DNA from: a virus
Lineage: Duplodnaviria; Heunggongvirae; Uroviricota; Caudoviricetes
Virus record (IMG/VR): IMGVR_UViG_3300021979_000001
Location: 290,948 to 354,947 of that record
Length of the DNA: 64,000 nucleotides
Direction: 5' to 3' (one strand)
Shown: positions 1 through 64,000 of the stretch, one piece after another
How positions within the stretch are numbered: position 1 is the stretch's first letter
Layout: every line of letters starts with the position of its first letter
Notes under the pieces: generated by a model
Databases searched by the model: none
What the model was told of the DNA's origin: nothing
What the model saw: only the letters and a program-made list of their open reading frames with translations
Translations under genes and position numbers: made by a program

Positions 1-329
1 TATATATGAGAGGTATCAATGAGTTTCAATGTGATACCATCATATACGCCATCTACACCAAAATAAGTAGCATTGTAATTGTAGTTTTCTTTGTTTTTGT
101 CGAAAACCACGTTAATGCCATTATTCCGCCGATATTTGTTCACAATGAATTGTGAATACCATACCAATTCGGAAATGGTAAATAATGATACATTTAATTG
201 TTTAGAATATTCGTTTATATACCATTTAAACGCATCTGTTGAGATTTCAAATGCGTTATGCTGTAATTGACGTTTTGCCCGTTGTTCAATGCTTGCGAGT
301 TTATTTGTCAAGGTATTATAATCAATCAT
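1..329 (-). CDS. hypothetical protein, partial (runs off window start)
   Basis: ATG at 329-327 overlaps the TGA of the upstream gene; frame open to position 1 (MIDYNTLTNKLASIEQ...). Confidence 0.65.
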   Translation of the reverse strand, partial: MIDYNTLTNKLASIEQRAKRQLQHNAFEISTDAFKWYINEYSKQLNVSLFTISELVWYSQFIVNKYRRNNGINVVFDKNKENYNYNATYFGVDGVYDGITLKLIDTSHI

Positions 330-841
330 CACACAAATACGTCATAAATATATGACGCCTCCCCCACTTGCACTGGTTCATAAATGGATTTCAAATAATC
401 TATATAACCTAACGGGATATATGAACCCGTAGATTTTCCTCGCTGTGTCAATCGGGATAATAGCACGTTTGTTTCAATGTGAAACGAATAAATGCAGGTG
501 ATATAATCCGGGGCCAGATTTATCCATTTATGTCGATTGTTATAAGACAAATTTTGAGCATCAATGATAATGTTTTCTTTATTTTTTACGGCAGTAATGA
601 ATTTGGTAATTGCATCCTCGGTGAACGCTTTATCTTCGTTAACGATAAAATTGTTGTTCTGCGGCTCGGGACGGATAATAACATGCGGCCCATAATCATG
701 AATGCGTTTATCACACCAATTTGTTTTACCTGATGTTGGCATACCAACCAAAACAAACAATTTGGGTCGGGTTGATTCCGGCAACACGGATGTCGTAGTC
801 GCATCAATTGCATCAATCGGTTCATGATTCATTTTATTCAA
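329..841 (-). CDS. P-loop kinase (AAA_33 / polynucleotide-kinase-like)
   Basis: Walker A LVGMPTSGKT, IIIDAQNL..RHKW and LLSRLTQR lid motifs. Confidence 0.8.
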   Translation of the reverse strand: MNKMNHEPIDAIDATTTSVLPESTRPKLFVLVGMPTSGKTNWCDKRIHDYGPHVIIRPEPQNNNFIVNEDKAFTEDAITKFITAVKNKENIIIDAQNLSYNNRHKWINLAPDYITCIYSFHIETNVLLSRLTQRGKSTGSYIPLGYIDYLKSIYEPVQVGEASYIYDVFV

Positions 842-912
842 CAGATCACTATCTTATTCGCCAAAACATATACCGATAACGGGTATACCATAATTTTACA
901 TCCATACAAAAG

Positions 913-940
913 AAAAACGCCCCAAAATCAGGGCGTTTTT
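913..940. terminator. intrinsic terminator
   Basis: AAAAACGCCC-loop-GGGCGTTTTT downstream of 996..2213(-). Confidence 0.7.
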
Positions 941-995
941 AAATTTTGTTCTGAAACACGATGCGTAGTTCCAACCTGTAGTGTCGGGTTGTGCA

Positions 996-2213
996 TTATT
1001 TGGTAATAACCTTCAACTTTGCCCGGTTGACCACCGTTTGTTTCACGCCTTTGAACACTTCATGTTTTTTGATGGTTGCAGCCATTTCAAACCGGGCATG
1101 GGCGGCGATGCCTTGCGGAGAACTAGCAAACCACGTGACCAGATTTCCATCGTCAGTGATGAATTTGTAAAGATAGCTGGTGCCATAATATCCAGAAATG
1201 ACCGTTTCTGAAACCAAGGTCACCGTTTCAGCCAGACGCGTGATATTCGGTTTTTTCTTGTCGGCAAAACCAACAATGTATTTGCTGTTCGAGAAATCAT
1301 ATTTCTTCGCAGCTTTTCCCGGAATAATTTTGGTCATATAAATGCCAACGACCGACGCCATAGTGCCCATTGCGCGATGGGGGATATGTGTTTCATCGAT
1401 CATAACATTTACGTTATGCTCATAATCGCTCAACGTTTCTTTAGTTTTCACGGATTGTTTAAACCAGGCGATTGCATCTTCTGCCATATCAAAATCACAA
1501 TCTTGAGGAATATCCGGTTCTTTATTCCGAGCATCATAAATATCGAGATAGTTGGAAAATGCATCATTGGCCGTGCTGGTCAATTCTTCGTTGTCGTATG
1601 CTTTCGCGCCGGAAACCCAGCCATAATGACGTATCATGCATGCAACATGTGCAAGGTATTCATCCAACGGGAATTGGCAGTATTCCATGCCCGGTTCGGT
1701 GTCGTTCCAATCTTGGGACAGTGCGTCCATATCTTCGAAATATGACGCCAAGCCAGGCAGATTGTGACCGAGAAAATCTTTCAGGCACGACGAACCAACC
1801 TGCTTATATTCGCCGGTTTCCTCGTTCATCAGAACATACGTATTCCGACGATACCGATTGATGTTGCAATGTTCACAGGTGCAACCAGATGTGCGATATT
1901 TTTCAGGAATCGTTTTACCCGGAATAGACCGGATAACATTGCGATCATCTTTATAGCTGTCAATGCTCGCAACGAACTCCCAACCCGAAAATTTCAGGTC
2001 ATACACTGTAACATGGAAATGGTGCATGCGCACCCAGGCGTTTTTAACTTCAACCAATTCCCACCCCAACGGGATCGCGAGGATCGGCTCACCGATGATC
2101 TTCTCCGCTTTCTTGCTAACTTTTGCAATAGCAGCTTCAAAATCCGCAACGCGGTGTGCAGGAATGAAGTAATCAACCCGTCCGGTCGTTCCATACTGAT
2201 TAATCATAATCAT
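996..2213 (-). CDS. conserved phage protein with Cys motifs and probable C-terminal OB-fold
   Basis: 405 aa; CEHC...VGSSCLKDFLG; C-terminal FITDDGNLVTWF...HEVFKGVKQTVVNR. Confidence 0.6.
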   Translation of the reverse strand: MIMINQYGTTGRVDYFIPAHRVADFEAAIAKVSKKAEKIIGEPILAIPLGWELVEVKNAWVRMHHFHVTVYDLKFSGWEFVASIDSYKDDRNVIRSIPGKTIPEKYRTSGCTCEHCNINRYRRNTYVLMNEETGEYKQVGSSCLKDFLGHNLPGLASYFEDMDALSQDWNDTEPGMEYCQFPLDEYLAHVACMIRHYGWVSGAKAYDNEELTSTANDAFSNYLDIYDARNKEPDIPQDCDFDMAEDAIAWFKQSVKTKETLSDYEHNVNVMIDETHIPHRAMGTMASVVGIYMTKIIPGKAAKKYDFSNSKYIVGFADKKKPNITRLAETVTLVSETVISGYYGTSYLYKFITDDGNLVTWFASSPQGIAAHARFEMAATIKKHEVFKGVKQTVVNRAKLKVITK

Positions 2214-2342
2214 TCCCTTTCATCGTATGTCTTGGTTAATGATCACAATATACCAGACAACAATAATTTTTCAACAAAAAAAACACATATTATGCATTTT
2301 TTTTATTTGTTTTATTATGCACATTAATCAAACTGATAAATA

Positions 2343-2927
2343 ATGAAGACAAACCGATTGGACCGTATGACGATGATTGACCATCCATATTTTCATGACC
2401 AGCATCCCGTAATATTGGATGAAGAAAGCTATAAAAGCATTATTGCGGATATTACGAAGAATAATGTTCCCGGCAGTATCGTCAATAATTTGCCGCACAA
2501 AGATTGGGCACCATTGATCAAATTTGTTCGTTACGTTACTTATAGCGGAAGCACATTCAAATTCTTTGTGCCAAATAAGTATAATGGTTGGCACACATAT
2601 ATTCAGTTTCGGAAAGAACAATGGCTTGAACAGATTAATGACAGAAGCCTAAACGCTAATGAAGTTGCGCGGCTTATGTTATGGTCCGGGGATATTTTGG
2701 TTCATTGTCCTTGCCCCAGTTTCAAATTCTGGGGTTTCCAATATATTATGACGCAGCTTGATTCCGCGATCATCCCGGAAAAACGGTATCCCCATATTCG
2801 CAACCCACAATTACATGGGGTATGTTGCAAACATCTGAACAGAACGTTAAAAGTTCTTCCCTTTTATCTTGGGGATATTGCGCGGGCTGTTTCTGAAACC
2901 AGAAAAGTAATTGATAACACGATTTAA
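2343..2927 (+). CDS. SWIM zinc-finger phage protein (late)
   Basis: VHCPCPSF...GVCCKHL (CxC-n-CxH); ATAAATA at 2336-2342. Confidence 0.7.
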   Translation: MKTNRLDRMTMIDHPYFHDQHPVILDEESYKSIIADITKNNVPGSIVNNLPHKDWAPLIKFVRYVTYSGSTFKFFVPNKYNGWHTYIQFRKEQWLEQINDRSLNANEVARLMLWSGDILVHCPCPSFKFWGFQYIMTQLDSAIIPEKRYPHIRNPQLHGVCCKHLNRTLKVLPFYLGDIARAVSETRKVIDNTI

Positions 2928-3292
2928 CCCTGGCACGAACCGATGACCTTGAAATTATTTTCGAATTTCAAGGCATCTTCCTTTGACCGGAACATAAGGA
3001 ATGAATTTCCCCCCAATCCTTCAACCAGCATTTTATCGATTTTCGGATAATATGGGTCCGTAAACTGATTGCCCATATAAAAATCATCCCCGATTTCCAT
3101 GAACAACCAGTCAGTCAATTCTTGCTCAAACATAAGAGCATCCATGCGCTTATGCCCCGTGAGCCAAATACGATATACATACACATTTGCGTCAAATGTG
3201 ACATAGGTGATGCCAAATTTACCAGGGTAATTGTCAGTTTCATAAGGATTGCTCAAAATGATTCCCCTGTTATTAAAATGACAACAGCCCAT
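2924..3292 (-). CDS. hypothetical protein with FxSxEDAxxF C-terminal module
   Basis: ends FLMFRSKEDALKFENNF. Confidence 0.55.
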   Translation of the reverse strand: MGCCHFNNRGIILSNPYETDNYPGKFGITYVTFDANVYVYRIWLTGHKRMDALMFEQELTDWLFMEIGDDFYMGNQFTDPYYPKIDKMLVEGLGGNSFLMFRSKEDALKFENNFKVIGSCQG

Positions 3293-3510
3293 TTGCTGAC
3301 ATCACAAATATAATAGCAATTATCGCAAAAATAGCAAGTATTCCTTTTGCGTGGTCAACGACCAACCCAAGACAAACAAAAATACATGCGAATGGCATCA
3401 AAATTGATGCTGAAATAACCATTAGTATCGTCCCAAAATGAAACATGGCTCATTCCTTCATATAACTATTAAAGAAATAAACCATGTTTTAAAATTATCG
3501 TCAACTGAAA

Positions 3511-4686
3511 TTATCGTTCCGGTGCGGTATAAACAATGACCGAACCACGACTTGTATTATCCCCAGAAGCACCAATAGCCGCAATATTCCCGTCAAGTGT
3601 TAATGAAATCGCATCGTTTGTGCTAATTAATCCACTAAACGTATCCACCGCAGACCATTTAATGCCCTGTGCATTCACAAAGACATGCCCCGAATTGCTG
3701 GTTGCCCCGGCAATAACGACCGATCCACTACCATCCGTTCCAACCGCACCATTAAATGATTTCGCATCCGGTGGTGTTACGTGGGTAAGAAGTTTCCAAG
3801 TTAAGCCGGTTTTACGATAAATCCAAACAGTATTAGAAAACCCGTCACCAACGAACATTGTGTCGTTGGTAAGTTTGGAAATAGCAATATTAATTTGTGA
3901 TAAGGAACTAGCATTTCTAGTAAATGTTTTATAAACTTCATATGTTGAACCGTTTAACGAATAAATATAAATGGTGATTTCATCTGACCCGGTTTTCGAA
4001 GTTGTTACGACCGTTGATCCATCATCAGTCATCTTAAGACGATACCCCATTTGTGCCCCAACACCTTGATATGGGTTTTCAATAAATTGTCGCTGTCCCC
4101 AAGTTGAACCTATTTTTGTATATGAATATAATGCACCATACTGATATGATCCACCGTATGTATTTGATCCGACAACAACACGTAACCCATCCGCAGACAT
4201 GGCAACAGTTACCCCAAATCGTTGCTGGTTTTCTCTATTATCTGGTGACAACGTTGCATTTAATGACCACGTTGTTCCATTAGTTGTCCGATACACATAC
4301 GCCGCACCACATGGGGTATTGCTCACGGATGCACCACTACACCCAATAACAACATCATTACCATTATATGAAATTGAAACAGATATACCAAAATAGGCAT
4401 TACTAAACCCCTGTGGGTTATCAATGCGTTGTTTAAACTGCCAGGTAGACCCATTCCATCTATAAATGAACGCCTCGCCTCGGTTAGATTGATATTGTGG
4501 GGCACCAACGACCATTGTTGAACCATCCCCAGATATTGCTGTTGCCGCACCAAACCGGCTAATGGCCTGATCACTTGATAACACCTTCACCGATGACGAA
4601 TTTGACCAGTCATATTTCAACAATACCGGTGCGTTCAATCGCAAATTATTAAATGTCGGAAAAATACCTCGGACCGAAATTCCCAT
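3511..4686 (-). CDS. FG-GAP/integrin-like beta-propeller protein, probable virion-associated
   Basis: repeated FG-x-SV-A-IS-x-DG...VVGA...G.AY.Y units; ATAAATA at 4721-4727(-). Confidence 0.8.
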   Translation of the reverse strand: MGISVRGIFPTFNNLRLNAPVLLKYDWSNSSSVKVLSSDQAISRFGAATAISGDGSTMVVGAPQYQSNRGEAFIYRWNGSTWQFKQRIDNPQGFSNAYFGISVSISYNGNDVVIGCSGASVSNTPCGAAYVYRTTNGTTWSLNATLSPDNRENQQRFGVTVAMSADGLRVVVGSNTYGGSYQYGALYSYTKIGSTWGQRQFIENPYQGVGAQMGYRLKMTDDGSTVVTTSKTGSDEITIYIYSLNGSTYEVYKTFTRNASSLSQINIAISKLTNDTMFVGDGFSNTVWIYRKTGLTWKLLTHVTPPDAKSFNGAVGTDGSGSVVIAGATSNSGHVFVNAQGIKWSAVDTFSGLISTNDAISLTLDGNIAAIGASGDNTSRGSVIVYTAPER

Positions 4687-4855
4687 CTAAAACCCCATAA
4701 ATTAAATTTAAACGTATTTGTATTTATTGTCGTTTAACCTATTCTTAAGTGCGCAAATAATACCAATGGCAAAATATGCCCGTATTACTGCATTATGTAA
4801 TTGAAAATATAACCAAAATAATGTATAGCTATACTTTTGAACATGGATAAAATCA

Positions 4856-5632
4856 ATGACCAAAACAATTGTCGGATGTGGATCATCCAATACGTATGGT
4901 GACTACATGCCCGATGGTGATGGGAATTTCAGAAAAAGTAGCAAGATGACATGGCCGTTCCACTTGGCGTCTGCGTTGGGAATGAATGTTTATCTATCTG
5001 CGATTCCTGGTCAGTCTGCATCAGCCATATTGCGTAATGCAGTTAAAGATGCACTCCATGTTAAGCAAAACGGGGGAGAACCCGTGGTTGTTGCCATACT
5101 GGTTGGTTTGGATCGAACAGAACTGATCCACAATAATTGTTGGATCAATATCGGTAATTGGTTATTACCCAAAAAATTCAAACCATCGCTGATTAGTATT
5201 GAAACCAACCCGGTATCATATTTCACCGAAGTGCATTATAGAGTCCGGGAACGTATCCAGAATTATTACGATTTATACCGGTCAATATTGATGCTTCAAT
5301 GTGTATGCATGCAAAATAATATCCCATGGATGATTGCACAAACATCAAAAAACGAAATAGTTGATGACAGTTTATTGGATATTGAACTGAAACAGCTTGA
5401 TCCGCATCGTGAATTTACATGGTCATTGCGACCGTATTACGATCAGGTAGATCATTCCCGGTTAATGATAAATGAACCATTGAACATACATACCGGAAAA
5501 CATGATTTTAATTATATCACGACAAATGATGGTAGAAGTTACCCATGCGCAGAAGCCCATAAATCATGGGTAGAATGCGCAGTAATTCCTTTTATGCAGG
5601 CGAGTATGCCAGAACTGTTTAACGACGTGTGA
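4856..5632 (+). CDS. SGNH/GDSL-like hydrolase-fold protein
   Basis: block I GCGSSNTYG, block II PGQSA, block V-like YPCAEAH. Confidence 0.65.
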   Translation: MTKTIVGCGSSNTYGDYMPDGDGNFRKSSKMTWPFHLASALGMNVYLSAIPGQSASAILRNAVKDALHVKQNGGEPVVVAILVGLDRTELIHNNCWINIGNWLLPKKFKPSLISIETNPVSYFTEVHYRVRERIQNYYDLYRSILMLQCVCMQNNIPWMIAQTSKNEIVDDSLLDIELKQLDPHREFTWSLRPYYDQVDHSRLMINEPLNIHTGKHDFNYITTNDGRSYPCAEAHKSWVECAVIPFMQASMPELFNDV

Positions 5633-5696
5633 GGGACCAAAAAACGCACACAGAACATGATAAATAACCGTATACTGTAGTGTGTGGGTTGAAAAA

Positions 5697-6497
5697 ATGC
5701 CAAATAATGATTTAAATGAATACCGGAAATTACCAACTGATCACATGCAAGGGAATGATCAGGATTATAAAATAATAAAACATCTTATTAATCTGCCCAA
5801 TAAAACGATAGAGAACCCTACGACTGCGAAAAATATAAAAAAACGTATTAGACAATCGTTATCAGCACATGGCCTTGATCGCACAGATCAAGAATATGTA
5901 GATCATTTATATAAGTTAATTGTCCAGGCGGCGGCACGGCGGCACGAGGCCCAGTTACGAAGTGATAAAACAAACAACATTGACCCTCTCTTAAAAAATC
6001 GCGAACAACGGATAAATCATAACACCAAGCAGAAATCAGCGCAGAACTACCACATGATTCGTCAGGCACGAAAAGATTATATTATTGAATTGATTAACCA
6101 AACCAAAATGTGTCCCATCTTTTCCCACTGGTCAACCGATGATCAATCAATAGTTTTGTTTGCGTTTGAAAATGGCGGTGCGACGGTTGGGAAGCAGCAA
6201 GGTGCATTAGCAACACTATCCGCCATTGAAACCGCAGTAAAGGAACGCGACTGGGATGTAATTCATGTCAGCAACAACCATGGTATTAAAGATAGTTGCT
6301 ACATCAAAGTTCCAGGGGGCGACATTGTTCGAGTTTCGAATCATGAATTACCTATCACCCACGAACGATTACACCACCATGATCAAAATAATGGCCCGAC
6401 ATGGGCAGGTGAAATCATTGTGGATGATTGGTTACACCGATCAATCGAAAGTTATATGTCAGAAATTCGTGACATTAGTCTACATGAGTTTTCGTAA
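5697..6497 (+). CDS. hypothetical late protein (C-terminal S.YI...VRVSNH domain)
   Basis: ORF of ~266 aa from ATG 5697; ATAAATA at 5660-5666. Confidence 0.6.
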   Translation: MPNNDLNEYRKLPTDHMQGNDQDYKIIKHLINLPNKTIENPTTAKNIKKRIRQSLSAHGLDRTDQEYVDHLYKLIVQAAARRHEAQLRSDKTNNIDPLLKNREQRINHNTKQKSAQNYHMIRQARKDYIIELINQTKMCPIFSHWSTDDQSIVLFAFENGGATVGKQQGALATLSAIETAVKERDWDVIHVSNNHGIKDSCYIKVPGGDIVRVSNHELPITHERLHHHDQNNGPTWAGEIIVDDWLHRSIESYMSEIRDISLHEFS

Positions 6498-6507
6498 TTT
6501 TATCATT

Positions 6508-7116
6508 CTATAGTTTCGAAATATCCAGACGGTCATAATCATCTATCGTCAATTCGGATGATCCAAGTTTTTTAACCGATCTGATGATTTTCGGGTTTAA
6601 AACAACGATTACGTGTGATGATCCCATGAAATAATCGTTAACTTTGATGTAATCAATGCCATGTTCGATCAGCCATGTTCTAAAATACAATGAAAACTTT
6701 CCATATAACAGGTTGTCACCACTAACAATATTCAGATAATATATATAAGACATGCTAGCATCATCGTTCAAATTGCGATTGTTAAATTCCAACATATATT
6801 TTTTGTAATAAGTTTTTTTGTATTTCTTAATGAAATCAATAAAATCACGAACCGGTATTTTATTTGTTTCAGATTTGAATGAAGCATCAATATATACTTC
6901 ATATAATGCACGGGAACCTTTGCTATATTGTTTGGCAATTTCTAGTGAATCGGTCAAATATAATCCTGGCCCCAATGCGGCATTATTTTTTTTACTTGGT
7001 TTCATTTCATAGAATGTATGTTCAAGACCCTTTCCCCCGTGCCATAGTTTAACCCAATTGGCTTTATCACTATCATCAAATTCACGCAAAAAATTGGCAA
7101 CGTCTCTATTACTCAT
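6508..7116 (-). CDS. ADP-ribosyltransferase-fold protein (H-G...G.GLYLT...A..Y)
   Basis: KLWHGG...LGPGLYLTDSLEIAKQYS...GIDYI...VVLNPKII; ATAAATA at 7148-7154(-). Confidence 0.7.
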   Translation of the reverse strand: MSNRDVANFLREFDDSDKANWVKLWHGGKGLEHTFYEMKPSKKNNAALGPGLYLTDSLEIAKQYSKGSRALYEVYIDASFKSETNKIPVRDFIDFIKKYKKTYYKKYMLEFNNRNLNDDASMSYIYYLNIVSGDNLLYGKFSLYFRTWLIEHGIDYIKVNDYFMGSSHVIVVLNPKIIRSVKKLGSSELTIDDYDRLDISKL

Positions 7117-7198
7117 TGTTAATAAACCATTATTATGTATGTATAGATATTTATGATAAAACCATAAATAAAAAGAATAGTTTGAGTATATTTTTAGA

Positions 7199-7669
7199 AT
7201 GGAAATTTTATCACGTTATCGGAAAATTGCACTTGATTTCGATGGAACCTTATTTGACGGCCCAGCAAGTGAATATTTGCAAGAATATGTTGTTGATAAC
7301 CAGGACAAGTCATACGGAATTGTTACATTTCGGGATGACCGAGCATCTGTTATGCGTGATCTTTCTGCAATGGGTCTTTCACCGAACTTATTTGCAACAA
7401 TCATAACAATGCCAAGAAAGATGGCAATTGATTTTGAAGCAGAAACGACGATGCGACGACATGCGGGATTACCGTTATTAGCAACGGTATCATCAGATCA
7501 AATGTTTCCGACTGAACATAAGTATGTCATGTGGAAAGGTTTTGTTTGCATGAAAATTGGAGCATCGGTCTTAATTGACGACCTGCCTTGGGCGGTTAAA
7601 CCTGGATGCACCCGGTTTAATATCGATTATGTTGATGTGGCATCACTAAAAATACCAGCCTATACGTGA
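7199..7669 (+). CDS. HAD-superfamily hydrolase
   Basis: motif I IALDFDGTL, motif II VT, motif IV LIDD. Confidence 0.8.
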   Translation: MEILSRYRKIALDFDGTLFDGPASEYLQEYVVDNQDKSYGIVTFRDDRASVMRDLSAMGLSPNLFATIITMPRKMAIDFEAETTMRRHAGLPLLATVSSDQMFPTEHKYVMWKGFVCMKIGASVLIDDLPWAVKPGCTRFNIDYVDVASLKIPAYT

Positions 7670-7715
7670 ACCTTCATTAAAAAGGAAGATCAACATTTGC
7701 CATATTCGCGTTACA

Positions 7716-8078
7716 CTATTCTTTAACGCGAACCAACATAACAACACCGTTGTCGTAATCAATTAAACAATTAATTAGACCATTAAATTTTTCGTTTAGT
7801 TTAATGTCAAAATCATTAAAACGTTCAAATGTTTCGCAATCAAACATTAGAATTTTCTGTTTATCATCATTGGAAATTGGCAAATGCGCCATTTCCCAAT
7901 CATCCATATCATACGCTTCCATTTCTTCATCTAGACCCTCGAAACCAATGGCATCCCAAGTTTCGCAATCTAAATCATCAAACGATAAATCAGGAATCAT
8001 ATTTAAGTATGAATCAACAATATTATTATTTGGCACATTCGTAATGATAGCGATAAGAATATTGATAAATTCACGCAT
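7716..8078 (-). CDS. acidic hypothetical protein with MREFINI leader
   Basis: 120 aa; N-terminus resembles the other putative head-packaged proteins. Confidence 0.6.
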   Translation of the reverse strand: MREFINILIAIITNVPNNNIVDSYLNMIPDLSFDDLDCETWDAIGFEGLDEEMEAYDMDDWEMAHLPISNDDKQKILMFDCETFERFNDFDIKLNEKFNGLINCLIDYDNGVVMLVRVKE

Positions 8079-8112
8079 ACAACGGTCCTGATAACTTATC
8101 TATTAATAAATT

Positions 8113-8204
8113 TGGCGGGTGGGGTGGGATTTGAACCCACGGTTCGCCTCACGACGAACGACAGTTTTCAAGACTGTTGCAATAAGCCACTCTGCCACCC
8201 ACCC
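8113..8204 (-). tRNA. tRNA-Ser(TGA)
   Basis: GGGTGGG/CCCACCC acceptor, ACAGT-CTTGAAA-ACTGT anticodon arm, long variable arm, TTCAAAT T-loop, encoded CCA. Confidence 0.95.
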
Positions 8205-8219
8205 GTTGTATGGTGTGTT

Positions 8220-8309
8220 TGGAGGAAAGAGAGGGATTTGAACCCTCGAACCGGTTTCCCGGTTAACGCGATAGCAACACGCCGCAATAAGCCACTCTGC
8301 CACCTTTCC
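8220..8309 (-). tRNA. tRNA-Ser(GCT)
   Basis: GGAAAGG/TCTTTCC acceptor, GCGTG-TTGCTAT-CGCGT anticodon arm, long variable arm, encoded CCA. Confidence 0.93.
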
Positions 8310-8377
8310 TCGTCAACTAACATTTATTTATCATCCAATATAATATCGGTCAATAAAAAACATCATTCATCAATACA

Positions 8378-8767
8378 TTATTGTTTATGTTTGTTCTGAT
8401 ATTTCTTCCACTTATTAAACGAACCATATGTTTTGAAACTAAGACGATATTCAGCTAACTGGATGCGTTCTTCAAGTTTTCTATCTAATTCCTGTAGCCT
8501 TAGTTCGAAATCAGTAAATTCAATGGTGTCTTTGTTTGCCTTTCTCTGGTTGCAATCATGACATGCCGCAACAGTGTTTTTAACCGAATGATATTTAACT
8601 TTTGATATTGGGATCACATGATCAACCGTAGCCTCTGATCGAGTGATTTTTTCACCACAATAGACACAACGGTTATTTTGTTTTTCAAGATTTCGTTCGC
8701 GATCAAGTTTATAAAAAACATGATCTACCAAACTCATTCTTTTGCGACGGGTTTTAGTTTTATTCAT
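8378..8767 (-). CDS. HNH endonuclease
   Basis: RCVYCG...TVDHVIP.SK...NTVAACHDCNQRK. Confidence 0.85.
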   Translation of the reverse strand: MNKTKTRRKRMSLVDHVFYKLDRERNLEKQNNRCVYCGEKITRSEATVDHVIPISKVKYHSVKNTVAACHDCNQRKANKDTIEFTDFELRLQELDRKLEERIQLAEYRLSFKTYGSFNKWKKYQNKHKQ

Positions 8768-8834
8768 AATGACATATCCTTTGTAAGTTAATGTCTTATT
8801 ATAGCAAACCACGCCGCATCAAATCAATTTATCG

Positions 8835-9332
8835 TCACCCCGAAGCATGTGAAAATATTTTCGATGCCCAATTGCATGCATCTTTTTTGCTGTAGAATAA
8901 GAAAGTAACCCACCACGATTCTAATTTGTGAGTGTTTACATGCGTGTTTGAATATGCGTTAAATTGGTATGCTTCATCGATCTTAGATTCATATGCCACC
9001 ATTTCGTCCAGGGACGACACATAACTCGGCATAAGGTAATCAATGATCGCCAACGTTTGATCACAGGAAAAATAAAGACCAGTCAGTTTGCAAGAAATTA
9101 CACCGGATGTCTGACTATCAATTGAATCTATTTTCACGCCATATAATTTTCCAGCATGAAGCTGTTCAGGAAAAATAACAGCGGATGAATAATTCTGCAT
9201 CAGATCAATTTTTTTCTGAAACAGCGATGCATGTTGCGGGGCACTTGATAACACCCGAAGCACACGATATTCATCGGAATATGTGTTTTCGTTGAACCGA
9301 ATTGCTGACATTGCTAATTCTACCACCCCCAT
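8835..9332 (-). CDS. hypothetical protein
   Basis: 165-aa ORF in a minus-strand operon; ends FLFYSKKDACNW. Confidence 0.6.
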   Translation of the reverse strand: MGVVELAMSAIRFNENTYSDEYRVLRVLSSAPQHASLFQKKIDLMQNYSSAVIFPEQLHAGKLYGVKIDSIDSQTSGVISCKLTGLYFSCDQTLAIIDYLMPSYVSSLDEMVAYESKIDEAYQFNAYSNTHVNTHKLESWWVTFLFYSKKDACNWASKIFSHASG

Positions 9333-9811
9333 GTCGCCGAAATATGATTTTTTATAAATTTTTCTGCATCACGTTCTTTTGCAAAAAAATATTGTGCCAT
9401 GGTGTATGTCTTTTTCGTTTCCCCTGGGTTGGAAATAATCAATTCTACTTCACGAACTTTATTGTTGTGTTCGATTATGCTTGCCTGTTCCGGTGTTATT
9501 GACTTGCATTCGGGATTGGTTGTGCCAATATTGTTTACATGAAAATACACGGATGATGCCCGCACGAAGTCGATTTTACTAATCGAAAACATCGGACAAT
9601 GTAATACTCCCGTTGGAACATTACACATATATAACGTATCGTGTTTTTTGAAATGTTCTAAAAACACAACTAATGACGGATACGTAGTCTTGGTGTATAT
9701 CTTATGACTATATAATCCCCACCAATCATTGCCGGTCAGTTTGAGACGAGCGGAATCAGATTGACTTATTTTGTTTTGCGATTTATTTCGCGTTTTCATT
9801 GCGCGGGTCAT
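9320..9811 (-). CDS. hypothetical protein
   Basis: 163-aa ORF; ends YFFAKERDAEKF. Confidence 0.6.
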   Translation of the reverse strand: MTRAMKTRNKSQNKISQSDSARLKLTGNDWWGLYSHKIYTKTTYPSLVVFLEHFKKHDTLYMCNVPTGVLHCPMFSISKIDFVRASSVYFHVNNIGTTNPECKSITPEQASIIEHNNKVREVELIISNPGETKKTYTMAQYFFAKERDAEKFIKNHISATWGW

Positions 9812-10034
9812 TTCGCAAGTCTTTCTTTAGTTTGTTAACAAAATTACGCAAACCACGTGGAAACGGATTGTAATTCCCGATCACCGTGCTTTGGTCACCG
9901 CACCAATCACAACGCTGTTCATTTCCATCCCATTCATGATGACATGATTTACATTTTCTGTGTTCCAAAGAATATACCCCAATTGCCAAAGTTAAAACAT
10001 TTACGGGGGATGATTGCATCCCCCGGTTTTTCAT
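9783..10034 (-). CDS. small zinc-ribbon protein
   Basis: CKSC...CDWC. Confidence 0.5.
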   Translation of the reverse strand: MKNRGMQSSPVNVLTLAIGVYSLEHRKCKSCHHEWDGNEQRCDWCGDQSTVIGNYNPFPRGLRNFVNKLKKDLRNDPRNENAK

Positions 10035-10046
10035 TATCTGGATTAT

Positions 10047-10427
10047 TCACAAAACCAATTTGGTGAAACCGACTTCATCAACAACAAAAAATTCGGCATT
10101 ATGTTCAATGATGTCGCCCACCGCAGTTGAACGATGGGCATATTTTTTCCCATCAATTGTGACAACGGGTTCAACCAATGTTATTTTATCATCAGTTGAC
10201 ATTGACCAGGCCGTTTCCATGTTTTGAGTCAAAGCATATGCCAACTCAATATCGTCGGCAGCGACCGTTGCCATTTTGGTATATCCACCACCAATGAACA
10301 AATCTGTGGCAGCTTGTCGCCGAGCAATGCTTTCTGCATCCAATGTGTTGATTGCCGTAATGGGATCAGTAATTCCCAACCGGGTTTCGGTTTCGACATC
10401 ATCTGCAATATGATAAATGATAAACAT
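10047..10427 (-). CDS. YodL-like domain protein
   Basis: HRSTAVGDII...FVVDEVGF C-terminal motif; sigma70 promoter upstream. Confidence 0.6.
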   Translation of the reverse strand: MFIIYHIADDVETETRLGITDPITAINTLDAESIARRQAATDLFIGGGYTKMATVAADDIELAYALTQNMETAWSMSTDDKITLVEPVVTIDGKKYAHRSTAVGDIIEHNAEFFVVDEVGFTKLVL

Positions 10428-10468
10428 AGTATTTGTTGTCTTCTTCCTAAGTGTTGTTTCTATATTTT

Positions 10469-10497
10469 ACTATATGGTTTAAAAATATTTTCGTCAA
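10469..10497 (-). promoter_or_regulatory. sigma70-like early promoter
   Basis: TTGACG-17 nt-TATAGT on the minus strand. Confidence 0.65.
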
Positions 10498-10501
10498 CAA
10501 A

Positions 10502-10534
10502 AAAAGCGATGTCGTGATCAATGACATCGCTTTT
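10502..10534. terminator. intrinsic terminator
   Basis: AAAAGCGATGTC-loop-GACATCGCTTTT. Confidence 0.7.
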
Positions 10535-11002
10535 CCGGTTCGGTAGATATGATCCGATCCTACCCCTAAAATCGGCTACCAAGATGTAATCTTAACATTA
10601 AACTTCGAACAACAGCGACCCGGCCTTGGTGTGTGGGCATTGCGCAATGTCCACCCAATATAGAATATGGTTCAAGTGTTTATTATATAATGAACCACAA
10701 TCCATATCAATCAAAGCAATCATATCTGAACAACGAAAATATAACTCATGCCCATGTCCGATGCAAGTTATTTTTACCCACCATCATAGTTTCTTAACTC
10801 GGAATTGCACGCCCCACATACGACAGTTCCATCCTGCCATATTGGATCATAATTGGTAATTTTCGGTTTGGTTTTATCCAAATCGCATTCAAGTTGGGCA
10901 ATGTGTTTTTGCATAATAGCAATTTGTCTGCGTAATTTATTAATGTCATCCATATTTTTTACTCAAACGAATTGAGGCGGGCACGACACCCGCCTCGATA
11001 AT

Positions 11003-12178
11003 TTAAACGATGTAATGTGGGACGATTTTTGAATCACTCACGACGATTGGACTGTCATCTTGTTCGCGAATGACCATACCACACGCGGTTTCGCCAACAC
11101 ACCATGATCCAATCACAATATAATGGTTATCAATGTGTGGGACATTAACCCGAGCCTGGTATATATTGCGAGATCGATACCCGGCATCATGACTTTCAAT
11201 CACACCGTCCGGTGACACCATCTTAATATTTGCTCCTTCCCGTGCAAGTATCGGTTTTGCGACATAATTATCCCCCAGTTTGTCTGGGCTGAAATATGCC
11301 GGTAGCAAATTCGGATGATCCGGGAACAAATCCCATAACACTGCCAATATCGCTTTGTTGGATAATAATGCTTTCCAAATTGGTTCCAGGAAACCGATAT
11401 TCGCATTAACGAGAGCATCACCAAATTCTTCGGCAAACATCCATTCCCACGGATATAGCTTATCCAAAAACCGGATCACAATGTCGTCTTGATCAACAAA
11501 TTCACCATCTTCGGTAAGACCGATCATATTAATCGGGACATGCTTAACCTTAATGCCCCCTTGCATGGCAAGTTCCATGTAATATTCAATGTGTTGGCGT
11601 TCTTCTGGTGCATCATGAAATGACGTAAAATGCAAGATAGCCCCTTCTGGCATCAAATCACGAATCCGGGAATACCGATCAATCAATTCTTCGTGTAAAC
11701 TGTTAAATTGATCTGCATCGGGATGCACGTCGTTTTTCCACATCCACTGGATAACACTTGTTTCAATTGCGGTCGTTGGGGTATCACAATTGTATTCAAG
11801 CATCTTTGGTGCGGTTAATTCCGGGCGGGATGGATCGAATAATAAATCAAACCGTCCTTTGATATATGGATCATTTCGTTCCCAGGATTCAATGATCATC
11901 GGGCGAAACTTTTCTGGAATTTCGAAATTATCCATCAAATGAGGATTTTTGACAATGTGGGCAACCGCATCCAAACACCGTTGGTGCAATTCTTCTGTTG
12001 CCGCTTCAATTGTTTCAATTTCCGGTAATGAAAACGAATATGAAACCGTTTCATCCCAATAGCATCCGTCATTCCCAATTTCGGTTGATGGATGAACGCC
12101 GAAAGAATGATAGGTCAAACCTTGATCTTCAACAATTTGAACCCAATCATTTCGGGCCAAATGGGTGTCGCGCTTCAT
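11003..12178 (-). CDS. glutathionylspermidine synthase family ATP-grasp protein (YgiC/YjfC-like)
   Basis: YWDE...RFDL...KMLEYNCDTPT...KLYPWEW...EPIWKALLSNKAIL...KPILAREGANI...GSW. Confidence 0.92.
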   Translation of the reverse strand: MKRDTHLARNDWVQIVEDQGLTYHSFGVHPSTEIGNDGCYWDETVSYSFSLPEIETIEAATEELHQRCLDAVAHIVKNPHLMDNFEIPEKFRPMIIESWERNDPYIKGRFDLLFDPSRPELTAPKMLEYNCDTPTTAIETSVIQWMWKNDVHPDADQFNSLHEELIDRYSRIRDLMPEGAILHFTSFHDAPEERQHIEYYMELAMQGGIKVKHVPINMIGLTEDGEFVDQDDIVIRFLDKLYPWEWMFAEEFGDALVNANIGFLEPIWKALLSNKAILAVLWDLFPDHPNLLPAYFSPDKLGDNYVAKPILAREGANIKMVSPDGVIESHDAGYRSRNIYQARVNVPHIDNHYIVIGSWCVGETACGMVIREQDDSPIVVSDSKIVPHYIV

Positions 12179-12246
12179 CTATTAAATCCCCACATTAAAT
12201 AAAAATGTCAGGACAAAACACCATCCTGACACAAATGCTGTTCAAT

Positions 12247-12738
12247 TTACGCACCAACCGAAAATGATCGTCCAGTTGATCCAAACCCACCACGAGAAAC
12301 TGACCGTGCCCCGGTCACAGGGGTGGTAGCCCGCGAATTGGTTGATGTGAACGTGTTTCCATTCTTACCGAAATACACCGGACTTGATGTATAATAAGAG
12401 GATGAATCGCGTGTCATACGTCCCATCATATAACCCATCCAGATCGGCAAAAACACCGATCCACCACCGGACGATGCCTGCGTTTCACACTTGCCCACAC
12501 CAAATTGGTTTTCGCATTCTTCCTTTTTGGAAAAAGTTGGCGCAGATTTCTGATGTTGTTCCTTTGCTGATGCCATCATATTTTTGCATGTCGCTTCCGG
12601 GTAGTAGTGAGAACAACTGTCCACATCACTAAAGGTGTTTGGTTTCCGGTCATCCTGGCATGCACCCAACGACAACGCGACCAAACTGACCGTGGTGAAC
12701 GTAATAAATTTCATACTTTTTGTTTGTTTCATGATCAT
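12247..12738 (-). CDS. DUF1190 lipoprotein (YgiB-like)
   Basis: lipobox LSLGAC, APTF.KKEECENQFG.GKC, FLP..MGYMMG, terminal SRGGFG; directly upstream of the YgiC-like gene. Confidence 0.85.
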   Translation of the reverse strand: MIMKQTKSMKFITFTTVSLVALSLGACQDDRKPNTFSDVDSCSHYYPEATCKNMMASAKEQHQKSAPTFSKKEECENQFGVGKCETQASSGGGSVFLPIWMGYMMGRMTRDSSSYYTSSPVYFGKNGNTFTSTNSRATTPVTGARSVSRGGFGSTGRSFSVGA

Positions 12739-12858
12739 CTCAAAAAGGAGGTTGACGAAGCAAAAATACTAGCATTGCAATATTATGGTTGTCAATTTTT
12801 ATATGTGATGCAATTTAATACCCACATATTGTCGCCATATTTTCATATAAATATCCGT

Positions 12859-13236
12859 ATGGAAAACTTATTTTTATCGCTTACAGCGAACCTAACAGAA
12901 CACCTTCTTCCTTGGTTAACCATATTATTGTCTATCACCATATCGTTATTGGTAAAAGACATGATTTCGGCCATTTCCAAAGGAATCATGTTTCGTATGA
13001 GCAGTCATTTCAACGAAGGTGACATCGTGTATCTGGACGGAGAAAAGGCAATCATCGTTAACATGGGACTATTTCAAACCGTGTTTTCAATCGATGGGCC
13101 ACAAGGTAAGGTATGGCGAATAGTCCCGAATGATCGAATTTCGTTCCTTCGCCTGGATCGTATAATCGATACAAAACCAGGATCAGATGAAATTGTCATC
13201 ACTCCCCTGTTTGATAAAAATACCGACCAAAAATAA
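12859..13236 (+). CDS. small membrane protein with MscS-like beta domain
   Basis: TM segment then FNEGDIVYLDGEKAIIVNMGLFQT...IVPN; TATAAATA at 12846-12853; ATG 12859 preferred to the longer track ORF. Confidence 0.65.
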   Translation: MENLFLSLTANLTEHLLPWLTILLSITISLLVKDMISAISKGIMFRMSSHFNEGDIVYLDGEKAIIVNMGLFQTVFSIDGPQGKVWRIVPNDRISFLRLDRIIDTKPGSDEIVITPLFDKNTDQK

Positions 13237-13266
13237 AAAGACCGGCTGTTACACCGGTCTTTTTTT
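13235..13266. terminator. bidirectional intrinsic terminator
   Basis: AAAAAGACCGG-loop-CCGGTCTTTTTTT between convergent genes. Confidence 0.8.
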
Positions 13267-13297
13267 ATTTCGTAAGTAGTCCGTTTTCTTCGTAGAC

Positions 13298-13741
13298 TTA
13301 AGCCTCGTGTTTCTTATAACTTGCTTTACGTGCCTTTGTCAACCCGGTTTTAATTCCCCCAACCAGTTTCGCGTGTTTATTTTTGTCAAACTCCGACGAT
13401 GCCCGAATTTCAGCCAAGGCAGCAACATATGCGCCAACTTTGGTTGGACGAATGTGATTTGGACGATTACCCAAATTCCATTGCTCGCGACACACCGGAT
13501 CAGGAACCGGCAATAACTTCCCCTTGTTGTCGATGGAAAGATATTTAATCCGCTTGTATGCAGTGACAACTTTATAATTGCCACCCCGCCGACACCGAAC
13601 GGATTTGACTTCATAACTCACTAATTCAAACGTCGGTGATTCCTTGTCCTCGTGTGAACAATTTTCATCCCACCACCGAGAATCTTCATCAAAGCCAAGA
13701 TACCATTCAACTTCGTAAAAAATGTCCCCTTTCTTATCCAT
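13298..13741 (-). CDS. hypothetical protein
   Basis: 147-aa ORF ending at the terminator. Confidence 0.65.
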   Translation of the reverse strand: MDKKGDIFYEVEWYLGFDEDSRWWDENCSHEDKESPTFELVSYEVKSVRCRRGGNYKVVTAYKRIKYLSIDNKGKLLPVPDPVCREQWNLGNRPNHIRPTKVGAYVAALAEIRASSEFDKNKHAKLVGGIKTGLTKARKASYKKHEA

Positions 13742-13905
13742 AAATCAAACCTTTTCAAAATATTATCATAATGCATATTCATAAGATAACATTAAAAATA
13801 AAAACAATCAACTATTTTTTTCATTGTGGTGTTTATAATATCAAATATATCGGGTTCAGTAATGATAAATACTGTTATAATTTCTAAATTATATGGGTTT
13901 ATAAC

Positions 13906-14418
13906 ATGCGCGAACATATCAATATTGTTAAAGGTTTACATAACACCAAATCAACATTGGATGAAAAAAGAGCCAGGCGGTCAAAAAGAAAAACCCGCCG
14001 GAAACAGAAAACCGCGTCGTTGGTGTATCCTTATGTTGGGGCATGGTATGGTTATAATGACGATACCGGGTTTGATGGTGGAGATGTGTCAGAAGACATT
14101 GATGCCAGTGTTATGGGCGTGATTGATGAAGATCGTAACCCAATGCCGGTTTTTTATGGTTCGGATGATTCTGACATCAATGGTTGGTTTTGCAATGATC
14201 GGCAGTTTGCAGTCGAGTGTGGTAGTAATGTGTCATCCCATTATATTAAAATGGCAAAACCCTATGTAATAGAAAATCCTGGCTTGCAACATCCAATGTT
14301 AACCGGGGAAGACCCAGTGCCGATGTTACAGAACCAAGGATATGATGGGATTATTGTAGCGGGGAATGGGTTGATAAATTATTATGTATTTGACAGTTCA
14401 CAAATAATCAACATCTGA
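13906..14418 (+). CDS. degenerate ART-PolyVal-like protein with basic N-terminal segment
   Basis: NPMPVFYGS...WFCNDRQFA...YIKMAKPY...QGYDGIIV...YYVFDSSQI; MREHINIV leader; ATAAATA 13865-13871. Confidence 0.65.
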   Translation: MREHINIVKGLHNTKSTLDEKRARRSKRKTRRKQKTASLVYPYVGAWYGYNDDTGFDGGDVSEDIDASVMGVIDEDRNPMPVFYGSDDSDINGWFCNDRQFAVECGSNVSSHYIKMAKPYVIENPGLQHPMLTGEDPVPMLQNQGYDGIIVAGNGLINYYVFDSSQIINI

Positions 14419-14559
14419 ACTTTGCAATTTTTGCAATACGGTATCGGTATATACACAAAGCCGAAGGCCGGTAACAACCAACCTTCGGCTATTTGGCCCG
14501 TGTCTTCAATACTGTTCGGGTTACAGCTTTATTTTTTTATTTAATAGTTCATTTTATTT

Positions 14560-14589
14560 TTGACATTTGATCCCCGACGAAACTATTAT
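14560..14589 (+). promoter_or_regulatory. sigma70-like promoter pointing into the ORF-free structured region
   Basis: TTGACA-18 nt-TATTAT. Confidence 0.55.
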
Positions 14590-14594
14590 GATCG

Positions 14595-15140
14595 AACATA
14601 CGCATAAGGAGTAACAGGGGCGACTCCACCCCAAAAATTTAGACCAGAAAACGAGACTGGGATAAATGATAGTGCAATCACCAAGCCGTCGATCCCCTCG
14701 ATCAGTAAGGGTGATGGCAGCCGCTTGACAGAAGAATGCGAAAGCCGTTCTGTAAAAAGGCACCACGAAAAAGATGGCAATATGTCTTACAATTTGACAA
14801 ATGCCTGCATGCATCGTCCCCCAATGGCGTAATGCATGTGCTTGATACTTTTAAATCCAATATTTTTATCATAACCGTTTGGTCGCAATAAAATTTACCG
14901 GATTGGCGCTGGATGTGTAATTCCCAGTTACCTTTCTCTTGTAGGTGAAATTGACCGGAGTAGGGCGGCTACACGCTGGTTTCGGGAAACCGCCAGCTTC
15001 ATCTATAAACGATGATCACCGCTAATTGGGTTGGCAATGTGACTCAAGATGTCATATCTCCAATAGTCTCCCCTGTCTAACAAATATTTTTTCCCATGGT
15101 TCTATTACTATGGATAAATTTTTGTTAGACAGGGGGGCTA
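14595..15140 (+). ncRNA. candidate large structured ncRNA (or origin-associated RNA), unassigned
   Basis: no credible ORF; GC-enriched; nested helices GCCGTC/GATGGC, ACAGAA..GC-GAAA-GC..TTCTGT, AGGCA/TGCCT, GCATGCAT/ATGCATGT, GCTGG..CCAGC; long-range AGCCGCTT(14719)/GGGCGGCT(14963); long hairpin 15064-15140. Confidence 0.5.
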
Positions 15141-15415
15141 AAATATTGACGTGATCTAAGATATTGAATCAAACAATAGTTTTAAGATAATTGTTATCAA
15201 ACAATAACATTATTCTTCCAAAATGGCATAACGAGTGATGATAAAATCATTGCGATTTCAAGAGCAATGATTTTAGATAGAACGAGTTAAATGCCTAGTG
15301 GGGAATGAAATGAGTGTTCCCGTAAGGGAATACGAATGAAATTTCACGCTACATAATAATAAAAAACACACAGAAACAATCCATGTGTTTTAATTGGTCT
15401 TTTTTATGGATGTCT

Positions 15416-15838
15416 TTACTCAAAGACAAATTTAATTAGTTCTGCATAATCACCAGGTAATTCAAATCGACTTGATGATTCATCTGAATCAATCCATACT
15501 TCTCTTGCTGTTCGGACCAATGGCAAACATTTCTTCCAAGCCAATTTTATGTCTTCGAGTTTTCCTTCAATCATTAATTCGCGATCAGATCGCCAATTGG
15601 GATGCACTATACGAACCCATCCAGCACTAAACATTGTTGGATAAACTGTTAATGAGTTATTTCCCGTGATTTTTGGAACACCTAATTCCCCAGAATGTTC
15701 TTTAGCCCATGGTATATGCTGTTCTTCTTCTACCGGGTAAATTTTTTGCTCTTTTGCGTTAATCCAGGCACCATATGCTTTTGTGTTGAAGCTATACTCA
15801 AAGAGCAATGACGGATTAAACAATTCATAAATATTCAT
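15416..15838 (-). CDS. hypothetical late protein (MNIYELF..LLFE leader)
   Basis: 140 aa; ATAAATA at 15874-15880(-). Confidence 0.65.
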   Translation of the reverse strand: MNIYELFNPSLLFEYSFNTKAYGAWINAKEQKIYPVEEEQHIPWAKEHSGELGVPKITGNNSLTVYPTMFSAGWVRIVHPNWRSDRELMIEGKLEDIKLAWKKCLPLVRTAREVWIDSDESSSRFELPGDYAELIKFVFE

Positions 15839-15872
15839 CAGAAAATCACCAAATAATAATTTTGTTTATTTA

Positions 15873-16355
15873 TTATTTATCTGGTGATTTCCATTGTGTT
15901 TTCCGATGTTTCTTCCATGACCGTTGTGGTCTTCTGAAATTATCATCCCATGCGGTGGGTAAATTGGTATAATTTCGTTTGGCACGCTGATATGCCGGGT
16001 CCGATTTACGTTCAGATTGTGTTGATGGATACCGAAGCCATTTGCGTAAGGGTAGTTTTCTCCCTGTATTTGGAACAGGATATTTTCTAAACTTATTTTT
16101 AGATTCAATCATATCCCGTTTGTGGGCTTTAAATGCTTTGTCCGTAAAAACATGAACCGATACAAACGTATGCGTATGATCATAAATTTGCCATGTTATA
16201 TATTCGTCATCATCCATTGTTGCAAAATATTGAATTTCATTTGGATACTTTTTAAAAAAATTTGATATTATATCAAAGGTGAATGGCCCTTGCACCGTGG
16301 AACCGGTAACATGCTGAAAATAAAATACTTTTTTGTTTGGTGTAGTATTAATCAT
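15873..16355 (-). CDS. conserved basic phage protein (LP..WDD..RSWK.HR..QW type)
   Basis: C-terminal RYPSTQSER...LPTAWDD...RSWKKHRKTQW. Confidence 0.65.
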   Translation of the reverse strand: MINTTPNKKVFYFQHVTGSTVQGPFTFDIISNFFKKYPNEIQYFATMDDDEYITWQIYDHTHTFVSVHVFTDKAFKAHKRDMIESKNKFRKYPVPNTGRKLPLRKWLRYPSTQSERKSDPAYQRAKRNYTNLPTAWDDNFRRPQRSWKKHRKTQWKSPDK

Positions 16356-16746
16356 TGTGCAAAAACTTTCGATGTCTAATATTTGTGAAAAAGAGACAAA
16401 CTGTAATGATTTTTTACCGGGGTGGCAACTGTATTAATATGCAGTGTGATACATGTTCCAGCTACCGGACCCTGGGACGATAGATATTTATCGTTTTATA
16501 TTGTTGGGAGGATGGCGTAATATCTTCAAAAATCATATAATTATGGCTTGTAATAATAGAGAAACCGTGCAAAAATATGGTGGTAATTTCATTTTATCAT
16601 GTAAGGATAACATGCAATGGATTTTGATAATCCGTTTATTACTGTGATCGCTATTGTTGCGTTTGTATTGATTTTGGTCGCGCATGTAGGTTATCTGCTG
16701 AAAGTTGGTTTCTTGGTGTCGTCATTTTTTTTCGTGAGGTAGTGAT

Positions 16747-17298
16747 ATGCGGGCGATTATGCTTGTAGTAATGGTAGCCTTAGCCAGCGTGGCAAGTGTC
16801 CCCGCAATGGCACTAGGTAATAACCAGAAAAATCTTGGCATAGCGGGATCAATGGATTCCGCCGTTGTTGATATGTGTGAGCGCATTAATTATAAAGGTT
16901 GGTATTGTTTAGATGTCCGTGCCGTTCAGATTTCAATATATCACGAATATTGGGAATGGATGAAAAATCATTCAGCAACCGTTGATGATTACGTCAACGC
17001 AAAAACTGAATGCATTGATCTGTATGGTGAGAATGCATGTTTAGCCTTTGATGACGGGATTGATGACTTTCTTGTCAAATTTTTCCGACATGAAGGACGT
17101 TGGATGGCGGTTGAAGAATATGACCACCAACATACGGTCTGCGAACAAAACTTTGGTAAGGCATGCGCTGAATTTAACGAATATCGAAAATATGCCGGAT
17201 CACCTCGGCCTGCAATGTCGTGCGGGACATATCGAAGCACCGACGGCAAAATATACACCAAAGCGATTAAGTCGGAACAATGTGACCCACCACGATAA
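16747..17298 (+). CDS. secreted Cys-rich hypothetical protein
   Basis: signal peptide MRAIMLVVMVALASVASVPAMA; eight Cys; GAGGT RBS. Confidence 0.7.
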   Translation: MRAIMLVVMVALASVASVPAMALGNNQKNLGIAGSMDSAVVDMCERINYKGWYCLDVRAVQISIYHEYWEWMKNHSATVDDYVNAKTECIDLYGENACLAFDDGIDDFLVKFFRHEGRWMAVEEYDHQHTVCEQNFGKACAEFNEYRKYAGSPRPAMSCGTYRSTDGKIYTKAIKSEQCDPPR

Positions 17299-17311
17299 TA
17301 GAGAAACATAA

Positions 17312-18517
17312 ATGATTTTTTGTCCTTCTCCCTGGCATTCGATTCTAGTCGATTGGAATGGGGATGTTTCCCCGGATCGCCATTTTGGCACCAAAATCGG
17401 GAATATTTTTGATCAAACTATCCCTGAAATGTGGGGAAGTGACGTGATGCAACGGGTTCGGGCATCAATGTTGAACAACACGTTTCCTGAACAATGCCAT
17501 AGATGTCAATCTAAAGAACAGGCAGTCGGTGCATCCCGTCGCACGTTTTTTCATGACGTATTGGTGCCAATGCTGGAACCGGGCTTGAAATATGAAACCA
17601 ATCCAATTCCAGATATTCGATTTGTTGAAATTAATCCAACAAACGTTTGCAACCTTAAATGCAGAATGTGTTCCGGGGAAGATTCAACTGCATGGTTGAA
17701 GGATGAAATGGCTCTTATTTCACAAGGGCTGGATTTTCGTTTCAATTCCAAACTTGGGTATCGGAAAGCACCAAAGGGATTGTTGGATCGATTGTTCTTA
17801 CATCCAGAATGTTTCCGTAATCTACAATATATTAATATCAAAGGTGGTGAGCCATTTAAAGATGAAGAATGCTTTGCACTTATGGAAGCATTGATAGATA
17901 TTGGTGTTTCACACAAAGTTGTTCTTGATTTATCTACTAATGGCACGGATGTTGATCACCGAATTTTTGATATTGCCACAAAGTTCAAAGAGGTGAAATT
18001 ACACATTTCCATGGAAGCAACCGGGGAAATGTATCAATATATGCGTGGTGGTGAGCATTTTACGATTGCTGATCTCGAACGAAATGTTGCGGAATTTTCC
18101 AAAATGGAAAACACTCGAATTATTTTTGCAACTGTTTTGTGTGCTTACAATATTTTCGAAATCCCGAGAATTTGGAAATGGTTCAACAATATTCGAAAAG
18201 AAAATCATGAAATTTATTTCACCAATGTCGTTGCTGATCCAAAATATCTAGCACCCGCTGTGATGCCGTTAGAAGCACGTAGAGAGGCATTGGAGGAAAT
18301 TATTGACGCCAATATACCGAACCGCCTACACGAGCCACACGGCCCGATTATGGGGGTTAACGGCATAGTAAATGGTCTTGGAAAAGAAATATTGGATGAT
18401 ACCGAGAGAAAATTGTTATTTTCTCGATTATATGCCTTCACGATTGCATTGGATAAACTTCGTGGTGAAAGTCTTTTATCGGTAGAGCCAAGGTTTAAAA
18501 AATACCTGGTCAAGTGA
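17312..18517 (+). CDS. radical SAM protein with N-terminal SPASM/twitch-like domain
   Basis: CNLKCRMC (CxxxCxxC), GGEP, STNGT; N-terminal FCPSPW...GNI...C.RC. Confidence 0.9.
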   Translation: MIFCPSPWHSILVDWNGDVSPDRHFGTKIGNIFDQTIPEMWGSDVMQRVRASMLNNTFPEQCHRCQSKEQAVGASRRTFFHDVLVPMLEPGLKYETNPIPDIRFVEINPTNVCNLKCRMCSGEDSTAWLKDEMALISQGLDFRFNSKLGYRKAPKGLLDRLFLHPECFRNLQYINIKGGEPFKDEECFALMEALIDIGVSHKVVLDLSTNGTDVDHRIFDIATKFKEVKLHISMEATGEMYQYMRGGEHFTIADLERNVAEFSKMENTRIIFATVLCAYNIFEIPRIWKWFNNIRKENHEIYFTNVVADPKYLAPAVMPLEARREALEEIIDANIPNRLHEPHGPIMGVNGIVNGLGKEILDDTERKLLFSRLYAFTIALDKLRGESLLSVEPRFKKYLVK

Positions 18518-18522
18518 CGATG

Positions 18523-18554
18523 AAAAAAGCCGGGGGAAATTCCCCGGCTTTTTT
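18523..18554. terminator. bidirectional intrinsic terminator
   Basis: AAAAAAGCCGGGG-loop-CCCCGGCTTTTTT between convergent genes. Confidence 0.85.
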
Positions 18555-18555
18555 A

Positions 18556-19065
18556 TTAACATTCATTGATAAGGCCCCGAACCCGATCCAGTTCTTCGTT
18601 GGAATGTTGCGTTCCACCATCGTTGAACGCCAGATACCATTCGAGAACTTCTTTTCGGGTTTTAAGGGTTCCGATACGAATTTTCAGGGATAAGTTCAAT
18701 GACCACAACGTGTCAAATTCCGACGCTTTATGTCCGAAGGCAAGAACGTCATCCCGCATGAATTCGCGGATGGCCGTGATACGTTGCAGACCATCAACGC
18801 ATTGGAGTGTTCCTTTGAAAGAACCCATCCAATTCGGGTGATTGAAATATACATTTTTTCCACTCTCCCCGCCCCGCATGACATATTCAAGATATTTGGT
18901 TTTTTGTTCCTGTGACCATACGTGCCCACGTTGGAAATCAGGATTTAACTCAATCTTGATGTGGTCAGTGTTGTATTGCCCCAACCACCGTTCCAAATCT
19001 TTCCAGGATACATCGACTGCATAATTTGCGGTAGGGAATTTTGGGATGCTGTCAAATTTAATCAT
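18556..19065 (-). CDS. stand-alone DUF262 (ParB/Srx-like, GmrS-type) protein
   Basis: LNPDFQRGHVW...VDGLQRITAI...FNDGG. Confidence 0.85.
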   Translation of the reverse strand: MIKFDSIPKFPTANYAVDVSWKDLERWLGQYNTDHIKIELNPDFQRGHVWSQEQKTKYLEYVMRGGESGKNVYFNHPNWMGSFKGTLQCVDGLQRITAIREFMRDDVLAFGHKASEFDTLWSLNLSLKIRIGTLKTRKEVLEWYLAFNDGGTQHSNEELDRVRGLINEC

Positions 19066-19165
19066 AACGCATAAATTCCTTGTTTATATTAAATTATGTA
19101 TTTCACATGTTCGTATATTACACCATAAAATAAATAATGTCATCACAAAATAAAGAAAAACTGAT

Positions 19166-20257
19166 ATGCGAATATTTGAAATTGAAACGTTGGATGCTCC
19201 AAATTCTCAAAATATCAATAAAAACAAAGCGTTTGATGCTTGGTTTGGTAATAGTAAAATACGAGATAAAAATGGAAATCCACTTCAAGTATATCATGGA
19301 ACGAACTCTGATGCTGATTTCATGGAATTTACCCCGGTGCGTAGTGGGAGTCCAGATGTCGGATATTATTTCACACGAGATTCGGAATATGCATCCGGGT
19401 ATGCGACTGCATTTAGCAATAATTTGAACAATGCTAGAATTGTCCCGGCATATCTTTCCATACAAAACCCATATTTTTGCATATTAAAACCCAATGGAAT
19501 TAATGGTTTCGATGATACTGCCAAAACAAAATTGATAAAGCAGGGATATGATGGCCTTGTTGTTGGTCTTACCGAATATGAATACGAAACCGGGTCCAGA
19601 AGTATACAAGATGATGCATCAGAAATTGTTGCATTTAAACCAAATCAAATTAAATCAATATTCAATTCAGGGTCATGGAAACAAGATACAAAAAATATTT
19701 CAGAAACATCAGCAATATCAGAAGCAAAAAACGTTGGTATACTTTATCACTTTACTGATTTGCATTCTGCCTGGGCCATATTAGAGGATAAGCAATTAAA
19801 AATAGGTGATACCGAAGGATCATTCCTGGCGTCTGGTGGTGGTTTTACAGTTACACATCCAAGAACACATATTAGTCTTACCCGTAATCCTCGTTTGCAA
19901 CGATTGGGTGAAAATTATCCATGGGGTCCAGTTCGTATTGTGCTGGATGGCGATAAATTATCACAAAAATATAAAATAAACCCGTATCAAGATCAAATAC
20001 ACGGTATCACCCGACATGAAAACCAAGCAGAAGAAATGATTGCGAACCACGTTGTTGATATTACTGGGTGCGTGGTGCGGGTTGATTTTAATATTTCTGA
20101 ATATATAACTAGATCGAACGATTTTGAAACATGGGTATCCATGCCAGACGATGACTCAAAAAAGAAATATATTCAACTTAGTAAAGATGACGCACAAATG
20201 TTCGTTAAATATATCAAATCACTTGGATATGATATTAATGTGGTGAAGAAATTTTAG
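19166..20257 (+). CDS. two-domain ART-fold protein (ART-PolyVal plus a second YHFT-type domain)
   Basis: WFGNSKIRD.NGNPLQVYHGT...GYYFT..SEYASGY...YLSIQNP...GYDG...EIVAFKPNQIKS; then ILYHFT...ISLTRN...QAEE; ATAAATA 19130-19136. Confidence 0.8.
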   Translation: MRIFEIETLDAPNSQNINKNKAFDAWFGNSKIRDKNGNPLQVYHGTNSDADFMEFTPVRSGSPDVGYYFTRDSEYASGYATAFSNNLNNARIVPAYLSIQNPYFCILKPNGINGFDDTAKTKLIKQGYDGLVVGLTEYEYETGSRSIQDDASEIVAFKPNQIKSIFNSGSWKQDTKNISETSAISEAKNVGILYHFTDLHSAWAILEDKQLKIGDTEGSFLASGGGFTVTHPRTHISLTRNPRLQRLGENYPWGPVRIVLDGDKLSQKYKINPYQDQIHGITRHENQAEEMIANHVVDITGCVVRVDFNISEYITRSNDFETWVSMPDDDSKKKYIQLSKDDAQMFVKYIKSLGYDINVVKKF

Positions 20258-20326
20258 TCAAATAATATATTTGACACATGTTAATAATATTGCTATTTTA
20301 AATATAAACATATGTGGGTATAAAAA

Positions 20327-20716
20327 ATGTCAGTAGAAGATGCAGTCTATCAACTTCATATTGCGGTGAAAGAAGGCAAAGTCGATGCAAGCACCGCCCA
20401 TAATATTGAGAAGGTGATTTCCGCACCAGTTGGATCAACCGTATACATTGTCCCAATTCGGTTCTGGGAAGAAAAAGAACCGTATTTAGGGACAGTTGTT
20501 GATCCGGTATACGGAAGCGACTATCGTTTTTTGATGGTTAAACCGGAAGACGACCACAAAATGTATTTTGACACTAGTCGCCTTTTCTTGACGAAAAAAG
20601 AAGCACTTGCTGAAATTGAAAAAAAGAATAAAATTCGTCAGGAAAAAGAGGACAAAGAAATTGAAAAATTGTTGAATAACATTTTTAAGAAAAAAACAAT
20701 AAAAAAACCGGGGTAA
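20327..20716 (+). CDS. hypothetical early protein
   Basis: 129 aa; TTGACA at 20271 upstream. Confidence 0.65.
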   Translation: MSVEDAVYQLHIAVKEGKVDASTAHNIEKVISAPVGSTVYIVPIRFWEEKEPYLGTVVDPVYGSDYRFLMVKPEDDHKMYFDTSRLFLTKKEALAEIEKKNKIRQEKEDKEIEKLLNNIFKKKTIKKPG

Positions 20717-20730
20717 ACCCCCGGTTTTTT
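20701..20730. terminator. bidirectional intrinsic terminator
   Basis: AAAAAAACCGGGG-loop-CCCCGGTTTTTT. Confidence 0.8.
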
Positions 20731-20746
20731 ATTGTCTCATATATTA

Positions 20747-21271
20747 TTAAAAATGATCTCCGCCTTTCAGCGCAAGGATCAGACGGTTTGTTGCAGCGTA
20801 GAGAATTTCGGATCGCAGGTATGCATTATCGAGCAATTTTTTAATCGCATAGTTGATACCGTCATTAACGGTTTTTGCGCCAGATGCATGTCCAACCGCG
20901 ACCGTATATGTGGCACCGCGTTCATAAGGCACATCAAACGCCGCGATCCATACCTTGTATGGATACTTATCAACCGTCTCACGATTTTCAAACCCGTCAA
21001 TGATTGATTTTTCAACAACGAGTAGCCCGTAAATTTCACCGGCTTCGTTGGTGAAAGTCACATGATCATTTTCCAATGCATGCCAGCGGTTGTTCTGCCG
21101 AATAATCAATTCGTTTATGTAGGGTTGCATTACCTCCATGACATCTTGCGAGGAGAACGCATTCCCCGAGTTCCGATCATAAAGATATTGTTGAAGTGCT
21201 GATACGCGATCAGCGCGTATATTCCCTGTAATAAGGTCATTGATTGCCAACCATTCGGTATTCCGGCGCAT
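20747..21271 (-). CDS. hypothetical protein
   Basis: 174 aa; AAGGA RBS. Confidence 0.65.
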   Translation of the reverse strand: MRRNTEWLAINDLITGNIRADRVSALQQYLYDRNSGNAFSSQDVMEVMQPYINELIIRQNNRWHALENDHVTFTNEAGEIYGLLVVEKSIIDGFENRETVDKYPYKVWIAAFDVPYERGATYTVAVGHASGAKTVNDGINYAIKKLLDNAYLRSEILYAATNRLILALKGGDHF

Positions 21272-21429
21272 GTTGATTTCCTTAATACTAATTGTTTAAC
21301 CAATAGTGCATTGTCCATAAGCCAGGACTATAACAATAAAAACAATGATGAAACAACGTGATTTCATGACCTGATCATCGTTTCTACCGTGATTATAAAC
21401 AGATAATATATATTAATCAATCGTTTTCA

Positions 21430-21645
21430 TTATTCACCTTCGCTGCTAAAATTCATTTTCTGCATGTCAACAATATCCTGAATAAAATAGACATTACCAT
21501 GTTTATCTACACATAAATTAGCGCCTACATATGGATGTGCCAGGGTCATGTTATTATTACGACATGCTTCTTCCATATGGTATTTGGAAAAATGGAAGCA
21601 GAACACGATCATAATAATGGCGAGTATGACAATTAAAAAACGCAT
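21430..21645 (-). CDS. small membrane-anchored protein
   Basis: N-terminal hydrophobic helix. Confidence 0.55.
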   Translation of the reverse strand: MRFLIVILAIIMIVFCFHFSKYHMEEACRNNNMTLAHPYVGANLCVDKHGNVYFIQDIVDMQKMNFSSEGE

Positions 21646-21783
21646 TCACACGATTTTTGATCTTCTGTTTCATCTAACAGTCGCAACTTATTTTCCTTTC
21701 ATAATACTTTTGTTTCAACAAACAAGAATATAACTGTAGTTATATCAACATACGATATTTCACATAGTGTGATAAATAATATC

Positions 21784-22587
21784 ATGAAAATATCAGATTT
21801 TATATCAGAAAATATAATTGTTAATGAGTATATTGAAACAAACCATGTGTTCAATGCTGCGTTACAAACTGCATTCCAGGTGATGTCCATTCCGTTGTTT
21901 GATGGGCACAAAGAATCATGGCCGCAAGAAATGGCTTTACATTTTGAAACCAATTTTACTGACCTGGCATCGGATATAAGTTCCGATATTTATAAATCAG
22001 TTAGAGTTGAGTTTAAATTTGATAATTTTTTTCATGGTATGTTTAACATGAATTATAACGAGAACAATGATGAACGAGTGGGAACGATCACTATTTATCT
22101 CGATGAAAACTTATTTTTTGGTCATAAATATATCCATTGGGTATCTTCCTCGAAACTGATCAAACATATCGCACAAAAAATTGCTGAAATATTCACACAT
22201 GAATATTTTCATTCAGAACAGAATAGTCGTAATATTAAACGTAACGGGAGTTTTAACAAATATCGATCATCAAAATTGACAACAGACGTTATGTCAATCA
22301 ATGATGACAATTCCAGTTATAGAGCATATTTGGCAGATGTGCGTGAATTGCCAGCACAAGCATTGACTGCTGCTCACGCTATGGTCAAATTCTATGGCTC
22401 TGTGGAAAATGCACTGAATATGTTTAGTTCAAATCAATTTGCAAAACTTGTAGAAGACGTTAAGCAGAACATTGAATTGAATATGATGTGGGTGTATTTT
22501 TCCTGGATTAGAAAAACATCCGACGGAGATAAGTTCTTTAAACTGTATGTGAAAAACATCATACTGCATTTGCAACATATGATGTGA
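21784..22587 (+). CDS. zincin-like metallopeptidase-fold protein (late, head-leader type)
   Basis: IFTHEYFHSEQ (HExxH)...YLAD.RELPA; MKISDFISE leader; ATAAATA 21772-21778. Confidence 0.7.
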   Translation: MKISDFISENIIVNEYIETNHVFNAALQTAFQVMSIPLFDGHKESWPQEMALHFETNFTDLASDISSDIYKSVRVEFKFDNFFHGMFNMNYNENNDERVGTITIYLDENLFFGHKYIHWVSSSKLIKHIAQKIAEIFTHEYFHSEQNSRNIKRNGSFNKYRSSKLTTDVMSINDDNSSYRAYLADVRELPAQALTAAHAMVKFYGSVENALNMFSSNQFAKLVEDVKQNIELNMMWVYFSWIRKTSDGDKFFKLYVKNIILHLQHMM

Positions 22588-23005
22588 TACTATCGTTAAA
22601 TAACGAATCCTTCAAATAATATAAAATATTTGGTTCATATGCCAATAAGGCAAACTCACCATTATGATACGAACCAAAATATGCCTGAATAAAATAGTCG
22701 GAATTATCATATCGTTTTTTCAAAAACGATATATTCGAGAAATCATGTGTGCTATCATTACAGATTATATTAACGCTATTTTCATTTATATTGCACAACA
22801 ATGAGAACTTTTTTGATACTGGGAAATCATGATACCATACCCCAGCGGTTCTGGTAATTGAAATCATATCAAATAACCATTTGGATTTGGATTTATTTGT
22901 ATGCCCGAATGATGCTGTTTGTCCCATACAACATAACATTATGTTATGTATAATCAAACTATCGTCATCTGAAAAATCAAACAATTTATTCAACGAACTC
23001 GCCAT
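22559..23005 (-). CDS. hypothetical protein
   Basis: 148-aa ORF. Confidence 0.55.
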   Translation of the reverse strand: MASSLNKLFDFSDDDSLIIHNIMLCCMGQTASFGHTNKSKSKWLFDMISITRTAGVWYHDFPVSKKFSLLCNINENSVNIICNDSTHDFSNISFLKKRYDNSDYFIQAYFGSYHNGEFALLAYEPNILYYLKDSLFNDSITSYVANAV

Positions 23006-23036
23006 AGTGGTTTATCAAGGGTGTGATGATGCGGTC

Positions 23037-23447
23037 CTATGATATGGGAGGTTCAATTAACCCATCAAAAAAATCGACAAATGATATATGGGATTCAAAT
23101 GTATAGAGGGCGTTAAATGTTGATGCGATATATTTCATATCACGACGAATACAAATACTAATAATTTTATATGATTTGGTTAAAAAGTCATATGACAGAA
23201 ATGAGTATTCTTCCAACATTCCCAAAATACTGAATATACTTTTAATAGCAACTATTTTTTTATTCGTTATGCCGTAAATTGTGTAAGTAAAAGTTCCATT
23301 ATCAAAATTGACTTTTCTGGAATACTGCTTATTGTATAGATCGATGTTTGCGATAAAAGTATAAGCATCGGTGTTCCATAAATCACCATTTATAGTGTCA
23401 GAAATTGATTTGATTATTAAAATATTCTGGTCGCTACACTTTTTCAT
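23037..23447 (-). CDS. hypothetical protein
   Basis: 136-aa ORF. Confidence 0.55.
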   Translation of the reverse strand: MKKCSDQNILIIKSISDTINGDLWNTDAYTFIANIDLYNKQYSRKVNFDNGTFTYTIYGITNKKIVAIKSIFSILGMLEEYSFLSYDFLTKSYKIISICIRRDMKYIASTFNALYTFESHISFVDFFDGLIEPPIS

Positions 23448-23653
23448 TTTTATGTTCGTTATGCGGCGATATTCGTTTTAACGTCGATTTTCCGGTGCGA
23501 TTTTTGCACAGTAATTGGGATGGTTTTGGTGATGGCATCAGTCTGATCACACAACCGGATTTTCGGTTCCTGGATGCGGACATCAAACATTTCGTGGGTG
23601 ATGGCAACAGACGGGCACACGATCATCTTACGTCTCTCACAACGGTGGGGAAA

Positions 23654-23730
23654 TGGCGATCCCTGCTGGATTCGAACCAGCAACCTACAGATTAGAAGTC
23701 TGTTGCTCTATCCAGTTGAGCTAAGGGACC
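23654..23730 (-). tRNA. tRNA-Arg(TCT)
   Basis: GGTCCCT/AGGGATC acceptor, ACAGA-CTTCTAA-TCTGT anticodon arm, TTCGAAT T-loop, CCA. Confidence 0.96.
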
Positions 23731-23741
23731 GTATTAAGATG

Positions 23742-23770
23742 AACATAGTTATTTGTGAATTTAATGTCAA
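23742..23770 (-). promoter_or_regulatory. sigma70-like promoter for tRNA-Arg
   Basis: TTGACA-17 nt-TATGTT just upstream of the tRNA 5' end. Confidence 0.6.
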
Positions 23771-23805
23771 CATTATTATTTATGATGACGCCAAAAACGT
23801 ATATA

Positions 23806-24057
23806 TCACATCATGATACATACATGTTGCTGACCGGTTTTCGGATGAATGGCGATAAAATGCCCGGTATCTGGATCGAGCCTGATAACGCAATCCAGCA
23901 CTTCATTTTCATCGTTGAAACGGGCTTTGGTCATATCATACGTTGGATTGGCCCAATATGTCGGATATACCGGTGGTCTGATTTCAGACATCGTGTCCGT
24001 TGTGTTACTAAATGTCTGTTTAATATGTTTCAGGAACGAGACTGCGAATCGTAGCAT
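23806..24057 (-). CDS. hypothetical protein
   Basis: 83 aa; GGAG RBS. Confidence 0.55.
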   Translation of the reverse strand: MLRFAVSFLKHIKQTFSNTTDTMSEIRPPVYPTYWANPTYDMTKARFNDENEVLDCVIRLDPDTGHFIAIHPKTGQQHVCIMM

Positions 24058-24079
24058 AATGACTCCGTTATGTTTGGGA

Positions 24080-25186
24080 TCAAAATAATTCAGAATACCG
24101 TAACTGCGCCATGATCATATCGCGTTCATTTTTGAAATACGCAGCTACTAATGTAGTCGGATGTGGGAGAAATATAGTGCGACTGCTATAATAATCCCCA
24201 TCTACTGTATGTCTAATAATATTAGGTGACAGCGTGTGAGTTACTCTGTTCATTAAATCCGAATAGATGAAGGCAGACACATGATCGAACTTAAACTTTT
24301 CTGTATATTTAAAAGTAGTAACAGCACCGTCGAGTTTGAAAATAGATGATGCTAATGCATCGTTGTCTCCTAATAAGTTATAATTAGTTTTAAAGACTTG
24401 GTAAAAATATTTATCATAATAATTAATATTGAAGTCAAGTTTATATGGAAATTTCTTAAATAATATTTCCTCGGTTATTAAACATTCGGTTAATACATTA
24501 CGAATATTTTCTTTATGTTCGCTATTTTCCATGTATAAATTATTGTCATATAAAACTATTATTGTTTTATTCTTTTTAGCATATGATTTTAAACCTTGAA
24601 TATAAGAATAGGCGCAGGATAATGTAACCGAATCGTTATCGTTTACCAGTGTAATGTATTCCGAACAATATTTCAATGCATGTGCTGGTTTACTATGGTG
24701 TGATGCTATATCCCTATACTGATGAAATCCATATAACCGTGATTTGGTAATATTGGAATGTTCTCTATCATTGCCATCATAGACCAGTTTTATACCATAT
24801 GGTAGAAATATATGGTTGGTTGATACATTTGTGTCTTGTTTAACCATAGACCACACACCATTGCCGGATACCGTGTCGATTTGGCTACAATACCATTGTA
24901 ATAAGGTTAAGTGATCAGATACCGTTAAATGAATTGGCGTATTCCCAGTGAATGGGAAGTTAGTTCCATGCATTTTAAGCAAAGCAATTTGATATGGGTA
25001 AAGTATATTATTAATGTTAGAGATAAAATTAAATTCATTTTCATTATATCCAAGAGAAATTTTTAGTTTGTTTGAAAGTTTTCTAAACATCCCTACTGAA
25101 ATTTTTTCCCCTACATAACTGGCTACGTAATATTCGTTACGCCCGTCATTATTAAAAACCATATGAAAAGTAGTGGTATCTGTCAT
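24080..25186 (-). CDS. expanded paralog family protein (unknown function)
   Basis: 368 aa; LKSYAKKNKTIIV..NNLYME; ends YFKNERDMIMAQL. Confidence 0.75.
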   Translation of the reverse strand: MTDTTTFHMVFNNDGRNEYYVASYVGEKISVGMFRKLSNKLKISLGYNENEFNFISNINNILYPYQIALLKMHGTNFPFTGNTPIHLTVSDHLTLLQWYCSQIDTVSGNGVWSMVKQDTNVSTNHIFLPYGIKLVYDGNDREHSNITKSRLYGFHQYRDIASHHSKPAHALKYCSEYITLVNDNDSVTLSCAYSYIQGLKSYAKKNKTIIVLYDNNLYMENSEHKENIRNVLTECLITEEILFKKFPYKLDFNINYYDKYFYQVFKTNYNLLGDNDALASSIFKLDGAVTTFKYTEKFKFDHVSAFIYSDLMNRVTHTLSPNIIRHTVDGDYYSSRTIFLPHPTTLVAAYFKNERDMIMAQLRYSELF

Positions 25187-25189
25187 TGA

Positions 25190-26176
25190 TTAATCTTCCA
25201 ACAAAAAATGAGAAAATTTCACATTAAACATCACGGAATCTTCAATGGTTTTAAATAACATATAACCATGTATATGAGAAATCTTAACAAAAATAATGTC
25301 GTGGTTGCTTAATTGCTTTATATTATCACTGTCAATCATTGAATAATATTCAACCAGGTGCAAGCTGGTATCATTGAGTGTAATACCGTTTACTATAATA
25401 TTATTATGTTCGATGATATGTTGTGTTATTTTAGCAAAACATGAAACCGACATATCTAATTTATAAGGATAACAACTAATCAAGTTGTTAATATGATTCG
25501 GGTCATTTTCCAGAATATTGACAATATTTTTTTTATGATAGTCGTTTTCTAAATATAGTCTATAACCAGTATCAATAATAAAGGTATGGTTGTTTAATAG
25601 ATAATTTTTAATATTAGTGTTGCTTCTAATCCCCAGGGTAGAAAGGCATGTGTCATTATTGACATAATGTAGATGTGCAGTAATATCATCACAGGTGATA
25701 AATTTATACGATGGGTTTAATACATCATAATAAATTGGGTGAGTAGTATGGGTATCCCAGCTAATATTTGATACAAAATCAACGTTATTTCCGCCGCCAT
25801 GTTCCGCAGTTGTATGAATATAAAGATCAGGTATAGTGCGACGGGCAATAGTCCGCATTATATCCATATTGTTAAAAAAATTTGATTTTGTAGACGGGTG
25901 GGTTCTACTCAATAATATATGATTTAAATCGGGTATCGTATATTGAGATGGTATATAAATACCCATATTATGCAAATATATTATATCTAATGGGTAAATT
26001 ATATTTGAAATATTAATGAGGCTATAATCAAACCTGGTATTAGGGGTTCTACCAATGGTTAATCCAACCCTATTTTGTTCGGAAACAACCGCGTCGATAA
26101 TTACGGTTGCTGGATAATTCGATTTGCATACCGTGTGAACTCCGAAATTGTTAACATGAAGTTCATATTCGGTCAT
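25190..26176 (-). CDS. expanded paralog family protein
   Basis: 328 aa; similar to neighbour 24080 (NI.NIIYP, LY.EN..HK.NI.N.L, PYKLD); ends LFKTIEDSVMF. Confidence 0.75.
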   Translation of the reverse strand: MTEYELHVNNFGVHTVCKSNYPATVIIDAVVSEQNRVGLTIGRTPNTRFDYSLINISNIIYPLDIIYLHNMGIYIPSQYTIPDLNHILLSRTHPSTKSNFFNNMDIMRTIARRTIPDLYIHTTAEHGGGNNVDFVSNISWDTHTTHPIYYDVLNPSYKFITCDDITAHLHYVNNDTCLSTLGIRSNTNIKNYLLNNHTFIIDTGYRLYLENDYHKKNIVNILENDPNHINNLISCYPYKLDMSVSCFAKITQHIIEHNNIIVNGITLNDTSLHLVEYYSMIDSDNIKQLSNHDIIFVKISHIHGYMLFKTIEDSVMFNVKFSHFLLED

Positions 26177-26252
26177 GCCTGTATCCTTTGGTATAGATAT
26201 TCAACATCAAAATCGGGTAGGCCAATTTAATGCCCACCCGTTTCCGATACCA

Positions 26253-27134
26253 TCATTTTTTATATTTTGCAATGATTCCCTGTAATTCGGTAATCATGTC
26301 GTCAACATCAACATTTTTAGCTACTGCCTGGCTGATCGTTCCATAATGGCTCTCGATGCATTCTAACAACAATGCTTTTATGTTTGCTTCATTCGGACGA
26401 TGCTGCAATGTAGATGTTTCATATAGTCTTGCTAAGTGTTTTTCTTTTTCGGTAAACCAGTCTTTAAGACGGGCCAGTTCCCATTCACCACGACGAATAC
26501 TCTTAAGAATTTCACGACCTTTTTCGATGTCCAGGTCATGTGTTTCAAGAATTTGTTCACATTCTTGCGCCAGACGAACAACATGATATGCAAACTTTAC
26601 ATCATATCCGTATTTCTCGATGCTTTCGGCTCGTTTCGGATTTGAGGAATTAGTTTTGTTTTCGATCTTTGACATCTGGGAATACGCATATCCACTGAAC
26701 TTGTGAAAGGCCCCTTTATGCAGAAACATCTTGCGGTTTTCCCGCAAACGTTCAGATATGGCCGTGCTATGCAGAACCGCACGTCGTGGGGTAAACAAGC
26801 TGTCAATCATATTGGGGTTATTGTCCATGCACAGTTGGAAATAACGCACAATGGAATATACCGAAAAGTCGTATGTTTTATTCTTGCCATTCGGGTCTTT
26901 GATGTGGTGTTGTTGCCATTGACCAAATGTGGGGGTTTGGGTGGCAAACCCCGGTATCTCCCCGGCTGTATGCGGGAACAAAATTGATTTGGGCGGCATG
27001 CAAAACCCATAAATATCGATGTCACTATTATCGTTGGAAACACCGTATGCCACTGATCCCATCATGGTGAGATATAATACGTTGTCATGCAACCAAGAGG
27101 GTGCATTACTGGAAGAAATTATGTTTAAAACCAT
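26253..27134 (-). CDS. DNA polymerase beta-superfamily nucleotidyltransferase (YcgL/RlaP-like)
   Basis: GSVAYG...SDIDIYG, NNPNMIDSLF, GYDVKFAYHVVRL, IRRGEW. Confidence 0.85.
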   Translation of the reverse strand: MVLNIISSSNAPSWLHDNVLYLTMMGSVAYGVSNDNSDIDIYGFCMPPKSILFPHTAGEIPGFATQTPTFGQWQQHHIKDPNGKNKTYDFSVYSIVRYFQLCMDNNPNMIDSLFTPRRAVLHSTAISERLRENRKMFLHKGAFHKFSGYAYSQMSKIENKTNSSNPKRAESIEKYGYDVKFAYHVVRLAQECEQILETHDLDIEKGREILKSIRRGEWELARLKDWFTEKEKHLARLYETSTLQHRPNEANIKALLLECIESHYGTISQAVAKNVDVDDMITELQGIIAKYKK

Positions 27135-27322
27135 TAGTAACCTCTGGTCTGAACAAGGGTTGATACCCCTGGTTGATTGGATATTGTTGCCATTGCCTTG
27201 CTGATTTTTTCATAATCAGCAGCAGAAACGGTGCCGAAATCCATTTCGAAATATGCTTTGCTGTTTGGTGCATTTTTTTCAAAATGATCGATAATTTTAC
27301 GCATGTCATCGTAAGAAATCAT
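27134..27322 (-). CDS. small hypothetical protein
   Basis: 62 aa; stop overlaps the nucleotidyltransferase start. Confidence 0.5.
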   Translation of the reverse strand: MISYDDMRKIIDHFEKNAPNSKAYFEMDFGTVSAADYEKISKAMATISNQPGVSTLVQTRGY

Positions 27323-27473
27323 GAGTTGGGTGCCTTATCCGTAAACTATTGTGATACGAAAATTATCATACACATGGAGGGAGTGCAATATTTTTGTTCC
27401 ATGGTGTCAATCACGTCTAATATTATTGTTTACACTGCACAAATTGCTGGTATATACTTGATCAAATGTATGG

Positions 27474-28265
27474 TTGATAGCGGGTAGATTGATCGCAATG
27501 GCAAGTAGTTTCAATGACAACATAATCCAACGTAGATTGCTGAAAAAATATTTTAGTGATTTTGGGATCACATTGAGTCGTGACAGACCACTCGATAACA
27601 TCATGATCAAAATGATTAGTGCGGTCTACGCTGATAAAATGAAAACATTTCCATTTGACGTTGATATATACGAAAGTAAAAATTATGATATGCAATCGGA
27701 TGACATCGATCTGTTGCTGAAATGGGTCCAGTCGGATGATTTGAGTTTGCCTAATGGTAAGGTGAAACTTAACGAAGTTTGTATGACAAACTGGGAATGT
27801 AATATTAAGTTATTTAATGCCACCGTTAATGATATACCAAGCATGGTTTATAATGCGGTGGTTAGTTCGGTATATTTTCACGTAAATTATTCGTTAACTC
27901 ATTATATTCAAAAATACGTTATTAATAATAATTTGAAGGCATTAGTAACAAATAGAATAGTATATTGTGATTCTAACAATGCACTTGATCATTTTTGTAT
28001 TAAAGCAAAAGAAACCCATATAATAATAGATGATGTTCCGCATTATACTATCATAATAAAAGATAGGTCGTTGCATAGTTCATATCAACTATATGAAATG
28101 TTATATGATGCAAATTTAACATTTATATCTGCAAATTATTTGGATAATATCGGGTATGAATGTTATGATTTTTTGTCAGATCGATATGATGTCTACATCG
28201 CCGGTGACAGATTATTTTGTAGAACAGAAACGAATGCAGTAATATGCAAACTCCTTTTTGGATAA
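27474..28265 (+). CDS. expanded paralog family protein (short)
   Basis: 263 aa; ends LFCRTETNAVICKLLFG. Confidence 0.65.
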   Translation: MIAGRLIAMASSFNDNIIQRRLLKKYFSDFGITLSRDRPLDNIMIKMISAVYADKMKTFPFDVDIYESKNYDMQSDDIDLLLKWVQSDDLSLPNGKVKLNEVCMTNWECNIKLFNATVNDIPSMVYNAVVSSVYFHVNYSLTHYIQKYVINNNLKALVTNRIVYCDSNNALDHFCIKAKETHIIIDDVPHYTIIIKDRSLHSSYQLYEMLYDANLTFISANYLDNIGYECYDFLSDRYDVYIAGDRLFCRTETNAVICKLLFG

Positions 28266-28277
28266 TAGGCAACATAT

Positions 28278-29285
28278 ATGGATATAATACACACCGAAAC
28301 AGTAGTCGATGGAAAACTTTTTAAAATAGACATACAAACTTATTCATCGAGTAAGAAGTATACGCGGGATATATTATCATTTGAAAAAATTGAGAGAACA
28401 TTATTTAATCAATATTACAAGAATAGTTTGTTATTTCATATATTTTATGAAAATGATCATACTTCATCGATTGTTTCTAACGATAACATAATATATCCTT
28501 GTATGATTAGTTTAAACAATCGACATCATATGTTTGACAATTCAACGTTTCCGCTTAAGTTTGATGATTTTCGTCCTGATATTGGGTATAAATTGTTACC
28601 AGAACATATCGCATATTTGCGAATATGGGCTGTGTTAAAAAATGATATGGATAATGATTGGCAATTTGTTGATCCATTACAAACCCCTATGGAACAGGTA
28701 ACAATAACCGAGTATGTTCCCGAATGTGGTTTGCTTAATATGTCCGATAATTATCGCCTGGCGGGCGACTGGTTTAATGATGAAGTTCTTAATTCTGTTA
28801 TCAAATTGCCGAATACATTAATAATGGGAAGTGCGATAAACGATGACAAAAACATATTTTTTATGGCAATTGATAAGTTTGCCAGGAAGAATAAAATTAA
28901 AATTATTCATCATGACCATCAATTTATTCTTAATAATAATAGCGAAAAAGATTTAATAACAATTATTACCAGACAGTGGAAATCAATAGAGAGAATAGAA
29001 AAGAAATTATCCAAACAATCATGGTGTTTTTCACGGAAAAATATTAAAATAAAGGATATAAAAGATAAGTTGAACGTTTTAAATGAGGTGAACATTAATT
29101 ATTATTATTTGGCATATGAATCGAATACATATGCACATATGATATTTGGTTATTATCCAGTAATATCTGAAAAGATTAAAAATGCTGATATTGTGTTGTT
29201 TGATAACGGGAACAGTGTTAACATTCGAATTCGCGATGCCGAAACGGCAGTAATGATAAAATTAACCATGCAGGAAATATTATGA
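28278..29285 (+). CDS. expanded paralog family protein
   Basis: 335 aa; IDKFARKNKIKII; ends IRDAETAVMIKL. Confidence 0.75.
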   Translation: MDIIHTETVVDGKLFKIDIQTYSSSKKYTRDILSFEKIERTLFNQYYKNSLLFHIFYENDHTSSIVSNDNIIYPCMISLNNRHHMFDNSTFPLKFDDFRPDIGYKLLPEHIAYLRIWAVLKNDMDNDWQFVDPLQTPMEQVTITEYVPECGLLNMSDNYRLAGDWFNDEVLNSVIKLPNTLIMGSAINDDKNIFFMAIDKFARKNKIKIIHHDHQFILNNNSEKDLITIITRQWKSIERIEKKLSKQSWCFSRKNIKIKDIKDKLNVLNEVNINYYYLAYESNTYAHMIFGYYPVISEKIKNADIVLFDNGNSVNIRIRDAETAVMIKLTMQEIL

Positions 29286-30247
29286 CCTATAACCCCAATG
29301 AATTTGTCTTTTTTTTAGATGATACGTATTTTTACGCCGTTATTGTTGATAAAAATGCTGTCATTCTACCACCAAGTATTGATGTGGATCAAAATATTAA
29401 AATGACGAAAGATCATGGTATCGCTGGTCTTCCTTATTATACTGAAAATGCTATATATTTTAAAGATACGGACTGCTACAATAAGAGTTTAATGACGCCG
29501 GTTAACATTATGCGGTTTAAAGCAGATTTTACACGCATACATGACTTTCCGATAAAGTTATTAGATGATGCTGGTGTCAGTTACGATGTATCAGAAGTAA
29601 CAAAAAATGCAATATTTATATGGGTATATCTGTATAATAAACTTACGGAAAATAACACAGTAAAAATATTTTATAAATCAGACGATGGGACAGGAGAAAC
29701 ATATAAACCGGTTATGTCCAGTTTAACCATGGTTAAACGCGATACTAAAATCAAAAATGGTCTATATGAGATTTTACGTTATAATCATTTTGCATTTACT
29801 ATGCCTTATACTAGATCATATGAAAAACGAGAGATATATAATAATTTGCCAGTAACACCGTATAAAATTAATATTACTGATTACTTAGCCGAACCAGTAG
29901 ATGCGCAAAAATCAACATTTGATTATGGACCTAAAAGTAAATTAATGACCGATCAAATGTTTCAGAGCATGGATGAATTTGCCAAGAAAAATGATACAAG
30001 CATTTTCATATATGAAACTGGTGATATTTATTTGGAAAAATCATTATTTTCTGATTTCAAAATGGATATACTTGACAAGTTGTGTGATGTTGAAGATTTA
30101 TCCAATAAAAAAACATGTTATGAAATAAAACATCAAGTAAACAAAACTAAAACTCTAACTAATAGTTTTCCGAAAAAGGTTTTTCTTATAAAGAATGGTA
30201 TCTTAAAAATGGCAAAGTTTGTTCAAGATATTTTCAGAAATATTTAA
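29282..30247 (+). CDS. expanded paralog family protein, frameshifted C-terminus
   Basis: MDEFAKKNDTSIFI..GDIYLE; family-like tail continues in another frame to ~30318. Confidence 0.7.
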   Translation: MTYNPNEFVFFLDDTYFYAVIVDKNAVILPPSIDVDQNIKMTKDHGIAGLPYYTENAIYFKDTDCYNKSLMTPVNIMRFKADFTRIHDFPIKLLDDAGVSYDVSEVTKNAIFIWVYLYNKLTENNTVKIFYKSDDGTGETYKPVMSSLTMVKRDTKIKNGLYEILRYNHFAFTMPYTRSYEKREIYNNLPVTPYKINITDYLAEPVDAQKSTFDYGPKSKLMTDQMFQSMDEFAKKNDTSIFIYETGDIYLEKSLFSDFKMDILDKLCDVEDLSNKKTCYEIKHQVNKTKTLTNSFPKKVFLIKNGILKMAKFVQDIFRNI

Positions 30248-30314
30248 ACACATATGATACCGTTAATATTGTAACGAACTGCAATATTAGTTTAATTAGT
30301 TATACCGGAGTTAT

Positions 30315-31388
30315 TTGATGTTTGACATGGTAACAACAACGTTTCGAGTGTTGATGCAACCGATAAACAAAAAAATTTACGTTGATGTCAAACATACTAA
30401 TATTGATTTTCCGAAAAGTTTATATAATTATTTGAATCAAATAATAATTGATACAACAAAGTATGGAGATATTTTAAATGATGTAATGTATGATCGATAT
30501 GACGAATATTATACCTTAACTCCATTGAAAATTGCTGAATTTCGGCAGCACCCTGGAATACACAAATTTCCAATTGACATCACGAATGAACCAGATGCTT
30601 TTTCTGGTTCATTCAAATCGACTTATGGGTATGAAATATCTGTTAAACAAGCGGCAACTATTATTATATGGAATTTGTTTACCAAGCATATGAAACATTT
30701 TCATTTTGAGTTCATGGATCATACCGCAACTGCTATGAAACAAGTTCATTTTTTTAGACCTGAATGCACAACGAGGTGTTTCTGGGTTCGCAATAGTATG
30801 AAAGAAGCCGCAGGAAATTTTTATTATCCTAAAAATGCGGTCAAAATAAATGCCCAAGATTACGGATGTAATGTATCATTCCGTAATTTCAATGTTTTAG
30901 GTGCTAATAATATAACATTAAACCAGTCGAATGATGTCAGTGATGAACTTAATCAACTATGTGTTGATTTAAATACCCAGATCGTCATAGCAGATGGGTA
31001 TATTCACATGGAAAAGAAATATAAACGGAAAATAATGAACTTAATCAATAATAAATGGATTAAAATTAATGATTTGATAAAACATAATATTCATAACGTC
31101 AATATCAAAGTAACGTATGAAAAATACGATGACGTGTTATCCAAATATGAGGATGTATGGAATGATGGCGATATTGTCAACACACAATTAATACATATTG
31201 ATTATTTAAGTTCACAGAACAAACTAAATCGCATTAATGTGGATTTCATCAAAGCCGTCTTACGTCAGGATAATGATGTGTTGATTTTGGTATACACAAC
31301 ATATTACAATCACAGTTGGAGAAAAAATATTCATTTGTTTTCAAAGAATGAATCCATAATTACTCTTTTAAAAATGAGGCTATTATGA
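30315..31388 (+). CDS. expanded paralog family protein
   Basis: 357 aa; close paralog of 31385; ends LFSKNESIITLLKM. Confidence 0.8.
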   Translation: MMFDMVTTTFRVLMQPINKKIYVDVKHTNIDFPKSLYNYLNQIIIDTTKYGDILNDVMYDRYDEYYTLTPLKIAEFRQHPGIHKFPIDITNEPDAFSGSFKSTYGYEISVKQAATIIIWNLFTKHMKHFHFEFMDHTATAMKQVHFFRPECTTRCFWVRNSMKEAAGNFYYPKNAVKINAQDYGCNVSFRNFNVLGANNITLNQSNDVSDELNQLCVDLNTQIVIADGYIHMEKKYKRKIMNLINNKWIKINDLIKHNIHNVNIKVTYEKYDDVLSKYEDVWNDGDIVNTQLIHIDYLSSQNKLNRINVDFIKAVLRQDNDVLILVYTTYYNHSWRKNIHLFSKNESIITLLKMRLL

Positions 31389-32452
31389 CTAACATGATCG
31401 AATCCCGTATTTTGGTGTCTCTTGATTGTGGTTGGGAACAATATGTCAATGTAAAACATGAACCAATGCAGTTCGATGATGCTTGTTATGATCATTATGG
31501 TCGTTTATCCATTCATTATCTAATTTATGACGAAATCCTGTTGGGGGTTAAATATGACCATTTCGGGGAATGTTATAAAATAACCCCGTATGACGCCATT
31601 AATTTAAAATTGCATCGTGGTAAGTTTCCGTTTCAAATCGATATGGAAACCGATACTTGTCATTACGGTTATAGTATAAGTTGTAACCAGGCCGCAATTA
31701 TTATGGTATGGGATATGTTTGTTCGATATTATAGTGATATTGAATTTCATATAGTCCATGATGTAACGGAACCAATTCGCAGTCACAAATATGTCAAACC
31801 AACCACCATCCCAGGTTGCTATTGGGTTAATAATCATTTTGGCAAGATTGATGGTGGTTTTCATTATCCAAAAAATCCGACCATCATAAACGGGTCAGAT
31901 TATGGATGTTCTATAACATTCGGTATTTGGGAACAAGATGGCCGAAACAATATAACACTTAATAAAAAAAACGAAATCCACGGCCAATTAAATGACCTGG
32001 CGATTAAATTGAATACGCCAATTACCATCATTGATCAAAATATTCACGTGGAAACACAACATTATGAAACAATATTGAATTTCATTAACACTATTTGGAT
32101 TGAATTAAAATCCTTGGAACAATATAATATCCATACTTTTGCAGTCACATTATCATATGAGGGATATATCGATCTTTCAGAAGAAATAGTTAAAATAAAT
32201 GCAGATGCGGACATTAGTTGTGTTCAGATGACCAATATTATACAAATGAGTAGTGAGTATAACAATAATAGTAATATTAACCGTGATATACTACATCGTG
32301 TTAATAAACATTATATTGATTCTAAGCTGGTAAATGACACTGATTTTTTAATAATATATGGAACAGTGTATTCAGACGCGGTTCACAAACGTGTTTACTT
32401 TTTTTCTAAAAGTGAAGAAGTTATTACATTACTTAAATTGAGGGTATTATGA
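31385..32452 (+). CDS. expanded paralog family protein
   Basis: 355 aa; YGY.IS..QAA.I..W, F.YPKN...IN..DYGC, G.NNITLN shared with 30315; ends FFSKSEEVITLLKL. Confidence 0.8.
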   Translation: MTNMIESRILVSLDCGWEQYVNVKHEPMQFDDACYDHYGRLSIHYLIYDEILLGVKYDHFGECYKITPYDAINLKLHRGKFPFQIDMETDTCHYGYSISCNQAAIIMVWDMFVRYYSDIEFHIVHDVTEPIRSHKYVKPTTIPGCYWVNNHFGKIDGGFHYPKNPTIINGSDYGCSITFGIWEQDGRNNITLNKKNEIHGQLNDLAIKLNTPITIIDQNIHVETQHYETILNFINTIWIELKSLEQYNIHTFAVTLSYEGYIDLSEEIVKINADADISCVQMTNIIQMSSEYNNNSNINRDILHRVNKHYIDSKLVNDTDFLIIYGTVYSDAVHKRVYFFSKSEEVITLLKLRVL

Positions 32453-33519
32453 AACGAACGTTTACATTTATCGTAGATCACAAAAAGTTTATGGTATGTG
32501 TATGTTTTAATACTGATACTCTTATTTTAAATTCGGTAATGATAACTAATCCAGATGATCAGTTTAAAATCGAAATTGACAATGATTGTGATTATAATTT
32601 AGTTACCAATAATAAAATCACACCATATAATATATTATACCGGGAAACAACTTATAATTATCTGCCAGATTTCCCGGTTGAAATACATGATACTATTAAT
32701 ACTATATACGAACTTTCTGAATTAAATGTATGTTGTATATCAATTTGGTCGTATTTACATTATTATCTTGAAACGGATAAAGTGAAATCGATTGAGATAT
32801 ACCAAAATGTAAATGGCACAAACATCCCAATTAATAAAAAACCAGTTTCATATATAACATATGAAAACAAAAATGATTATGGGTTCTATAATATCAATCC
32901 TACCGACAGCGTTGAGGCAATTAAACTCTGTGGCATGTTTCCATCTAATTTACGCATTTTAGATATAATTATGTATATAGACATGGAAATTGAACATGTC
33001 GCGAATGGTAATGATTCAACCGCGTTTCCCACATGGTTCCTTGCCGAAAATTATACCCATGCATTCACCAAGATTTTAGATGATTTTGCCAAGGAAAATA
33101 ACACATTCATTGTGATGCTGTGTGATGCGAAATTATATTGTGATATAAATTTATTTACGGATATTACCCAACTGTTTTTGGATAATTTTAGTGAGCCAGA
33201 AGATATTGCATCTGATTACAATAAATCAAAGAAAAAATCAGATAAAATACTATATCAATTGACATTAGAAAAATCTTATACAAACACTGATGACGTGATT
33301 AATAAACTGGCAGAACTTGGATACCAGTATGAATCCCGTTATATAGAAGATTTTGATATATATCACGCGGGAATATTACCAGCCTTAAAAACAGTTGATG
33401 TTTATGTGATTTCCTTATTAACGCCTACATTATCATCGTCATTACCAGTAGTGCGAAATATCACAATGTTAACGCACGATAGTGAGTTATACACGATGCT
33501 AAAATTAATATATGGGTGA
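32449..33519 (+). CDS. expanded paralog family protein
   Basis: 356 aa; LDDFAKENNTFIV; ends YTMLKLIYG. Confidence 0.75.
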   Translation: MKRTFTFIVDHKKFMVCVCFNTDTLILNSVMITNPDDQFKIEIDNDCDYNLVTNNKITPYNILYRETTYNYLPDFPVEIHDTINTIYELSELNVCCISIWSYLHYYLETDKVKSIEIYQNVNGTNIPINKKPVSYITYENKNDYGFYNINPTDSVEAIKLCGMFPSNLRILDIIMYIDMEIEHVANGNDSTAFPTWFLAENYTHAFTKILDDFAKENNTFIVMLCDAKLYCDINLFTDITQLFLDNFSEPEDIASDYNKSKKKSDKILYQLTLEKSYTNTDDVINKLAELGYQYESRYIEDFDIYHAGILPALKTVDVYVISLLTPTLSSSLPVVRNITMLTHDSELYTMLKLIYG

Positions 33520-33576
33520 TATTGCTGCTGAAATATGCCGATGAAATCCCAGGATCACCATTAAAGGGGCGCAATC

Positions 33577-34569
33577 ATGCCGAAATATCAGTTTTCATTT
33601 AAAAGTGACAACGATGAAATCAAAATAAAGTTATGGTCTAAACAAAATATAGCTAATTACAACAACGATGTGACTAATAAAATATTACCTATAATTAATG
33701 ACATAGAAAACCAATTTGGTATTAGAGTATACTCGTCAAATAATATGATCTATAGTGGGGTAATATCATGTAATGTTATGACGTCGGAAATCACATCAGG
33801 TGTATTACGAATTATAGAATATTATTTTGGGAATGATTTCTGGCCGAAGAAATTAAAAGATAATCCTAATATTTCACATACCCTCACTTTTTATCAAAGC
33901 GTCGAACTTCTTTTTGGTATTATTAACAAATATACTAATGATTATTATAAATTTAAAATACTCAATAAAAAAGAAATTTTAACCGAAAAATATAACTCAA
34001 GTTTTTTACAATCATATCCTACTATTACAATAGAAAATAATAACTTAATACATTATTATTCTGGTCTGCATTTTACTAATCCAGTGCCGTGTTTGAAAAA
34101 TTATACCTTGGTTAATATCCATAGAATATTCACAAACACGTCAAATATATTATTGAGACAAGTGTCACAACAATATAAACAATACTTCTATGATAATGTA
34201 TTAAACTTTGCTAATGATAAAAATACTGAAATATATTGGTTCTGTGATCATATTTTTGTGAAAAATGAATTTGTTGATGATTTTTTGAACATGATTAATA
34301 CCTATTGGGTAACCGAGATTCCTGAACCATGGGTATTTAGTTTTTCAATCACGGGGGAGTCTGCTATTGAAATTAATGAGTATTGCCAAATTATAGAGGA
34401 CTCTGAATTGAAATGCGAAATGATATATAGCTACCTTAGAAGCAATTATTATTATATAGGTAATATACCATCGGATGCAGATGTTCTAATATACAAATGC
34501 ACAAACAGCGTTTATTTTTTTGTAAAAGATGCAGCTACCTGGACATATCTTAAATTGATGGAACGCTGA
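33577..34569 (+). CDS. expanded paralog family protein (EYxFG subgroup)
   Basis: 330 aa; IIEYYFGND; FAND.NTEI...INTYW; ends FFVKDAATWTYLKL. Confidence 0.75.
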   Translation: MPKYQFSFKSDNDEIKIKLWSKQNIANYNNDVTNKILPIINDIENQFGIRVYSSNNMIYSGVISCNVMTSEITSGVLRIIEYYFGNDFWPKKLKDNPNISHTLTFYQSVELLFGIINKYTNDYYKFKILNKKEILTEKYNSSFLQSYPTITIENNNLIHYYSGLHFTNPVPCLKNYTLVNIHRIFTNTSNILLRQVSQQYKQYFYDNVLNFANDKNTEIYWFCDHIFVKNEFVDDFLNMINTYWVTEIPEPWVFSFSITGESAIEINEYCQIIEDSELKCEMIYSYLRSNYYYIGNIPSDADVLIYKCTNSVYFFVKDAATWTYLKLMER

Positions 34570-34653
34570 ATTTAAATCAACGATAAAAATTATGGTTGAC
34601 TGTTTTATGTAATAGTGTATTATTAATCATAACCTTTTACATGGATATGTCAC

Positions 34654-34998
34654 ATGTCAAAATTTACATATGATTACATCGTTGATGAAGCAACCGATAC
34701 GTCTGGGTTGAATAATTCTGAAATCGTTCGGTTTCATATGTTTAATCCGAATGGAATTTTTGAAAAATCCAGTAACCAGCAAGAACAGTTACTTGGTATG
34801 CTTGACCGCAATCAGGTCATGGGCGGGTTCATCGTTGCTAGCGATGATGAATTTTATCGCAAAAGTTTGCGGGATTTGTTAGCAAAGAAACGGGTTAACA
34901 CAATTGAGTTGTCTACAATCATCGAATTATGGGAAAAACATTTGGTTCGGGTTGCCGAAAACATTGCCAAAATTGAAAATCAAAAAAACGACATTTAG
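34654..34998 (+). CDS. hypothetical early protein
   Basis: 114 aa; TTGACT-16-TATTAT at 34596-34623. Confidence 0.65.
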   Translation: MSKFTYDYIVDEATDTSGLNNSEIVRFHMFNPNGIFEKSSNQQEQLLGMLDRNQVMGGFIVASDDEFYRKSLRDLLAKKRVNTIELSTIIELWEKHLVRVAENIAKIENQKNDI

Positions 34999-35006
34999 GT
35001 TAAAAA

Positions 35007-36125
35007 ATGACACGCGGTATAATTCGGTATGGCAGTTATAATATAGTAATGTCGGTGAGGTTTACACCGGATCGTTCGGCAGAACCAATAATTGATACCG
35101 AACAATACCTTATCAAACTTTTTTATAATGCCAGTGTCGAGTATTCCCGAAAATCGGGAATTGACTTTTTGTGCAGTAGCATTAATGCTGGGCAGTCAAC
35201 TGTTGCCCAAAACATGCATTTTTCAACCCGATTATGGTCGCCCACACGTTTTAGGATACTCGAATATTTTTTTGGGGTGAATGTAATTCCGCAGCATGTG
35301 CGAGAAATATCATTTAACTGCGTGCATCTGTGCATGGAAGATCAATTCACTATCTTCGTGAATGTTTTCAACGCGATGACCAATCATGTCTATAATGTCA
35401 TTCCGAACTTCCATAAATACCAATATGGATCACATGAATCACACACAACATCAATGTTCGAACATCAGATCGATAATAAGCCAGGTCTGGTTAGGTGTGT
35501 TGAACTTTCAAAACAGTTTCCGCATATAAAAACGTTATTGGGAATGGCATCAATCAATATTATTGACACATCCACATATGGTTGCATGCCATTACAAACA
35601 ACATTCATAGCATATGATTTTAAATCAAAAAATGTCGTTAATAAATGCAACGATTTAAATTCACGGCATTTACACTCGCGTGATTATGGAATGATTGATG
35701 TTGACAAACAACATGATTTCTATGCTGTTTTGGACAAATATGCAAAATCCCGACAAACACAAATTTTTCTTATTGATTACAATTTGTTTGTTGACCCTGC
35801 TTATGTTGATGAAATAAATGAAATTATCTCAAAACATTGGGGAAAATTGTTTGTGGATAATGATCAATGGGTGTCATTTTGTTGGAAATCACCATCAGAC
35901 GACGATCTGACTAAACTTTGTAATACGCTTGCCGATAATGGAAATAATATTTATGTGATTCTATCAATGCTGCATAAAAAAGGTTATCGGGATAATCAAT
36001 TAAATCTCGATAAGTATGATTTCGTTGTTGTAATTGAATCTAGTGTATCGAATAGTGTAAATACAGATGCGATAATTTATGCCAAAGACGAAATAAATTT
36101 GAGCCTCGCTAAATTATGTTGTTAA
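35007..36125 (+). CDS. expanded paralog family protein (EYFFG subgroup)
   Basis: 372 aa; WSP...LEYFFG.NVIP; ends IYAKDEINLSLAKL. Confidence 0.8.
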   Translation: MTRGIIRYGSYNIVMSVRFTPDRSAEPIIDTEQYLIKLFYNASVEYSRKSGIDFLCSSINAGQSTVAQNMHFSTRLWSPTRFRILEYFFGVNVIPQHVREISFNCVHLCMEDQFTIFVNVFNAMTNHVYNVIPNFHKYQYGSHESHTTSMFEHQIDNKPGLVRCVELSKQFPHIKTLLGMASINIIDTSTYGCMPLQTTFIAYDFKSKNVVNKCNDLNSRHLHSRDYGMIDVDKQHDFYAVLDKYAKSRQTQIFLIDYNLFVDPAYVDEINEIISKHWGKLFVDNDQWVSFCWKSPSDDDLTKLCNTLADNGNNIYVILSMLHKKGYRDNQLNLDKYDFVVVIESSVSNSVNTDAIIYAKDEINLSLAKLCC

Positions 36126-36151
36126 TAACGGACCGGTGAGGACGTGTTATT

Positions 36152-37270
36152 ATGCCGATAGCTTATGATACTGCAAAAATAACGTTTTGGCGCGACAATA
36201 CTATACGAATTTCGCTACAATATGATAATAATCACGATACAAAATCGGCACAAGACCTCCTAAATGAAGTTGGTCATAAATTGAGCAAAGACACCGGTAT
36301 TGGCTGGTTTAATACACTGCATACTGACAATTCTGTTTATCAGTTTTATGGCAACAATGTCGCCTGGACACCGTTTATGTTCAGCTTGGTTGAATACTTC
36401 TTTGGTAATAATGTGTTGCCATACCATCTGCATGAATTAAAAAATTCATACGTGGACCTTACTCGATATGATCTATTACAGATCGTGTTAAATATTTTCA
36501 ACATATCAACTAACTTTGTATATAACATGCGCCTTGCTGATCCCATCCTGTTTGATATATCGCGTAAACCGCAGGTATCTCGGGTAGGCCATAATACTAA
36601 TACCCATCAAAACTGGTTGTATGGGATGCGAGAAATAACATCATGGGACATATTAAACCTATCATTATCTTGTGGTATATATCCATCATTATCTGACATG
36701 TTTCGGATTGATATTCGGGAGGTAATGACGAGTAGTTATGCTTGGAGTTTATCGACTAACAACTCCCTTGAGCCACAGGGGTTTCATATTTATCGTAATA
36801 TGGGGGAAAATACCACTAAAAGACATTCACTTGGTCTGGTTAATTTCAATTTGGTTAACCCATACAAAACTAATCAAGTGAAGGTTTTAAATGATTATTG
36901 TATGAATAATGAAACCGCAATGGTTATTGCATATGGTAGTTTGTTTGTTGAAAAGGAACACTATGCACAAGTAAACACGCTGATTGATAGTATTTGGCAA
37001 GAAATGGTCCCTCGTGATATATTCCCGTTCAGCATGAAAAATGTTGGTATCAATATTTTTGGCGCAGACCAAATTAGTGCCTTATTGGGTGATGCTGGGA
37101 TAAAGGTTGCAATCGTAACATATCAACATGGCAAAAAAGTATTACGAAATAATTGGGTTGATTTATCGTCGTTTGACTTGGTGATTAGTATTAACAAATG
37201 TGAAAATAATATTATACATTTTTACACAAAAGATGAAACTGTTCTTACCCTGGCAAAACTTTATACTTGA
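36152..37270 (+). CDS. expanded paralog family protein (EYFFG subgroup)
   Basis: 372 aa; TGIGWF, WTP.MFSLVEYFFG; ends FYTKDETVLTLAKLY. Confidence 0.8.
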   Translation: MPIAYDTAKITFWRDNTIRISLQYDNNHDTKSAQDLLNEVGHKLSKDTGIGWFNTLHTDNSVYQFYGNNVAWTPFMFSLVEYFFGNNVLPYHLHELKNSYVDLTRYDLLQIVLNIFNISTNFVYNMRLADPILFDISRKPQVSRVGHNTNTHQNWLYGMREITSWDILNLSLSCGIYPSLSDMFRIDIREVMTSSYAWSLSTNNSLEPQGFHIYRNMGENTTKRHSLGLVNFNLVNPYKTNQVKVLNDYCMNNETAMVIAYGSLFVEKEHYAQVNTLIDSIWQEMVPRDIFPFSMKNVGINIFGADQISALLGDAGIKVAIVTYQHGKKVLRNNWVDLSSFDLVISINKCENNIIHFYTKDETVLTLAKLYT

Positions 37271-37281
37271 CATCAGAAAGA

Positions 37282-37319
37282 ACAAAATAGCCCCAATATT
37301 TAAATTGGGGCTATTTTGT
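37282..37319. terminator. bidirectional intrinsic terminator
   Basis: ACAAAATAGCCCCAAT-loop-ATTGGGGCTATTTTGT between convergent genes. Confidence 0.8.
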
Positions 37320-37332
37320 ATATAGACCGATA

Positions 37333-38445
37333 TTAATAATCGTCTTCGTCTTCTTCGTCTTCTTCGTATTCTTCATCTTCATCGTCATCGTCGTATGGTG
37401 TATACATTCCCGTCGGATCGTAAACACTATACGTTTCATCAACGTCGTCAATATATTCGGTTAGTTCGGCATTATTTCGAACTATGTCAAACTCATTATC
37501 ACCCATGGAGAATGCGGTTTTAAATGTATAGTCACCATCATCAATAACATCTCTACCTATTAGAATGCGCTCAATGTATGATGCCGGGATTCGTCCTTTG
37601 TATGAAAAGATGCCTGTTTCTCTTGTAAAATTAGTTTTTGGGTTATACTTGTTTACTGTTTGTGCTGTAATATCCGAGTATGTTTCAAATCCAAGGGCAT
37701 CATCATTATATCCGTTCGCAGTGGTTTCTGGATGTTCATTGCCATAAAACATTCGAGAAACATCGTAATCTACAGAAATTTTTGATTTATCCGGTATCTT
37801 TAAAACCACGATTGCAGCAATATTATCCAAAAAATGTCTACCATTTTTTAAATTACTATTTGCATGCATTTTGGCTACGTCCATTGATGCAGATAGAAAA
37901 ACTCGGTCCGTAAATTTAATCTTCCAGTTCCCATTTGTCGTTGGTTGTAACCCTTTTTTTATAATATCGATCACCCAACGCAACGTGGTCCCATGAAATG
38001 CAATATCCGGTAGATCGCCGTTAAAATCAGACGCCATAGCAAATTCGCCTGGTTGATCCATCTCACGTGCATCGAAAGTGTTTGGGTAATGTATATATTT
38101 AATAAATGATATAGCTTTAACCACTTTCTTGATCAATAAACTCGACCTGGGGTTATATGCAAATGCTGCGGATTGTGATCTAATTGTTGCAGTATCATTA
38201 TTATATTCCATTACCAAAATATCGGGTCTATCTTCGTTGATATTGTAAATCATATCATACATATCATTAATTTTGCCATCTTCATTAGAAATATTTAATG
38301 TAGAAATAATATCGTTCAATACATCATCAGTAATTTCGTCGCTGTTAATGACCCATAAATTTGCACCATTAGCTATAATATAACCGTTATTGGTGTTTGA
38401 GTTATGTCTGATAAACATTTCATTGATAATATCTGATGCTCTCAT
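37333..38445 (-). CDS. ART-fold (Tpt1/KptA-like) protein with acidic tail, late
   Basis: AFHGTT...IIKKGLQP...VFLSASMDVA..HA...YKGRIPASYI; MRASDIINE leader; ATAAATA 38474-38480(-). Confidence 0.7.
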   Translation of the reverse strand: MRASDIINEMFIRHNSNTNNGYIIANGANLWVINSDEITDDVLNDIISTLNISNEDGKINDMYDMIYNINEDRPDILVMEYNNDTATIRSQSAAFAYNPRSSLLIKKVVKAISFIKYIHYPNTFDAREMDQPGEFAMASDFNGDLPDIAFHGTTLRWVIDIIKKGLQPTTNGNWKIKFTDRVFLSASMDVAKMHANSNLKNGRHFLDNIAAIVVLKIPDKSKISVDYDVSRMFYGNEHPETTANGYNDDALGFETYSDITAQTVNKYNPKTNFTRETGIFSYKGRIPASYIERILIGRDVIDDGDYTFKTAFSMGDNEFDIVRNNAELTEYIDDVDETYSVYDPTGMYTPYDDDDEDEEYEEDEEDEDDY

Positions 38446-38576
38446 AAAAAATCCATAAGTAAAAATATAGATATATTTATCATAATCCAGTATTTTTTTT
38501 CATTTACAAAACAATGGTATATGATATTATATGCTTATGTATTTTCTGAAATCGCAATTTTTTGGATGAAACCATA

Positions 38577-39692
38577 ATGTCGTATAAAGCACGTTTCATT
38601 TATGCCCCAGGGACGAACAAACAAATATTTGGAGGACGGGTTGATCTGTCCCGTATGGGTGGTTCCAGTTTTCTGTTGGAATGCAGGGTTAATAAATCAC
38701 CGCATGAAATATATGCGGCAATCCGGGAAACCCAAACAAAAACAATGGTTTCTATCATGGATGTCGAAGACCGGGATGTTCACAACCTCATACTGAAACC
38801 GTTCGTTGATCGGAGGATCAGCATATCTGCTTACGTGTTGTTGGATCGTTCAACAAATATTCGGGAAACCAAGTTCTGGCATTATGATGGTCGCGAAAAT
38901 GTTAGTATTGGTGCAACTGATTATTGTGAATTTGTGATGTGGTTTGCGTCACAGTCAATGCCAGATTTGGTCTGGGGGGAAATCAAATTACTTAATAAAA
39001 CTGACCAGGTGCAGGAAAATGGTATAACCTTTAACTGGGTGATTACACATTATAAACAAAAAGCAAACAATCGTGCGATGATTTTAGAATCCAATTTTAT
39101 GTCTAATAAAGTGTCAGTAATCAGTGGTGAAATTAATTATCACTGGGACGATGCCACTCATTTTATCAATTATATGTATCGCAATGTGAAAGATGATGAT
39201 ACCGGAGCGGTCAACCTATACGACTATCCATTCGTTTTTGATATGTCACCGTATATTAAATATAATATGTTTGACAATACATCGGATGTCGATAGTTCGA
39301 ATTTTGGTAAAATTATTAATTCAATTCAAAATACGATTGGTCGTGAATATGTGTTGGTCCAAGTAGGGGCATTGATGTTTTTCAAAACTGAAAAACAAAA
39401 AGATTTCTTCAACCGTGAAATCTTACAATACATCCGTCCATTTTATGAAATATTGATTAATTACCATGCTGTAATTAAGTTGAATAACTCCGATATTCAA
39501 AAAATCAAGACGACTTTAATATCACCAAAGGAATTGACAACGCGATCATATACCAAATACCAAACAATCACGGGAAAATTCAACCAGGCATCTACCCAGT
39601 TTCGGAAATATTGTTTGGTTGAATACGAAAAATATTGCCGTTTGTATTGTCAAGACCAAAACGATGCTGTTATGATCAAATTGCGGATGTGA
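38577..39692 (+). CDS. expanded paralog family protein (TNIxET/FxMW subgroup)
   Basis: TNIRETKFW...FVMWFASQS; ends LYCQDQNDAVMIKLRM. Confidence 0.75.
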   Translation: MSYKARFIYAPGTNKQIFGGRVDLSRMGGSSFLLECRVNKSPHEIYAAIRETQTKTMVSIMDVEDRDVHNLILKPFVDRRISISAYVLLDRSTNIRETKFWHYDGRENVSIGATDYCEFVMWFASQSMPDLVWGEIKLLNKTDQVQENGITFNWVITHYKQKANNRAMILESNFMSNKVSVISGEINYHWDDATHFINYMYRNVKDDDTGAVNLYDYPFVFDMSPYIKYNMFDNTSDVDSSNFGKIINSIQNTIGREYVLVQVGALMFFKTEKQKDFFNREILQYIRPFYEILINYHAVIKLNNSDIQKIKTTLISPKELTTRSYTKYQTITGKFNQASTQFRKYCLVEYEKYCRLYCQDQNDAVMIKLRM

Positions 39693-39700
39693 AGATTGTC

Positions 39701-40738
39701 ATGTATAATGAATATTGCCCTAACGCCAATAGCAATAATACATCCCAATTAATGTTATTTTTTGGGTTGGCGGATAAACCAGTCTATACAATGACGAATT
39801 ATCCGGCAAAGGTCATTAAAACAATATTGCGGGCCGCGCTGTCAAACGGCGAATTTGCGGTGAATGTTAATAGTGGGACTCAATTTTCATATGAGTTTAG
39901 TTTCACACATGCCGCAGTATTAACTCATAAAACCAATATCAAAGAAACCCTATTTTGGAAAGGATCGGTAAGCTATATCTTTACCGATTATGAATATGTT
40001 AATTTCGTGATGTGGATAATTTCACAAACCATACCAGATTTATTATGGACCAAATTTGCAGTATTAGATGACCCAATTGCGAAGAACCGGAAAAAGAAAT
40101 TTGGTTTTCGTATAGAAAATAACATAGATGCTAATGCCACATTATTTACCGATTTTGGTAAACCATCTAATAATATGATTATACAACATAATTATCCGAC
40201 GTTCAAACCAGGGTTGGTTTATGCCGGATATAACATGGACATTGGTCATTTGCTTATGACCAACAAAATACTCGTTCCACAAACGAAAAACATAATGAAT
40301 ATATCATATTATCACTCGAATTTCTGGTATGCAAACGAGTCACCTGGTCATAAAAATAAAAACAAGACATTGAACGAAATTACCGCATATGCACATGATA
40401 AAAAAATAAGTATTCCGGTTGTGCATGGGAATATGTATGTCGAAACTGAACAACAAAAAACCGATATTATGAAAATTATCGACAAATATTGGTATACTGT
40501 TCATGATGTAATGAAAACGTATCGGTTTGTCATAGATAGTGATAATCGAACGCAAAATCGAGCAATAAGCCAGCAGATTGATATGAAAATGGTAGAATTG
40601 GCAGACATTTTATATCAAGATATGGTTCCAAAAGTGTGTTTGGACGATATTGAATGCATCAAAGTAATAAATTTTAAATCAGTGAAATTTTACTTCAAAA
40701 ATATTGAAGAAACTGTTATGTTTCGTTTGATTAGTTAA
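39701..40738 (+). CDS. expanded paralog family protein (TNIxET/FxMW subgroup)
   Basis: TNIKETLFW...FVMWIISQT; ends FYFKNIEETVMFRL; ATG 39701 preferred. Confidence 0.75.
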   Translation: MYNEYCPNANSNNTSQLMLFFGLADKPVYTMTNYPAKVIKTILRAALSNGEFAVNVNSGTQFSYEFSFTHAAVLTHKTNIKETLFWKGSVSYIFTDYEYVNFVMWIISQTIPDLLWTKFAVLDDPIAKNRKKKFGFRIENNIDANATLFTDFGKPSNNMIIQHNYPTFKPGLVYAGYNMDIGHLLMTNKILVPQTKNIMNISYYHSNFWYANESPGHKNKNKTLNEITAYAHDKKISIPVVHGNMYVETEQQKTDIMKIIDKYWYTVHDVMKTYRFVIDSDNRTQNRAISQQIDMKMVELADILYQDMVPKVCLDDIECIKVINFKSVKFYFKNIEETVMFRLIS

Positions 40739-40761
40739 GCTGATGATGACAGTGGGTTAAC

Positions 40762-41781
40762 ATGGCGATTGCAAATAAGATGTCCAATGCAAATAAAAGT
40801 AAGATGATGCGGCGGAAAAAAACGTTTGAGCCACACATCCGTGAACTTGAGTTTTCGGCTGACATCACACATGATGAAATCAAAACGAAAATTAAACGAT
40901 TTGATAATACCTTTACCGGTATGACATTCCCGTTCACATTGCAGTTTGATGATGCAACAATTCGTGAAGTCAGTAGCCTATATCAAACATCTAATATGTA
41001 TTTAAACAATGCAAAAATTTCGAAAATTCAGTTACAAATTCTCAAAAAAACTGAATATTATGAAACGTTTCCAAACATTTTAAAAAACAACGAAGTCAAT
41101 GGGGAAATTAAATTCACCAAGGCTCGGCGGATGGCATTTTGGAAATGGGCATTGCATTATGTCAATCCAGAAATTGAAATTCATGATATTCAGGAACCAG
41201 GCACGAACGAACTGTTTTATGCACTAGAAAGTGATAAACCCGGTCAGTTCCACACACACATACATTATCTTCGGCCTGGAAATGACATCAATGATTTGGA
41301 TAAGTTAGATGATTATCAAATAACAACACTCAATGTATCCGCAATTAGTTATGCATTATGCGATTATCTTTTAAAGAAAAAGATTGATATATATAACTAT
41401 GGCTGGACACAACTGTGCCTTATGCCAAAGAAATTCATACCAGAAATTTCAAATATATTTTATGATATATTTTATGATATTCCGAAAATCCATGTGGAAT
41501 TTCCGTATAGTGCTAGCATTAGTGCAGAACGCTATGAAAACATTGCGTTCTGGAATACAAACAACGATATGGTAATTTCACTTGGTGATTATAATTTGAA
41601 GATAGCCGAACTACCTGCATTAAAACTGGTTACCACAAAAGAAGCAAAAAAGGTTGATGCATATATCACCAATATATATGAGGAAAATATCAACAATAAT
41701 CAGAATGACCGAGTTTATGAAATTCGGTTTAAAAACGATGTCGATAAAGTAATGTTTCTTCTATTGTATGGCAATGGGTAA
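40762..41781 (+). CDS. expanded paralog family protein
   Basis: 339 aa; ends IRFKNDVDKVMFLLLYG. Confidence 0.75.
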   Translation: MAIANKMSNANKSKMMRRKKTFEPHIRELEFSADITHDEIKTKIKRFDNTFTGMTFPFTLQFDDATIREVSSLYQTSNMYLNNAKISKIQLQILKKTEYYETFPNILKNNEVNGEIKFTKARRMAFWKWALHYVNPEIEIHDIQEPGTNELFYALESDKPGQFHTHIHYLRPGNDINDLDKLDDYQITTLNVSAISYALCDYLLKKKIDIYNYGWTQLCLMPKKFIPEISNIFYDIFYDIPKIHVEFPYSASISAERYENIAFWNTNNDMVISLGDYNLKIAELPALKLVTTKEAKKVDAYITNIYEENINNNQNDRVYEIRFKNDVDKVMFLLLYGNG

Positions 41782-41872
41782 ATCAAAATGTGATTAATAC
41801 TGTTCAAATCATCGACACATATCCTTTAATCATAATGGTTTATGAAATTTATTATTTTCAACGAAAATAGTA

Positions 41873-41901
41873 TTGACATAGCCATTATTTCAAGCTATAA
41901 A
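41873..41901 (+). promoter_or_regulatory. sigma70-like promoter
   Basis: TTGACA-17 nt-TATAAA. Confidence 0.6.
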
Positions 41902-41966
41902 CTAAGCATACACCGAGATCGAAACGTTTTCTACCGACATTGATGCCAGCAAAGGAAGAAAGTATT

Positions 41967-42937
41967 ATGAAAAAATCAATCGCTAATATCAAACATCCGC
42001 TGCGTGACATTCCTCTCTCCGTCCAGAAATTTTCGGATCAATATGCTATCAATTTTTCATCGAATTTTTTCCGTGCTGAAATCGTCAAATGTATCCGCGA
42101 CGCCGATCTTGGCTTGTTTCCATTTGTATTGGTCTTTGGATATTCTGACCATACCGACGAAATGAGTCGTGACCGCACCGCTCATGTTTTCGCCAATAGC
42201 GCGAAAATCTCCAAAATTCAGTTACAAGTTCTCAAAAAAACTGAATTTTATGAAACTTTCCCAGACGTTCTAAAACAGAACGAGGTTGATGGTGAAATCG
42301 TTTTCACCAAAACGCTCCGCCTGGCATTTTGGAAATGGGCATTGCACTATGTCAATCCAGAAATTGAACTTCGTGATATTCGGGAACCACATGCCGATCA
42401 TTTGTTTCATCCCATCGAAACCCCGGAACCGATGGAAAACAACGGCATAATCACCTTGATGCCAGGGAACGCGCTTTGAGCGATTTTGACGATTATATTC
42501 CGATAATCTTGCACTTGGCATTTGCTCATGCAGAATTGAGTGAGTATGTGCAGAAAAATAACACGGCCATATATGTATATGGCCGTGGATCATCTATTTG
42601 CTTCGTCCATAAGTCACATTTTTCTGCCATCAAAGAAATTTATAATCATAAAGTGTATGATAATGAATTGTTGGTCAAAAAATTTCCGTTTGTTCTTGAA
42701 GTTAGTGGTAAAATAATCAAATCGGTGCCCACCGATAAAATGAACATCATTTCCGTTTCACCCAAGGAATTAGTGCGGGCCAGCGATGCCAATGCATGTG
42801 ATGCTGTCATTATTTATGACGAGGATAACAACATCACAACAAAATATAGCTTTACAACGAATGCGAACATAAGATATTCGGTTCGGTTCAAATCAGAACC
42901 GGATAGAGTCATGTTTGCACTCACGTATGGCATCTAA
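41967..42937 (+). pseudogene. split paralog of 40762..41781 (ORFs 41967..42479 and 42476..42937)
   Basis: the two halves align colinearly with the upstream paralog; removing 2 nt from GCGC at 42471-42474 restores one frame. Confidence 0.6.
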
Positions 42938-43079
42938 AATCAGCGCGTGTAGACCCTTCTGGTTGATCCTTCGTAACCCAACCTAATATGGGTTACATGC
43001 GCTGTGTGCCCTAAAAATATGCCCTGGCGTTGATGTTATTATAATAAATAAGAATACAGTAACATTGAACGCGATAAAC

Positions 43080-43421
43080 ATGAAAATAAATGAAATTTTT
43101 TCTCACCCAATTAATATTGTTGGGTATCATGGCACGGATGCTGATATATCCGCCTTCAAACTGAAATCACCAAAACGTGGTATTTATTTTACCAGTGACC
43201 AGGAATACGCTTCCGACTATGGTGATACTATCTACCGGTGCCACATAACGTTGAATAACCCCGTGATATATTCTGAATCAGAAAGCCATGGTGATATGGA
43301 GATTGATCGCGATGTGCTGATTTCAAAAGGATATGATGGTCGTGTTATCGTATATGATGATGGTCAGAAGGATATTATTGCATTTTATCCAAACCAGGTT
43401 CGTATATTGAACAAGATATAA
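43080..43421 (+). CDS. minimal ART-PolyVal-like protein, late
   Basis: GYHGT...GIYFTSDQEYASDYG...ITLNNP...GYDG...IIAFYPNQVR; MKINEI leader; ATAAATA 43044-43050. Confidence 0.8.
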   Translation: MKINEIFSHPINIVGYHGTDADISAFKLKSPKRGIYFTSDQEYASDYGDTIYRCHITLNNPVIYSESESHGDMEIDRDVLISKGYDGRVIVYDDGQKDIIAFYPNQVRILNKI

Positions 43422-43486
43422 CAAAATACACCTTGACTTAAATTTTGATTAGTATAATATATCAAATATTGTTTAGGAGATTTGTT

Positions 43487-44557
43487 ATGCCAGTATCATA
43501 TGTTACGTTGAAATTATGGTTGAACCAGAAATATGAGGTTCCTATTACCATTGATTGCACCAAGTCCTTTCAAACAGATACGTTTCAATGTTTATTTCAT
43601 AAAACAACACTTGATTTGATAAATTCCACGGGAATCAACTGGTTCACGCAGTATTCTCCGTATAATTCCGCTTATTTGTTATATGGATATAGGGAAGTTT
43701 GGTCACCTGTGATGTTTTCACTTGTTGAACATTTTTTTGGAGATAGTGTTTTTCCAGAAAACGTAAAAAAACTCAAAACTTTTTTTGCAGAATTAACATT
43801 ACGTGATCGTGCCCAAATCATGATTAATATTTTTAATTCTGCAACTAATTTTGAATATAATGTGACAATGGCATCAACTAACCAATTTGTTGAAAGGTTT
43901 GATGAATCTCAATGTTCTCCATACTCGGCACAAGATTATAATGTTACTCACCTGACGAATGGGTTTTTTGGTATTGAATCTTACAAAAATTTGGATGAAT
44001 ATTTACCTAACATTACGGGAACAAGTCGAATTGATATTCGTTCTATATCAGGTAAGGTAACGTCATTATCATATATTATTGTCGATAATAAAAACATTTC
44101 AAAACGCATTTCAAAATCAATGAATATTGTTGATTTTGGGTATATAAACAAATTATCTACCCCCGCAGTTAAATTATTTAGCAATTATGCAAAAGAACAT
44201 AATATTGTAATATCGGGAGTTTGTGGGCATTTATTTGTGCCTAAAGAACATGAAAATGCAATCGTTAAATTAATTGATACATATTGGGATTCATTAATTC
44301 CAGAAGAATGTTTTGGTTATACAATGTATTTACCAAACGTTAACATTCTGGATTTTTGGTTGTTTGATTCGTTGTGTGAAAATGATTTATCCGTATGCGA
44401 AATCATGTTTGATTTTAACAAAAAAAAATTTCATGCAACCCATATTGATGCTGAACAATATGATGTTATTATCGCCATTGATTGTGAAACAAGTAGCAAA
44501 GTTAAAATTTATGCAAAAGAAGAAAAGTATCTTACGTTAGTAAAAATGTATATCTAA
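43487..44557 (+). CDS. expanded paralog family protein (EHFFG subgroup)
   Basis: AGGAG RBS before ATG 43487; TGINWFT, WSP.MFSLVEHFFG; ends IYAKEEKYLTLVKMY. Confidence 0.8.
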   Translation: MPVSYVTLKLWLNQKYEVPITIDCTKSFQTDTFQCLFHKTTLDLINSTGINWFTQYSPYNSAYLLYGYREVWSPVMFSLVEHFFGDSVFPENVKKLKTFFAELTLRDRAQIMINIFNSATNFEYNVTMASTNQFVERFDESQCSPYSAQDYNVTHLTNGFFGIESYKNLDEYLPNITGTSRIDIRSISGKVTSLSYIIVDNKNISKRISKSMNIVDFGYINKLSTPAVKLFSNYAKEHNIVISGVCGHLFVPKEHENAIVKLIDTYWDSLIPEECFGYTMYLPNVNILDFWLFDSLCENDLSVCEIMFDFNKKKFHATHIDAEQYDVIIAIDCETSSKVKIYAKEEKYLTLVKMYI

Positions 44558-44608
44558 GGTGCCACGATATAAAAAATGTCGCGGAATTTGTTAGTTAGGA
44601 GATTTGTT

Positions 44609-45685
44609 ATGCCAGTATCAAATATTGAAGTTAAATTATCATTGGGATATTCATACATGATACCAGTTCAGTTTGACAGTGGTATCACAATTGACTCTAA
44701 ACAGTTTAAGAAATTATTTCATTTAACATGTCTTGATTTGATTGACAAAACTGGCATCAATTGGTTTACATCGTATTCGGCACAAGGAAATGCATATTTT
44801 CTCCATGGTGACAATGACATGTGGACACCATTGATGTTTTCATTGGTTGAAATGTTCTTTGGTGATGCCGTTATCCCAGATCATGTAAAAAAGTTAAAAA
44901 CTGGATTTGCGGTATTAACATTATATGATCGTGCCCAGATCATGTTTAACATATTCAATGTCGCAACAGATTTCAAATACAACGTGTCGATGACTTCACG
45001 CGAACAGTTTAGCAATGATGAATTGCTTAATCAATCGTGTGCATCAAATCACCGTCTTCGCAATTCACCCATCCAGTCGGGGATTGTTGGTATCCGAAAC
45101 AATAAACGGATGGATGGTTACATCCCGGATATTCGTGGGATGAAACGAATTGATATTCGTCATATTTCATCATCACAACATCGGCCATATCACACGATTT
45201 CCACAAAAAAACAAACGCAAAATTGCACTATTGATGATACCCATTCAATGCGGATACTTGACTTTTCCTTTTTAAATGATCAGGTTGGCCCGGAATGGGA
45301 AATATTTAATGAATATGCCGTTAAACACGATATTATTATTACGGCAACGTGTGGTATGTTGTTTGTTCCCGAGGAACATGAACAGGCCATTCGGAAATTG
45401 ATTGAAACAAATTGGCAACCAGTAATTGATGAAAATCTTTTCAAATATCAACTGGATATGTCAAATGTTAATATTATTGATTTCGATCTGTTCAATAAGA
45501 TTAAGGACAGTGGCTTGTTAATTTGTGAAATCACATATCCATTTCTTAAAAATGTATTTCGTGATAAATCAATTGATGTCATGTCGTCTGATCTTATCAT
45601 TGCACTTGATTCTGAATCAAACAAGTCGGTGAAAATTTTTGCAAAAGACATGCAGTCTCTTGTTTTTACAAAAATGTATGTCTGA
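44609..45685 (+). CDS. expanded paralog family protein (EMFFG subgroup)
   Basis: AGGAG RBS before ATG 44609; close paralog of 43487; ends IFAKDMQSLVFTKMY. Confidence 0.8.
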   Translation: MPVSNIEVKLSLGYSYMIPVQFDSGITIDSKQFKKLFHLTCLDLIDKTGINWFTSYSAQGNAYFLHGDNDMWTPLMFSLVEMFFGDAVIPDHVKKLKTGFAVLTLYDRAQIMFNIFNVATDFKYNVSMTSREQFSNDELLNQSCASNHRLRNSPIQSGIVGIRNNKRMDGYIPDIRGMKRIDIRHISSSQHRPYHTISTKKQTQNCTIDDTHSMRILDFSFLNDQVGPEWEIFNEYAVKHDIIITATCGMLFVPEEHEQAIRKLIETNWQPVIDENLFKYQLDMSNVNIIDFDLFNKIKDSGLLICEITYPFLKNVFRDKSIDVMSSDLIIALDSESNKSVKIFAKDMQSLVFTKMYV

Positions 45686-45763
45686 CCAAACCCTGCATAA
45701 TAGCATCCCTGGCTAGGCCGCAATCGGTGCCAGGGGTGTTATTGCTCTATACATTAAAGAAAA

Positions 45764-46282
45764 TTACTTTCTGAAAAATTTGGAATTGTCAAAGGTGGTG
45801 TTTGACCCATCGGCAATCTTGATGTTTTTTTCATCCCACACATATCCAGTCGTATTTTCATTATCTGGTAAAATAACACCATCATACCCAGCAGTGATCA
45901 ATTGATCAGCAAAATATTGATCCTGTTCGTCCCACCCCGCCGGGTTTGTGATTCGAACATATAACGGTAAAACGATATTGGTTCCACTTGCACCAGATTC
46001 TTGATTGGTAATATAGTTGCGATCAAACGCAAACCACGTGACTTTATCATATGTTACATAATGATCAAAATAGTCAAAATCAACATCGGTGCCATGATAG
46101 CACACTAAAGGCCGACCTTCGCCGTCTACCATTTTTGAATCGCCAAACCAATTCCAAAAATTGCGAATGCCTTCTTCGGTTGGGGCAATTGGCTCCCCTA
46201 ACGAATTTGTGATAGGTTTGGCGATACCGTTAACCGTAATGGATTCAAACGATTCCATTATTTTGATAAATTTTCGCATCAT
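45764..46282 (-). CDS. ART-PolyVal-like protein, late
   Basis: NFWNWFGDSKMVDGEGRPLVCYHGT...LYVRITNP...GYDGVI; MMRKFIKIMES leader; ATAAATA 46311-46317(-). Confidence 0.8.
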   Translation of the reverse strand: MMRKFIKIMESFESITVNGIAKPITNSLGEPIAPTEEGIRNFWNWFGDSKMVDGEGRPLVCYHGTDVDFDYFDHYVTYDKVTWFAFDRNYITNQESGASGTNIVLPLYVRITNPAGWDEQDQYFADQLITAGYDGVILPDNENTTGYVWDEKNIKIADGSNTTFDNSKFFRK

Positions 46283-46385
46283 TCTTGTAACTCATTAACC
46301 AGTGACGGATTATTTATTCGAAAAATAAAAAAACGGAACGCCATCAATTGCGCTCCGTTTCGAATTTGTTGTATTACTAAAATAA

Positions 46386-46462
46386 TGGTGCCGGAGACAG
46401 GACTCGAACCCGCAACCCCCTGATTACAAATCAGACGCTCTACCAATTGAAGCTACTCCGGC
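46386..46462 (-). tRNA. tRNA-Thr(TGT)
   Basis: GCCGGAG/CTCCGGC acceptor, TCTGA-TTTGTAA-TCAGG anticodon arm, TTCGAGT T-loop, CCA. Confidence 0.95.
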
Positions 46463-46540
46463 GTTGCTGTATTATTATTTATCATTGTTGGATTAATAAT
46501 GCAATAATTATCTTACATAAAACAAAAAATGTCATCTTTT

Positions 46541-47239
46541 TTACGCGGGCAATTGCTGACCAATCAGGTGAGCATAAGACGGGATATTTTGGTGGTCAAT
46601 GTGTTCGCTTTTCGCAACCACCGCAATATCCAGGATCGTAATCGGGGCCTGATCAATAACAGTGATTTCTCTTTCATCATCACCTACGTTCATTTTGATG
46701 TTTGCCGTGATGGTAGATTCCCAATTAATATTTTCTAGTTGAACCTTTCCTGATATGAGAACCGTTAACACATCCCCAGAATTGTGTCCCCAATGCGCAT
46801 CTGCGGCATTTTTGTCCCAGGACCAGTATTCACCAAGTGGTCGGTTTTCCGGGTTCCAATTCAACGGAACAGTAATCATTCGCCAAATGTTGATTGATCC
46901 TGCATTAAAACGGTTCGATATGGTTTCACAAACCTTATGTGCAAGATCATACAAATAATTATACACGAAAACTCTAAAATTATGGTGTGTTTCCAATAAT
47001 TCCGAGGGTTCGCTATTGTTTATTTGATCAAGTTCCATGGCGTCTTTTTCATCATCTTGATCTAACGTTTTAGTATCAATTAAATATTCAATAAACATTT
47101 CTTGAATAGAATAAAAATCTTCATTGTATCTACTAATATTATTCATATAAGAATAAATCACATCTTCTATTATTTCGTCAATATTATTGATATTAAAATT
47201 TTCTGTGACAATATTCATAAAAAAACGAATGTCAGTCAT
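46541..47239 (-). CDS. probable R-S-E type ART-fold protein, late
   Basis: IWRMI...GEYWSWDKNAA...DEREITV (ExE); MTDIRFFMNIVTE leader; TATAAATA 47265-47272(-). Confidence 0.6.
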   Translation of the reverse strand: MTDIRFFMNIVTENFNINNIDEIIEDVIYSYMNNISRYNEDFYSIQEMFIEYLIDTKTLDQDDEKDAMELDQINNSEPSELLETHHNFRVFVYNYLYDLAHKVCETISNRFNAGSINIWRMITVPLNWNPENRPLGEYWSWDKNAADAHWGHNSGDVLTVLISGKVQLENINWESTITANIKMNVGDDEREITVIDQAPITILDIAVVAKSEHIDHQNIPSYAHLIGQQLPA

Positions 47240-47324
47240 TGGTAAATTTCTCCAAAGCATTGATTATTTATACCAATTTAGTGAATAAATACAAAAATAA
47301 CGTTGTTATTTGAGAGCGAGAACC

Positions 47325-49031
47325 ATGAAGTTTGACCAAATACAAATTAAACCATTATCGGCTGATAAAATGATTACTCTTTTATCTCATAAAATAAAGC
47401 ATGATAAAAAAATTGCTAAAGAAAACGATGACTTAATCACCGTGACGACCGATGATAGCTTCGCAAATGAAATCATGCGTAATCATGAATGGTTAACACA
47501 AGCGGGATGGGTTATTGCTGATCTCTATCAACATGACCATTATCCAGAAGATTTGCGTCATTATTCTACGTTACGTCTAGAACCATTTATTTCGTCAACT
47601 GTTAATGTTCCAAAATTTCTCTATCATATTTCACCAATAAAAAATATCCAATCCATTATGACATATGGATTGATACCACAACGTGGTGATAGAACCGGTC
47701 AGGTTTTTTCAATTCCAGATCGGGTATTCATGGCATCATCATATAACGCTGCCATCCGAATAGCGCAACTTTTCAATGAAGAATTATACAACCCGCTAGA
47801 ATTTGCGGTGTTCAAAATTGATACCGAAAAATTACCAGGCAGGATATTTCATATCGATCCGCAATTCAATAATGGCGTCTATACTACCGATGTGATCCCA
47901 CCATCTGCAATCACCGTAATTGGAAATTATCCCAATGTTAAATCATCAGTTTCGGAATCAATCACAAATATTCCATTGGACTTAAAAAAATGGGCCATGG
48001 CACGAAGCAAACAAATCGGACTAATTGTTGATATTTTAAAGAAGGCTAACGATGTTATTATGTCAACAAGCTATGATGTAACAGATGATCTTAATGCAAT
48101 TGCACAGAATATTGATTCTGCTATTATGTTCGATGACATGGGTCGTTATATCAATAAAATGGTTGATAGCGGATATGACTTGCCCATTCTTAAAGAAACT
48201 CTAAAAAATTTTGCACTCCATGGTGATACATTTTCTAAATATTTGCTGTCAAATATTGAAGCAAATAATGACTATGAGTTCAATGAAAATATCAACATTA
48301 TCCTGGATAAAATTGACAAGATTAAAGAAAACATACCGGGCAAGGTGCATGATGAAAATCTTACCCAAGCGTTAAATTTGATTGAAGTATATGAATTATT
48401 GAAAAAAGTTCGGGTTAATCTTCGAAATTTGATTAAAGACATTAAGATTAAAATAAGTCTTGTGACAGACATTTCCCACACCGGATTACATTCATATCGT
48501 CCTGAACACACCGAGGAAGAAAAGATGTATCATGTCAGTGCATTTGCTTCTGAAATATCTAAAAATGGATTTGGTGCTGAACCACCAGTTGATCGAACAG
48601 GGGTTGGCAATTATGGGAGAATTAAAGAAATATCAATGACTCATAACTATACAATTGCACAAGGAATATTGCGAACATTTAATGAACTATGGAAAATTGT
48701 TCATGATGTGTTGTCTTTGGACACAATAAAACTGTGGTTTGTTGCAGAAGATATTCCATTCCCATCGTCAACTGATGTGGAAATGTCACAAGATCATATC
48801 AAATATAATATTGATGTATATCAGTTTTATCTATCTAATAGCAAAAAACGCTATAACCCAATGATCGTTAATATTGATAAACTTGCCGAAATATTAAAAT
48901 ATCGCAAACTATCAGATATAGGTATTTTACAATGTCAAGTAAATATGACAGGAAAAGAAGAATATTTATGGTCTGAACAAGAATTTCGCATTCTTCCAAA
49001 CCAGGTTAATGCCGTTAAACGGATAATATAA
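47325..49031 (+). CDS. multidomain protein with two ART-fold domains, late
   Basis: FLYHISP..NIQSIMTYGLIP...RVFM...FKID...DP...VYT.DVIPPSAI; second domain MYHVS...ISMTHNY.IA...SEQEFRI; ATAAATA 47285-47291. Confidence 0.7.
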   Translation: MKFDQIQIKPLSADKMITLLSHKIKHDKKIAKENDDLITVTTDDSFANEIMRNHEWLTQAGWVIADLYQHDHYPEDLRHYSTLRLEPFISSTVNVPKFLYHISPIKNIQSIMTYGLIPQRGDRTGQVFSIPDRVFMASSYNAAIRIAQLFNEELYNPLEFAVFKIDTEKLPGRIFHIDPQFNNGVYTTDVIPPSAITVIGNYPNVKSSVSESITNIPLDLKKWAMARSKQIGLIVDILKKANDVIMSTSYDVTDDLNAIAQNIDSAIMFDDMGRYINKMVDSGYDLPILKETLKNFALHGDTFSKYLLSNIEANNDYEFNENINIILDKIDKIKENIPGKVHDENLTQALNLIEVYELLKKVRVNLRNLIKDIKIKISLVTDISHTGLHSYRPEHTEEEKMYHVSAFASEISKNGFGAEPPVDRTGVGNYGRIKEISMTHNYTIAQGILRTFNELWKIVHDVLSLDTIKLWFVAEDIPFPSSTDVEMSQDHIKYNIDVYQFYLSNSKKRYNPMIVNIDKLAEILKYRKLSDIGILQCQVNMTGKEEYLWSEQEFRILPNQVNAVKRII

Positions 49032-49032
49032 A

Positions 49033-49326
49033 ATGAGATATTCATAAATTATTAATGAAAATGATGCCATAGCCTTACCTAAATTGTTATATCATGAAAC
49101 CACAATTCATAACTGAAACAAAATACAGAAACCGGGGTTTTATTTTTGACTAAAAACAAAAAAAAGACGCAATTAATTATGTAGAAGATATACTTCCAAC
49201 ATGTTAGATGATGGTTGGGAAGAAGATGGTGACTATACTGATCCTGATAATTACGAAATTTTAATGAAATTTAATTTGGATGAATTGCAGAAATCCTCGG
49301 AGATTCAACTTAGCGCCAGTCGATAG
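49033..49326 (+). pseudogene. decayed ART-fold late-protein gene
   Basis: MRYS*IINENDAIALPKLLYHETTIHN*NKIQKPG.. with in-frame stops; a further open fragment at 49201-49326. Confidence 0.6.
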
Positions 49327-49443
49327 CACCGTGAAATAGATGGGGCAAATTGTTTCGGTCACATGAACCAATGATAATTCTGGTTGACAATATTGTGTTA
49401 ATTAGTATGGTGGGATAATAAGTTCAACCATAAGGATTCGATC

Positions 49444-50178
49444 ATGAAACGACGTAAGTTGTGGGACATTTCGGAATTTAATAAAATTAATCTCCCCGAA
49501 GTGGTCGGGAAGATTTCCGAAAAACGAGAGTTTTCTGCCAAGAACAACATTCGTGTGTTGGATATGCCCATCTTCATGCCAGGGCAGGGTTGGAAAATTC
49601 CACGCGGTTTGCACCAGTTTTCTGAAATTGTCAAAATGGTAATTGACCATGAAAGCAATTATGGTCAATTTGAAGACGATCATTATGTCTATATTACGGT
49701 TGACCAAAAAATGGTCAAACATGGACAAACTGGTCGGCGGGCTGGTGCCCATTCCGACGCATACGTAGAAGAAAACAACCAGCAAATTGACATCACGACC
49801 AAAAACAGCGCCATGGTCGGGAAACAAAAGGGACCAGTTTCGCACACCTATATTGTCGCAGATTGTATTCCAACACAATTTTTCAAGGAAAAGTTCCCCT
49901 TGGATAAAACAGATTGTGAAAGCAGTCTTAAAACCTTTGACGAAATCGCGGCTACTGCGCCGGTAGTAACGTATCCTGAATATACCGTTTTAAAACTGGA
50001 CCCTTACGTGGTCCATCGGTGCGGAACGCATTTCGAAGACGTTTACCGGACATTTGTCAAAGTATCGGTATCCAGGAAAAAATATGCTCGGGAAGGTAAT
50101 ACCCGGAATATTATGTTCCGGTATGATTGGGAATTGACTGCCCGGTCTCCCGATAAACGAAATCATCCTTGGACATAA
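49444..50178 (+). CDS. 2OG-Fe(II) oxygenase-like protein
   Basis: YVYITVDQ.....GQTGRRAGAHSD (HxD)...VVHR...RTFVKV. Confidence 0.65.
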   Translation: MKRRKLWDISEFNKINLPEVVGKISEKREFSAKNNIRVLDMPIFMPGQGWKIPRGLHQFSEIVKMVIDHESNYGQFEDDHYVYITVDQKMVKHGQTGRRAGAHSDAYVEENNQQIDITTKNSAMVGKQKGPVSHTYIVADCIPTQFFKEKFPLDKTDCESSLKTFDEIAATAPVVTYPEYTVLKLDPYVVHRCGTHFEDVYRTFVKVSVSRKKYAREGNTRNIMFRYDWELTARSPDKRNHPWT

Positions 50179-50180
50179 AA

Positions 50181-50217
50181 TAAAAAACCCTACCTGGATC
50201 ATCCGGTAGGGTTTTTA
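50181..50217. terminator. bidirectional intrinsic terminator
   Basis: AAAAACCCTACC-loop-GGTAGGGTTTTT. Confidence 0.8.
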
Positions 50218-50246
50218 TTTTGTTGCATGGCGGCGTGATATAATTA

Positions 50247-51350
50247 TTAATCAATTATTGATTTGATTGCATAGCCATGGCTATTGCCACCAGAAGCCGC
50301 AGACCAGTCAGTATCCGTTCCGATTTGGGTCCAGGATGATCTGTTACTATTACCATAACTACCTATTTGACCATCACCACCATAACCAATACCCCAAATG
50401 GTCCCATCCGACTTAATTGCATAGCCATGATTGCCGCCACTTGCAACAGATACCCAATTAGTATTTGTCCCGATTTTTGTCCACGATGACTTATTTCCAG
50501 AACCACCTATTTGACCATAAATATTATAACCAATCCCCCAAATGGTCCCATCCGACTTTATTGCATAGCCATGATATGTTCCACCAGAAGCCAATACCCA
50601 ATCTGTATCGGTTCCGATCTGTGTCCACGATGACTTATTCCCAGAACCACCTATTTGACCAAAATTATTGTAACCAATCCCCCAAATAGTGCCATCAGAC
50701 CTAATTGCATAACCATGAATGTTACCACTCGAAACAGATACCCAATTAGTATTCGTCCCGATTTTCGTCCAAAATGACTTATCACCCGAACCACCTATCT
50801 GCCCAACATTATTAGAACCAATTCCCCAAATAGTGCCATCAGACCTAATTGCATAACCATGACTATAACCACCCGAAACTGATGCCCAATTCTTATTCGT
50901 GCCAATTCGGGACCAGTATGATCTTCTACCAGTAAATCCAAGCTGACCAGAACCGCTATCACCAATACCCCAAATGGTCCCATCCGACCTAATTGCATAC
51001 CCATGATTGCCACCGGCAGAAACCGATGTCCAATCATTATCGGTTTCAATTTGTGTCCACGATGACTTATTCCCAGAACCGCCTATTTGACCATAATTAT
51101 TGTAACCAATGCCCCAAATAGTGCCATCCGGTTTAATTGCATAACCATTATTATTAGAACCACCGGAAATAGATGACCAATCATTATCAGTTCCTATTTG
51201 AGACCACAGTGTCTTATTCCCAGTCCCACCGATTTGACCATAATCATTAGAACCAATACCAAATACCGGGTGTTTTATTGTTTCAAAATTATTTTTTCCA
51301 ATGGTAATATTTAAAAAATGTTTCAGATTGTTTTTTACAACTACGCCCAT
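50247..51350 (-). CDS. RCC1-repeat beta-propeller protein
   Basis: about seven ~48-aa repeats W.SVSGG..HGYAI.SDGTIWGIG.N.YGQIG. Confidence 0.9.
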   Translation of the reverse strand: MGVVVKNNLKHFLNITIGKNNFETIKHPVFGIGSNDYGQIGGTGNKTLWSQIGTDNDWSSISGGSNNNGYAIKPDGTIWGIGYNNYGQIGGSGNKSSWTQIETDNDWTSVSAGGNHGYAIRSDGTIWGIGDSGSGQLGFTGRRSYWSRIGTNKNWASVSGGYSHGYAIRSDGTIWGIGSNNVGQIGGSGDKSFWTKIGTNTNWVSVSSGNIHGYAIRSDGTIWGIGYNNFGQIGGSGNKSSWTQIGTDTDWVLASGGTYHGYAIKSDGTIWGIGYNIYGQIGGSGNKSSWTKIGTNTNWVSVASGGNHGYAIKSDGTIWGIGYGGDGQIGSYGNSNRSSWTQIGTDTDWSAASGGNSHGYAIKSIID

Positions 51351-51382
51351 AATAGTTCTATACCCAATACAAATGTTTGGTT

Positions 51383-52486
51383 CTATTTATCACTTATTAT
51401 TTTTCTAATCCCATAGCCATAATTATTGCCACCGGAAACATATAACCAATCATTATCGGTTCCGATTTGCGTCCAGACTGATTTATTTCCAGTTCCACCT
51501 ATTTGATTATAGTAATTATTACCAATGCCCCAAACGGTTCCCTCGGATTTAATTGCATACCCATGATTACTACCACTCGAAACCGATAACCAATCATTGT
51601 TGGCTCCGATTTGCGTCCAGACTGATTTATTTCCAGTTCCACCTATTTGTTTAGCAGCATTATACCCAATACCCCAAATAGTCCCATCAGATTTAATTGC
51701 ATAACCATGATTGTAACCACTTGATACCGACACCCAATCTGTATCGGTTCCGATTTTTGTCCAGGATGATTTATCCCCAGTCCCACCTAGTTGACCATAA
51801 TTATTGTAACCAATTCCCCAAATGGTTCCGTCTGACTTAACTGCATAGCCGTGCATATACCCGCTTGAAACAGATACCCAGGTATCAACTGTTCCAATTT
51901 CTGTCCATGACGATTTATTGCCGGAACTACCTATCTGACCATAATAATTGTAACCTATGCCCCATATTGTCCCATTGGTTTTGATTGCATAACCATGAGC
52001 ATAACCACCCGAAACCGATACCCAATCGGCATCTGTCCCGATTTTTGTCCAGGATGATTTGTCACCAGAACCGCCTATCTGACCAAAAGTATTGTAACCA
52101 ATTCCCCAAATAGTGCCATCAGACTTAATTGCATACCCATGATTGCCACCGGCAGAAACCGATGTCCAATCATTATCGGTTCCAATTTTGGTCCAGGATG
52201 ATTTGTCACCAGAACCGCCCATTTGCCCATATCTATCAGAACCAACACCCCATATGGTCCCATCGGACTTGATTGCATAGCCATAGTTGCTACCGGCAGA
52301 AACTATTAACCAATCATTATCTGATCCAATTCGGGTCCAGGATGAAACATTATAATCGGCATAACCGATCTGACCGGAATCATTAAAACCAATGCCGTAT
52401 ATAGGATACCGTATCGTTTCAAAATTACTTTTTCTAATGGTAAGATTTAAAAAATGTTTCAGATTGTTTTTTATAACTGCGCCCAT
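51383..52486 (-). CDS. RCC1-repeat beta-propeller protein (tandem duplicate)
   Basis: same repeat and length (367 aa); duplicated upstream region with ATAAATA at 52520-52526(-). Confidence 0.9.
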   Translation of the reverse strand: MGAVIKNNLKHFLNLTIRKSNFETIRYPIYGIGFNDSGQIGYADYNVSSWTRIGSDNDWLIVSAGSNYGYAIKSDGTIWGVGSDRYGQMGGSGDKSSWTKIGTDNDWTSVSAGGNHGYAIKSDGTIWGIGYNTFGQIGGSGDKSSWTKIGTDADWVSVSGGYAHGYAIKTNGTIWGIGYNYYGQIGSSGNKSSWTEIGTVDTWVSVSSGYMHGYAVKSDGTIWGIGYNNYGQLGGTGDKSSWTKIGTDTDWVSVSSGYNHGYAIKSDGTIWGIGYNAAKQIGGTGNKSVWTQIGANNDWLSVSSGSNHGYAIKSEGTVWGIGNNYYNQIGGTGNKSVWTQIGTDNDWLYVSGGNNYGYGIRKIISDK

Positions 52487-52549
52487 AATAGTTCTATACC
52501 CAATACAAGTGTTTGGTCCTATTTATTCACTCATTTATGAATAATTAAG

Positions 52550-53071
52550 TTATCTATCTTCTTGTTGAGGATAGTAATAGGAAGGTGTAACTGAAAATGG
52601 AATAATAATTTCGATCCTGGGAAAAATCAGTCCAATGACATCATAATATGATTCCATTTCAGTGTGGTGTGCAAACCAGATAGCCGCTGATTTAACCATG
52701 CCGTCATGACCAACAGTTGGGTCCATCCATTTCTTCTTATCGACGACATCAAATACACATTTCTCAATTTCATCATCCGTCAAATGAAAATAATAGGTGA
52801 ACCCCATATATTCATCTTTGTCAAACATCATTCCTTTATACGATGCATACAAAAAACTTATTTCATCAGAGGTTCCCAATAAATCATGGTAAATTTGTTC
52901 GGTTTTCTTTCGATCAGAAACATAATCAGGATCGATTGATAATTCTTCTTTTCTCGTTTTTTCCAACATGTCGTAAGATAATGGGCGCAATACTTTTAAA
53001 TTTTTGGGACTTTGATGTTGAAACCATCCGCCTGATGGCGCGTGGTCAATTTTTATTGGGGGCCTGGACAT
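52550..53071 (-). CDS. hypothetical late protein
   Basis: 173 aa; ATAAATA at 53101-53107(-). Confidence 0.6.
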   Translation of the reverse strand: MSRPPIKIDHAPSGGWFQHQSPKNLKVLRPLSYDMLEKTRKEELSIDPDYVSDRKKTEQIYHDLLGTSDEISFLYASYKGMMFDKDEYMGFTYYFHLTDDEIEKCVFDVVDKKKWMDPTVGHDGMVKSAAIWFAHHTEMESYYDVIGLIFPRIEIIIPFSVTPSYYYPQQEDR

Positions 53072-53233
53072 GATAAATACCTACATAATCATCGATTGAA
53101 TATTTATGTTTAAACAAAAAAAAATACCCGCACCATAATTAAATGATGCGGGTTAGTTATTATTAAAGGATAGATAACTAAGTTAATGGTTTTTGATTTA
53201 AATGTCAATGATAATTATTGGAGACAGTCCGTT

Positions 53234-53605
53234 TTATGACAATATTCGATAAATCATAATATTATTTTTATTTCTATTATCTTTATAAACATCCCATGAA
53301 AAATGACCTGCTTTATTCCGTTCTATGGTATAACCATCATTGTTCAACTGGACTTCCACCATAACGTCTTCATCCACCGGACATTTACCACCGCCCCAAA
53401 CAATCCATTTCGGATTTAACGCGGCGTGGGTCTGGACTTCCCGACTAATAATACAACTTAGTTCTGCAATCATTGTAGAACTGACGATAATATTTTCATC
53501 GTTTTGTCTGATAGACAAAACACCGTCATGATTAATTGCAAGAACCACACTGCGGTTGCTGTTAGTGTTATCCACAATTTCGTATGTGGTCGTTATTTTA
53601 ATCAT
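53234..53605 (-). CDS. hypothetical protein (W.GG.CPV domain)
   Basis: WIVWGGGKCPVDEDVMVEV...W...IMIYRI; GAGG RBS. Confidence 0.65.
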   Translation of the reverse strand: MIKITTTYEIVDNTNSNRSVVLAINHDGVLSIRQNDENIIVSSTMIAELSCIISREVQTHAALNPKWIVWGGGKCPVDEDVMVEVQLNNDGYTIERNKAGHFSWDVYKDNRNKNNIMIYRILS

Positions 53606-53633
53606 GTATACCTCATAAATGGATCGGGTGTTG

Positions 53634-54623
53634 TTATATCATCCCAATCAGTTGTTTTACATCAGCCAATGTTTTATTGGCGATAGTTGCGGCCCGCTCC
53701 GAACCATGGGCTAAAATCTGGGAAACCCATTCCTGATCATTATCCAGACGTTTTTTATTAGCCTGGATTGGGGCAAGATGTTCAACTAATGAATCGGTTA
53801 GGTCTTTTTTAAAAGTGGAGAACATTTTCCCACTGTATTCGACTAACACGGTTTCCATATTGGTGCCGGTGATAGCAGCATACATTGCAACCAGATTTTT
53901 CGCTTCTGGGCGTCCTTCCAGGCCATCCAGGTGACTTGGTATCGGGTGCGCGTCGGTCTTCGCCTTGCGGATTTTAACAGCAATAGTATCGGCATCGTCA
54001 AACAGGTTAATACGAGACCGGTCATTAGGTGCAGATTTTGACATTTTCTTGGTGCCATCGATTAATGATTTCACCGAGGTCATATTTCCTAATACCGGGT
54101 TTGGTAATTTGAAATAGGATGTCTGGTATTCATTATTGAACCGAGACACAATATCTCGGGTCAATTCGATGTGCTGGGTCTGGTCGCTACCAACCGGAAC
54201 GTGTGTTGCATTGTAAAGTAAAATATCCGCTGCCATCAAACTAGGATAAGCATAAAGGCCAAGCGATGCATTTTCACGATGTTTACCCGATTTGTCTTTG
54301 AATTGCGTCATACGGTTCAACCAACCGATACGGGCAACACAGTTAAATATCCACGCCAGTTCGGCATGAGCGGAAACCTGGCTTTGGTTAAACAGAATGT
54401 GTTTTACCGGATCAATGCCCGACGCAATCAGGGTGGTTGCAAGTTCCCGAATATTTGTGCGCAATTCGGATGGTTTCTGCGATATGGTAATAGCATGCAT
54501 ATCCACTACGCAGAAGATACACTCGTTATTACTTTGTAAGTCAATCCAGTTACGGATTGCACCAAGATAATTACCAAGATGAATATTGCCGGTAGGCTGA
54601 ATACCGGAAAAAATACGGTTCAT
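53634..54623 (-). CDS. trpS: tryptophanyl-tRNA synthetase
   Basis: [15 protein letters not shown] (HIGH), [33 protein letters not shown]. Confidence 0.96.
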
Positions 54624-54654
54624 GATCTTTTCTTTTCAATCAGACAACGTGCAA

Positions 54655-55212
54655 TTAAATGCGACCCAAGATTTGGTTAATAACGTCAATATTTGTTTGA
54701 CGTTTGTATTTCCAGCATACTGCGGCAAAATCGCGAACTGCCGATGGGTTGTCAATGTTTCCATCAAAAACACACCCATCAGGAATAAACCGGTTCAGAT
54801 TTTTAACAATATCTGATCGATAAAAACTGACCATGTAGTGATTTGGGTTGGTGGTTTTCCATACCGCACCATTCATTTTGGTGCATTTTGCATCGTTCTG
54901 TAGAATATCCAACGAAGTTTGGTAAAACCACCGGGCCTGTTCATGTAGAAATGTGGGGGCATGGGGCCAATCGTCTGACCAAACAAGCCCATTACCAACA
55001 TTGAAATCGTGTTGCGGATATGTTTTCCAGTCAAACTTTGGAAAATGTGTGTCTGGTAACATACCCGCATCATCGATTGCGTCTTCTAAAGAATAAAATG
55101 TCAAAATATGTTCCAGTTCCGAGAAGAATTTTCCAAACGAAATTTTTGACATGATATTCCCAACAAAAATGGGGTGAATAATCGGTATCGACCCGATCAC
55201 ATCCTGACTCAC
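54655..55212 (-). CDS. hypothetical protein
   Basis: 185-aa ORF upstream of trpS. Confidence 0.55.
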   Translation of the reverse strand: MSQDVIGSIPIIHPIFVGNIMSKISFGKFFSELEHILTFYSLEDAIDDAGMLPDTHFPKFDWKTYPQHDFNVGNGLVWSDDWPHAPTFLHEQARWFYQTSLDILQNDAKCTKMNGAVWKTTNPNHYMVSFYRSDIVKNLNRFIPDGCVFDGNIDNPSAVRDFAAVCWKYKRQTNIDVINQILGRI

Positions 55213-55250
55213 AATCAGGCGGGTTCACCTGCTCCCTCTATTCACCATAA

Positions 55251-55326
55251 TGGTGGCCCCAACAGGACTCGAACCTGTAACCAGACCGTTATGAGCGGTC
55301 GGCTCTACCAATTGAGCTATAAGGCC
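55251..55326 (-). tRNA. tRNA-CAT, probably Ile2 (lysidine type)
   Basis: GGCCTTA/TGGGGCC acceptor, GACCG-CTCATAA-CGGTC arm, CCA; sequence resembles proteobacterial Ile2 rather than initiator tRNA. Confidence 0.9.
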
Positions 55327-55342
55327 ATATTTAACAACGTCA

Positions 55343-55371
55343 ATAATAGTATGTCATGCGTTGATCGTCAA
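55343..55371 (-). promoter_or_regulatory. sigma70-like promoter for tRNA-CAT
   Basis: TTGACG-17 nt-TATTAT. Confidence 0.6.
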
Positions 55372-55484
55372 TAATATTTATGACATTTTTAAAATTTATT
55401 TCATAACAGTAATATTGGTTTTATTATACCAAATACTATATTACGGTCACATTATATACAACAAAACGATTGCGGCAAATTAAG

Positions 55485-55646
55485 TGGTGCGGGTAGGTGA
55501 CCTCTGCGGCAATAGTCTAGATATAACGTGCGAACCGCAATACACCATTCTGTGGCAGCGTCGATCATCTTAAAACGTTACACCTACGTTATTGCCCAAG
55601 GCGTTTGGCGTTTGCGCATCAACACCAACTTTCGCCTACCGCACCA
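55485..55646 (-). ncRNA. candidate ~160-nt structured RNA, unassigned
   Basis: terminal stem TGGTGCGGTAGGCGA/TCACCTACCCGCACCA; 12-bp helix TAGGTGTAACGT/ACGTTATATCTA; G-U pairs favour the minus strand. Confidence 0.55.
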
Positions 55647-55768
55647 ATCAATACCCAGCTAGATACTGATTGCTACGGTAAGTTTAGGATGAAACAAGTT
55701 TTAACATCATTTCATCCTAATAACAGATCACAGTTTGTAAAAATGCTGACATCTATATCAACAAATAT

Positions 55769-56074
55769 TCATCCAGTCATGACTGAAAGATCATCCGGTT
55801 TGACAATAATATACAATAAATTATCCAGAATATCGTTCCCTGTTTCATTGACCAGGCGAACTAATACTGTATTTTTATCGCCATCATATGCGACAACCCG
55901 AACCGGGGTTCCTTTCTGTAATAACTCACCTTCATAATCATGATTTCTGGCAATCATGAATTTAGTGTTTTTTGGAAAGCGGCGTTTTAGCTTTTCGGCA
56001 CGTCTATATGCTTTAATCGCTTTAATCGCGTTCATTAACATAATAATAATATTCCTTAAATAAATTAGGAACAA
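55769..56074 (-). CDS. hypothetical protein
   Basis: short ORF; true start probably internal (MLMNAIKA) after AAGGA. Confidence 0.55.
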   Translation of the reverse strand: MFLIYLRNIIIMLMNAIKAIKAYRRAEKLKRRFPKNTKFMIARNHDYEGELLQKGTPVRVVAYDGDKNTVLVRLVNETGNDILDNLLYIIVKPDDLSVMTG

Positions 56075-56158
56075 AATACCACAATTAATAAAATAATGTC
56101 AACTATAATATTATGAAATGGCATCGGGTTTTATCTCACCATCACACGATATTACGCC

Positions 56159-56644
56159 TTATTTTTCGGTAATTCCAAATGAGTTAAACGCATATTCGAT
56201 TTTATTTGCACCTGGGCGGTTGATGTTCAACAGAACCGTTTCGCCCAAACAATACATACCATCATGTAGCGTGAACCGCATCGGATAAATCATACCATCG
56301 ACGACGATTGGCCCAAAATTAATTTCATGTTCAGCCGGAACGATGACGGTTGACTGAATTAATTTGGTGCGGGTCTGTTTTCGTTTTTTGATGTAACTGG
56401 TTGATGGAAGTGAAAAAGTTAAACCGCTTTTTATCTGGCGTTTATTCCAAGTCTCAACGGCATCACGATCCGGGGAGTGTGAACCCAACGACGTAGTTCC
56501 ACCCCGTGTCCAATGGAACAGCATAAAACCCATACCTTCGCACCCGCATTCGCATGCAACGCGATAATGTGATATATTATTTTCTGCCCGAAAGGTGAGT
56601 GCTGGTTCGCCACCACACATCGGGCAAGAATTTAAACTTACCAT
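56159..56644 (-). CDS. Lar-like (restriction alleviation) zinc-ribbon protein
   Basis: LNSCPMCGGEP...VACECG...AVETWNKR. Confidence 0.7.
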   Translation of the reverse strand: MVSLNSCPMCGGEPALTFRAENNISHYRVACECGCEGMGFMLFHWTRGGTTSLGSHSPDRDAVETWNKRQIKSGLTFSLPSTSYIKKRKQTRTKLIQSTVIVPAEHEINFGPIVVDGMIYPMRFTLHDGMYCLGETVLLNINRPGANKIEYAFNSFGITEK

Positions 56645-56693
56645 TAATCGGACCCCCCAATTAAATAATCACATTTTGTAAACTTGAAATCAG

Positions 56694-56876
56694 TTATCCT
56701 TGATAGGACATCTGTAACGAACCACCGCATTTTGTGGATTTGCACACCGTCATTTTGGATTTACGCACTATCGTTTTCCCGGTGTAATCGTCGCGATCCC
56801 GGTGGATGATCGTCTTTTCTTCGAACCCATGTTCCGGGTCGGTATCCCCACAATATCGGCATTTAGGTTGTAACAT
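56694..56876 (-). CDS. small zinc-binding protein
   Basis: MLQPKCRYCG...VCKSTKCGG. Confidence 0.55.
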   Translation of the reverse strand: MLQPKCRYCGDTDPEHGFEEKTIIHRDRDDYTGKTIVRKSKMTVCKSTKCGGSLQMSYQG

Positions 56877-57148
56877 TGCATGTTTACCGTTATTAAAAAT
56901 GATAAAACAAAGAAAGAGAATATGATTTCTCATAAAGGGATGCATAATCAAAACAAATGCAATCAACAACTAATACATACGACAATGAACAGTTTTCGCC
57001 GCTCTTTCCCGGAACAAATACAAATCAAAACCGGGATACATGTGCATGTCAATGACTGACTGAATATGTTGCAGCATCACATTATAATAATTTCATATCC
57101 TCTTTCTCGAATGGATGTTAAAAACACCCAATGTCGTGACAATACGCA

Positions 57149-57733
57149 TTATCGTAACTGTTGTCTACTGTTTTTTTTCAGCCCTGGCTTAATCCAATGC
57201 AGTTCTGGATGTTCACCGGTAAAGTTTTTATCCCATACTATCCACACATAGGTGGTTGTCCCACCACCTTTAACTTGACTACCGGCTGGATACAAAGACA
57301 ACCGTTCAGAAAACAGATAAACTCGCGATGGTGGTATTACTGAATAAACAGTATTATACCGCGTGATGCTTTCCAAAAATGATGCCCTAACCAAAATACA
57401 AACTTTTTGAGTAGCCAATTGAATCGCATGTGTCAAAATATCATTTGCAATGTTATATGGCGGATTTGTTATAATATTATCGTATGGTGCATTTATGTCG
57501 AAAAAATCGACAACATCACCGTAACCCCAATCATTTATATCCGATGATATTACTTTACAATTAGTTTCTTTCAAAACTTTGGACATATCGCCCGTTCCGC
57601 AACACGGTTCGAGGATAGTTCCGGTAAAATTTTCGTTTTGAAGTAATGCCAATGTTCCCCATCTTGGGGTGGGATAAAAATCTGGCCCGGACGCATCAAC
57701 CAGGCGTTTGTTCGTTATCATACAAATACTCAT
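57149..57733 (-). CDS. phage N6-adenine DNA methyltransferase-like protein
   Basis: DFYPTP, ILEPCCGTG (motif I), IITNPPY (motif IV), Y.W.VW. Confidence 0.88.
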   Translation of the reverse strand: MSICMITNKRLVDASGPDFYPTPRWGTLALLQNENFTGTILEPCCGTGDMSKVLKETNCKVISSDINDWGYGDVVDFFDINAPYDNIITNPPYNIANDILTHAIQLATQKVCILVRASFLESITRYNTVYSVIPPSRVYLFSERLSLYPAGSQVKGGGTTTYVWIVWDKNFTGEHPELHWIKPGLKKNSRQQLR

Positions 57734-57801
57734 AAAAAAAGACGCAACTATTTATGTTGCATCTTTTTTAATATTTAAATACGGAGTATTTGATTGGTGA
57801 T

Positions 57802-58407
57802 TTACATAACACCCATATTACGTAATACCAGTTCTTGGTCGTCGGATATTTCGATATGCTGGGTGATGTTCAATTCGCTCAACTGTTCATTGAGTGTTCG
57901 ACGCTTTGCTTTGAACCCGGCAATCTGCTCGTCTAATGCGTCCTGTTCCTCGGGCGTCATCAGATTGATCGTCACATATGAGGTGTGACTGTTACCAGCT
58001 TTCATCATCTGATTTGCTGCGGTAACATCATCAATCAAATACTGAATGCTATTGTTTTTGTTTTCCAACCAGTTATCGAAATTGTAATTTATTGTATTCC
58101 CTGACAAAAGTTCGATGCAGCGCGACAGTTCCGCCATGTCTGTCATGATGGTATTGATACCAGATGTATGATTGGCATGACCGATCTGCTTGCGAATATT
58201 ATACATCAGTTGAACAATATTCACCAAATCTTCGGTTTTATCGTGCATGGTATTGACAGCATCGTCCAGTCGTCGAGTCAAATTTTCTTCGATTTTACTG
58301 TCCTCACCACCAAGTGTATATCGGATTGTGCGGTCAATCGTCATTTTGTTGATGATTTCTTGCAGGTCCACGACAAGCATGGATGCGCGTTTGATTGAAA
58401 CTTTCAT
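57802..58407 (-). CDS. conserved coiled-coil phage protein
   Basis: 201 aa, helical; AGGA RBS. Confidence 0.65.
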   Translation of the reverse strand: MKVSIKRASMLVVDLQEIINKMTIDRTIRYTLGGEDSKIEENLTRRLDDAVNTMHDKTEDLVNIVQLMYNIRKQIGHANHTSGINTIMTDMAELSRCIELLSGNTINYNFDNWLENKNNSIQYLIDDVTAANQMMKAGNSHTSYVTINLMTPEEQDALDEQIAGFKAKRRTLNEQLSELNITQHIEISDDQELVLRNMGVM

Positions 58408-58515
58408 GATTTTCCTAATATTTGATAAAGTATGGCCCGTGCCCGTTAATGCACGATGCCAAAAAACATTCAGCGGAACTGGTATGTTAATTAATATGCC
58501 AGTGATATGTCAATA

Positions 58516-59661
58516 TTAATTATTTGCCAACTTTAATTTTGCAAGAACCATTTGCGCATGGTCACGAAAAAGCAGAACTACCTTTTGTATATTATGATTA
58601 TTATGTTTAATGGATGAACATAGTATAATCATATCTACTTTTTTTAATTCATATGGAAAGGTTGGTTTTCGACAAAACGTCGTATATTGTCGAGCATAAA
58701 TACCAAATTTCGATGAAATTATTTTAAAATCAAAATCGAACAGGTCTGTTATATAGTCGCGAGTTTTATCGGCAAGGATTGGTGTGATCATTATTGGAAC
58801 ATTAATGTTATGTCCTATGCTATTGCCAAATCGTTCATAATTAATAAATGGCGACATATCTACATCGTAACCAAAATCGGTGTCGCACCGGTATGGAAAA
58901 TCATTATTAACTTCATCCAACGATGCTATGGGCAGCAATTCACGCTTTAATATATCGTATACATGCTGATGCTGACAAAAAAGTTTGCCTTCTGTAAATA
59001 CCACACGTTCATTCTGTATTCCATATTCTTGCATAATTGCACGAATATGGGCCTTCCCGGTGATCATGCTGTATCGGGCATCAAAAACAGGAATATTTAA
59101 GAAACCATAAAAATCCGATAAATCGGAAACGCGCATAAATTCAGGGTTATGGCGATCAATACAAATAAGCCCAGGTGTGTTTTTCAAATCCTTAACATCA
59201 TTGTCCCGAGGGAAACAATCATAGTTTAAGAACTTGGTGTTATAAACCTTGATGCCAGACGGAATAACGTTTGGATCATTAATAAAAGCCCATTGAACGT
59301 TGTCATCTGACTGGGAACAATACCACATCAGAAATGAAATAATAGAATTGTTACTATCATTAAATGGTATATTATAAAATTCGGTATCTTTAATGTTGGT
59401 ATGCATAGATAGCATATCAACTATAAAGGAAACATTTCTTGTCGAATATTTAGATTGAATTTCAATTTTGGTTTTTTCCCGCGTTTTGACATACAGATCG
59501 TTAATATCAGGATGATTACAAGCAATATGGATTACACCACATAAAGTTGGGTCCATCTGCCCATGATCGGAAAAATGATAAATGAATGGCAACTGACTAC
59601 GAACAGTATCGTAAGCATGATATTTGACTGGGTAAGGATGTTTTCGATTGTTGAACATCAA
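58516..59661 (-). CDS. expanded paralog family protein (TNIK.T.F/F.MW subgroup)
   Basis: 381 aa; TNIKDTEF, FLMWYCSQ, RVSDLSDFY; ends LLFRDHAQMVLAKL. Confidence 0.8.
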   Translation of the reverse strand: MMFNNRKHPYPVKYHAYDTVRSQLPFIYHFSDHGQMDPTLCGVIHIACNHPDINDLYVKTREKTKIEIQSKYSTRNVSFIVDMLSMHTNIKDTEFYNIPFNDSNNSIISFLMWYCSQSDDNVQWAFINDPNVIPSGIKVYNTKFLNYDCFPRDNDVKDLKNTPGLICIDRHNPEFMRVSDLSDFYGFLNIPVFDARYSMITGKAHIRAIMQEYGIQNERVVFTEGKLFCQHQHVYDILKRELLPIASLDEVNNDFPYRCDTDFGYDVDMSPFINYERFGNSIGHNINVPIMITPILADKTRDYITDLFDFDFKIISSKFGIYARQYTTFCRKPTFPYELKKVDMIILCSSIKHNNHNIQKVVLLFRDHAQMVLAKLKLANN

Positions 59662-59798
59662 TTCATATCCACGATATTTATATGCTGTTTAAAGGCCATT
59701 TAACGCATCATAGAGGCGGTCTAAGTTAACAGGCAGCGTTACCCCAAATTATTATTAACGGCTAATACCTGGCCGCAAAACACCCCCTACGCTGAACA

Positions 59799-60935
59799 TT
59801 AATCTGAATTAAAATCAACATGTAGTTTAGCAAGGACCAGTTGAGATTCATCTTTAAACAATAAATAACGCATCCCTGCCTTAATTAAATACATTTCGAT
59901 CATGTCCACCGATTGTAATTGGTGTAAAAACACCGGTTTTTTATAAAATACGGTTAGACCTCGTGATATTGGATCATCAATAGGAATAAATAGTGTGTTC
60001 AACCCAAGATTATTTTGCAAAAGCGAGTGATATTTAATGTCTCCCGATTCAAGCAAATATGGACTGGGTGCCAACTTCCCAAACGTTGCAAACGTTTCAC
60101 TTTGTGAAATCGCAATGATTTCTGGATAGTCATACTGATTATAGTTAGTCCGATATTTGATATGATATGGAAATAGTGCCGATACATCGTCTACTGAACT
60201 TATCGGTGTTAGTGTTTTCTTGAAAAAATCATAAACATGCTTTTTTTCACAGTATAATTCTAATCCTGTAAATACAAGACGTTCGTTGATCATATCATTG
60301 TCACGCAGAAATTTTGCAATCATGTGTGCCGCAGTTGACAGATTGTCTTCGGCATCAATCCAGGGCAGGGAAATGCTATTATAAAATTCCGACAAATCCG
60401 ACACCCGCTTGCGAGGGTTATGTTTTGGATCAATAACGACGAACCCAGGAGTATCGGCATAATCTTGAATGTCATTATTATGCTTATATTCGGAATCGGA
60501 ATAAAATAAAAAATAAGATATGTCAATCTTACCAGTGATATTATCGTCAATATTATCCGGGTATTTGTTACATATATACCACTGTAGGTTATCAAATGAT
60601 TGTGCGCATAGCCACATCATAAATGGAATACAATTGTCAGTTGCGATACCATTTAATGAATCACCGTGAAATACGGTCTGTTTTATATTCGTCGTTAGTG
60701 ATAATACATCTTTGTTAAACATATGGAAATGGAACGATGTTGATTGGATTTCAACCTTTGTTTTTATCTTTGACTGCACATACAGGTTATGTAGGTTATG
60801 GTGATTGCACACTATATACACGGTTTCGATCATAGAATTACCGTAAACTTTGTATATATACTTGGATAATGCGGAATCATCATACGGGCTGTAAATAGCC
60901 GGGTATGGCGTTGTCTTGTTATTATATTTGATCAT
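59799..60935 (-). CDS. expanded paralog family protein
   Basis: 378 aa; close paralog of 58516; ends LLFKDESQLVLAKL. Confidence 0.8.
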   Translation of the reverse strand: MIKYNNKTTPYPAIYSPYDDSALSKYIYKVYGNSMIETVYIVCNHHNLHNLYVQSKIKTKVEIQSTSFHFHMFNKDVLSLTTNIKQTVFHGDSLNGIATDNCIPFMMWLCAQSFDNLQWYICNKYPDNIDDNITGKIDISYFLFYSDSEYKHNNDIQDYADTPGFVVIDPKHNPRKRVSDLSEFYNSISLPWIDAEDNLSTAAHMIAKFLRDNDMINERLVFTGLELYCEKKHVYDFFKKTLTPISSVDDVSALFPYHIKYRTNYNQYDYPEIIAISQSETFATFGKLAPSPYLLESGDIKYHSLLQNNLGLNTLFIPIDDPISRGLTVFYKKPVFLHQLQSVDMIEMYLIKAGMRYLLFKDESQLVLAKLHVDFNSD

Positions 60936-61501
60936 TACTGCAACCCTGACATTATCAATTTAAACATTACTCGTGTTTCGTCCGTTTTAAAATAGAACGT
61001 GTTTGTCATCGTGTGGGTTGGATATTTCAAAACACAATCGATATTACCGATCATTTTTTTTGGTATAAAAAATCGTTCATTGTTGGTAAACGGCAATATC
61101 GATATGTTGTTCAACGCTTTAAGAGCCTTAAACAAAAAATTATCCACTGGTTTGGTAGTGGTGTATAATAAATTGTAAGGATTATCCTTTGGTAAAACCC
61201 AATCGTCCTGGATAATTTCGTTAACCAAATGGGCATATTTCTTATCAACAAAACCATGTGCCCCGTCGGCATATATCTTAATGCGGTGTTCACGTGCTAA
61301 CTTGTTGAGTTTTGCTGTTGTGATATTTATGTTAGCCGAAAAATCCAGAAACAGTTTATCAAACATCCGGTTATACGATTTAAGCATATATGGAAACGAA
61401 ATATATTGCATATCCTGTTTTATTGCATCGTCGTTAAAGTGTTGATCATTATTAGCATATTGCATACTACTGCCAAATAATTTCAGTTCGCCCGATTGCA
61501 T
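60935..61501 (-). CDS. expanded paralog family protein (C-terminal half only)
   Basis: LNKLAREHRIKI...FVD...IIQDDW; ends FYFKTDETRVMFKL. Confidence 0.7.
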   Translation of the reverse strand: MQSGELKLFGSSMQYANNDQHFNDDAIKQDMQYISFPYMLKSYNRMFDKLFLDFSANINITTAKLNKLAREHRIKIYADGAHGFVDKKYAHLVNEIIQDDWVLPKDNPYNLLYTTTKPVDNFLFKALKALNNISILPFTNNERFFIPKKMIGNIDCVLKYPTHTMTNTFYFKTDETRVMFKLIMSGLQ

Positions 61502-61663
61502 AAAACCACCCTGTGCATATCTGTTTGGATTTGATTAGTTAATCATAAAATGGTCCGTGATGGAAATGTTTTTTTCAAAATCAATTTGGTAACGCGGGAT
61601 CATAACAACAAAAGCCATAATAACAGAATGATTATGTTTCACTCTGTCATTATGGCTTTTTAA

Positions 61664-61738
61664 TGGCTCCGGCAGTAGGATTCGAACCTACGGCCCCCTG
61701 ATTAACAGTCAGGTGTTCTACCGCTGAACTATACCGGA
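61664..61738 (-). tRNA. tRNA-Asn(GTT)
   Basis: TCCGGTA/TGCCGGA acceptor, CCTGA-CTGTTAA-TCAGG arm, G73, CCA. Confidence 0.96.
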
Positions 61739-61744
61739 ATATAA

Positions 61745-61821
61745 TGGTGGCGGGAGTAGGATTTGAACCTACGATCTCCGGGATATGAACCCGACGAGTT
61801 ACCAAACTTCTCCATCCCGCA
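61745..61821 (-). tRNA. initiator tRNA-fMet(CAT)
   Basis: 1:72 mismatch (T:C), three G-C pairs in the anticodon stem TCGGG-TTCATAT-CCCGG, CCA. Confidence 0.92.
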
Positions 61822-61827
61822 TCAATA

Positions 61828-62710
61828 AGAAACCCGTGAGATTACCGGGGTTTATAATGGGCCTTTCCGAACATTACCGATAACTTGCGATTATCGTTCT
61901 TTCGTTATCCATGCCACGTGATTGCAGCATATCCCATTAGTGTCGCCTTTTTTAGTGAGTGGCAGTTCTCACATCATTGAATTGTCCTCGACCGATTATC
62001 CCATACCGACACTTATAAATGCCGTTCGCGTTGCTACACGCTATACCAGATTACTGATCAATAGTCCTTAGATTTGCGATCTTTAGACTACCCATTTTCT
62101 CATAGAGAATGGGATTAGACACCTTTCCAATTCAACTGGGACAGTCTTTTGCGTTTTTTGCGGAATCGAACCGCCGAAGCAGATTAGAAGTCTGTTGCCA
62201 ACCATTGGCTATTGAAAAAATCACTGTCATGCGCTGTCCCAAGTTGCTTCATCACCGCTTTACAGTGACAAAATACAACGCATCACGTTCCGTTCGTCTT
62301 GCTAGACTACTAAGACTATATTTTGGATATTGTCAGTTCCCCACCAAAATCCTCATATATGCAAACCGCTCTTAGGTGCAACCCTTCGAACTTATTTTGC
62401 TATCCATTATGTTTCATGATGAACGATTTAGCGTTGTATAGATGATCTGCTACAATCATTTAGCAATCAGCATACGCCATCTTGCCTATCTTTTCAGCCA
62501 TACATTCGTTTTCTCACTAGACACCACGTTAATGATGTCACCTTGTGGGCAACACTGGACCTGCATAGATGTGCCAAAATAAATTGGTGAAAGTGCGTGA
62601 CTACTCTCTTTCAGTCTATTACTAGACTATATACTAATGACGCTATGCCGCCATAGAGAACCACACACAAGGAATGTCATAGACAAACCATACATGGTGG
62701 CTCAAAACTT
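61828..62710 (-). ncRNA. GOLLD-like giant structured ncRNA (boundaries approximate)
   Basis: ~0.9 kb ORF-free; many short helices (GTCT-AGCA-AGAC, CGTGT-AGCA-ACGCG, CGATAA..GCAA..TTATCG, GACATCA/TGGTGTC); 3' hairpin loop GTAATCTCA can pair with upstream TGAGA; abuts tRNA genes; family assignment from recalled features only. Confidence 0.65.
62151..62224 (-). tRNA. degenerate tRNA-Arg(TCT)-like element embedded in the large ncRNA
   Basis: D arm GCCAATGGTTGGC, anticodon arm CAGA-CTTCTAA-TCTG, T arm GCGG-TTCGATT-CCGC, T6/A6 acceptor-like stem, no CCA. Confidence 0.65.
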
Positions 62711-62827
62711 TTTAGTCTGAATGCTTCAAAAGGCACAGTTGCTATACCAGGGGGGACATTGGCGATTACGGGGGGAGTAAATCGCCGCAACTGTGCCCAT
62801 TGAAACACTCAAACAGTTCATATTCAA

Positions 62828-62839
62828 TTGTCAAAGAAC
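62828..62839 (-). promoter_or_regulatory. rrn-type boxA antitermination element
   Basis: GTTCTTTGACAA on the minus strand, ~45 nt after the predicted start of transcription. Confidence 0.6.
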
Positions 62840-62891
62840 TTAACAAGAATTTCAGTTTTGTTCGAAACCGTCTTCCTTGTCGTTGAAGATA

Positions 62892-62920
62892 GTTATAGCC
62901 TGCTACGAAACTACTGTCAA
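62892..62920 (-). promoter_or_regulatory. near-consensus sigma70 promoter for the ncRNA/tRNA operon
   Basis: TTGACA-17 nt-TATAAC with an A-rich UP-like tract upstream. Confidence 0.8.
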
Positions 62921-62958
62921 CATCTTATTTCAATCTTTTTTTGATTTTTTTGATTTTT

Positions 62959-63516
62959 TTATTCAAGAACACTGATCACCGGCACCGCATCATATGCTAG
63001 CTGTAACAAACAAATGTCAGTCATCCGTTCACACGATAGATAAAAATGATTGCGTTTGTGCCCATAAAAAACATATCGGCCAAGCAACTGCTCATTCAAC
63101 ACACTGATAACCATCTTGTGTTTTTTTGGGGCAACGATAGGTTTGGGTAAATTGCTATTATCCATGATATTAGTATATTTTATACTCACGTTATATAATT
63201 TGCCATTCTCATTTTTATCCCAACCTGGGAAATTTTGATTGACAAGGGCGGTATATATGTAACTTGTCGGGTATATGGTTTGCTCAAATACATTTGGTAA
63301 CCACAATTGATTATCATCCGCTACCGTAGGTGATGTATTATCAATCACGGTTTGTGATTTAGTGCTATAAATAAACGTCGTGTCAAATGGCAACCATAGC
63401 TGATCTGGATCGTATACGTTATCTAATATAATAATACCGCCTACAGAGGTAATATCATAAATGCGACGGGATTTTCCGTCCAATTTGATCAATGAAATTG
63501 TGGTTTTCATTGCCAT
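62959..63516 (-). CDS. hypothetical protein (paralog of 63507)
   Basis: N.P.WD...NG.LY...I and GRY motifs shared with 63507; two QLWLP motifs. Confidence 0.65.
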   Translation of the reverse strand: MAMKTTISLIKLDGKSRRIYDITSVGGIIILDNVYDPDQLWLPFDTTFIYSTKSQTVIDNTSPTVADDNQLWLPNVFEQTIYPTSYIYTALVNQNFPGWDKNENGKLYNVSIKYTNIMDNSNLPKPIVAPKKHKMVISVLNEQLLGRYVFYGHKRNHFYLSCERMTDICLLQLAYDAVPVISVLE

Positions 63517-63977
63517 TCATCCAAGTTTTTTTCCAAATCGCCGTTGCTGTCTATTAACGTAACCATCACATATGCATCATAATGCGAGAATACCGCAACA
63601 GTGACGCAACTGTTTGTGGTATGATTTAATAGCATATATCGCCCAGGGGCGTTATCAGAAAACCATTTTCTAAAAAGGTCAACATACATGGCAGAAAGAT
63701 GTATCTCTGCCTGATATAGTATTCCGTTACTATCGCGATCCCAACACGGATAATTATGTTGTGTTAAATCAAATTGCTCACATCCGATAACTTGGCAAAA
63801 CTCTGAAAAAGGTAATTGATACTGTTGTGCATTATCACAATAATTATACATTTGTTTAGTTAGTGGTTTGATACGATGCTCCCTATTTTTTCGGCTCATA
63901 CGACCCTCCCTATTTTTTCGGCTCACATGCCGCTCATATTCACCGTCGTTATTATAGGTATCCGTCTCAACTACCAA
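63507..63977 (-). CDS. hypothetical protein (paralog of 62959)
   Basis: 156 aa; QYQLPF; internal SRKNRE duplication. Confidence 0.6.
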   Translation of the reverse strand: MVVETDTYNNDGEYERHVSRKNREGRMSRKNREHRIKPLTKQMYNYCDNAQQYQLPFSEFCQVIGCEQFDLTQHNYPCWDRDSNGILYQAEIHLSAMYVDLFRKWFSDNAPGRYMLLNHTTNSCVTVAVFSHYDAYVMVTLIDSNGDLEKNLDEWQ

Positions 63978-64000
63978 CTTATTAACATAAATAAATGTTG

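Follow-up and report, generated by a model that had tools for sequence, protein, structure and literature searches.

A structured noncoding RNA of about 545 nt with four diverged copies in one 457-kb phage genome

RESULTS

An ORF-free gap holds a promoter and a noncoding core

The window, meaning the whole 64,000-nt stretch of DNA that was analysed, belongs to the 457,165-bp genome of an uncultured IMG/VR phage whose TerL protein is nearest to that of Agrobacterium phage Atu_ph07. An initial annotation had described a GC-enriched, noncoding, ORF-free gap behind a TTGACA-18-TATTAT promoter, and each part of this description was borne out. The gap runs from the stop of a + strand ORF at 14418 to the end of a - strand ORF at 15416 and contains merely short ORFs, none of them conserved. 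The locus comprises the following features.

14560 to 14589, + strand: sigma-70-type promoter, TTGACA, 18-nt spacer and TATTAT, matching 11 of 12 consensus positions
14596 to 15140, + strand: ncRNA core of about 545 nt, copy A of four paralogs, found with nhmmer and two CMs

The predicted start lies near 14596, 12 nt upstream of the first pseudoknot (PK1). The promoters of the other three copies, also with predicted start sites, are TTGACC-18-TATATT, TTGACT-18-TATATT and TTGACT-16-GATACT, and the promoter lies 12 to 14 nt before PK1 in three copies (A, C and D) and about 28 nt before it in copy B. The GC content of the core was 44%, compared to about 38% for the genome. A protein-coding gene was rejected because no ORF was conserved among the four copies; peptide matches between copies were short and fell in several frames on both strands. 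The core had a minimum free energy of -177.3 kcal/mol, versus -143.3 ± 6.3 kcal/mol in dinucleotide shuffles (z = -5.4), and none of 100 shuffles was as stable. Over the four copies, z ranged from -5.0 to -7.7 on the promoter strand and from -2.6 to -5.5 on the opposite strand, with 19 G-U pairs on the promoter strand.

Four paralogs are dispersed around the genome

Searches with nhmmer detected four copies in this one genome, at 126, 199, 305 and 416 kb, with a mean column identity of about 61%. The four were scored at 91 to 109 bits by a CM of the 3' domain (R1) and at 88 to 94 bits by a CM of the 5' domain (R3), and neither model found any other locus. The copies were dispersed and not tandem, the smallest gap between any two being 72 kb (p of about 0.05 under random circular placement, by our own calculation).

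At all four copies, GC skew was minus over the 10 kb on the left side and plus over the 10 kb on the right; 15% of genome positions show this pattern. Two of the five strongest skew switches coincide with copies A and B, and copy D is 6 kb from a third; other strong switches, at 21.5 and 42.5 kb, had no copy. Since GC skew tracks gene direction in this genome, the skew result is inseparable from a location at divergent promoters. Copies B, C and D are each situated at a divergent gene junction and are co-directional with genes that start 250 to 330 nt past the terminal hairpin (T), with no terminator between, and copy B heads a block of same-strand genes of about 75 kb. No homology was detected among the downstream genes of these three copies. 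Behind copy A there is no co-directional gene, and what follows it locally is a terminator and two convergent genes.

The first 100 to 150 nt after hairpin T had a GC content of 20 to 28% in every copy, and an intrinsic terminator directly 3' of this hairpin was found in none of the four. An RNA I-type antisense regulator was rejected, as no antisense promoter was conserved across the copies; a single site with 10 of 12 matches was detected, in copy B only.

Compensatory changes define a common fold

The initial annotation had proposed a check for covariation among homologues, and the four same-genome paralogs were found to keep about 15 helices, including two pseudoknots, through compensatory changes. 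Automatic clustering of all stems of the four copies was too noisy for use. In this fold, a 5' pseudoknot comes first, then a central domain of several helices and a 3' three-way junction; the second pseudoknot (PK2) locks the latter two domains together, and the long hairpin T ends the RNA.

14608 to 14632, + strand: PK1, a covarying H-type pseudoknot (P1, 14608-14612 with 14623-14627; P2, 14617-14620 with 14629-14632)
14644 to 14660, + strand: P3 hairpin, CCAG/CUGG in A and CCGG/CCGG in B to D, changed on both sides
14682 to 14844, + strand: central domain, closed by P4 (14682-14686 with 14840-14844) and containing P5 to P9 and the invariant AAAAAGGCAC
About 14687 to 14718, + strand: P5, a hairpin of varying sequence within the central domain
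14728-14733 with 14748-14753, + strand: P6, ACAGAA/UUCUGU, CCACA/UGUGG or CGGGG/CCCCG
14776-14779 with 14802-14805, + strand: P7, GUAUAG/CUAUAC, GGAUAG/CUAUCC or GGAUGG/CCAUCC
14783-14786 with 14796-14799, + strand: P8, within the central domain
14807-14814 with 14832-14839, + strand: P9, distinct in sequence in every copy
14820-14825 with 15025-15030, + strand: PK2, a covarying long-range pseudoknot between the P9 loop (CCCAAU) and AUUGGG
14878 to 14959, + strand: P10 domain, in which P10 (14878-14884 with 14953-14959) encloses two or three hairpins whose sequences vary by copy
14965 to 15030, + strand: 3' three-way junction (Px, 14965-14968 with 15019-15022; H1, 14975-14997; H2, 15000-15014), then the 3' strand of PK2
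15064 to 15140, + strand: T, a long terminal hairpin with a C-run against a G-run at its base (CCCCUG.../...CAGGGGGG), followed by A-rich sequence

In PK1, P1 was GGAGU/ACUCC in A, GAAAGU/ACUUUC in B and GGAAGU/ACUUCC in C and D, and P2 was GGGGC/GCCCC in C and GGGGU/ACCCC in D. The closing helix P4 was CAAGC/GCUUG in A and B, CACAAGC/GCUUGUG in C and CCGAG/CUCGG in D, and the choice of the second GCUUG as its partner was favoured by C and D only. The pairing of PK2 changed from CCCAAU/AUUGGG (A) to CUCAAU/AUUGAG (B), ACCAAU/AUUGGU (C) and UUCCA/UGGAA (D), which amounts to two separate double compensations and a shifted register in D. Both pseudoknots are absent from the initial annotation.

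Several helices which that annotation had picked out recurred in all four paralogs with compensatory changes, namely, ACAGAA/TTCTGT (P6), GCATGCAT/ATGCATGT (P9) and the GCTGG..GNRA..CCAGC hairpin (H1), the last with one compensatory pair, in copy C. For GCCGTC/GATGGC, a hairpin was conserved in position but its sequence differed between copies. Two proposals were not conserved. The first, AGGCA/TGCCT, is replaced in B to D by an enclosing helix of the form GRAURG/CYAUYC, and AAGGCAC is invariant without the proposed partner. The second, an 8-bp pairing of 14719-14726 with 14963-14970, is present in A and as 7 bp in B, and its 3' partner is changed without compensation in C and D; this partner instead contributes to Px of the three-way junction, which covaries.

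P10 was UUUGGUC/GACCGGA in A and B, GACCU/AGGUC in C and ACGUGAU/AUCACGU in D, and the hairpins within it were predicted from copy A alone. In the three-way junction, H1 consists of a 5-bp stem, a UUU bulge and CGG-GAAA-CCG. The alignment of this junction (A3) had 83% of its cells paired and 8 of 18 pairs changed on both sides; none of 500 shuffles reached any of these measures, and slid controls paired at 26 to 51%.

Hairpin T was detected in all four copies, with a length of 77 to about 100 nt and G-U pairs on the + strand. The initial annotation had noted it as a 77-nt near-perfect hairpin; its base was conserved in every copy and its apical part varied in sequence while remaining paired. 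A U-tract 3' of the hairpin was present in no copy, and a G6 run at the 3' end of the RNA was conserved.

Invariant unpaired motifs, among them AAAAAGGCAC and UCAUAACCGU, had only ambiguous options for partners within the RNA, such as AAGGCA/UGUCUU and AGCCGCU with a UGGCU motif. Overall, these analyses showed that the region is a gene for a structured ncRNA of about 545 nt with its own sigma-70-type promoter.

Elements downstream of the core

Four further features were located between the core and the - strand gene at 15416-15838.

15141 to 15240, unstranded: AT-rich stretch of 24 to 28% GC, directly after the RNA core
15243 to 15274, + strand: hairpin with 11-bp arms and loop GAUUUCAAGA, also present after copy B (alignment A1)
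15296 to 15351, + strand: element of about 56 nt with two stems, an AGUR/GAA loop-E-like internal loop and a GNRA-capped hairpin
15363 to 15391, listed on the - strand: terminator-like hairpin of 12 pairs with a T-run on the - strand

The AT-rich stretch is a possible DNA unwinding element. In the hairpin at 15243-15274, the apical UCAUUGCGAU.U.AAGAGCAAUGA was conserved and the stem was longer in copy B. The element at 15296-15351 showed compensations in copy B, from GAAAU/AUUUC to GAACCA/UGGUUC, from UUCCC/GGGAA to UUACC/GGUAA and from AGUG/CGCU to GGUG/CGCC; the loop-E label for its internal loop denotes a resemblance of motif only. The hairpin at 15363-15391 would end the - strand gene; on the + strand, UUUUAAUU comes after its reverse complement, so it may terminate transcription in both directions. 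The + strand transcript probably continues past 15140 to this hairpin, which would give a length of about 800 nt.

Comparison with known RNA families

The four copies were examined by cmscan against the 4,227 families of Rfam 15, both at the gathering score and at permissive E values (up to 10). No family reached its threshold at any copy, and the only sub-threshold matches on the core were spurious miRNA-type matches to the long hairpin T, far below gathering scores. GOLLD (RF02032; gathering score, 150 bits) had no match at E values up to 10 in 14300-15500 or at the other copies. A true GOLLD was found elsewhere in the window, at 61833-62286 (177.9 bits), abutting two tRNAs. ROOL (RF03087), HEARO, OLE and raiA had no CM match to the core in Rfam 15. 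The initial annotation had been unable to match the RNA to tmRNA, RNase P or an intron, and this agreed with our searches: ARAGORN detected no tmRNA in the window, the permuted tmRNA of this phage being at genome positions 160209-160554, and RNase P RNA and group I and II introns had no match at E values up to 10, the element being intergenic with its own promoter. The family is catalogued nowhere and represents a further class of large folded phage RNA; the earlier proposal of a new class is supported by the Rfam and ARAGORN negatives together with the covariation in four paralogs.

Searches for relatives

The ncRNA family was found only in this one uncultured genome. A blastn search with copies A, B and C detected no match in 50,697 phage records, and the R1 and R3 domain models had no match in five cultured relatives. 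Five invariant-motif patterns gave only chance matches in IMG/VR, as judged by nhmmer or R1, and one pattern gave only chance matches among those listed in metagenome contigs (at least 120), as did one among those listed in GTDB genome contigs. Relatives of the TerL protein in IMG/VR were limited to four short contigs, all without the RNA; the phage SmpB had no relative in IMG/VR, and a flanking 170-amino-acid protein had no homologue among 5.8 billion proteins.

Rak2-like phages and Atu_ph07 carry multi-copy noncoding elements of their own. The two-copy element of Atu_ph07 reached only 6.3 bits in the comparison with our family. The Rak2-like RNA resembles ours in being present at several dispersed sites in each genome, in its 3' three-way junction, the first hairpin of which has a 5-bp stem, a 3- to 4-nt 5' bulge and CGG-GNRA-CCG, and in a terminal C-run/G-run hairpin followed by GGGGGGAU(G/A)AAA (alignment A6), whereas the 5' halves look unrelated. 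The best R1 match in 24 kb of Rak2-like loci was to the three-way-junction domain of one K64-1 copy, a weak, one-way match (16.4 bits; E = 0.007). Searches with nhmmer detected nothing between the two RNAs in either direction, a reciprocal model built from six Rak2-type copies (R2) matched none of our four, and R1 and R3 found nothing in the whole K64-1 and GAP32 genomes. The related jumbo phage PA5oct, whose TerL is 51% identical, has four ORF-free transcribed regions (ncRNA001 to ncRNA004) of 236 to 619 nt, of which two are very abundant, ncRNA1 and ncRNA2 making up 1.2 to 5% of phage reads (PMC7318152). The PA5oct ncRNAs, unlike ours, are not paralogs of each other, and neither nhmmer nor CM searches linked them to our family.

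DISCUSSION

We tentatively favour the reading that each copy is a cis-acting replication pre-primer, in which features of ColE1 RNA II would be combined with those of T4 R-loop origins, over that of a trans-acting GOLLD/ROOL-like RNA. The location of all four copies at flips of gene direction suggests, but does not prove, that each helps to start DNA copying there. Host RNA polymerase would initiate at the early-type promoter, the conserved fold would display the G-rich 3' end, and the transcript would remain hybridised within the AT-rich, easily melted DNA just past the hairpin. Processing of an RNase H type would then yield a 3' end able to prime leading-strand synthesis, and the four copies would represent four origins of the 457-kb genome. 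The context fits the replication-priming transcript that the initial annotation had offered as its other possibility, with switches of skew and gene direction, a G-run at the 3' end and AT-rich DNA after it. In favour of this reading we count the dispersal, spacing, skew, divergent junctions, AT-rich flank, lack of a terminator after T and the G6 run; against it, the skew switches without a copy, the convergent genes after copy A, the lack of an RNA I-like promoter and the restriction to one genome. Furthermore, a fold this elaborate, locked by pseudoknots, is more characteristic of RNAs that function as folded molecules, such as GOLLD and ROOL, which argues against an origin.

A nearly as probable alternative is a stable, trans-acting 'ornate' RNA of the GOLLD/ROOL kind, serving in an RNA-only assembly or as a ribonucleoprotein scaffold, with the 5' pseudoknot and 3' hairpin protecting its ends. 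Cleavage of the hairpin by RNase III could free the RNA from a read-through transcript, such processing being suggested solely by the length of the duplex. The conservation of two pseudoknots, GNRA loops and invariant unpaired motifs would suit such an RNA, as would the presence of a bona fide GOLLD in the same phage and the abundant ncRNAs expressed by the relative PA5oct (PMC7318152). The absence of a co-directional gene behind copy A also suggests that the RNA is an end product. GOLLD and ROOL are reported to form RNA-only multimers (PMC12286853). Like ours, they are large (about 500 to 800 nt), multi-domain, pseudoknotted and phage-borne. Ours differs in having four dispersed paralogs instead of one copy and in lacking any CM match to GOLLD or ROOL at E values up to 10, and no tRNA gene of the window lies within 6 kb of it, whereas GOLLD here abuts two tRNAs. 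Dispersed copies with about 61% identity are not what is expected for dosage copies of one trans-acting RNA, which usually remain alike; no copy has a terminator after the hairpin, and the link to skew and gene direction would be a coincidence.

Another RNA function, such as that of a ribozyme or of a decoy or sponge directed at host defence or a host factor, appears unlikely. The invariant single-stranded motifs could bind an outside partner, and phage genomes commonly carry counter-defence genes; the RNA has no Rfam ribozyme match at E values up to 10, and no complementary target for the motifs was found within the RNA itself.

Less probable again is a cis-acting leader of early transcription units, with a role in processive antitermination or transcript stabilisation, similar to HK022 put but far larger. 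The co-directional genes behind B, C and D, reached without a terminator, and the long block headed by B are in line with a leader, but these downstream genes share no homology, and the terminator and convergent genes after copy A mean that this copy leads nothing. Known antitermination RNAs are far smaller than about 550 nt with two pseudoknots. A DNA-level element (a protein platform, cruciform, or recombination or packaging site) or a decayed gene is highly improbable: the long inverted repeat and AT-rich flank could serve as DNA and the minus strand also surpassed shuffles, but compensatory pairing in about 15 helices matters only to a single strand, and the 19 G-U pairs, read on the opposite strand, would become A-C mismatches. 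The position of the promoter is also conserved, and the scattered peptide matches between copies, in several frames on both strands, do not suit a decayed gene.

RNAs that are both large and intricately folded are rare, and no job is known for the phage examples, such as GOLLD and ROOL. The layout here is unusual, with four old paralogs that have their own promoters and are scattered at flips of direction and skew, and each has easily melted DNA behind it. Should their position prove important, they would reveal how giant phages arrange the replication or transcription of genomes several times the size of that of T4. If the RNA is trans-acting, four diverged paralogs with one fold offer a natural covariation set for cryo-EM and chemical probing.

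For the pre-primer reading, the closest known systems are those of ColE1 and T4. The RNA II of ColE1 is about 550 nt long and needs both its fold and a G-run for hybrid formation; it is not known to be a Rfam family. RNA II of ColE1/pMB1 shares with our RNA a folded transcript of about 550 nt with its own sigma-70 promoter and a G-run near the functional 3' end with A/T-rich DNA next to it, and a cis-acting role is proposed for ours. Our RNA differs in having two pseudoknots, a phage location, four copies and no conserved RNA I-type promoter.

Phage T4 has at least five early-firing origins, three of which are found where transcription diverges and base composition switches; in oriF and oriG, a promoter is combined with an A+T-rich unwinding element, at which the transcript forms an R-loop that serves as primer, and oriE has an early-type promoter (PMC3016281). 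The T4 origins resemble our copies in being dispersed sites with a promoter and a downstream A+T-rich element at places of divergence and compositional switch. In T4, the unwinding element comes directly after the promoter, the minimal origin is about 100 bp and no folded RNA is needed, whereas about 545 nt of covarying structure lies between promoter and AT-rich stretch in ours; the T4 origins lack a common motif, and our copies are paralogs. It is conceivable, though we regard it as rather doubtful, that the paralogs are RNA-defined origins with pseudoknot-locked pre-primers and that the RNAs of Rak2-like phages and Atu_ph07 are fast-evolving versions of the same device.

Four copies of a structured RNA in one phage genome

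The source record of 457,165 bp, of which the window covers positions 290948-354947, has an IMG/VR completeness rating of 100%. Its large terminase is nearest to that of Agrobacterium phage Atu_ph07 (58.5% identity), followed by those of Sinorhizobium phage Phosso, Pseudomonas phage PA5oct and the Rak2-like phages GAP32 and K64-1. The RNA locus in the window, copy A, lies within 997 nt separating a plus-strand ORF (end, 14418) from a minus-strand ORF (end, 15416), as expected from the ORF-free gap of about 1 kb in the initial annotation. The TTGACA-18-TATTAT promoter described there was located, and the stretch after it had the claimed GC enrichment (44% versus ~38% for the genome). Folding of copy A gave -177.3 kcal/mol versus -143.3 ± 6.3 in dinucleotide shuffles (z, -5.4), with a z of -4.3 for the opposite strand. 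The proposed cmscan comparison with Rfam 15 detected no family at gathering scores and, at E values up to 10, nothing at this locus but miRNA-type hits on the long hairpin. A tmRNA was rejected, as previously suggested, since ARAGORN detected none at this locus; the permuted tmRNA of the phage is at genome positions 160209-160554 (tag, ANDNVASNMAVAA). Two auxiliary metabolic genes lie just upstream of copy A, encoding a glutathionylspermidine synthase (window 11003-12178, minus strand; Pfam E 1e-124) and a DUF1190 protein (12247-12738, minus strand). Window positions 27474-45685 hold ~15 ORFs of 320 to 376 aa, mostly on the plus strand, resembling a tandem paralogous gene family.

A search of the phage's own genome with BLAST and nhmmer yielded three paralogs beyond copy A.

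Copies of the RNA (genome coordinates; all by BLAST and nhmmer)
126602-125917, minus strand, copy D
198826-199547, plus strand, copy C
305488-306346, plus strand, copy A (window locus)
416109-415207, minus strand, copy B

Mean column identity in an alignment of the four copies was 61%. A covariance model of the 3' domain (R1) detected exactly four loci in this genome (91 to 109 bits), and a model of the 5' domain (R3) detected the same four (88 to 94 bits). Folding z scores of the four copies were -5.0 to -7.7 on the promoter strand versus -2.6 to -5.5 on the opposite strand, and the RNA cores of copies B, C and D had no Rfam match. Peptide matches between copies were short (11 to 43 residues) and scattered over several frames and both strands, indicating that the copies share no ORF; a protein-coding reading was rejected, as these matches fit nucleotide conservation and not a common ORF.

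Conserved fold and covariation

Helices were assigned manually in the four copies, and each was verified in all four, in identical order.

Helices of the fold (window coordinates of copy A, plus strand; copies in parentheses)
14608-14612/14623-14627, P1 of the 5' H-type pseudoknot PK1: GGAGU/ACUCC (A), GAAAGU/ACUUUC (B), GGAAGU/ACUUCC (C, D)
14617-14620/14629-14632, P2 of PK1: GGGG/CCCC (A), GGGGC/GUCCC (B), GGGGC/GCCCC (C), GGGGU/ACCCC (D)
14644-14647/14657-14660, P3: CCAG/CUGG (A), UCCGG/CCGGG (B, C), CCGG/CCGG (D)
14682-14686/14840-14844, P4: CAAGC/GCUUG (A, B), CACAAGC/GCUUGUG (C), CCGAG/CUCGG (D)
~14687-14718, P5: hairpin, own sequence in each copy
14728-14733/14748-14753, P6: ACAGAA/UUCUGU (A), CCACA/UGUGG (B, C), CGGGG/CCCCG (D)
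14776-14779/14802-14805, P7: GGCA/UGCC (A), GUAUAG/CUAUAC (B), GGAUAG/CUAUCC (C), GGAUGG/CCAUCC (D)
14783-14786/14796-14799, P8: UGUC/GACA (A-C), UGUC/GAUA (D)
14807-14814/14832-14839, P9: different sequence per copy, 8-9 pairs each
14820-14825/15025-15030, long-range pseudoknot PK2 (P9 loop with 3' region): CCCAAU/AUUGGG (A), CUCAAU/AUUGAG (B), ACCAAU/AUUGGU (C), UUCCA/UGGAA (D)
14878-14884/14953-14959, P10: UUUGGUC/GACCGGA (A, B), GACCU/AGGUC (C), ACGUGAU/AUCACGU (D)
14965-14968/15019-15022, Px, closing the three-way junction: GCGG/CCGC (A), GCGGC/GUCGC (B), GCUAU/GUAGC (C), GUCGC/GUGAC (D)
14975-14997, H1: GCUGG/CCAGC (A, B, D), GUUGG/CCAAC (C); 5' bulge, then CGG-GNRA-CCG
15000-15003/15011-15014, H2: CAUC/GAUG (A), AACCAU/GUGGUU (B), AUCAUC/GGUGAU (C), AAUGC/GCAUU (D)
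15068-15084/15121-15137, T, long terminal hairpin: C-run/G-run base kept, apical part varying by copy

In PK2, double compensation occurred twice independently and the register is shifted in one copy. The inner hairpins of the P10 domain varied among copies. For P4, CAAGC may pair with either the first or the second GCUUG, copies C and D alone pointing to the second. The tabulated helices contain 19 G-U pairs; in the complementary strand these would become A-C mismatches, indicating that the folded strand is the promoter strand. AAAAAGGCAC, UCAUAACCGU, AGCCGCUUG and UGGCUA were invariant. As a control, the three-way junction was evaluated on a plain MAFFT alignment with 500 shuffles and slides of 1 to 3 columns. 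In this alignment 83% of cells were paired, with both-side changes in 8 of 18 pairs, measures reached by none of the shuffles; sliding left only 26 to 51% paired.

Five of the seven structural items in the initial annotation (P5, P6, P9, H1 and T) were recovered, and both pseudoknots had been missed. Its AGGCA/TGCCT helix was not conserved: copies B to D use P7 as the enclosing helix instead, and AAGGCAC there has no such partner. The 8-bp pairing between 14719-14726 and 14963-14970 is found in copy A, shortened to 7 bp in copy B, and is not conserved in C and D, in which the 3' partner is altered without compensation and covaries with the other Px strand. As judged from these comparisons, the element was shown to be a strand-specific, evolutionarily maintained RNA fold with a predicted promoter, present as four paralogs.

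Transcript ends and genomic placement

Predicted promoters and downstream elements
14560-14589, plus strand, promoter of copy A: TTGACA-18-TATTAT (11/12 consensus matches)
Before copy B, promoter-like site: TTGACC-18-TATATT
Before copy C, promoter-like site: TTGACT-18-TATATT
Before copy D, promoter-like site: TTGACT-16-GATACT
15243-15274, plus strand, hairpin with conserved 10-nt loop, kept after copy B with compensatory changes
15296-15351, plus strand, 56-nt element with AGUR/GAA loop-E-like internal loop and GNRA hairpin, kept after copy B with compensatory changes
15363-15391, terminator-like hairpin, putatively bidirectional

The predicted start was 12 to 14 nt ahead of PK1 in copies A, C and D and ~28 nt ahead in copy B, which has an additional small hairpin. 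None of the four copies has a U-tract after T, and the DNA directly following it had a GC content of 20 to 28% over the first 100 to 150 nt in all four. The copy B counterparts of the two downstream elements lie at genome positions ~415230-415340 (minus strand), and neither element had an Rfam match; in copy C, a comparable position is occupied by a GNRA-capped hairpin. Because these elements and the terminator-like hairpin follow the core, the primary transcript of copy A may be ~800 nt. After copies B, C and D, co-directional genes begin 250 to 330 nt past T with no terminator between. The SmpB gene (genome 200082-200510; Pfam E 2.2e-49) begins ~530 nt after copy C.

Copies B, C and D are in divergent junctions, with minus-strand genes to the left and plus-strand genes to the right. 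Copy A is flanked by one plus-strand and two minus-strand genes and, on a 10-kb scale, likewise lies at a minus-to-plus switch. The closest two copies are 72 kb apart. GC skew was negative in the left 10 kb and positive in the right 10 kb of all four, a pattern found at only 15% of genome positions; skew tracks gene direction in this genome and therefore cannot separate replication from transcription. Of the five strongest skew switches, one falls at copy A, another at copy B, and a third lies 6 kb from copy D. Among eight radical-SAM/SPASM paralogs in the genome, three are 0.6 to 4.4 kb from copies D, C and A (genome 127182-128438, genome 203925-205301 and window 17312-18517, plus strand); a rough chance estimate for this proximity was ~0.02, and orientation relative to the RNA was inconsistent.

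Comparable elements in related phages

Covariation was observed among the four same-genome paralogs. Three copies had no blastn match among 50,697 phage records. Five motif patterns in IMG/VR gave only chance matches. The matches listed for one pattern scanned against metagenome contigs and another against GTDB contigs were also due to chance. Neither R1 nor R3 had a hit in the complete Atu_ph07, Phosso, PA5oct, GAP32 and K64-1 genomes; blastn, the matches listed in the motif scans and the model scans together yielded no member outside this phage genome. No paper describing the family was found, and it is absent from every catalogue searched.

K64-1 and GAP32 each have several diverged copies of another structured non-coding family.

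Loci of the Rak2-like family
K64-1, NC_027399.1: ~6860-7384; 191.7-191.9 kb; 279.5-280.0 kb
GAP32, NC_019401.1: ~35.1-35.6, 177.5-178.0 and 261.5-262.0 kb

These loci are annotated in K64-1 as tiny hypothetical ORFs. The closing helix of their 3' three-way junction covaries (UGCGA/UCGCA, UGAGA/UCUCA, AGUGA/UCACU), and, as in our family, the first hairpin of the junction comprises a stem, a 5' bulge and CGG-GNRA-CCG, while the terminal hairpin pairs a C-run with a G-run and precedes GGGGGGAU(G/A)AAA. On 24 kb of Rak2-type loci, the best R1 match was on the 3' junction domain (16.4 bits, E 0.007). Homology is not established, since nhmmer detected nothing in either direction and the reciprocal model from six Rak2-type copies (R2) did not find our four. 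The best, nonsignificant R2 match in our genome (165717-165843, plus strand; 12.4 bits, E 3.2) sits inside another ORF-free gap (165631-166199, 569 nt).

Atu_ph07 has a two-copy non-coding element of ~420 nt (NC_042013.1, 383097-383751, and 489985-490380 plus 1-77; nhmmer E 1.9e-38 between copies), one copy in a divergent junction and the other across the record start. On the minus strand it ends with a long C-run/G-run hairpin similar to ours, after which comes AAUAAAA; model searches gave no support for a relation. In PA5oct, RNA-seq defined four ncRNAs, two of them very abundant (PMC7318152); these have no sequence relation to our family.

Discussion

We favour a position-dependent (cis) role for the four copies, because they are scattered and ancient, and each has diverged on its own where uniform copies could have been maintained. 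They also lie where skew and gene direction switch, no terminator follows the hairpin, and in each the terminal G-run gives way to easily melted DNA. On a tentative reading of this anatomy, each copy would combine an RNA II-like pre-primer with an origin of the T4 type.

A trans-acting folded particle like GOLLD or ROOL, supported by the intricate tertiary fold and by copy A standing alone, is only slightly less probable. The window also contains a bona fide GOLLD RNA at 61833-62286 (minus strand; RF02032, 177.9 bits over the whole model), directly adjoining tRNA-Met and tRNA-Asn (61664-61821), and this phage therefore has two unrelated large structured RNA classes. Some other RNA function is unlikely. 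A cis-acting leader of early operons, weakened by copy A, is more improbable still, and a DNA-level element or decayed gene is barely credible.

The claim of a new large ncRNA class was supported by the lack of an Rfam 15 match at gathering scores and by a fold kept in four paralogs. On the basis of one uncultured genome, the RNA is a predicted new class among the known 'large ornate phage RNAs of unknown function', in which its multi-copy, position-linked layout is unusual. In the pre-primer reading, the promoter, G-run end and easily melted DNA of the four copies would correspond to the parts of an RNA II-like pre-primer and a T4-type origin. At least five T4 origins fire early, and three are located where transcription diverges and base composition switches; the promoter of oriE is an early one, and oriF and oriG consist of a promoter and an A+T-rich unwinding element at which the transcript forms a primer R-loop (PMC3016281).

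Follow-up and report, generated by a model that had tools for sequence, protein, structure and literature searches.

Tandem arrays of one gene family

The window (the whole stretch of 64,000 nucleotides analysed here) comes from the 457-kb genome of an uncultured T4-like megaphage. Between positions 24080 and 61501 it holds 18 full-length copies (255–380 aa) of one gene family, plus one split copy (41940/42476) and one decayed C-terminal remnant (60935). Family DNA totals 20,448 bp, 32% of the window and ∼4.5% of the genome, in agreement with the ∼20 paralogs and about a third of the window given in an initial annotation of the same DNA. Every ORF listed there is present, and the stated size of mostly 320–380 aa has few exceptions; with ATG starts, full-length members span 321–380 aa apart from 27498–28265 (255 aa).

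Two subgroup C genes on the minus strand open the region. The first, 24080..25186 (368 aa), scored 4.5e-64 with the all-member profile and 3.6e-5 with subgroup C left out; the second, 25190..26176 (328 aa; profile 8.6e-50), forms a BLASTP pair with it and lies downstream of an RlaP gene. On the plus strand the series begins with a short subgroup G member at 27498..28265, in an ORF that opens at 27474, identified by motifs in alignments and by a profile score of 2.9e-27 with a model that includes it. There follow a subgroup F member at 28278..29285 (335 aa; full-length recovery at 1.9e-7 when left out) and a subgroup D member at 29282..30247 (321 aa), which has a degenerate terminal motif and pairs with 32449 by BLASTP (9e-11). 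Next are two A2 members, 30318..31388 (356 aa; 35% identical to 31385; profile 1.4e-75) and 31385..32452 (355 aa; 1.2e-6 with A2 left out), and the other D member of that pair, 32449..33519 (356 aa), recovered over its full length at 2.2e-5 with D left out.

Three subgroup A members come after these: 33577..34569 (330 aa; full-length recovery at 6.4e-4 with A left out), 35007..36125 (372 aa; profile and leave-one-out searches) and 36152..37270 (372 aa), the copy that was modelled. Beyond the convergent gene 37333 are subgroup B members at 38577..39692 (371 aa; BLASTP and profile, its tail also matched by the small-protein profile described below) and 39701..40738 (345 aa; N domain recovered at 3e-8 with B left out), then a subgroup E member identified by profile at 40762..41781 (339 aa), with the shortest linker (∼20 aa). 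The split copy comprises an N-domain half at 41940..42479 (179 aa; 50% identical to the N part of 40762; profile 9e-7) and a C-domain half at 42476..42937 (153 aa; profile 1e-7 to 2.5e-10, and the best match of the small-protein profile at 2e-4), joined at a TTGA stop/start junction. Two subgroup A members, 43487..44557 (356 aa) and 44609..45685 (358 aa; profile), are 46% identical and conserve their ribosome-binding site and start at the DNA level.

The last members are on the minus strand: the subgroup B genes 58516..59658 (380 aa; profile and motif scan) and 59799..60935 (378 aa), 33% identical to each other, and the remnant at 60935..61588. The 188-aa ORF of the remnant (60935–61501) retains the C module only and scored 1.6e-7; homology continues upstream through a TAA stop, a six-frame match at 60950–61588 covering model positions 128–349 with one internal TAA. 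The tandem, often coupled arrangement noticed earlier is borne out by 4-nt overlaps with the preceding gene at 29282, 31385, 32449 and 42476, a 1-nt overlap at 60935 and remaining intergenic gaps of 8–70 nt.

Homology across subgroups

By BLASTP alone the set falls into five clusters plus singletons. Nonetheless, when each subgroup in turn was withheld from the profile, a search of the 1,567 genome ORFs still recovered seven of the eight (A 6e-6, A2 1e-6, B 3e-8, C 4e-5, D 2e-5, E 1e-7, F 2e-7), several matches covering the full length. The two halves 41940 and 42476 and the remnant 60935, all outside the training set, scored 1e-6 to 1e-7. Alignments place an internal motif, [YF]-A-x-x-N...I...L-[YF]-h-[ED]...I...W, and a terminal strand-helix motif in register across subgroups, so that both of the common motifs initially described hold. 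This HMM comparison bears out the proposal of a single, greatly expanded and uncharacterised family: the subgroups are related and no characterised family was matched.

The exception is subgroup G (27474/27498), which was not recovered among the 1,567 ORFs by a profile built without it; its membership thus rests on motifs and the all-member profile, and 27498–28265 appears to be the weakest member of the family. ORF 27173–27487 was considered as a lost N-terminal part of 27474 and rejected, its translation being hydrophobic and of low complexity, with no profile match.

Of the shorter relatives suggested initially, 2924, 8835, 9320 and 62959 are non-members by any profile (E > 0.1), and 63507 reached E 0.028 with the small-protein profile. 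These five share at most a similar-looking strand-helix ending. A cluster at genome positions 193925–197061 was also tried as a source of extra members and set aside, its match being confined to the tail (P 1.7e-4, 38 columns).

Domain architecture

The proteins consist of an N domain of ∼130 aa, a linker of 20–107 aa and an alpha/beta C domain of ∼135 aa. Linker length and sequence differ from copy to copy, and the segment is predicted to be disordered. In the AlphaFold2 model of 36152 (pLDDT 71, pTM 0.68) the N domain spans residues 1–135, a disordered stretch 137–240 and the C domain 241–372; the models rest on an 18-sequence alignment and leave the linker unmodelled. The copy split at its linker (41940/42476) and the remnant with a C half only (60935) agree with this two-domain build, which the initial annotation had anticipated.

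Its further proposal, a conserved C-terminal docking module with diversifying N-terminal specificity domains, was not supported. The N domain is homologous across all subgroups, with a P..I..L....FP motif and a W-helix, and in close pairs it is conserved at least as well as the C domain (57% versus 44%, 37% versus 25% and 29% versus 17%). The N domain is evolving no faster than the C domain, so neither can be singled out as a 'specificity' domain; variation is greatest in the linker.

Foldseek searches of the full model against PDB and BFVD, and of the N-domain model against PDB, gave matches at E 0.08–0.27 at best. Scores to ferredoxin-like, secretin-N1, ACT and palm-type domains (PDB 5v0s, 5w68, 1uso and others) lie within the noise of the tool; their arrangement is very common, and they have neither sequence similarity nor functional residues in common with the family. 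The family alignment contains no invariant column and hence no conserved catalytic residue, as expected from the lack of a catalytic signature reported at first, and no signal peptide or membrane segment was found in family members. The copies look like non-enzymatic binding proteins, a prediction from sequence.

Apparent restriction to one genome

Exhaustive hmmsearch of 1.84e9 representative proteins returned only 18 proteins, all from this phage, and a word-indexed search of 5.8e9 proteins returned only self matches. Ten members each were scanned against Pfam, PHROGs and PADLOC with no match, whether to known anti-phage defence and anti-defence families or to any other model. A PDB sequence profile search (E ≤ 10) found nothing, and neither did tblastn with one member as query across 50,697 phage records or a search of metagenome contigs with one member. 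We found no published description of the family or of its tail motif in the literature.

Copies were also counted genome-wide and in relatives. A profile search of the 1,567 genome ORFs found none outside 24080–61501, and the family profile found none in 12 related records, seven of them complete megaphages, whereas the own-genome positive control gave 23 matches. In five of the seven complete relatives the capsid protein is 66–80% identical. Absence of the family from relatives with capsids up to 80% identical indicates very fast turnover, or birth, of the whole family. Synteny around the TrpRS and radical-SAM genes showed that the region is not conserved in the nearest relatives. As far as sequence searches reach, this is a lineage-restricted gene family of one T4-like megaphage; part of the observed absence could be due to homologs too diverged to detect, and not to a family truly confined to this phage.

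A tail shared with small proteins

The 23-residue ending of the family, a strand and a helix, is common to at least 10 small proteins of the same genome. Comparison of the tail with these small FKLxW-tail proteins by hhalign gave a probability of 87–91% (P 9e-7 to 4e-6 over 23 columns; reversed control 0.1%). Family ORFs (42476, 39635, 40762, 24080 and 38562) were five of the six best non-seed ORFs for a profile built from the small proteins only, and this profile has 5–12 matches in each of four related megaphages. What the two have in common is a C-terminal stretch of ∼23 residues, in which a hydrophobic strand and an acidic turn lead into an amphipathic helix that ends the protein. Further upstream, a W-x-x-N-N helix of the small domain looks by eye like the Y-A-x-x-N helix of the family, with an hhalign P of 0.33. 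Each set is an old expansion in this phage clade, arranged in tandem and highly diverged. They differ in that the small proteins (50–140 aa) contain little beyond the domain, whereas members of the large family (255–380 aa) have an N domain, a linker and a larger C domain; and the small tail domain is present in related megaphages from which the large family is absent.

The tail is the best-conserved element of the family and lies at the extreme C-terminus, in the family as in the small proteins, and the C half stands alone as an ORF twice (42476, 60935). The C-terminal module, or the terminal strand-helix, might be a docking handle read by one shared partner, with different cargoes or targets brought by the remaining parts of the proteins; the small same-ending proteins would belong to this system too. 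We regard this as unlikely. Conserved positions of the tail are mostly hydrophobic and are modelled by AlphaFold2 as an internal strand and helix (pLDDT 86–94), a placement expected of a fold core and not of a peptide tag on the surface. Also against this reading, the N domain is homologous from subgroup to subgroup and has diverged no further than the C domain.

Neighbouring genes

The family sits in an accessory region with ADP-ribosyltransferase-like genes (ART-PolyVal paralogs), an RlaP nucleotidyltransferase, a Lar-like gene and a methyltransferase fragment. RlaP heads the minus-strand operon that runs into 25190 and 24080, ART-PolyVal paralogs or fragments occur at 19166, 43065 and 45764, and the unassigned genes 37333 and 47310 also interrupt or flank the arrays. 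Such interspersion would suit proteins that serve the ART-PolyVal-type enzymes and RlaP as cognate inhibitors, chaperones or target-selecting subunits, comparable to the immunity-gene arrays of polymorphic toxin loci. We think this quite improbable, with ∼20 copies facing a handful of enzymes and no one-to-one pairing. In addition, at 31 other phage loci RlaP homologs had neither shared neighbours nor a family member nearby, and relatives carrying such enzymes all lack the family.

Age and selection

The initial annotation had called the set a gene accordion. No pair exceeds about 46–50% amino-acid identity, and DNA repeats occur within two pairs only (71–84%). Values of pS are 0.63–0.76 against pN of 0.34–0.48, and pN was the lower of the two in every pair tested. 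As a rule the closest paralog of a copy is the gene beside it, which indicates that the copies arose by old tandem duplications; with synonymous sites saturated, the family is old and maintained by selection, not a recent accordion.

The same data bear on a largely neutral or selfish expansion, in which fast-evolving, dispensable genes duplicate and decay in a plastic region and have no specific collective function. One copy is split and one decayed, intact copies are low in GC (28–37%, versus 38% for the genome's ORFs) and the family is absent from all sampled relatives, as such an expansion would predict. We nevertheless consider it very unlikely: 18 frames of 255–380 codons have stayed open in AT-rich DNA despite saturated synonymous divergence, amino-acid changes lag behind synonymous ones throughout, and the cores of both domains are conserved across all subgroups.

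Promoters and expression

A sigma-70-like promoter match (27429..27458, plus strand) lies at the head of the plus-strand array, and similar matches occur at 34596–34623 and 38503–38530; all three are consensus matches only, and such matches number 149 against a shuffled expectation of 125 ± 9, a slight excess. A terminator-like hairpin with a 16-bp stem (37282..37319, minus strand) separates 36152 from the convergent gene 37333. The late motif, at first thought to be missing from the family, is indeed absent from all other copies, but a motif scan placed a T4-late-like TATAAATA box (59675..59682, minus strand) directly upstream of 58516. The count of TATAAATA in the window is not above chance, so we treat this box as a lead only.

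Giant phages have paralogous virion protein families. Among them are the ejection proteins of SPN3US (PMC5694885). The box upstream of 58516 and this precedent would fit virion-associated proteins, packaged and ejected or decorating the particle like the inner-body or ejection paralogs of other giant phages. We give this reading hardly any weight: every other copy lacks the late box, the N-termini are not conserved and carry no shared leader of the kind found elsewhere in the genome, and the genes lie in the accessory region rather than the structural module, the capsid gene being ∼70 kb before the window. Capsid-targeted packaged proteins of the T4 IP/Alt type were rejected on the same grounds, late TATAAATA at one copy only and unconserved N-termini.

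Predicted function

The reading that we tentatively prefer, at rather less than even confidence, is that the tandem family is a panel of early host- or defence-binding proteins for host takeover or counter-defence. The tight polycistronic arrays would be transcribed mostly from sigma-70-like rather than late promoters, and expression would thus probably be early or middle in infection. The products would together form a panel of stoichiometric binders, built on a common scaffold that the conserved hydrophobic cores of both domains hold in place. Because linker and surfaces differ between copies, each would have its own host or defence protein to recognise, or else the copies would cover the forms that a single target takes in different host strains. 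Such a panel would serve host takeover or counter-defence.

Enzymes with an unrecognised active site, such as a palm-like/ferredoxin-like nucleotidyltransferase or an inactive or atypical M16-like clamshell, seem highly improbable. Peptidase M16/M44, a language-model lead, was not adopted: HxxEH is present in only 1 of the 21 copies, where its site is not conserved, and there was no Pfam match at E ≤ 1; the M16 alpha/beta lobe fold is absent among the listed fold matches, and its ESM Atlas scores (0.89 and 0.76) are below the tool's reliable level.

More speculatively, the family may have grown from the clade-wide small FKLxW-tail domain by addition of a second domain and a variable linker, being either recently born or hyper-evolving. 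With the small proteins it would then form a repertoire of >30 proteins. One phage or host machine would read their common ending, and each variable part would capture a different host defence or takeover target, so that the set would be a phage-encoded binder library comparable to an immune-evasion repertoire. We rate this extension of the binder panel as quite unlikely.

Comparison with other expansions

In Bacillus phage G a zinc ribbon has likewise expanded, to ∼35 copies (Iyer et al. 2021, PMC7824862): one giant-phage lineage carries tens of diverged versions of a protein with a presumed binding or regulatory role. It differs in fold and size, and zinc ribbons are ubiquitous, whereas the family described here has no detectable homolog outside one genome. 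A further parallel is with tandem paralogs of similar size in variable genome regions: large eukaryotic DNA viruses carry tandem multigene families of ∼350-aa proteins in such regions, thought to counter host defences, and poxvirus gene accordions are recent, near-identical amplifications. None of these has a sequence or fold relation to the phage family, and in contrast to poxvirus accordions the phage copies are at most 50% identical and saturated at synonymous sites.

Most of the protein diversity of the virosphere that still lacks an explanation resides in giant phages, and nothing points more clearly to the sites of their arms races than large lineage-specific expansions. Here ∼20 copies, each open and under apparent selection, were found in a single genome and nowhere else among about 15 billion proteins; they are also linked to small tail-motif proteins that recur in the phage clade. 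The family offers a defined protein set for binder and target screens. If its copies neutralise different host defences, they would supply both new anti-defence proteins and a new two-domain fold.

Membership of the family

All family ORFs listed in the initial annotation were present in the window. With ATG starts, 17 members (named by window start) are 321–380 aa long and 27498 is 255 aa; there are also a split copy (41940–42479 plus 42476–42937) and a 188-aa piece (60935–61501). The family totals 20,448 bp, equal to 32% of the window or 4.5% of the whole genome, and its genes are tightly packed, with 1- or 4-nt overlaps or 8–70-nt gaps. BLASTP alone gave five clusters and two singletons. 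The subgroups are A (33577, 35007, 36152, 43487, 44609), A2 (30318, 31385), B (38577, 39701, 58516, 59799), C (24080, 25190), D (29282, 32449), E (40762 and the split copy), F (28278) and G (27498).

Scores from hhalign between subgroups were weak, yet the same internal motif was aligned every time. In a leave-one-subgroup-out test, a profile of the remaining subgroups was run against all 1,567 genome ORFs of at least 60 aa. The omitted subgroup was recovered for A (6e-6), A2 (1e-6), B (3e-8), C (4e-5), D (2e-5), E (1e-7) and F (2e-7), with several alignments covering nearly the full protein length. Subgroup G was not recovered among the 1,567 ORFs; 27498 is the weakest member, putatively placed by visible motifs and the all-member profile. 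The full profile matched the untrained ORFs 41940, 42476 and 60935 at 1e-6 to 1e-7, and no ORF of the genome outside window 24080–61501 was significant with it. Recovery of seven of the eight subgroups, the untrained matches and the lack of significant ORFs elsewhere together show that the proposed expansion of about 20 paralogs is one real family, confined to 24080–61501.

Two domains and a variable linker

The alignment of 18 family sequences has zero invariant columns and a set of recurring motifs. The N part carries P-x-x-I-x-x-L...F-P and a helix with a conserved Trp; the C part carries, in order, [YF]-A-x-x-N, I-h-h-h, L-[YF]-h-[ED] and I...I...W. Other motifs are a D-h-h-I strand and a terminal strand plus K-[DN]-E...h-h-x-K-L helix. 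An AlphaFold2 model of the subgroup A copy 36152 from this alignment (pLDDT 71, pTM 0.68) has an N domain (1–135), a low-confidence stretch (137–240) and an alpha/beta C domain (241–372, pLDDT about 80–94); modelled alone, the N domain reached pLDDT 79 and pTM 0.77.

The linker is 20–107 aa long across members. The split copy is broken exactly within it, at a TTGA stop/start junction; the pair at 41940–42937 might be either a pseudogene created by a frameshift or a functional protein in two chains. The 60935 copy has the C module only; since its homology runs on upstream past a TAA stop, it is a decaying remnant. Both agree with two separable domains, the build proposed initially. The accompanying scheme, a diversifying N domain over a conserved C domain, did not hold. 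Over all pairs, the N domain was 15% identical, the linker 12.5% and the C domain 17%; in close pairs, conservation of the N domain equalled or exceeded that of the C domain (57 vs 44%, 37 vs 25%, 29 vs 17% and 38 vs 34%). Judged from these alignments, the variable element is the linker.

Searches for relatives

Family members matched nothing in Pfam, PHROGs or PADLOC, and a PDB sequence search was likewise empty. One member found nothing by tblastn in INPHARED phage records or in metagenome contigs, and a word-indexed protein search returned the query itself alone. When the family profile was run by exhaustive hmmsearch through 1.84 billion representative proteins (E <= 0.001), it matched exactly the 18 training proteins and no others, every one a singleton cluster. 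A six-frame profile search of 12 related phage records (seven complete genomes, five of these with capsid protein 66–80% identical) was negative at E <= 1; run on the family's own genome as positive control, it gave 23 matches, untrained fragments included. Either evolution has been too fast for recognition in relatives, or the family arose or arrived after the lineages split.

Foldseek found no confident fold match (best E values: PDB 0.27, BFVD 0.08). The best BFVD matches were small uncharacterised phage proteins, and the scores fall in the tool's range for common arrangements. A language model pointed to M16-type peptidase lobes with scores (0.89 and 0.76) below the reliable level; these leads had no backing from motif, Pfam or fold and were not adopted.

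A shared strand-helix ending

A profile of the family's final ∼25 columns matched many other ORFs of the genome, almost always a few residues from the C-terminus. Ten scattered small proteins (68–137 aa) form a family of their own, with a W-x-x-N-N helix, a strand and a terminal F-x-F-x-x-E-x-D-A-x-x-F-x-L-x-W-G. They lie at genome positions 25620–25886, 131024–131320, 139867–140073, 149231–149587, 167075–167488, 202530–202775, 213217–213456, 218358–218633, 232507–232833 and 382583–382891, and had no convincing match in Pfam or PHROGs. With a profile of the small proteins only, five of the top six places among non-seed ORFs went to family members 42476 (2e-4), 39635, 40762, 24080 and 38562, all matching at the C-terminus. 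By hhalign the two families align over 23 columns (probability 87–91%, P about 1e-6; reversed control 0.1%); in this comparison the similarity stops at the tail, the upstream helix giving P 0.33. The small-protein profile had 5–12 matches per genome in four related 450–610-kb megaphages, so the same kind of ending occurs in this genome and four relatives. We found no published description of it.

Such a widely shared ending might be a common docking handle. The AlphaFold2 model places the tail within the C domain as an internal strand and helix, with mostly hydrophobic conserved positions. Our reading is therefore that the tail is probably a fold signature, passed down from a common small domain, and not an exposed tag; we consider a docking handle unlikely.

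Three adjacent 260–336-aa ORFs on the minus strand at genome 193925–197061, about 95 kb before the window, end in the same motif; their likeness to the family is confined to the tail (hhalign P 1.7e-4, 38 columns), and they could represent another, more remote branch of large proteins. Two members of the neighbouring six-paralog array, at window 63507–63977 (E 0.028) and genome 355059–355655 (E 0.36), match the small tail-domain profile weakly and may belong to the same broad set.

Genomic surroundings

The window occupies positions 290,948–354,947 of an IMG/VR virus record of 457,165 bp (GC 38%), so that adding 290,947 to a window coordinate gives the genome position. The record is rated complete and has a gp23-type major capsid gene, marking it as a T4-like megaphage. 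It has many IMG/VR relatives (capsid protein 66–81% identical), including complete genomes of 385–608 kb. Synteny of the flanking genes is not kept in relatives. The family lies in an accessory region, among genes for glutathionylspermidine synthase, a radical-SAM/SPASM enzyme, an RlaP nucleotidyltransferase and TrpRS. An ART-PolyVal ADP-ribosyltransferase gene (window 19166–20257 (+)) and two shorter paralogs (43065–43421 (+) and 45764–46282 (-); 24–32% identity) are interleaved with the family arrays, and the RlaP-type gene (26253–27134 (-); Pfam 1.7e-18) is first in a minus-strand operon with two family members. This arrangement would suit family members acting as partners of the ART and RlaP enzymes. 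RlaP homologs (48–61% identity) at 31 IMG/VR loci have entirely different neighbours, which indicates that this gene moves on its own; we rate the partnership a little below the docking handle.

The region also has a likely truncated DNA methyltransferase gene of 194 aa at window 57149–57733 (-), whose ORF matches only positions 200–389 of a 458-position family, and beside it a Lar-like restriction-alleviation gene at 56159–56644 (-). ORF 37333–38445 matched only phrog_11974, of unknown function. Translations of window 50247–52486 (-) show a tandem pair of 367-aa paralogs built of RCC1-like Gly-rich repeats.

Age and selection

In most cases a copy has its nearest paralog in the adjacent gene, as tandem duplication would produce. 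The best pairs are only 46–50% identical, and DNA-level repeats were seen within two pairs only (71–84%). Nei-Gojobori pS was saturated (0.63–0.76), so the duplications are old, and the recent gene accordion suggested initially was not borne out. Neutral or selfish turnover of the array could leave broken copies such as 60935. Replacement changes were fewer than silent ones (pN 0.34–0.48), and eighteen frames of 255–380 codons stay open in DNA of 28–37% GC; we think turnover an improbable explanation of the expansion.

Expression signals

Sigma-70-like matches, only slightly commoner than in shuffles, stand at array heads (window 27429–27458, 34596–34623, 38503–38530 and one upstream of 41940). 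The late-type box TATAAATA at 59675–59682 (-) lies directly upstream of 58516, the sole family member behind a T4-late-like box; a second TATAAATA (47265–47272 (-)) precedes 46541–47260. From these signals we infer probable early or middle expression. A virion role, for which the box before 58516 might speak, is very unlikely, the other copies lacking such a box. Long-stem terminator-like hairpins were noted at 61612–61658 (-; 20 pairs), between a non-coding RNA operon and the minus-strand family array, and at 37282–37319 (-; 16 pairs), between convergent genes.

Possible role

The pI of family members is near neutral, and their Cys and His residues follow no common pattern (HxxEH occurs in 1 of 21 copies). 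That they are unrecognised enzymes is an idea to which we give as little weight as to a virion role.

Of the initial interpretation, the family, its two domains and its accessory context stand; the scheme of conserved C and diversifying N domains and the accordion do not. What we find is a tandem family, old and maintained, that is restricted to one lineage and lies in an accessory region; its proteins have two domains, lack a catalytic signature and finish in a clade-wide strand-helix element. Lineage-specific expansions of jumbo phages are a known phenomenon (PMC7824862); this one is of the same kind, and the family is new. It stands out in that our searches of databases and related genomes detected no homolog, and in its link to small tail-motif proteins. 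Our leading, still tentative reading is a panel of stoichiometric binders that would be produced early in infection, with the linker and surfaces of each copy mainly responsible for tuning it to a target of its own, a host or a defence protein.

Follow-up and report, generated by a model that had tools for sequence, protein, structure and literature searches.

A GOLLD RNA gene with a tRNA-like linker element and a predicted rRNA-type leader in a probable alphaproteobacterial jumbo phage

The locus lies near one end of a 64,000-nt stretch of DNA (the window; positions 290,948 to 354,947 of virus record IMGVR_UViG_3300021979_000001). It consists of a large structured RNA, two tRNA genes and the elements predicted to control them, in transcriptional order:

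62892-62920, minus strand: predicted sigma70-type promoter, TTGACA-17-TATAAC (sequence pattern), with an A-rich tract upstream at 62965-62925
62818-62839, minus strand: boxA-type element, identical at 22 of 22 nt to a Neorhizobium rRNA leader
62715-62814, minus strand: leader cassette, two hairpins with C6 loops closed by a long stem (folding z -9.8)
61833-62654, minus strand: GOLLD RNA, full length about 822 nt (RF02032 match, homologue-defined 5' end, covariation)
62287-62654, minus strand: GOLLD 5' domain, outside the Rfam model (alignment; two covarying pseudoknots)
61833-62286, minus strand: conserved GOLLD 3' domain with linker, model positions 1-416 (RF02032)
62137-62241, minus strand: 8-bp pseudoknot bracketing the linker (covariation, helix 13)
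62151-62224, minus strand: tRNA-Arg(UCU)-like element in the variable linker (relaxed ARAGORN score; weak Rfam tRNA-clan score of 27.1 bits; cloverleaf fold; blastn)
61745-61821, minus strand: tRNA-Met(CAU) of initiator type (tRNA search; 1:72 mismatch, A11-U24, three G-C pairs at the base of the anticodon stem)
61664-61738, minus strand: tRNA-Asn(GUU) (tRNA search)
61604-61658, minus strand: hairpin resembling an intrinsic terminator, with a U-rich tail (fold prediction)

GOLLD RNAs are large phage RNAs that build hollow RNA-only cages (PMC12286853, PMC12990946). The Rfam GOLLD model, RF02032, matched 61833-62286 on the minus strand over its whole length with 177.9 bits (E 2.4e-48; gathering score 150 bits). 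This was the one copy that the Rfam search detected in the 457-kb phage genome, and a search of 14 control genomes with the same model returned no match. RF02032 models only the 3' part of GOLLD, and relatives were therefore gathered by DNA patterns from viral, metagenome and genome collections. Forty-four non-redundant full-length copies, 811-892 nt long, were aligned; the conserved span runs from a first hairpin at 62654 to 61833. A preliminary description had proposed a GOLLD-like RNA at 61828-62710. Its 5' end was wrong, the RNA measuring about 822 nt rather than 883. The RNA stops 11 nt from tRNA-Met, in keeping with the proposed position a few nucleotides ahead of tRNA-fMet and tRNA-Asn, and the sequence motifs listed in that description all lie where it placed them. 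The region was also correctly said to contain no credible ORF: the single frame of at least 50 aa is an 88-aa antisense frame with no Pfam match. ORFs flanking the region contained no Pfam families, and in a blastn comparison with cultured phages the flanking tRNAs alone matched.

The RNA has further features of GOLLD: a length of about 800 nt, a structured and less conserved 5' domain, a variable linker between P14 and the 3' core, covarying pseudoknots and a phage context near tRNA genes. Because the full model is matched above its gathering score and covariation extends across homologues, the stretch is almost certainly a GOLLD RNA gene belonging to the known family, and the new relative offered earlier as an alternative was not upheld. 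Weak profile matches of the 5' domain to other GOLLD types over only the first 50-100 positions, together with the missing blastn match, might point to a new class merely resembling GOLLD or to a chance structured intergenic region. Such a reading is scarcely credible against the full-model match, the 14 empty controls and the strong covariation, and for the 3' domain it is already refuted. Variable 5' domains are moreover known in GOLLD (PMC12286853), and the related RNA of phage phiCbK is included in a published GOLLD alignment.

The region folded more stably than shuffled sequences (z -4.35). Across the 44 relatives, 114 pairs in 21 helices were paired in 97.5% of cells, and 81 of these pairs changed on both sides. 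The covariation score was 0.54 (shuffles, 0.19; slid partners, no more than 0.09); the helices were picked from a scan of the same alignment, so these totals are biased upward and the evidence that counts is the compensation within each helix. Covariation supports four pseudoknots (62648-43/62568-63 and 62600-597/62224-21, both listed above with the 5' domain, 62241-34/62144-37, and 62123-18/61944-39), each 97-100% paired with 3-5 compensated pairs. The third of these is the 8-bp core of a longer pairing proposed earlier between CAACTTGGGACAG and CTGTCCCAGTTG; the core is real (97% paired, 3 pairs compensated), but the flanks sit in other covarying helices. Two further proposed pairings fell away. 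CCTTGTG (62666-72) lies upstream of the RNA and is folded into a local leader hairpin, and its match to CACAAGG is at chance level because the region holds 33 such 7-bp complements, compared with about 25 in shuffles. A pseudoknot between the terminal loop and TGAGA (61967-71) was rejected: it was 53.6% paired with no compensatory change, and TGAGA makes up one side of the local hairpin 61972-68/61959-55, in which 5 of 5 pairs are compensated. Following the cryo-EM text, the terminal loop could pair with GGAU at 61910-07; these four pairs are invariant and prove nothing.

Two GOLLD cages have been solved, env-38 as a 14-mer (PDB 9MEE; PMC12286853) and the Streptococcus agalactiae RNA as a 12-mer (9L0R; reviewed in PMC12990946). 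The window RNA resembles them in its match to the whole 3' model, its length (about 822 compared with 833 nt), the position of its linker, the pseudoknot across that linker, the adjoining tRNA-Met and its encoding by a phage. Its first hairpin, by eye, is also similar to the start of the env-38 construct. Unlike both, it has an extra hairpin in the last 3' stem, a 5' domain from a different sequence subfamily and one kissing loop with a palindromic AU sequence where they have GC; the env-38 linker is unstructured, whereas that of the window RNA is a tRNA-like element. Positions bridging subunits in env-38, mapped by eye, correspond to a GNRA-type loop (62624-62617), A-rich loops near 62262 and 61954, a GC in the linker end and in the loop at 62078, and self-complementary loops at 62035 (GC) and 62018-62013 (palindromic UUAUAA). 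This last loop (minus strand) is a GC self-kissing loop in relatives and could here preserve the half-shell contact with other bases. By homology to the solved GOLLDs, the RNA would assemble into a hollow cage of 10 to 14 subunits with the linker inside; the linker of the solved GOLLD points into the cage interior (PMC12286853). We consider cage formation likely. ROOL (RF03087) is likewise a large phage RNA found near tRNAs that forms cages. It differs in that its covariance model gave no match in the window or the phage genome, the genome search having no scoring positive control.

The preliminary description found the RNA and overlooked the linker element, the promoter and the boxA leader. 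TTGACA-17-TATAAC-type sites occur 4 times in the phage genome and boxA-like elements 3 times. The promoter was missed by a promoter scan because the scan demands a -7T, a base that alphaproteobacterial promoters typically lack (PMC7703639). Of the 37 relatives whose flanks were long enough, 26 carry a promoter-like site, compared with 1.6% of shuffles, and 18 combine it with a boxA 56-83 nt downstream (0.09% of shuffles). The 22-nt boxA match in Neorhizobium stands about 185 nt before the 16S gene, and in Nitratireductor 20 nt match at the same place. An exact 15-nt boxA pattern was found three times in 151 alphaproteobacterial genomes, never before a 16S gene and once before a CRISPR-like repeat (L360, about position 1500, minus strand); with so few exact matches, the likeness to rRNA leaders rests on two rhizobial replicons.

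The stem of the leader cassette is possibly a processing stem of RNase III type. No homologues of the C6 cassette were detected by blastn, pattern scan or Rfam, and at this position some ten relatives carry a long stem enclosing another insert. In those relatives (L028, L063, L069, L125, L157, L164, L186, L246, L255 and L289) the stem follows boxA 100-250 nt upstream of GOLLD, and the inserts are variable and structured, some of them including T-loop or tRNA-like portions; in L289 a pair of these cassettes lies in tandem. The cassette itself, a very stable three-way hairpin (62715-62814, minus strand), might be excised from the leader as a small RNA, and pairing of its C-rich loops with Shine-Dalgarno sequences is speculation.

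Taken in order, promoter, boxA, GOLLD, tRNA-fMet, tRNA-Asn and terminator form a predicted unit of about 1.28 kb that appears to be organised like an rRNA operon. The leader of bacterial rRNA operons comprises a promoter, boxB and boxA and is bound up with a Nus-factor complex (PMC5725501). The predicted leader resembles it in that boxA has the rhizobial sequence and follows the predicted start by about 50 nt; in many relatives boxA is also preceded by a hairpin and followed by a long stem. The predicted leader would differ in driving a phage non-coding RNA and tRNAs. Host RNA polymerase would transcribe the non-coding unit from the promoter, boxA would recruit host Nus factors as in rRNA operons, and processing would free GOLLD and the two tRNAs at high level during infection. 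Expression of this rRNA-like kind is, judged from sequence, likely. A literature search on GOLLD together with boxA found no paper linking them.

The phage record is 457,165 nt long, is rated complete and encodes about 20 tRNAs. Its gp23-type capsid protein is 74% identical to that of Sinorhizobium phage Phosso and 65% identical to that of Agrobacterium phage Atu_ph07. The genome also carries a permuted alphaproteobacterial tmRNA (G000:C1:160176-160509, L361:677-1010) with the tag ANDNVASNMAVAA. Genome size, capsid kinship, tmRNA and rhizobial-type boxA support the earlier assignment to a probable alphaproteobacterial jumbo phage. Elsewhere in the window, a tryptophanyl-tRNA synthetase-like gene (53634-54623, minus strand; PF00579) has best phage-collection matches annotated as tryptophan--tRNA ligase, and 50247-52486 (minus strand) encodes two tandem 367-aa paralogues, with RCC1 repeats in the one tested.

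Related phages carry GOLLD as well. The Phosso copy (PV764938.1:33150-34001) scored 186.6 bits with RF02032 and belongs to the same subfamily, with an Arg(UCU) mimic in its linker. It is distant from the window RNA (just 72 bits by nhmmer) and differs in having no boxA match and no flanking tRNA. In the Phosso record this GOLLD (L139:1117-1970, corresponding to 33149-34002) is unannotated, and gene number 80 is skipped there. Atu_ph07 gave no GOLLD match with RF02032. Caulobacter phiCbK-like phages (JX163858.1, JX100812.1) have a GOLLD of the same subfamily in which the linker elements are annotated as tRNA-Gly or tRNA-Lys. Apparently the same GOLLD is found in phages DSS3_MAL1, Cp1R7A-A1 (Mesorhizobium) and MD18 (Phaeobacter) (L366-L368), where the linker element is annotated as tRNA-Arg or tRNA-Leu. 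Further GOLLDs lie on contigs of one gammaproteobacterial and one Rickettsiales metagenome-assembled genome (L330, L331), possibly phage contigs in those bins.

The linker element of the window RNA has its anticodon at 62188-62186. It retains the D arm with the D-loop GG, the T arm and T-loop, and a 7-nt anticodon loop with U33 and a purine at 37; the acceptor stem is degenerate. At 62198-62180 it is identical over 19 of 19 nt, by blastn, to the phage's own intact tRNA-Arg(UCU) at 23654-23730. With neither a 7-bp acceptor stem nor a CCA end it lacks what a functional tRNA has, and it scores below the ARAGORN default and Rfam cut-offs. The window copy is more decayed than most (folding z -0.35).

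About four-fifths of 117 distinct linkers contain a tRNA-like element, and roughly one in five could not be parsed. In 65 non-redundant elements the T-stem pairs were kept in 61-64 and the D-loop GG in 63, a retention partly imposed by the parser. The parser placed no condition on the acceptor stem, in which pairs 7:66 to 4:69 were 78-92% paired with several pair types, and pairs 3:70 to 1:72 were 43-57% paired. In the alignment of full-length copies the anticodon stem was 94% paired with 4 of 4 pairs compensated. CCA was present in 8 of the 65 elements, and a few relatives have a near-complete acceptor stem with CCA. Because about four acceptor pairs remain and CCA is mostly missing, most linker elements of the subfamily, as read from their sequences, cannot be working, chargeable tRNAs. 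That GOLLD linkers contain tRNAs has been published (PMC12286853, PMC6582537, PMC12990946), and mycobacterial GOLLD likewise has a tRNA or pseudo-tRNA within the linker (PMC6582537; PMC12990946 citing Morgado 2020). What differs here is that a family-wide pattern was measured: a short acceptor stem, no CCA and a variable anticodon with a U36 bias. Outside the 2009 discovery paper and Morgado 2020, a literature search found no report of such a pattern.

The anticodons of the linker elements vary (GUU, CUU, UUU, UCU, UAU and others). On an 85-tip tree built without the linker the anticodon changed at least 42 times, and U36-A37-A38, a t6A determinant, was mostly kept. Changes at positions 34, 35, 36, 37 and 38 numbered 29, 18, 12, 13 and 8. 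Paired stem positions changed 13-31 times, and compensated stem change took 16-31 steps. Positions 36-38 are thus constrained, and the counts give no sign of acceleration at position 34; since change at the wobble position (29 steps) was no faster than compensated stem change, positive selection is not supported. U36 was present in 42 of 56 mimic loops, compared with 388 of 1063 true tRNAs of the same loci (36.5%); the nominal P of 2e-8 is overstated since the sequences are related, and the bias may partly be ancestry. Many mimic loops are non-canonical, with 8-nt loops, G33 or A32. Seven sites separate the RNAs of Caulobacter phages phiCbK and Magneto; 5 of them are adjacent, lie in the mimic anticodon loop and probably arose through one exchange event. 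The five-base difference lies at 1022-1026 in Magneto (L363) and phiCbK (L364), for which GenBank gives tRNA-Lys and tRNA-Gly respectively; the phiCbK loop is non-canonical (G33, U37).

We tentatively favour the view that the linker element acts against host nucleases that cut tRNAs, as their decoy or inhibitor, because the mimic keeps the parts that nucleases read (anticodon arm, D-loop) and has lost what translation needs. The cage would be an abundant, stable and multivalent carrier of a non-chargeable tRNA mimic. The mimic would engage proteins of the host that recognise tRNAs, defence nucleases that cut tRNAs being the most plausible targets, and translation in the infected cell would thereby be protected. 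The tRNAs targeted by PARIS AriB and PrrC have U36, and AriB makes contact with the D-loop as well (PMC12409363). Several points stand against a decoy. A decoy on an inward-pointing linker (PMC12286853) would be hidden unless cages open; the tRNA-like element is missing from some relatives, and in Atu_ph07 no GOLLD was matched. The known phage answers to tRNA-cutting nucleases are cleavage-resistant working tRNAs, not decoys (PMC10264068, PMC12409363). Arg(UCU) is not among the commonest targets of AriB, the window copy is more decayed than most, and many loops are non-canonical.

About as likely as a decoy is a function in the cage itself, for instance in storage or in the binding of cargo such as ribosomes; the tRNA in the linker would then be a captured passenger, a compact and tolerated filler with a drifting loop. 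The absence of the element from env-38 and some relatives and a cited ribosome pull-down (both PMC12286853) are consistent with this, as are the decay of the window copy and a loop that changes at about the rate of compensated stems. A mere filler fits less well with the retention, in most linkers, divergent as they are, of D-loop GG, T-loop and stem pairing, with the lower rate of change of U36-A37-A38 than of positions 34-35, or with five adjacent loop substitutions between near-identical phages. Next in likelihood, and on balance improbable, is an elbow and anticodon handle that docks GOLLD on the ribosome or on tRNA-processing or -modifying enzymes (RNase P, the t6A machinery), serving control of translation or processing of GOLLD RNA. 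The elbow nucleotides are the best-kept part, U36-A37-A38 is retained, rRNA-like expression would match ribosome numbers, and ribosome binding is cited (PMC12286853); on the other hand, G33 and 8-nt loops in several copies make poor decoding loops, the mimic has no CCA end, and expression of the mycobacterial linker pseudo-tRNA was undetected (PMC6582537). An 'inhibited storage' of tRNA, later excised for translation, has been proposed (PMC12990946) and would suit the few relatives with a near-complete acceptor stem and CCA. It is very unlikely here: most copies, the window's included, have neither a 7-bp acceptor stem nor CCA, and the phage already owns an intact tRNA-Arg(UCU).

We give the whole chain, from rRNA-style expression through cage formation to a decoy mimic that protects translation, a probability of about 0.35. 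Extended to the subfamily, it is doubtful that its GOLLDs are counter-defence RNA-only cages made at rRNA-like levels through a borrowed boxA leader, with a non-chargeable mimic on every subunit and exchangeable anticodon loops matched to the tRNA-cutting immune nucleases of the host.

As a sequence, the window copy is one more GOLLD, and its value lies in the question of what GOLLD does. In this subfamily most linker 'tRNAs' are mimics that cannot be charged, whose elbow is conserved and whose anticodon loop can change. Several GenBank annotations of tRNA-Gly, tRNA-Lys or tRNA-Arg in related phages probably denote this element. Cultured systems for functional work exist in Phosso on Sinorhizobium meliloti and in phiCbK and Magneto on Caulobacter; the latter two are a natural allele pair, differing almost solely in the mimic loop. 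If true, the counter-defence reading would provide the first function for GOLLD.

Follow-up and report, generated by a model that had tools for sequence, protein, structure and literature searches.

The window, i.e. the whole stretch of 64,000 nucleotides that was analysed, is part of a 457-kb virus record, a jumbo phage with Gp23 capsid and terminase. Its minus strand carries a GOLLD RNA followed by the genes of two tRNAs. In the sequence, one promoter and one terminator bracket all three:

62892-62920, minus strand: sigma-70-type promoter predicted for GOLLD and the two tRNAs (perfect -35 hexamer, 17-nt spacer, -10 at 5/6)
62829-62839, minus strand: putative boxA-like antitermination motif
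62287-62700, minus strand: GOLLD 5' domain (nhmmer profile; 5' end uncertain, about 62700-62800)
61833-62286, minus strand: GOLLD 3' conserved part including the linker (Rfam RF02032 match)
61745-61821, minus strand: tRNA-Met(CAT), CCA encoded, 11 nt downstream of GOLLD (ARAGORN)
61664-61738, minus strand: tRNA-Asn(GTT), CCA encoded (ARAGORN)
61612-61658, minus strand: intrinsic terminator-like hairpin closing the operon (sequence prediction)

The sigma-70-type pattern (62920-62892) is the sole match of that pattern in the genome and would drive transcription of the operon; a similar promoter precedes GOLLD in Sinorhizobium phage Phosso. The boxA-like motif we take to be of the kind found in rRNA/tRNA operon leaders. 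All 20 free tRNAs of the phage encode CCA, and the genome also contains a permuted (two-piece) tmRNA (G000:C1:160209-160554). The best cultured match was Phosso, with 33% for the protein adjoining the capsid gene. This match and the permuted tmRNA suggest an alphaproteobacterial host.

The window further encodes a class Ib aminoacyl-tRNA synthetase (53634-54623, minus strand; PF00579, Trp/Tyr type, E 3e-72) and a long run of ORFs, about 20 in all and 320-380 aa each (about 24080-52486 and 58516-60935), possibly an expanded paralog array. One ORF of the run (50247-51350) encodes an RCC1-like repeat protein, and four others gave no Pfam match. A DNA methyltransferase-like ORF (57149-57733, minus strand) matches only positions 200-389 of phrog_799 (458 positions) and may be a partial gene. 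The 62-nt stretch 63367-63428 has an 87% identical copy just past the window end (L397:1454-1515), which suggests that neighbouring genes were duplicated. In the tRNA cluster of the genome lies a structured non-tRNA element (G000:C1:360330-360590, minus strand), whose 7-bp stem ends in a T loop (360437-360447). The genome has two other T-loop motifs that stand alone, at positions 190561 and 445009.

A divergent GOLLD RNA with a tRNA-like insert in its linker

The RNA matched the Rfam family RF02032 with 177.9 bits (cut-off 150, E 2.4e-48, model positions 1-416). The initial annotation, which had assigned a tRNA-like element at 62151-62224 to a giant RNA, was correct in this respect: the element lies in the linker of GOLLD. 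A nhmmer profile of other GOLLD 5' domains matched at 62450-62268 (E 5.5e-12) and 62654-62603 (E 2.3e-5). By the profile matches to 62654 the RNA is at least 820 nt long (700-900 nt expected), with a 5' domain that is only partly alignable. The scaffold is divergent, being at most 56% identical to the 39 other GOLLDs compared and sitting on the longest branch of the tree. BLAST of this GOLLD against phages and plasmids gave no match, flanking or scaffold proteins used as bait for related loci found no close relatives, and a scan of genome contigs gave chance matches only.

Within the RNA the insert occupies the variable J13/15 linker, with P13 on one side and the 3' strand of the pseudoknot P14 on the other. 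Helix names follow the numbering of the GOLLD papers, and their assignment to strands of the window was made here:

62243-62279, minus strand: helix P13, upper part (62279-62276 with 62246-62243; 100% paired, 3 of 4 pairs compensatory)
62234-62240, minus strand: pseudoknot P14, 5' strand (7/7 pairs in 41/41 homologs)
62138-62144, minus strand: pseudoknot P14, 3' strand (pairs with 62240-62234)
62130-62136, minus strand: helix P15, 5' strand (pairs with 61982-61976; 100% paired with compensatory changes; Rfam alignment)

Five of the seven P14 pairs (62240-62234 with 62144-62138) showed compensatory changes. Over P13, P14 and P15 together 100% of 587 cells were paired, and 11 of 18 pairs had changed on both sides. 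The insert had been described as held by a 12-bp helix (62234-62246 with 62133-62144). Seven of these base pairs stand, namely P14, while the strands of the other five belong to P13 and P15. The 5-bp extension was intact in only 33 of 41 homologs; it was broken in L025, the Caulobacter phages and the roseophages, where P13 holds. It failed where P13 or P15 vary, and it is excluded because P15 takes its strand. That the element is "displayed on a stem" has also become doubtful, because the 7-bp pseudoknot P14 makes up this stem and the linker lies inside the cage in the cryo-EM structure of the env-38 GOLLD, a 14-mer (PMC12286853).

Fold of the insert

Read on the minus strand, 62224-62151 has the layout of a cloverleaf:

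62151-62224, minus strand: tRNA-like insert, four-way junction (ARAGORN 95% threshold, Rfam tRNA-clan match, partition function)
62215-62224, minus strand: closing helix, 5' side; 3 bp (p about 0.9), a bulged A, then U6 with A6 (p 0.44-0.59)
62197-62209, minus strand: D arm; 4-bp stem, 5-nt loop with G18 G19; A20 and A21 absent
62180-62194, minus strand: anticodon arm; 4 bp and 7-nt loop, anticodon UCU at 62188-62186; 27-43 is a mismatch
62160-62174, minus strand: T arm; 4-bp stem, canonical 7-nt T loop
62151-62159, minus strand: A6 run and CGC; conserved GOLLD A-run before P14, without acceptor 3' strand and without CCA

Scoring with ARAGORN, as the initial annotation had proposed, gave no call for 62151-62224 at default settings and a "possible pseudogene tRNA-Arg(tct)" at the 95% threshold; the Rfam tRNA clan matched the same interval with E 0.0096. 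These matches bear out the cloverleaf. The insert fails a functional-tRNA test, with no Rfam tRNA score above 29 bits and no default ARAGORN call. In the partition function the isolated insert folded into all three arms (core pairs p 0.86-0.99), and an alternative UUCG hairpin across the anticodon and T stems, with a probability of 0.01, was rejected; folding z-scores did not separate inserts from shuffles. L397 and L400, two independent assemblies, agree at every position of the insert sequence (100% identity), which rules out an assembly error as its origin. As first described, a GG-containing D loop and the T loop are kept, U6 (62220-62215) and A6 (62159-62154) are present, and CCA is absent from the insert. 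The view of A6 as a remodelled acceptor strand did not hold, since A6 is the A-run of the family.

Identity of the anticodon arm with tRNA-Arg(UCU)

An identity of 19 nt between the insert and a tRNA gene of the phage had been noted (62180-62198 versus 23688-23706). It is exact and the sole such match in the 457-kb genome (E 2e-4). The gene compared is:

23654-23730, minus strand: intact tRNA-Arg(TCT) sharing the 19-nt arm (ARAGORN and sequence match)

Under a model of the family, the chance that the insert matches the whole arm of any tRNA of its own phage is only about 0.001, so that the arm descends from a real tRNA-Arg(UCU). The same 19-mer occurs at at least 120 viral loci, none of them within a GOLLD linker, and the 45 of these that were listed read as free-standing tRNA-Arg genes. 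Since the arm is common to phage tRNA-Arg(UCU) genes, it need not derive from the gene of this phage. The T arm of the insert is similar to that of the phage tRNA-Arg(UCU). The D arm differs from that of the phage's own gene, and with an arm so widespread this gene is not demonstrable as the certain donor. Family-wide copying of own tRNAs was rejected: the longest match between other inserts and the anticodon arms of their own phages was 6-14 nt. L260 has both a UCU insert and its own tRNA-Arg(UCU), yet the insert holds no copy of that arm. None of the Phosso tRNAs shares the arm.

The insert across GOLLD RNAs

Pattern scans and BLAST yielded 41 homologous inserts, 33 of them distinct metagenomic ones (window copy included) and 8 from cultured phages; matches of a first T-loop pattern were tRNA-plus-terminator and were discarded. 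An insert was present in 34 of the 39 GOLLDs matched by an insert-independent pattern, a share that may be too high because the pattern was designed from insert-bearing sequences. The other five form a single clade with a short linker. GOLLDs without a tRNA-like insert are L002, L004, L005, L006 and L008 (linker 45-46 nt) and L003 (53 nt); the short A+T-rich linker of L002-L006 and L008 may fold as a simple hairpin.

Mean stem pairing in the inserts was 3.9 of 4 for the D, 4.97 of 5 for the anticodon and 4.8 of 5 for the T stem, with more than one kind of base pair at each position. Acceptor pairs 4-7 were formed in 30-31 of 33 inserts and pairs 1-3 in 15-17 of 33, and the T-acceptor stack is shortened to about 9 bp across the family. 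The tertiary pair 15:48 was complementary in 30 of 33, as A-U, U-A or G-C, which 0 of 20000 shuffles reached (relatedness uncorrected). The family norm of acceptor pairs 4-7 plus a complementary 15:48 was derived here and is not a published criterion. G18 G19, T54-C56 and A58 were kept in essentially all inserts while the anticodon varied; as most loci were found with a pattern that contained the T-loop motif, the conservation of this motif, unlike the covariation, is partly built in. No CCA was found in any of the 41 inserts. Because the arms and 15:48 covary, only the inner acceptor pairs persist and CCA is missing throughout, we read the family domain as a selected, L-shaped tRNA mimic without an end for maturation and charging. 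Neutral decay across relatives, which the initial annotation had named as the contrary outcome, is thus not what the comparison gives. Its claim of a non-chargeable element is supported by the window copy, which lacks the acceptor 3' strand, the discriminator and CCA.

At default settings ARAGORN called 26 of the 32 other metagenomic inserts tRNA, and several inserts are annotated as tRNA genes in GenBank. GOLLD occurs in the Caulobacter phages Magneto (L270:6091-6162), phiCbK (L271:6091-6163) and BL57 (L272:1091-1162), with 18 records; it is unannotated in the three records opened, whose inserts GenBank lists as tRNA-Lys or tRNA-Gly. Phosso likewise has an unannotated GOLLD (L268:1501-1969; PV764938 33533-34001; 186.6 bits) with a UCU-loop insert. 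Inserts that lack CCA and are bordered by GOLLD P13/P14 lie at L273:7079-7154, L275:6977-7050, L274:7032-7103 and L276:6965-7042. These four loci comprise the "tRNA-Arg" of roseophages DSS3_MAL1 and MD18, one "tRNA-Leu" of Mesorhizobium phage Cp1R7A-A1, whose insert loop has 7 nt, and an element of Erythrobacter phage L02.

The window copy as the most reduced form

The window insert is the shortest of 33. It differs from all the others by a mismatch in the anticodon stem, a D loop of 5 nt and a variable loop of 3 nt. Its arms are all shorter than is usual in the family, and the T stem apparently lacks one whole pair, on both strands, relative to tRNA-Arg. Two of seven acceptor pairs remain and none is contiguous (family mean 4.3), 15:48 is broken (U15, C48) and A21 is lost. 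G18 G19 and the T-loop motif are retained, and the 19-nt arm carries no substitution. From the T stem to the conserved GCAAAG motif before P14 there are 6 nt, compared to 11-20 in relatives. Because only these 6 nt part the two, the acceptor 3' strand must have been deleted, with A6 being the family A-run. U6 may be compensatory and close the junction anew, or it may reflect drift. The "selective retention" of anticodon arm and elbow proposed earlier is therefore true of the family, whereas the window copy has lost features that the family keeps. A search for strain variants of the phage found only identical copies.

Variation of the anticodon loop

The initial annotation had asked whether the anticodon varies across homologous RNAs, and it does. 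The 34 seven-base loops held 12 kinds of anticodon (UCU in 8, UUU in 7, GUU in 6, UCC in 3, and others); the remaining 7 of 41 loops have 8-9 nt. U33, U36, A37 and A38 are conserved across the insert loops, with a bias to U36-A37-A38. U36 was found in 26 of 34 loops versus 35% of free tRNAs, uncorrected for relatedness or A+T content. About a quarter of the loops are non-canonical: 9 of 34 have a purine at position 32 and 5 of 34 lack U33, to which the 7 loops of 8-9 nt are added.

The scaffolds of phiCbK, Magneto and BL57 are at least 99% identical and hold three different anticodon loops. For a Caulobacter phage pair, chosen post hoc, three events in 7 nt gave p of 7e-6 to 0.014, depending on the assumed neutral rate. 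L209 and L210 have an identical GOLLD scaffold with different inserts, the rest of their loci being about 83% identical; this pattern suggests that insert or scaffold moves as a module.

UCU occurs in 6 of 12 rows of a weakly supported branch (83/59) that holds the window RNA and the alphaproteobacterial phages, with Phosso and the roseophages. Recognition of tRNA-Arg by ArgRS depends on A20, C35 and U/G36 (PMC9976931). The insert has C35 and U36 and carries U at position 20; A20 is absent in 4 of 5 metagenomic UCU inserts, the window copy among them. Judged from these sequences, the arginine identity is a local state and not conserved. Since the 41 inserts comprise 12 anticodons and also 7 loops of 8-9 nt, the arginine-specific mimic proposed at first is not supported. 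Neither is synthetase binding, as the missing A20 is the main bacterial determinant (PMC9976931).

Discussion

We are highly confident that the element represents, in this phage, the tRNA-like domain found in the J13/15 linker of GOLLD RNAs; it is a real, divergent and reduced member of a published insert type. The explanation that we favour as a whole, a linker domain acting as tethered bait, has in our view a somewhat better than even chance of being right. P13, P14 and P15 clamp the linker that carries the insert. Cleavage by RNase P depends on a distance measured along the T-acceptor stack, starting at the elbow, and a tRNA-like end is required by RNase Z and the CCA enzyme (PMC4810234). 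An insert without a full acceptor helix and CCA is therefore unlikely to be cleanly excised and charged. It would remain tethered within the GOLLD cage, one per subunit. For the pseudo-tRNA in the GOLLD of Mycobacterium aubagnense no separate RNA was detectable (PMC6582537). The tethered insert may then present host enzymes that act on tRNA, anticodon nucleases in particular, with a tRNA elbow and an anticodon loop, and would be accessible while the RNA is monomeric or the cage open; this role of a bait, taken by itself, we propose tentatively, at somewhat less than even chance. Mutation and the exchange of modules would retune the loop; in this phage the arm would have come from a real tRNA-Arg(UCU). 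The window copy would later have lost its 3' acceptor strand, with the junction re-closed by U6:A6.

A bait is favoured by the anticodon arm, which is better preserved than any other stem, by the conservation of U33, U36, A37 and A38, and by the rapid change of the loop and the swapping of modules. The nucleases PrrC, colicin E5 and colicin D act on Lys(UUU), Asn(GUU) and Arg tRNAs. The U36-A37-A38 bias and the fast loop change in the Caulobacter phages are compatible with such a decoy. The non-canonical loops fit nuclease evasion or relaxed constraint as well as they fit a bait. Against it speak the GOLLDs that have no insert and the loss of 15:48 and A21 in the window copy. The position of the linker inside the cage (PMC12286853) counts against it too, since the bait would be hidden. 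A bolder version, which we hold to be improbable, would make GOLLD an anti-defence particle. Its 10-14 tethered, non-chargeable tRNA shapes per cage would titrate or sense anticodon nucleases through exchangeable loops, the true tRNA-Arg(UCU) arm being loaded against an arginine-directed tRNase.

The domain may alternatively serve by its shape only, as an elbow or compact folding unit inside the cage with an anticodon loop free to drift. Variants are a docking site for RNase P, the L1 stalk or an elbow protein, or a cut site parting the 5' and 3' domains. Taken jointly we regard these as unlikely, though they survive best among the alternatives. They would explain the near-invariant G18 G19, T54-C56 and A58 beside a varying anticodon. 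RNase P, the L1 stalk and T-boxes all recognise tRNA elbows (PMC4810234), and GOLLD has been reported to pull down ribosomes and to have separate domains in its 5' and 3' regions (PMC12286853). U33, U36, A37 and A38 and the best-paired anticodon stem, however, exceed the needs of an elbow handle. RNase P gauges the T-acceptor stack (PMC4810234), which is short in this family, and the T-loop conservation was favoured by the search pattern.

Less probable still is a decaying relic, i.e. a tRNA-Arg(UCU)-derived module under relaxed selection that is tolerated in a variable linker of this phage. The short insert with its lost acceptor pairs, broken 15:48, mismatched anticodon stem and small D and variable loops would be expected of such a relic, as would the divergence of the host GOLLD and the existence of GOLLDs without insert. 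Against decay, the three arms still fold and the junction has a new closure in U6:A6. One whole pair, on both strands, appears to be missing from the T stem, and the 19-nt arm is free of substitutions.

An arginine-specific decoy or an ArgRS-binding module, as initially framed, we consider very unlikely: UCU is the commonest anticodon and makes up half of the branch that includes Phosso, but the diversity of anticodons, the A20 missing from most metagenomic UCU inserts and the failure of other inserts, L260 included, to copy the anticodon arms of their own phages all disagree with it. A stored tRNA precursor that is excised, CCA-added and arginine-charged (the "inhibited storage" idea, PMC12990946) would agree with the default ARAGORN calls and GenBank annotations of other inserts and with a Phosso set of free tRNAs in which none has this UCU loop sequence, yet it can practically be dismissed, as the window copy lacks acceptor 3' strand, discriminator, CCA and A20, the phage already has an intact tRNA-Arg(UCU), and no insert encodes CCA although free phage tRNAs do.

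Comparison with known systems

Cage structures of GOLLD have been solved, and the embedded tRNA is the main clue to its function. The idea of tRNAs in the GOLLD linker is not new (PMC12286853, PMC12990946, PMC6582537). The quantified family pattern and the loop switch in Caulobacter phages were not found in the available GOLLD literature, though part of the family pattern may already be published. The comparison argues for a selected tRNA shape that stays attached and uncharged, against the idea of a stored tRNA. As phiCbK, Magneto and BL57 differ mainly in the anticodon loop, they provide natural test pairs in cultured phages, and several GenBank "tRNA genes" of these phages are GOLLD inserts. 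The window copy, unsurprising to a specialist, is a minimal natural variant showing what can be lost.

With GOLLD (RF02032) the window RNA shares a full-model score above cut-off, covarying P13, P14 and P15, adjoining phage tRNA genes and the linker site; it differs in its divergent scaffold and its partly alignable 5' domain. The S. agalactiae GOLLD is a 12-mer (reviewed in PMC12990946). In the env-38 GOLLD the linker is short and disordered (nt 497-538), too short for a tRNA (PMC12286853), whereas the window linker holds the insert. tRNAs embedded in J13/15 are known as the Mycolicibacterium tRNA-Phe (PMC12990946) and the M. aubagnense pseudo-tRNA (PMC6582537). The window copy has the same site, a tRNA-like fold and a predicted cage-inward pointing, and no separate tRNA is expected. 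It differs by its UCU arm identical to a widespread phage tRNA-Arg arm, its deleted 3' acceptor strand and the U6:A6 closure; the D loop, T stem and variable loop are also smaller.

Phage tRNA-Arg(UCU) genes have the same 19-nt anticodon arm and a similar T arm; the insert differs from them by another D arm, by lacking acceptor stem, discriminator, CCA and A20, and by being covalently inside a giant RNA. Anti-nuclease phage tRNAs, described in work that names PrrC, colicin E5 and colicin D, are likewise tRNA-shaped phage RNAs with a fast-changing anticodon loop, an analogy in way of working only. They are chargeable replacements that evade cleavage (PMC10264068), whereas the window insert cannot replace a tRNA. 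Viral tRNA-like structures of the TYMV type also mimic the tRNA elbow within a larger RNA; they are 3'-terminal and aminoacylated (PMC4810234), whereas the window insert is internal and without CCA.
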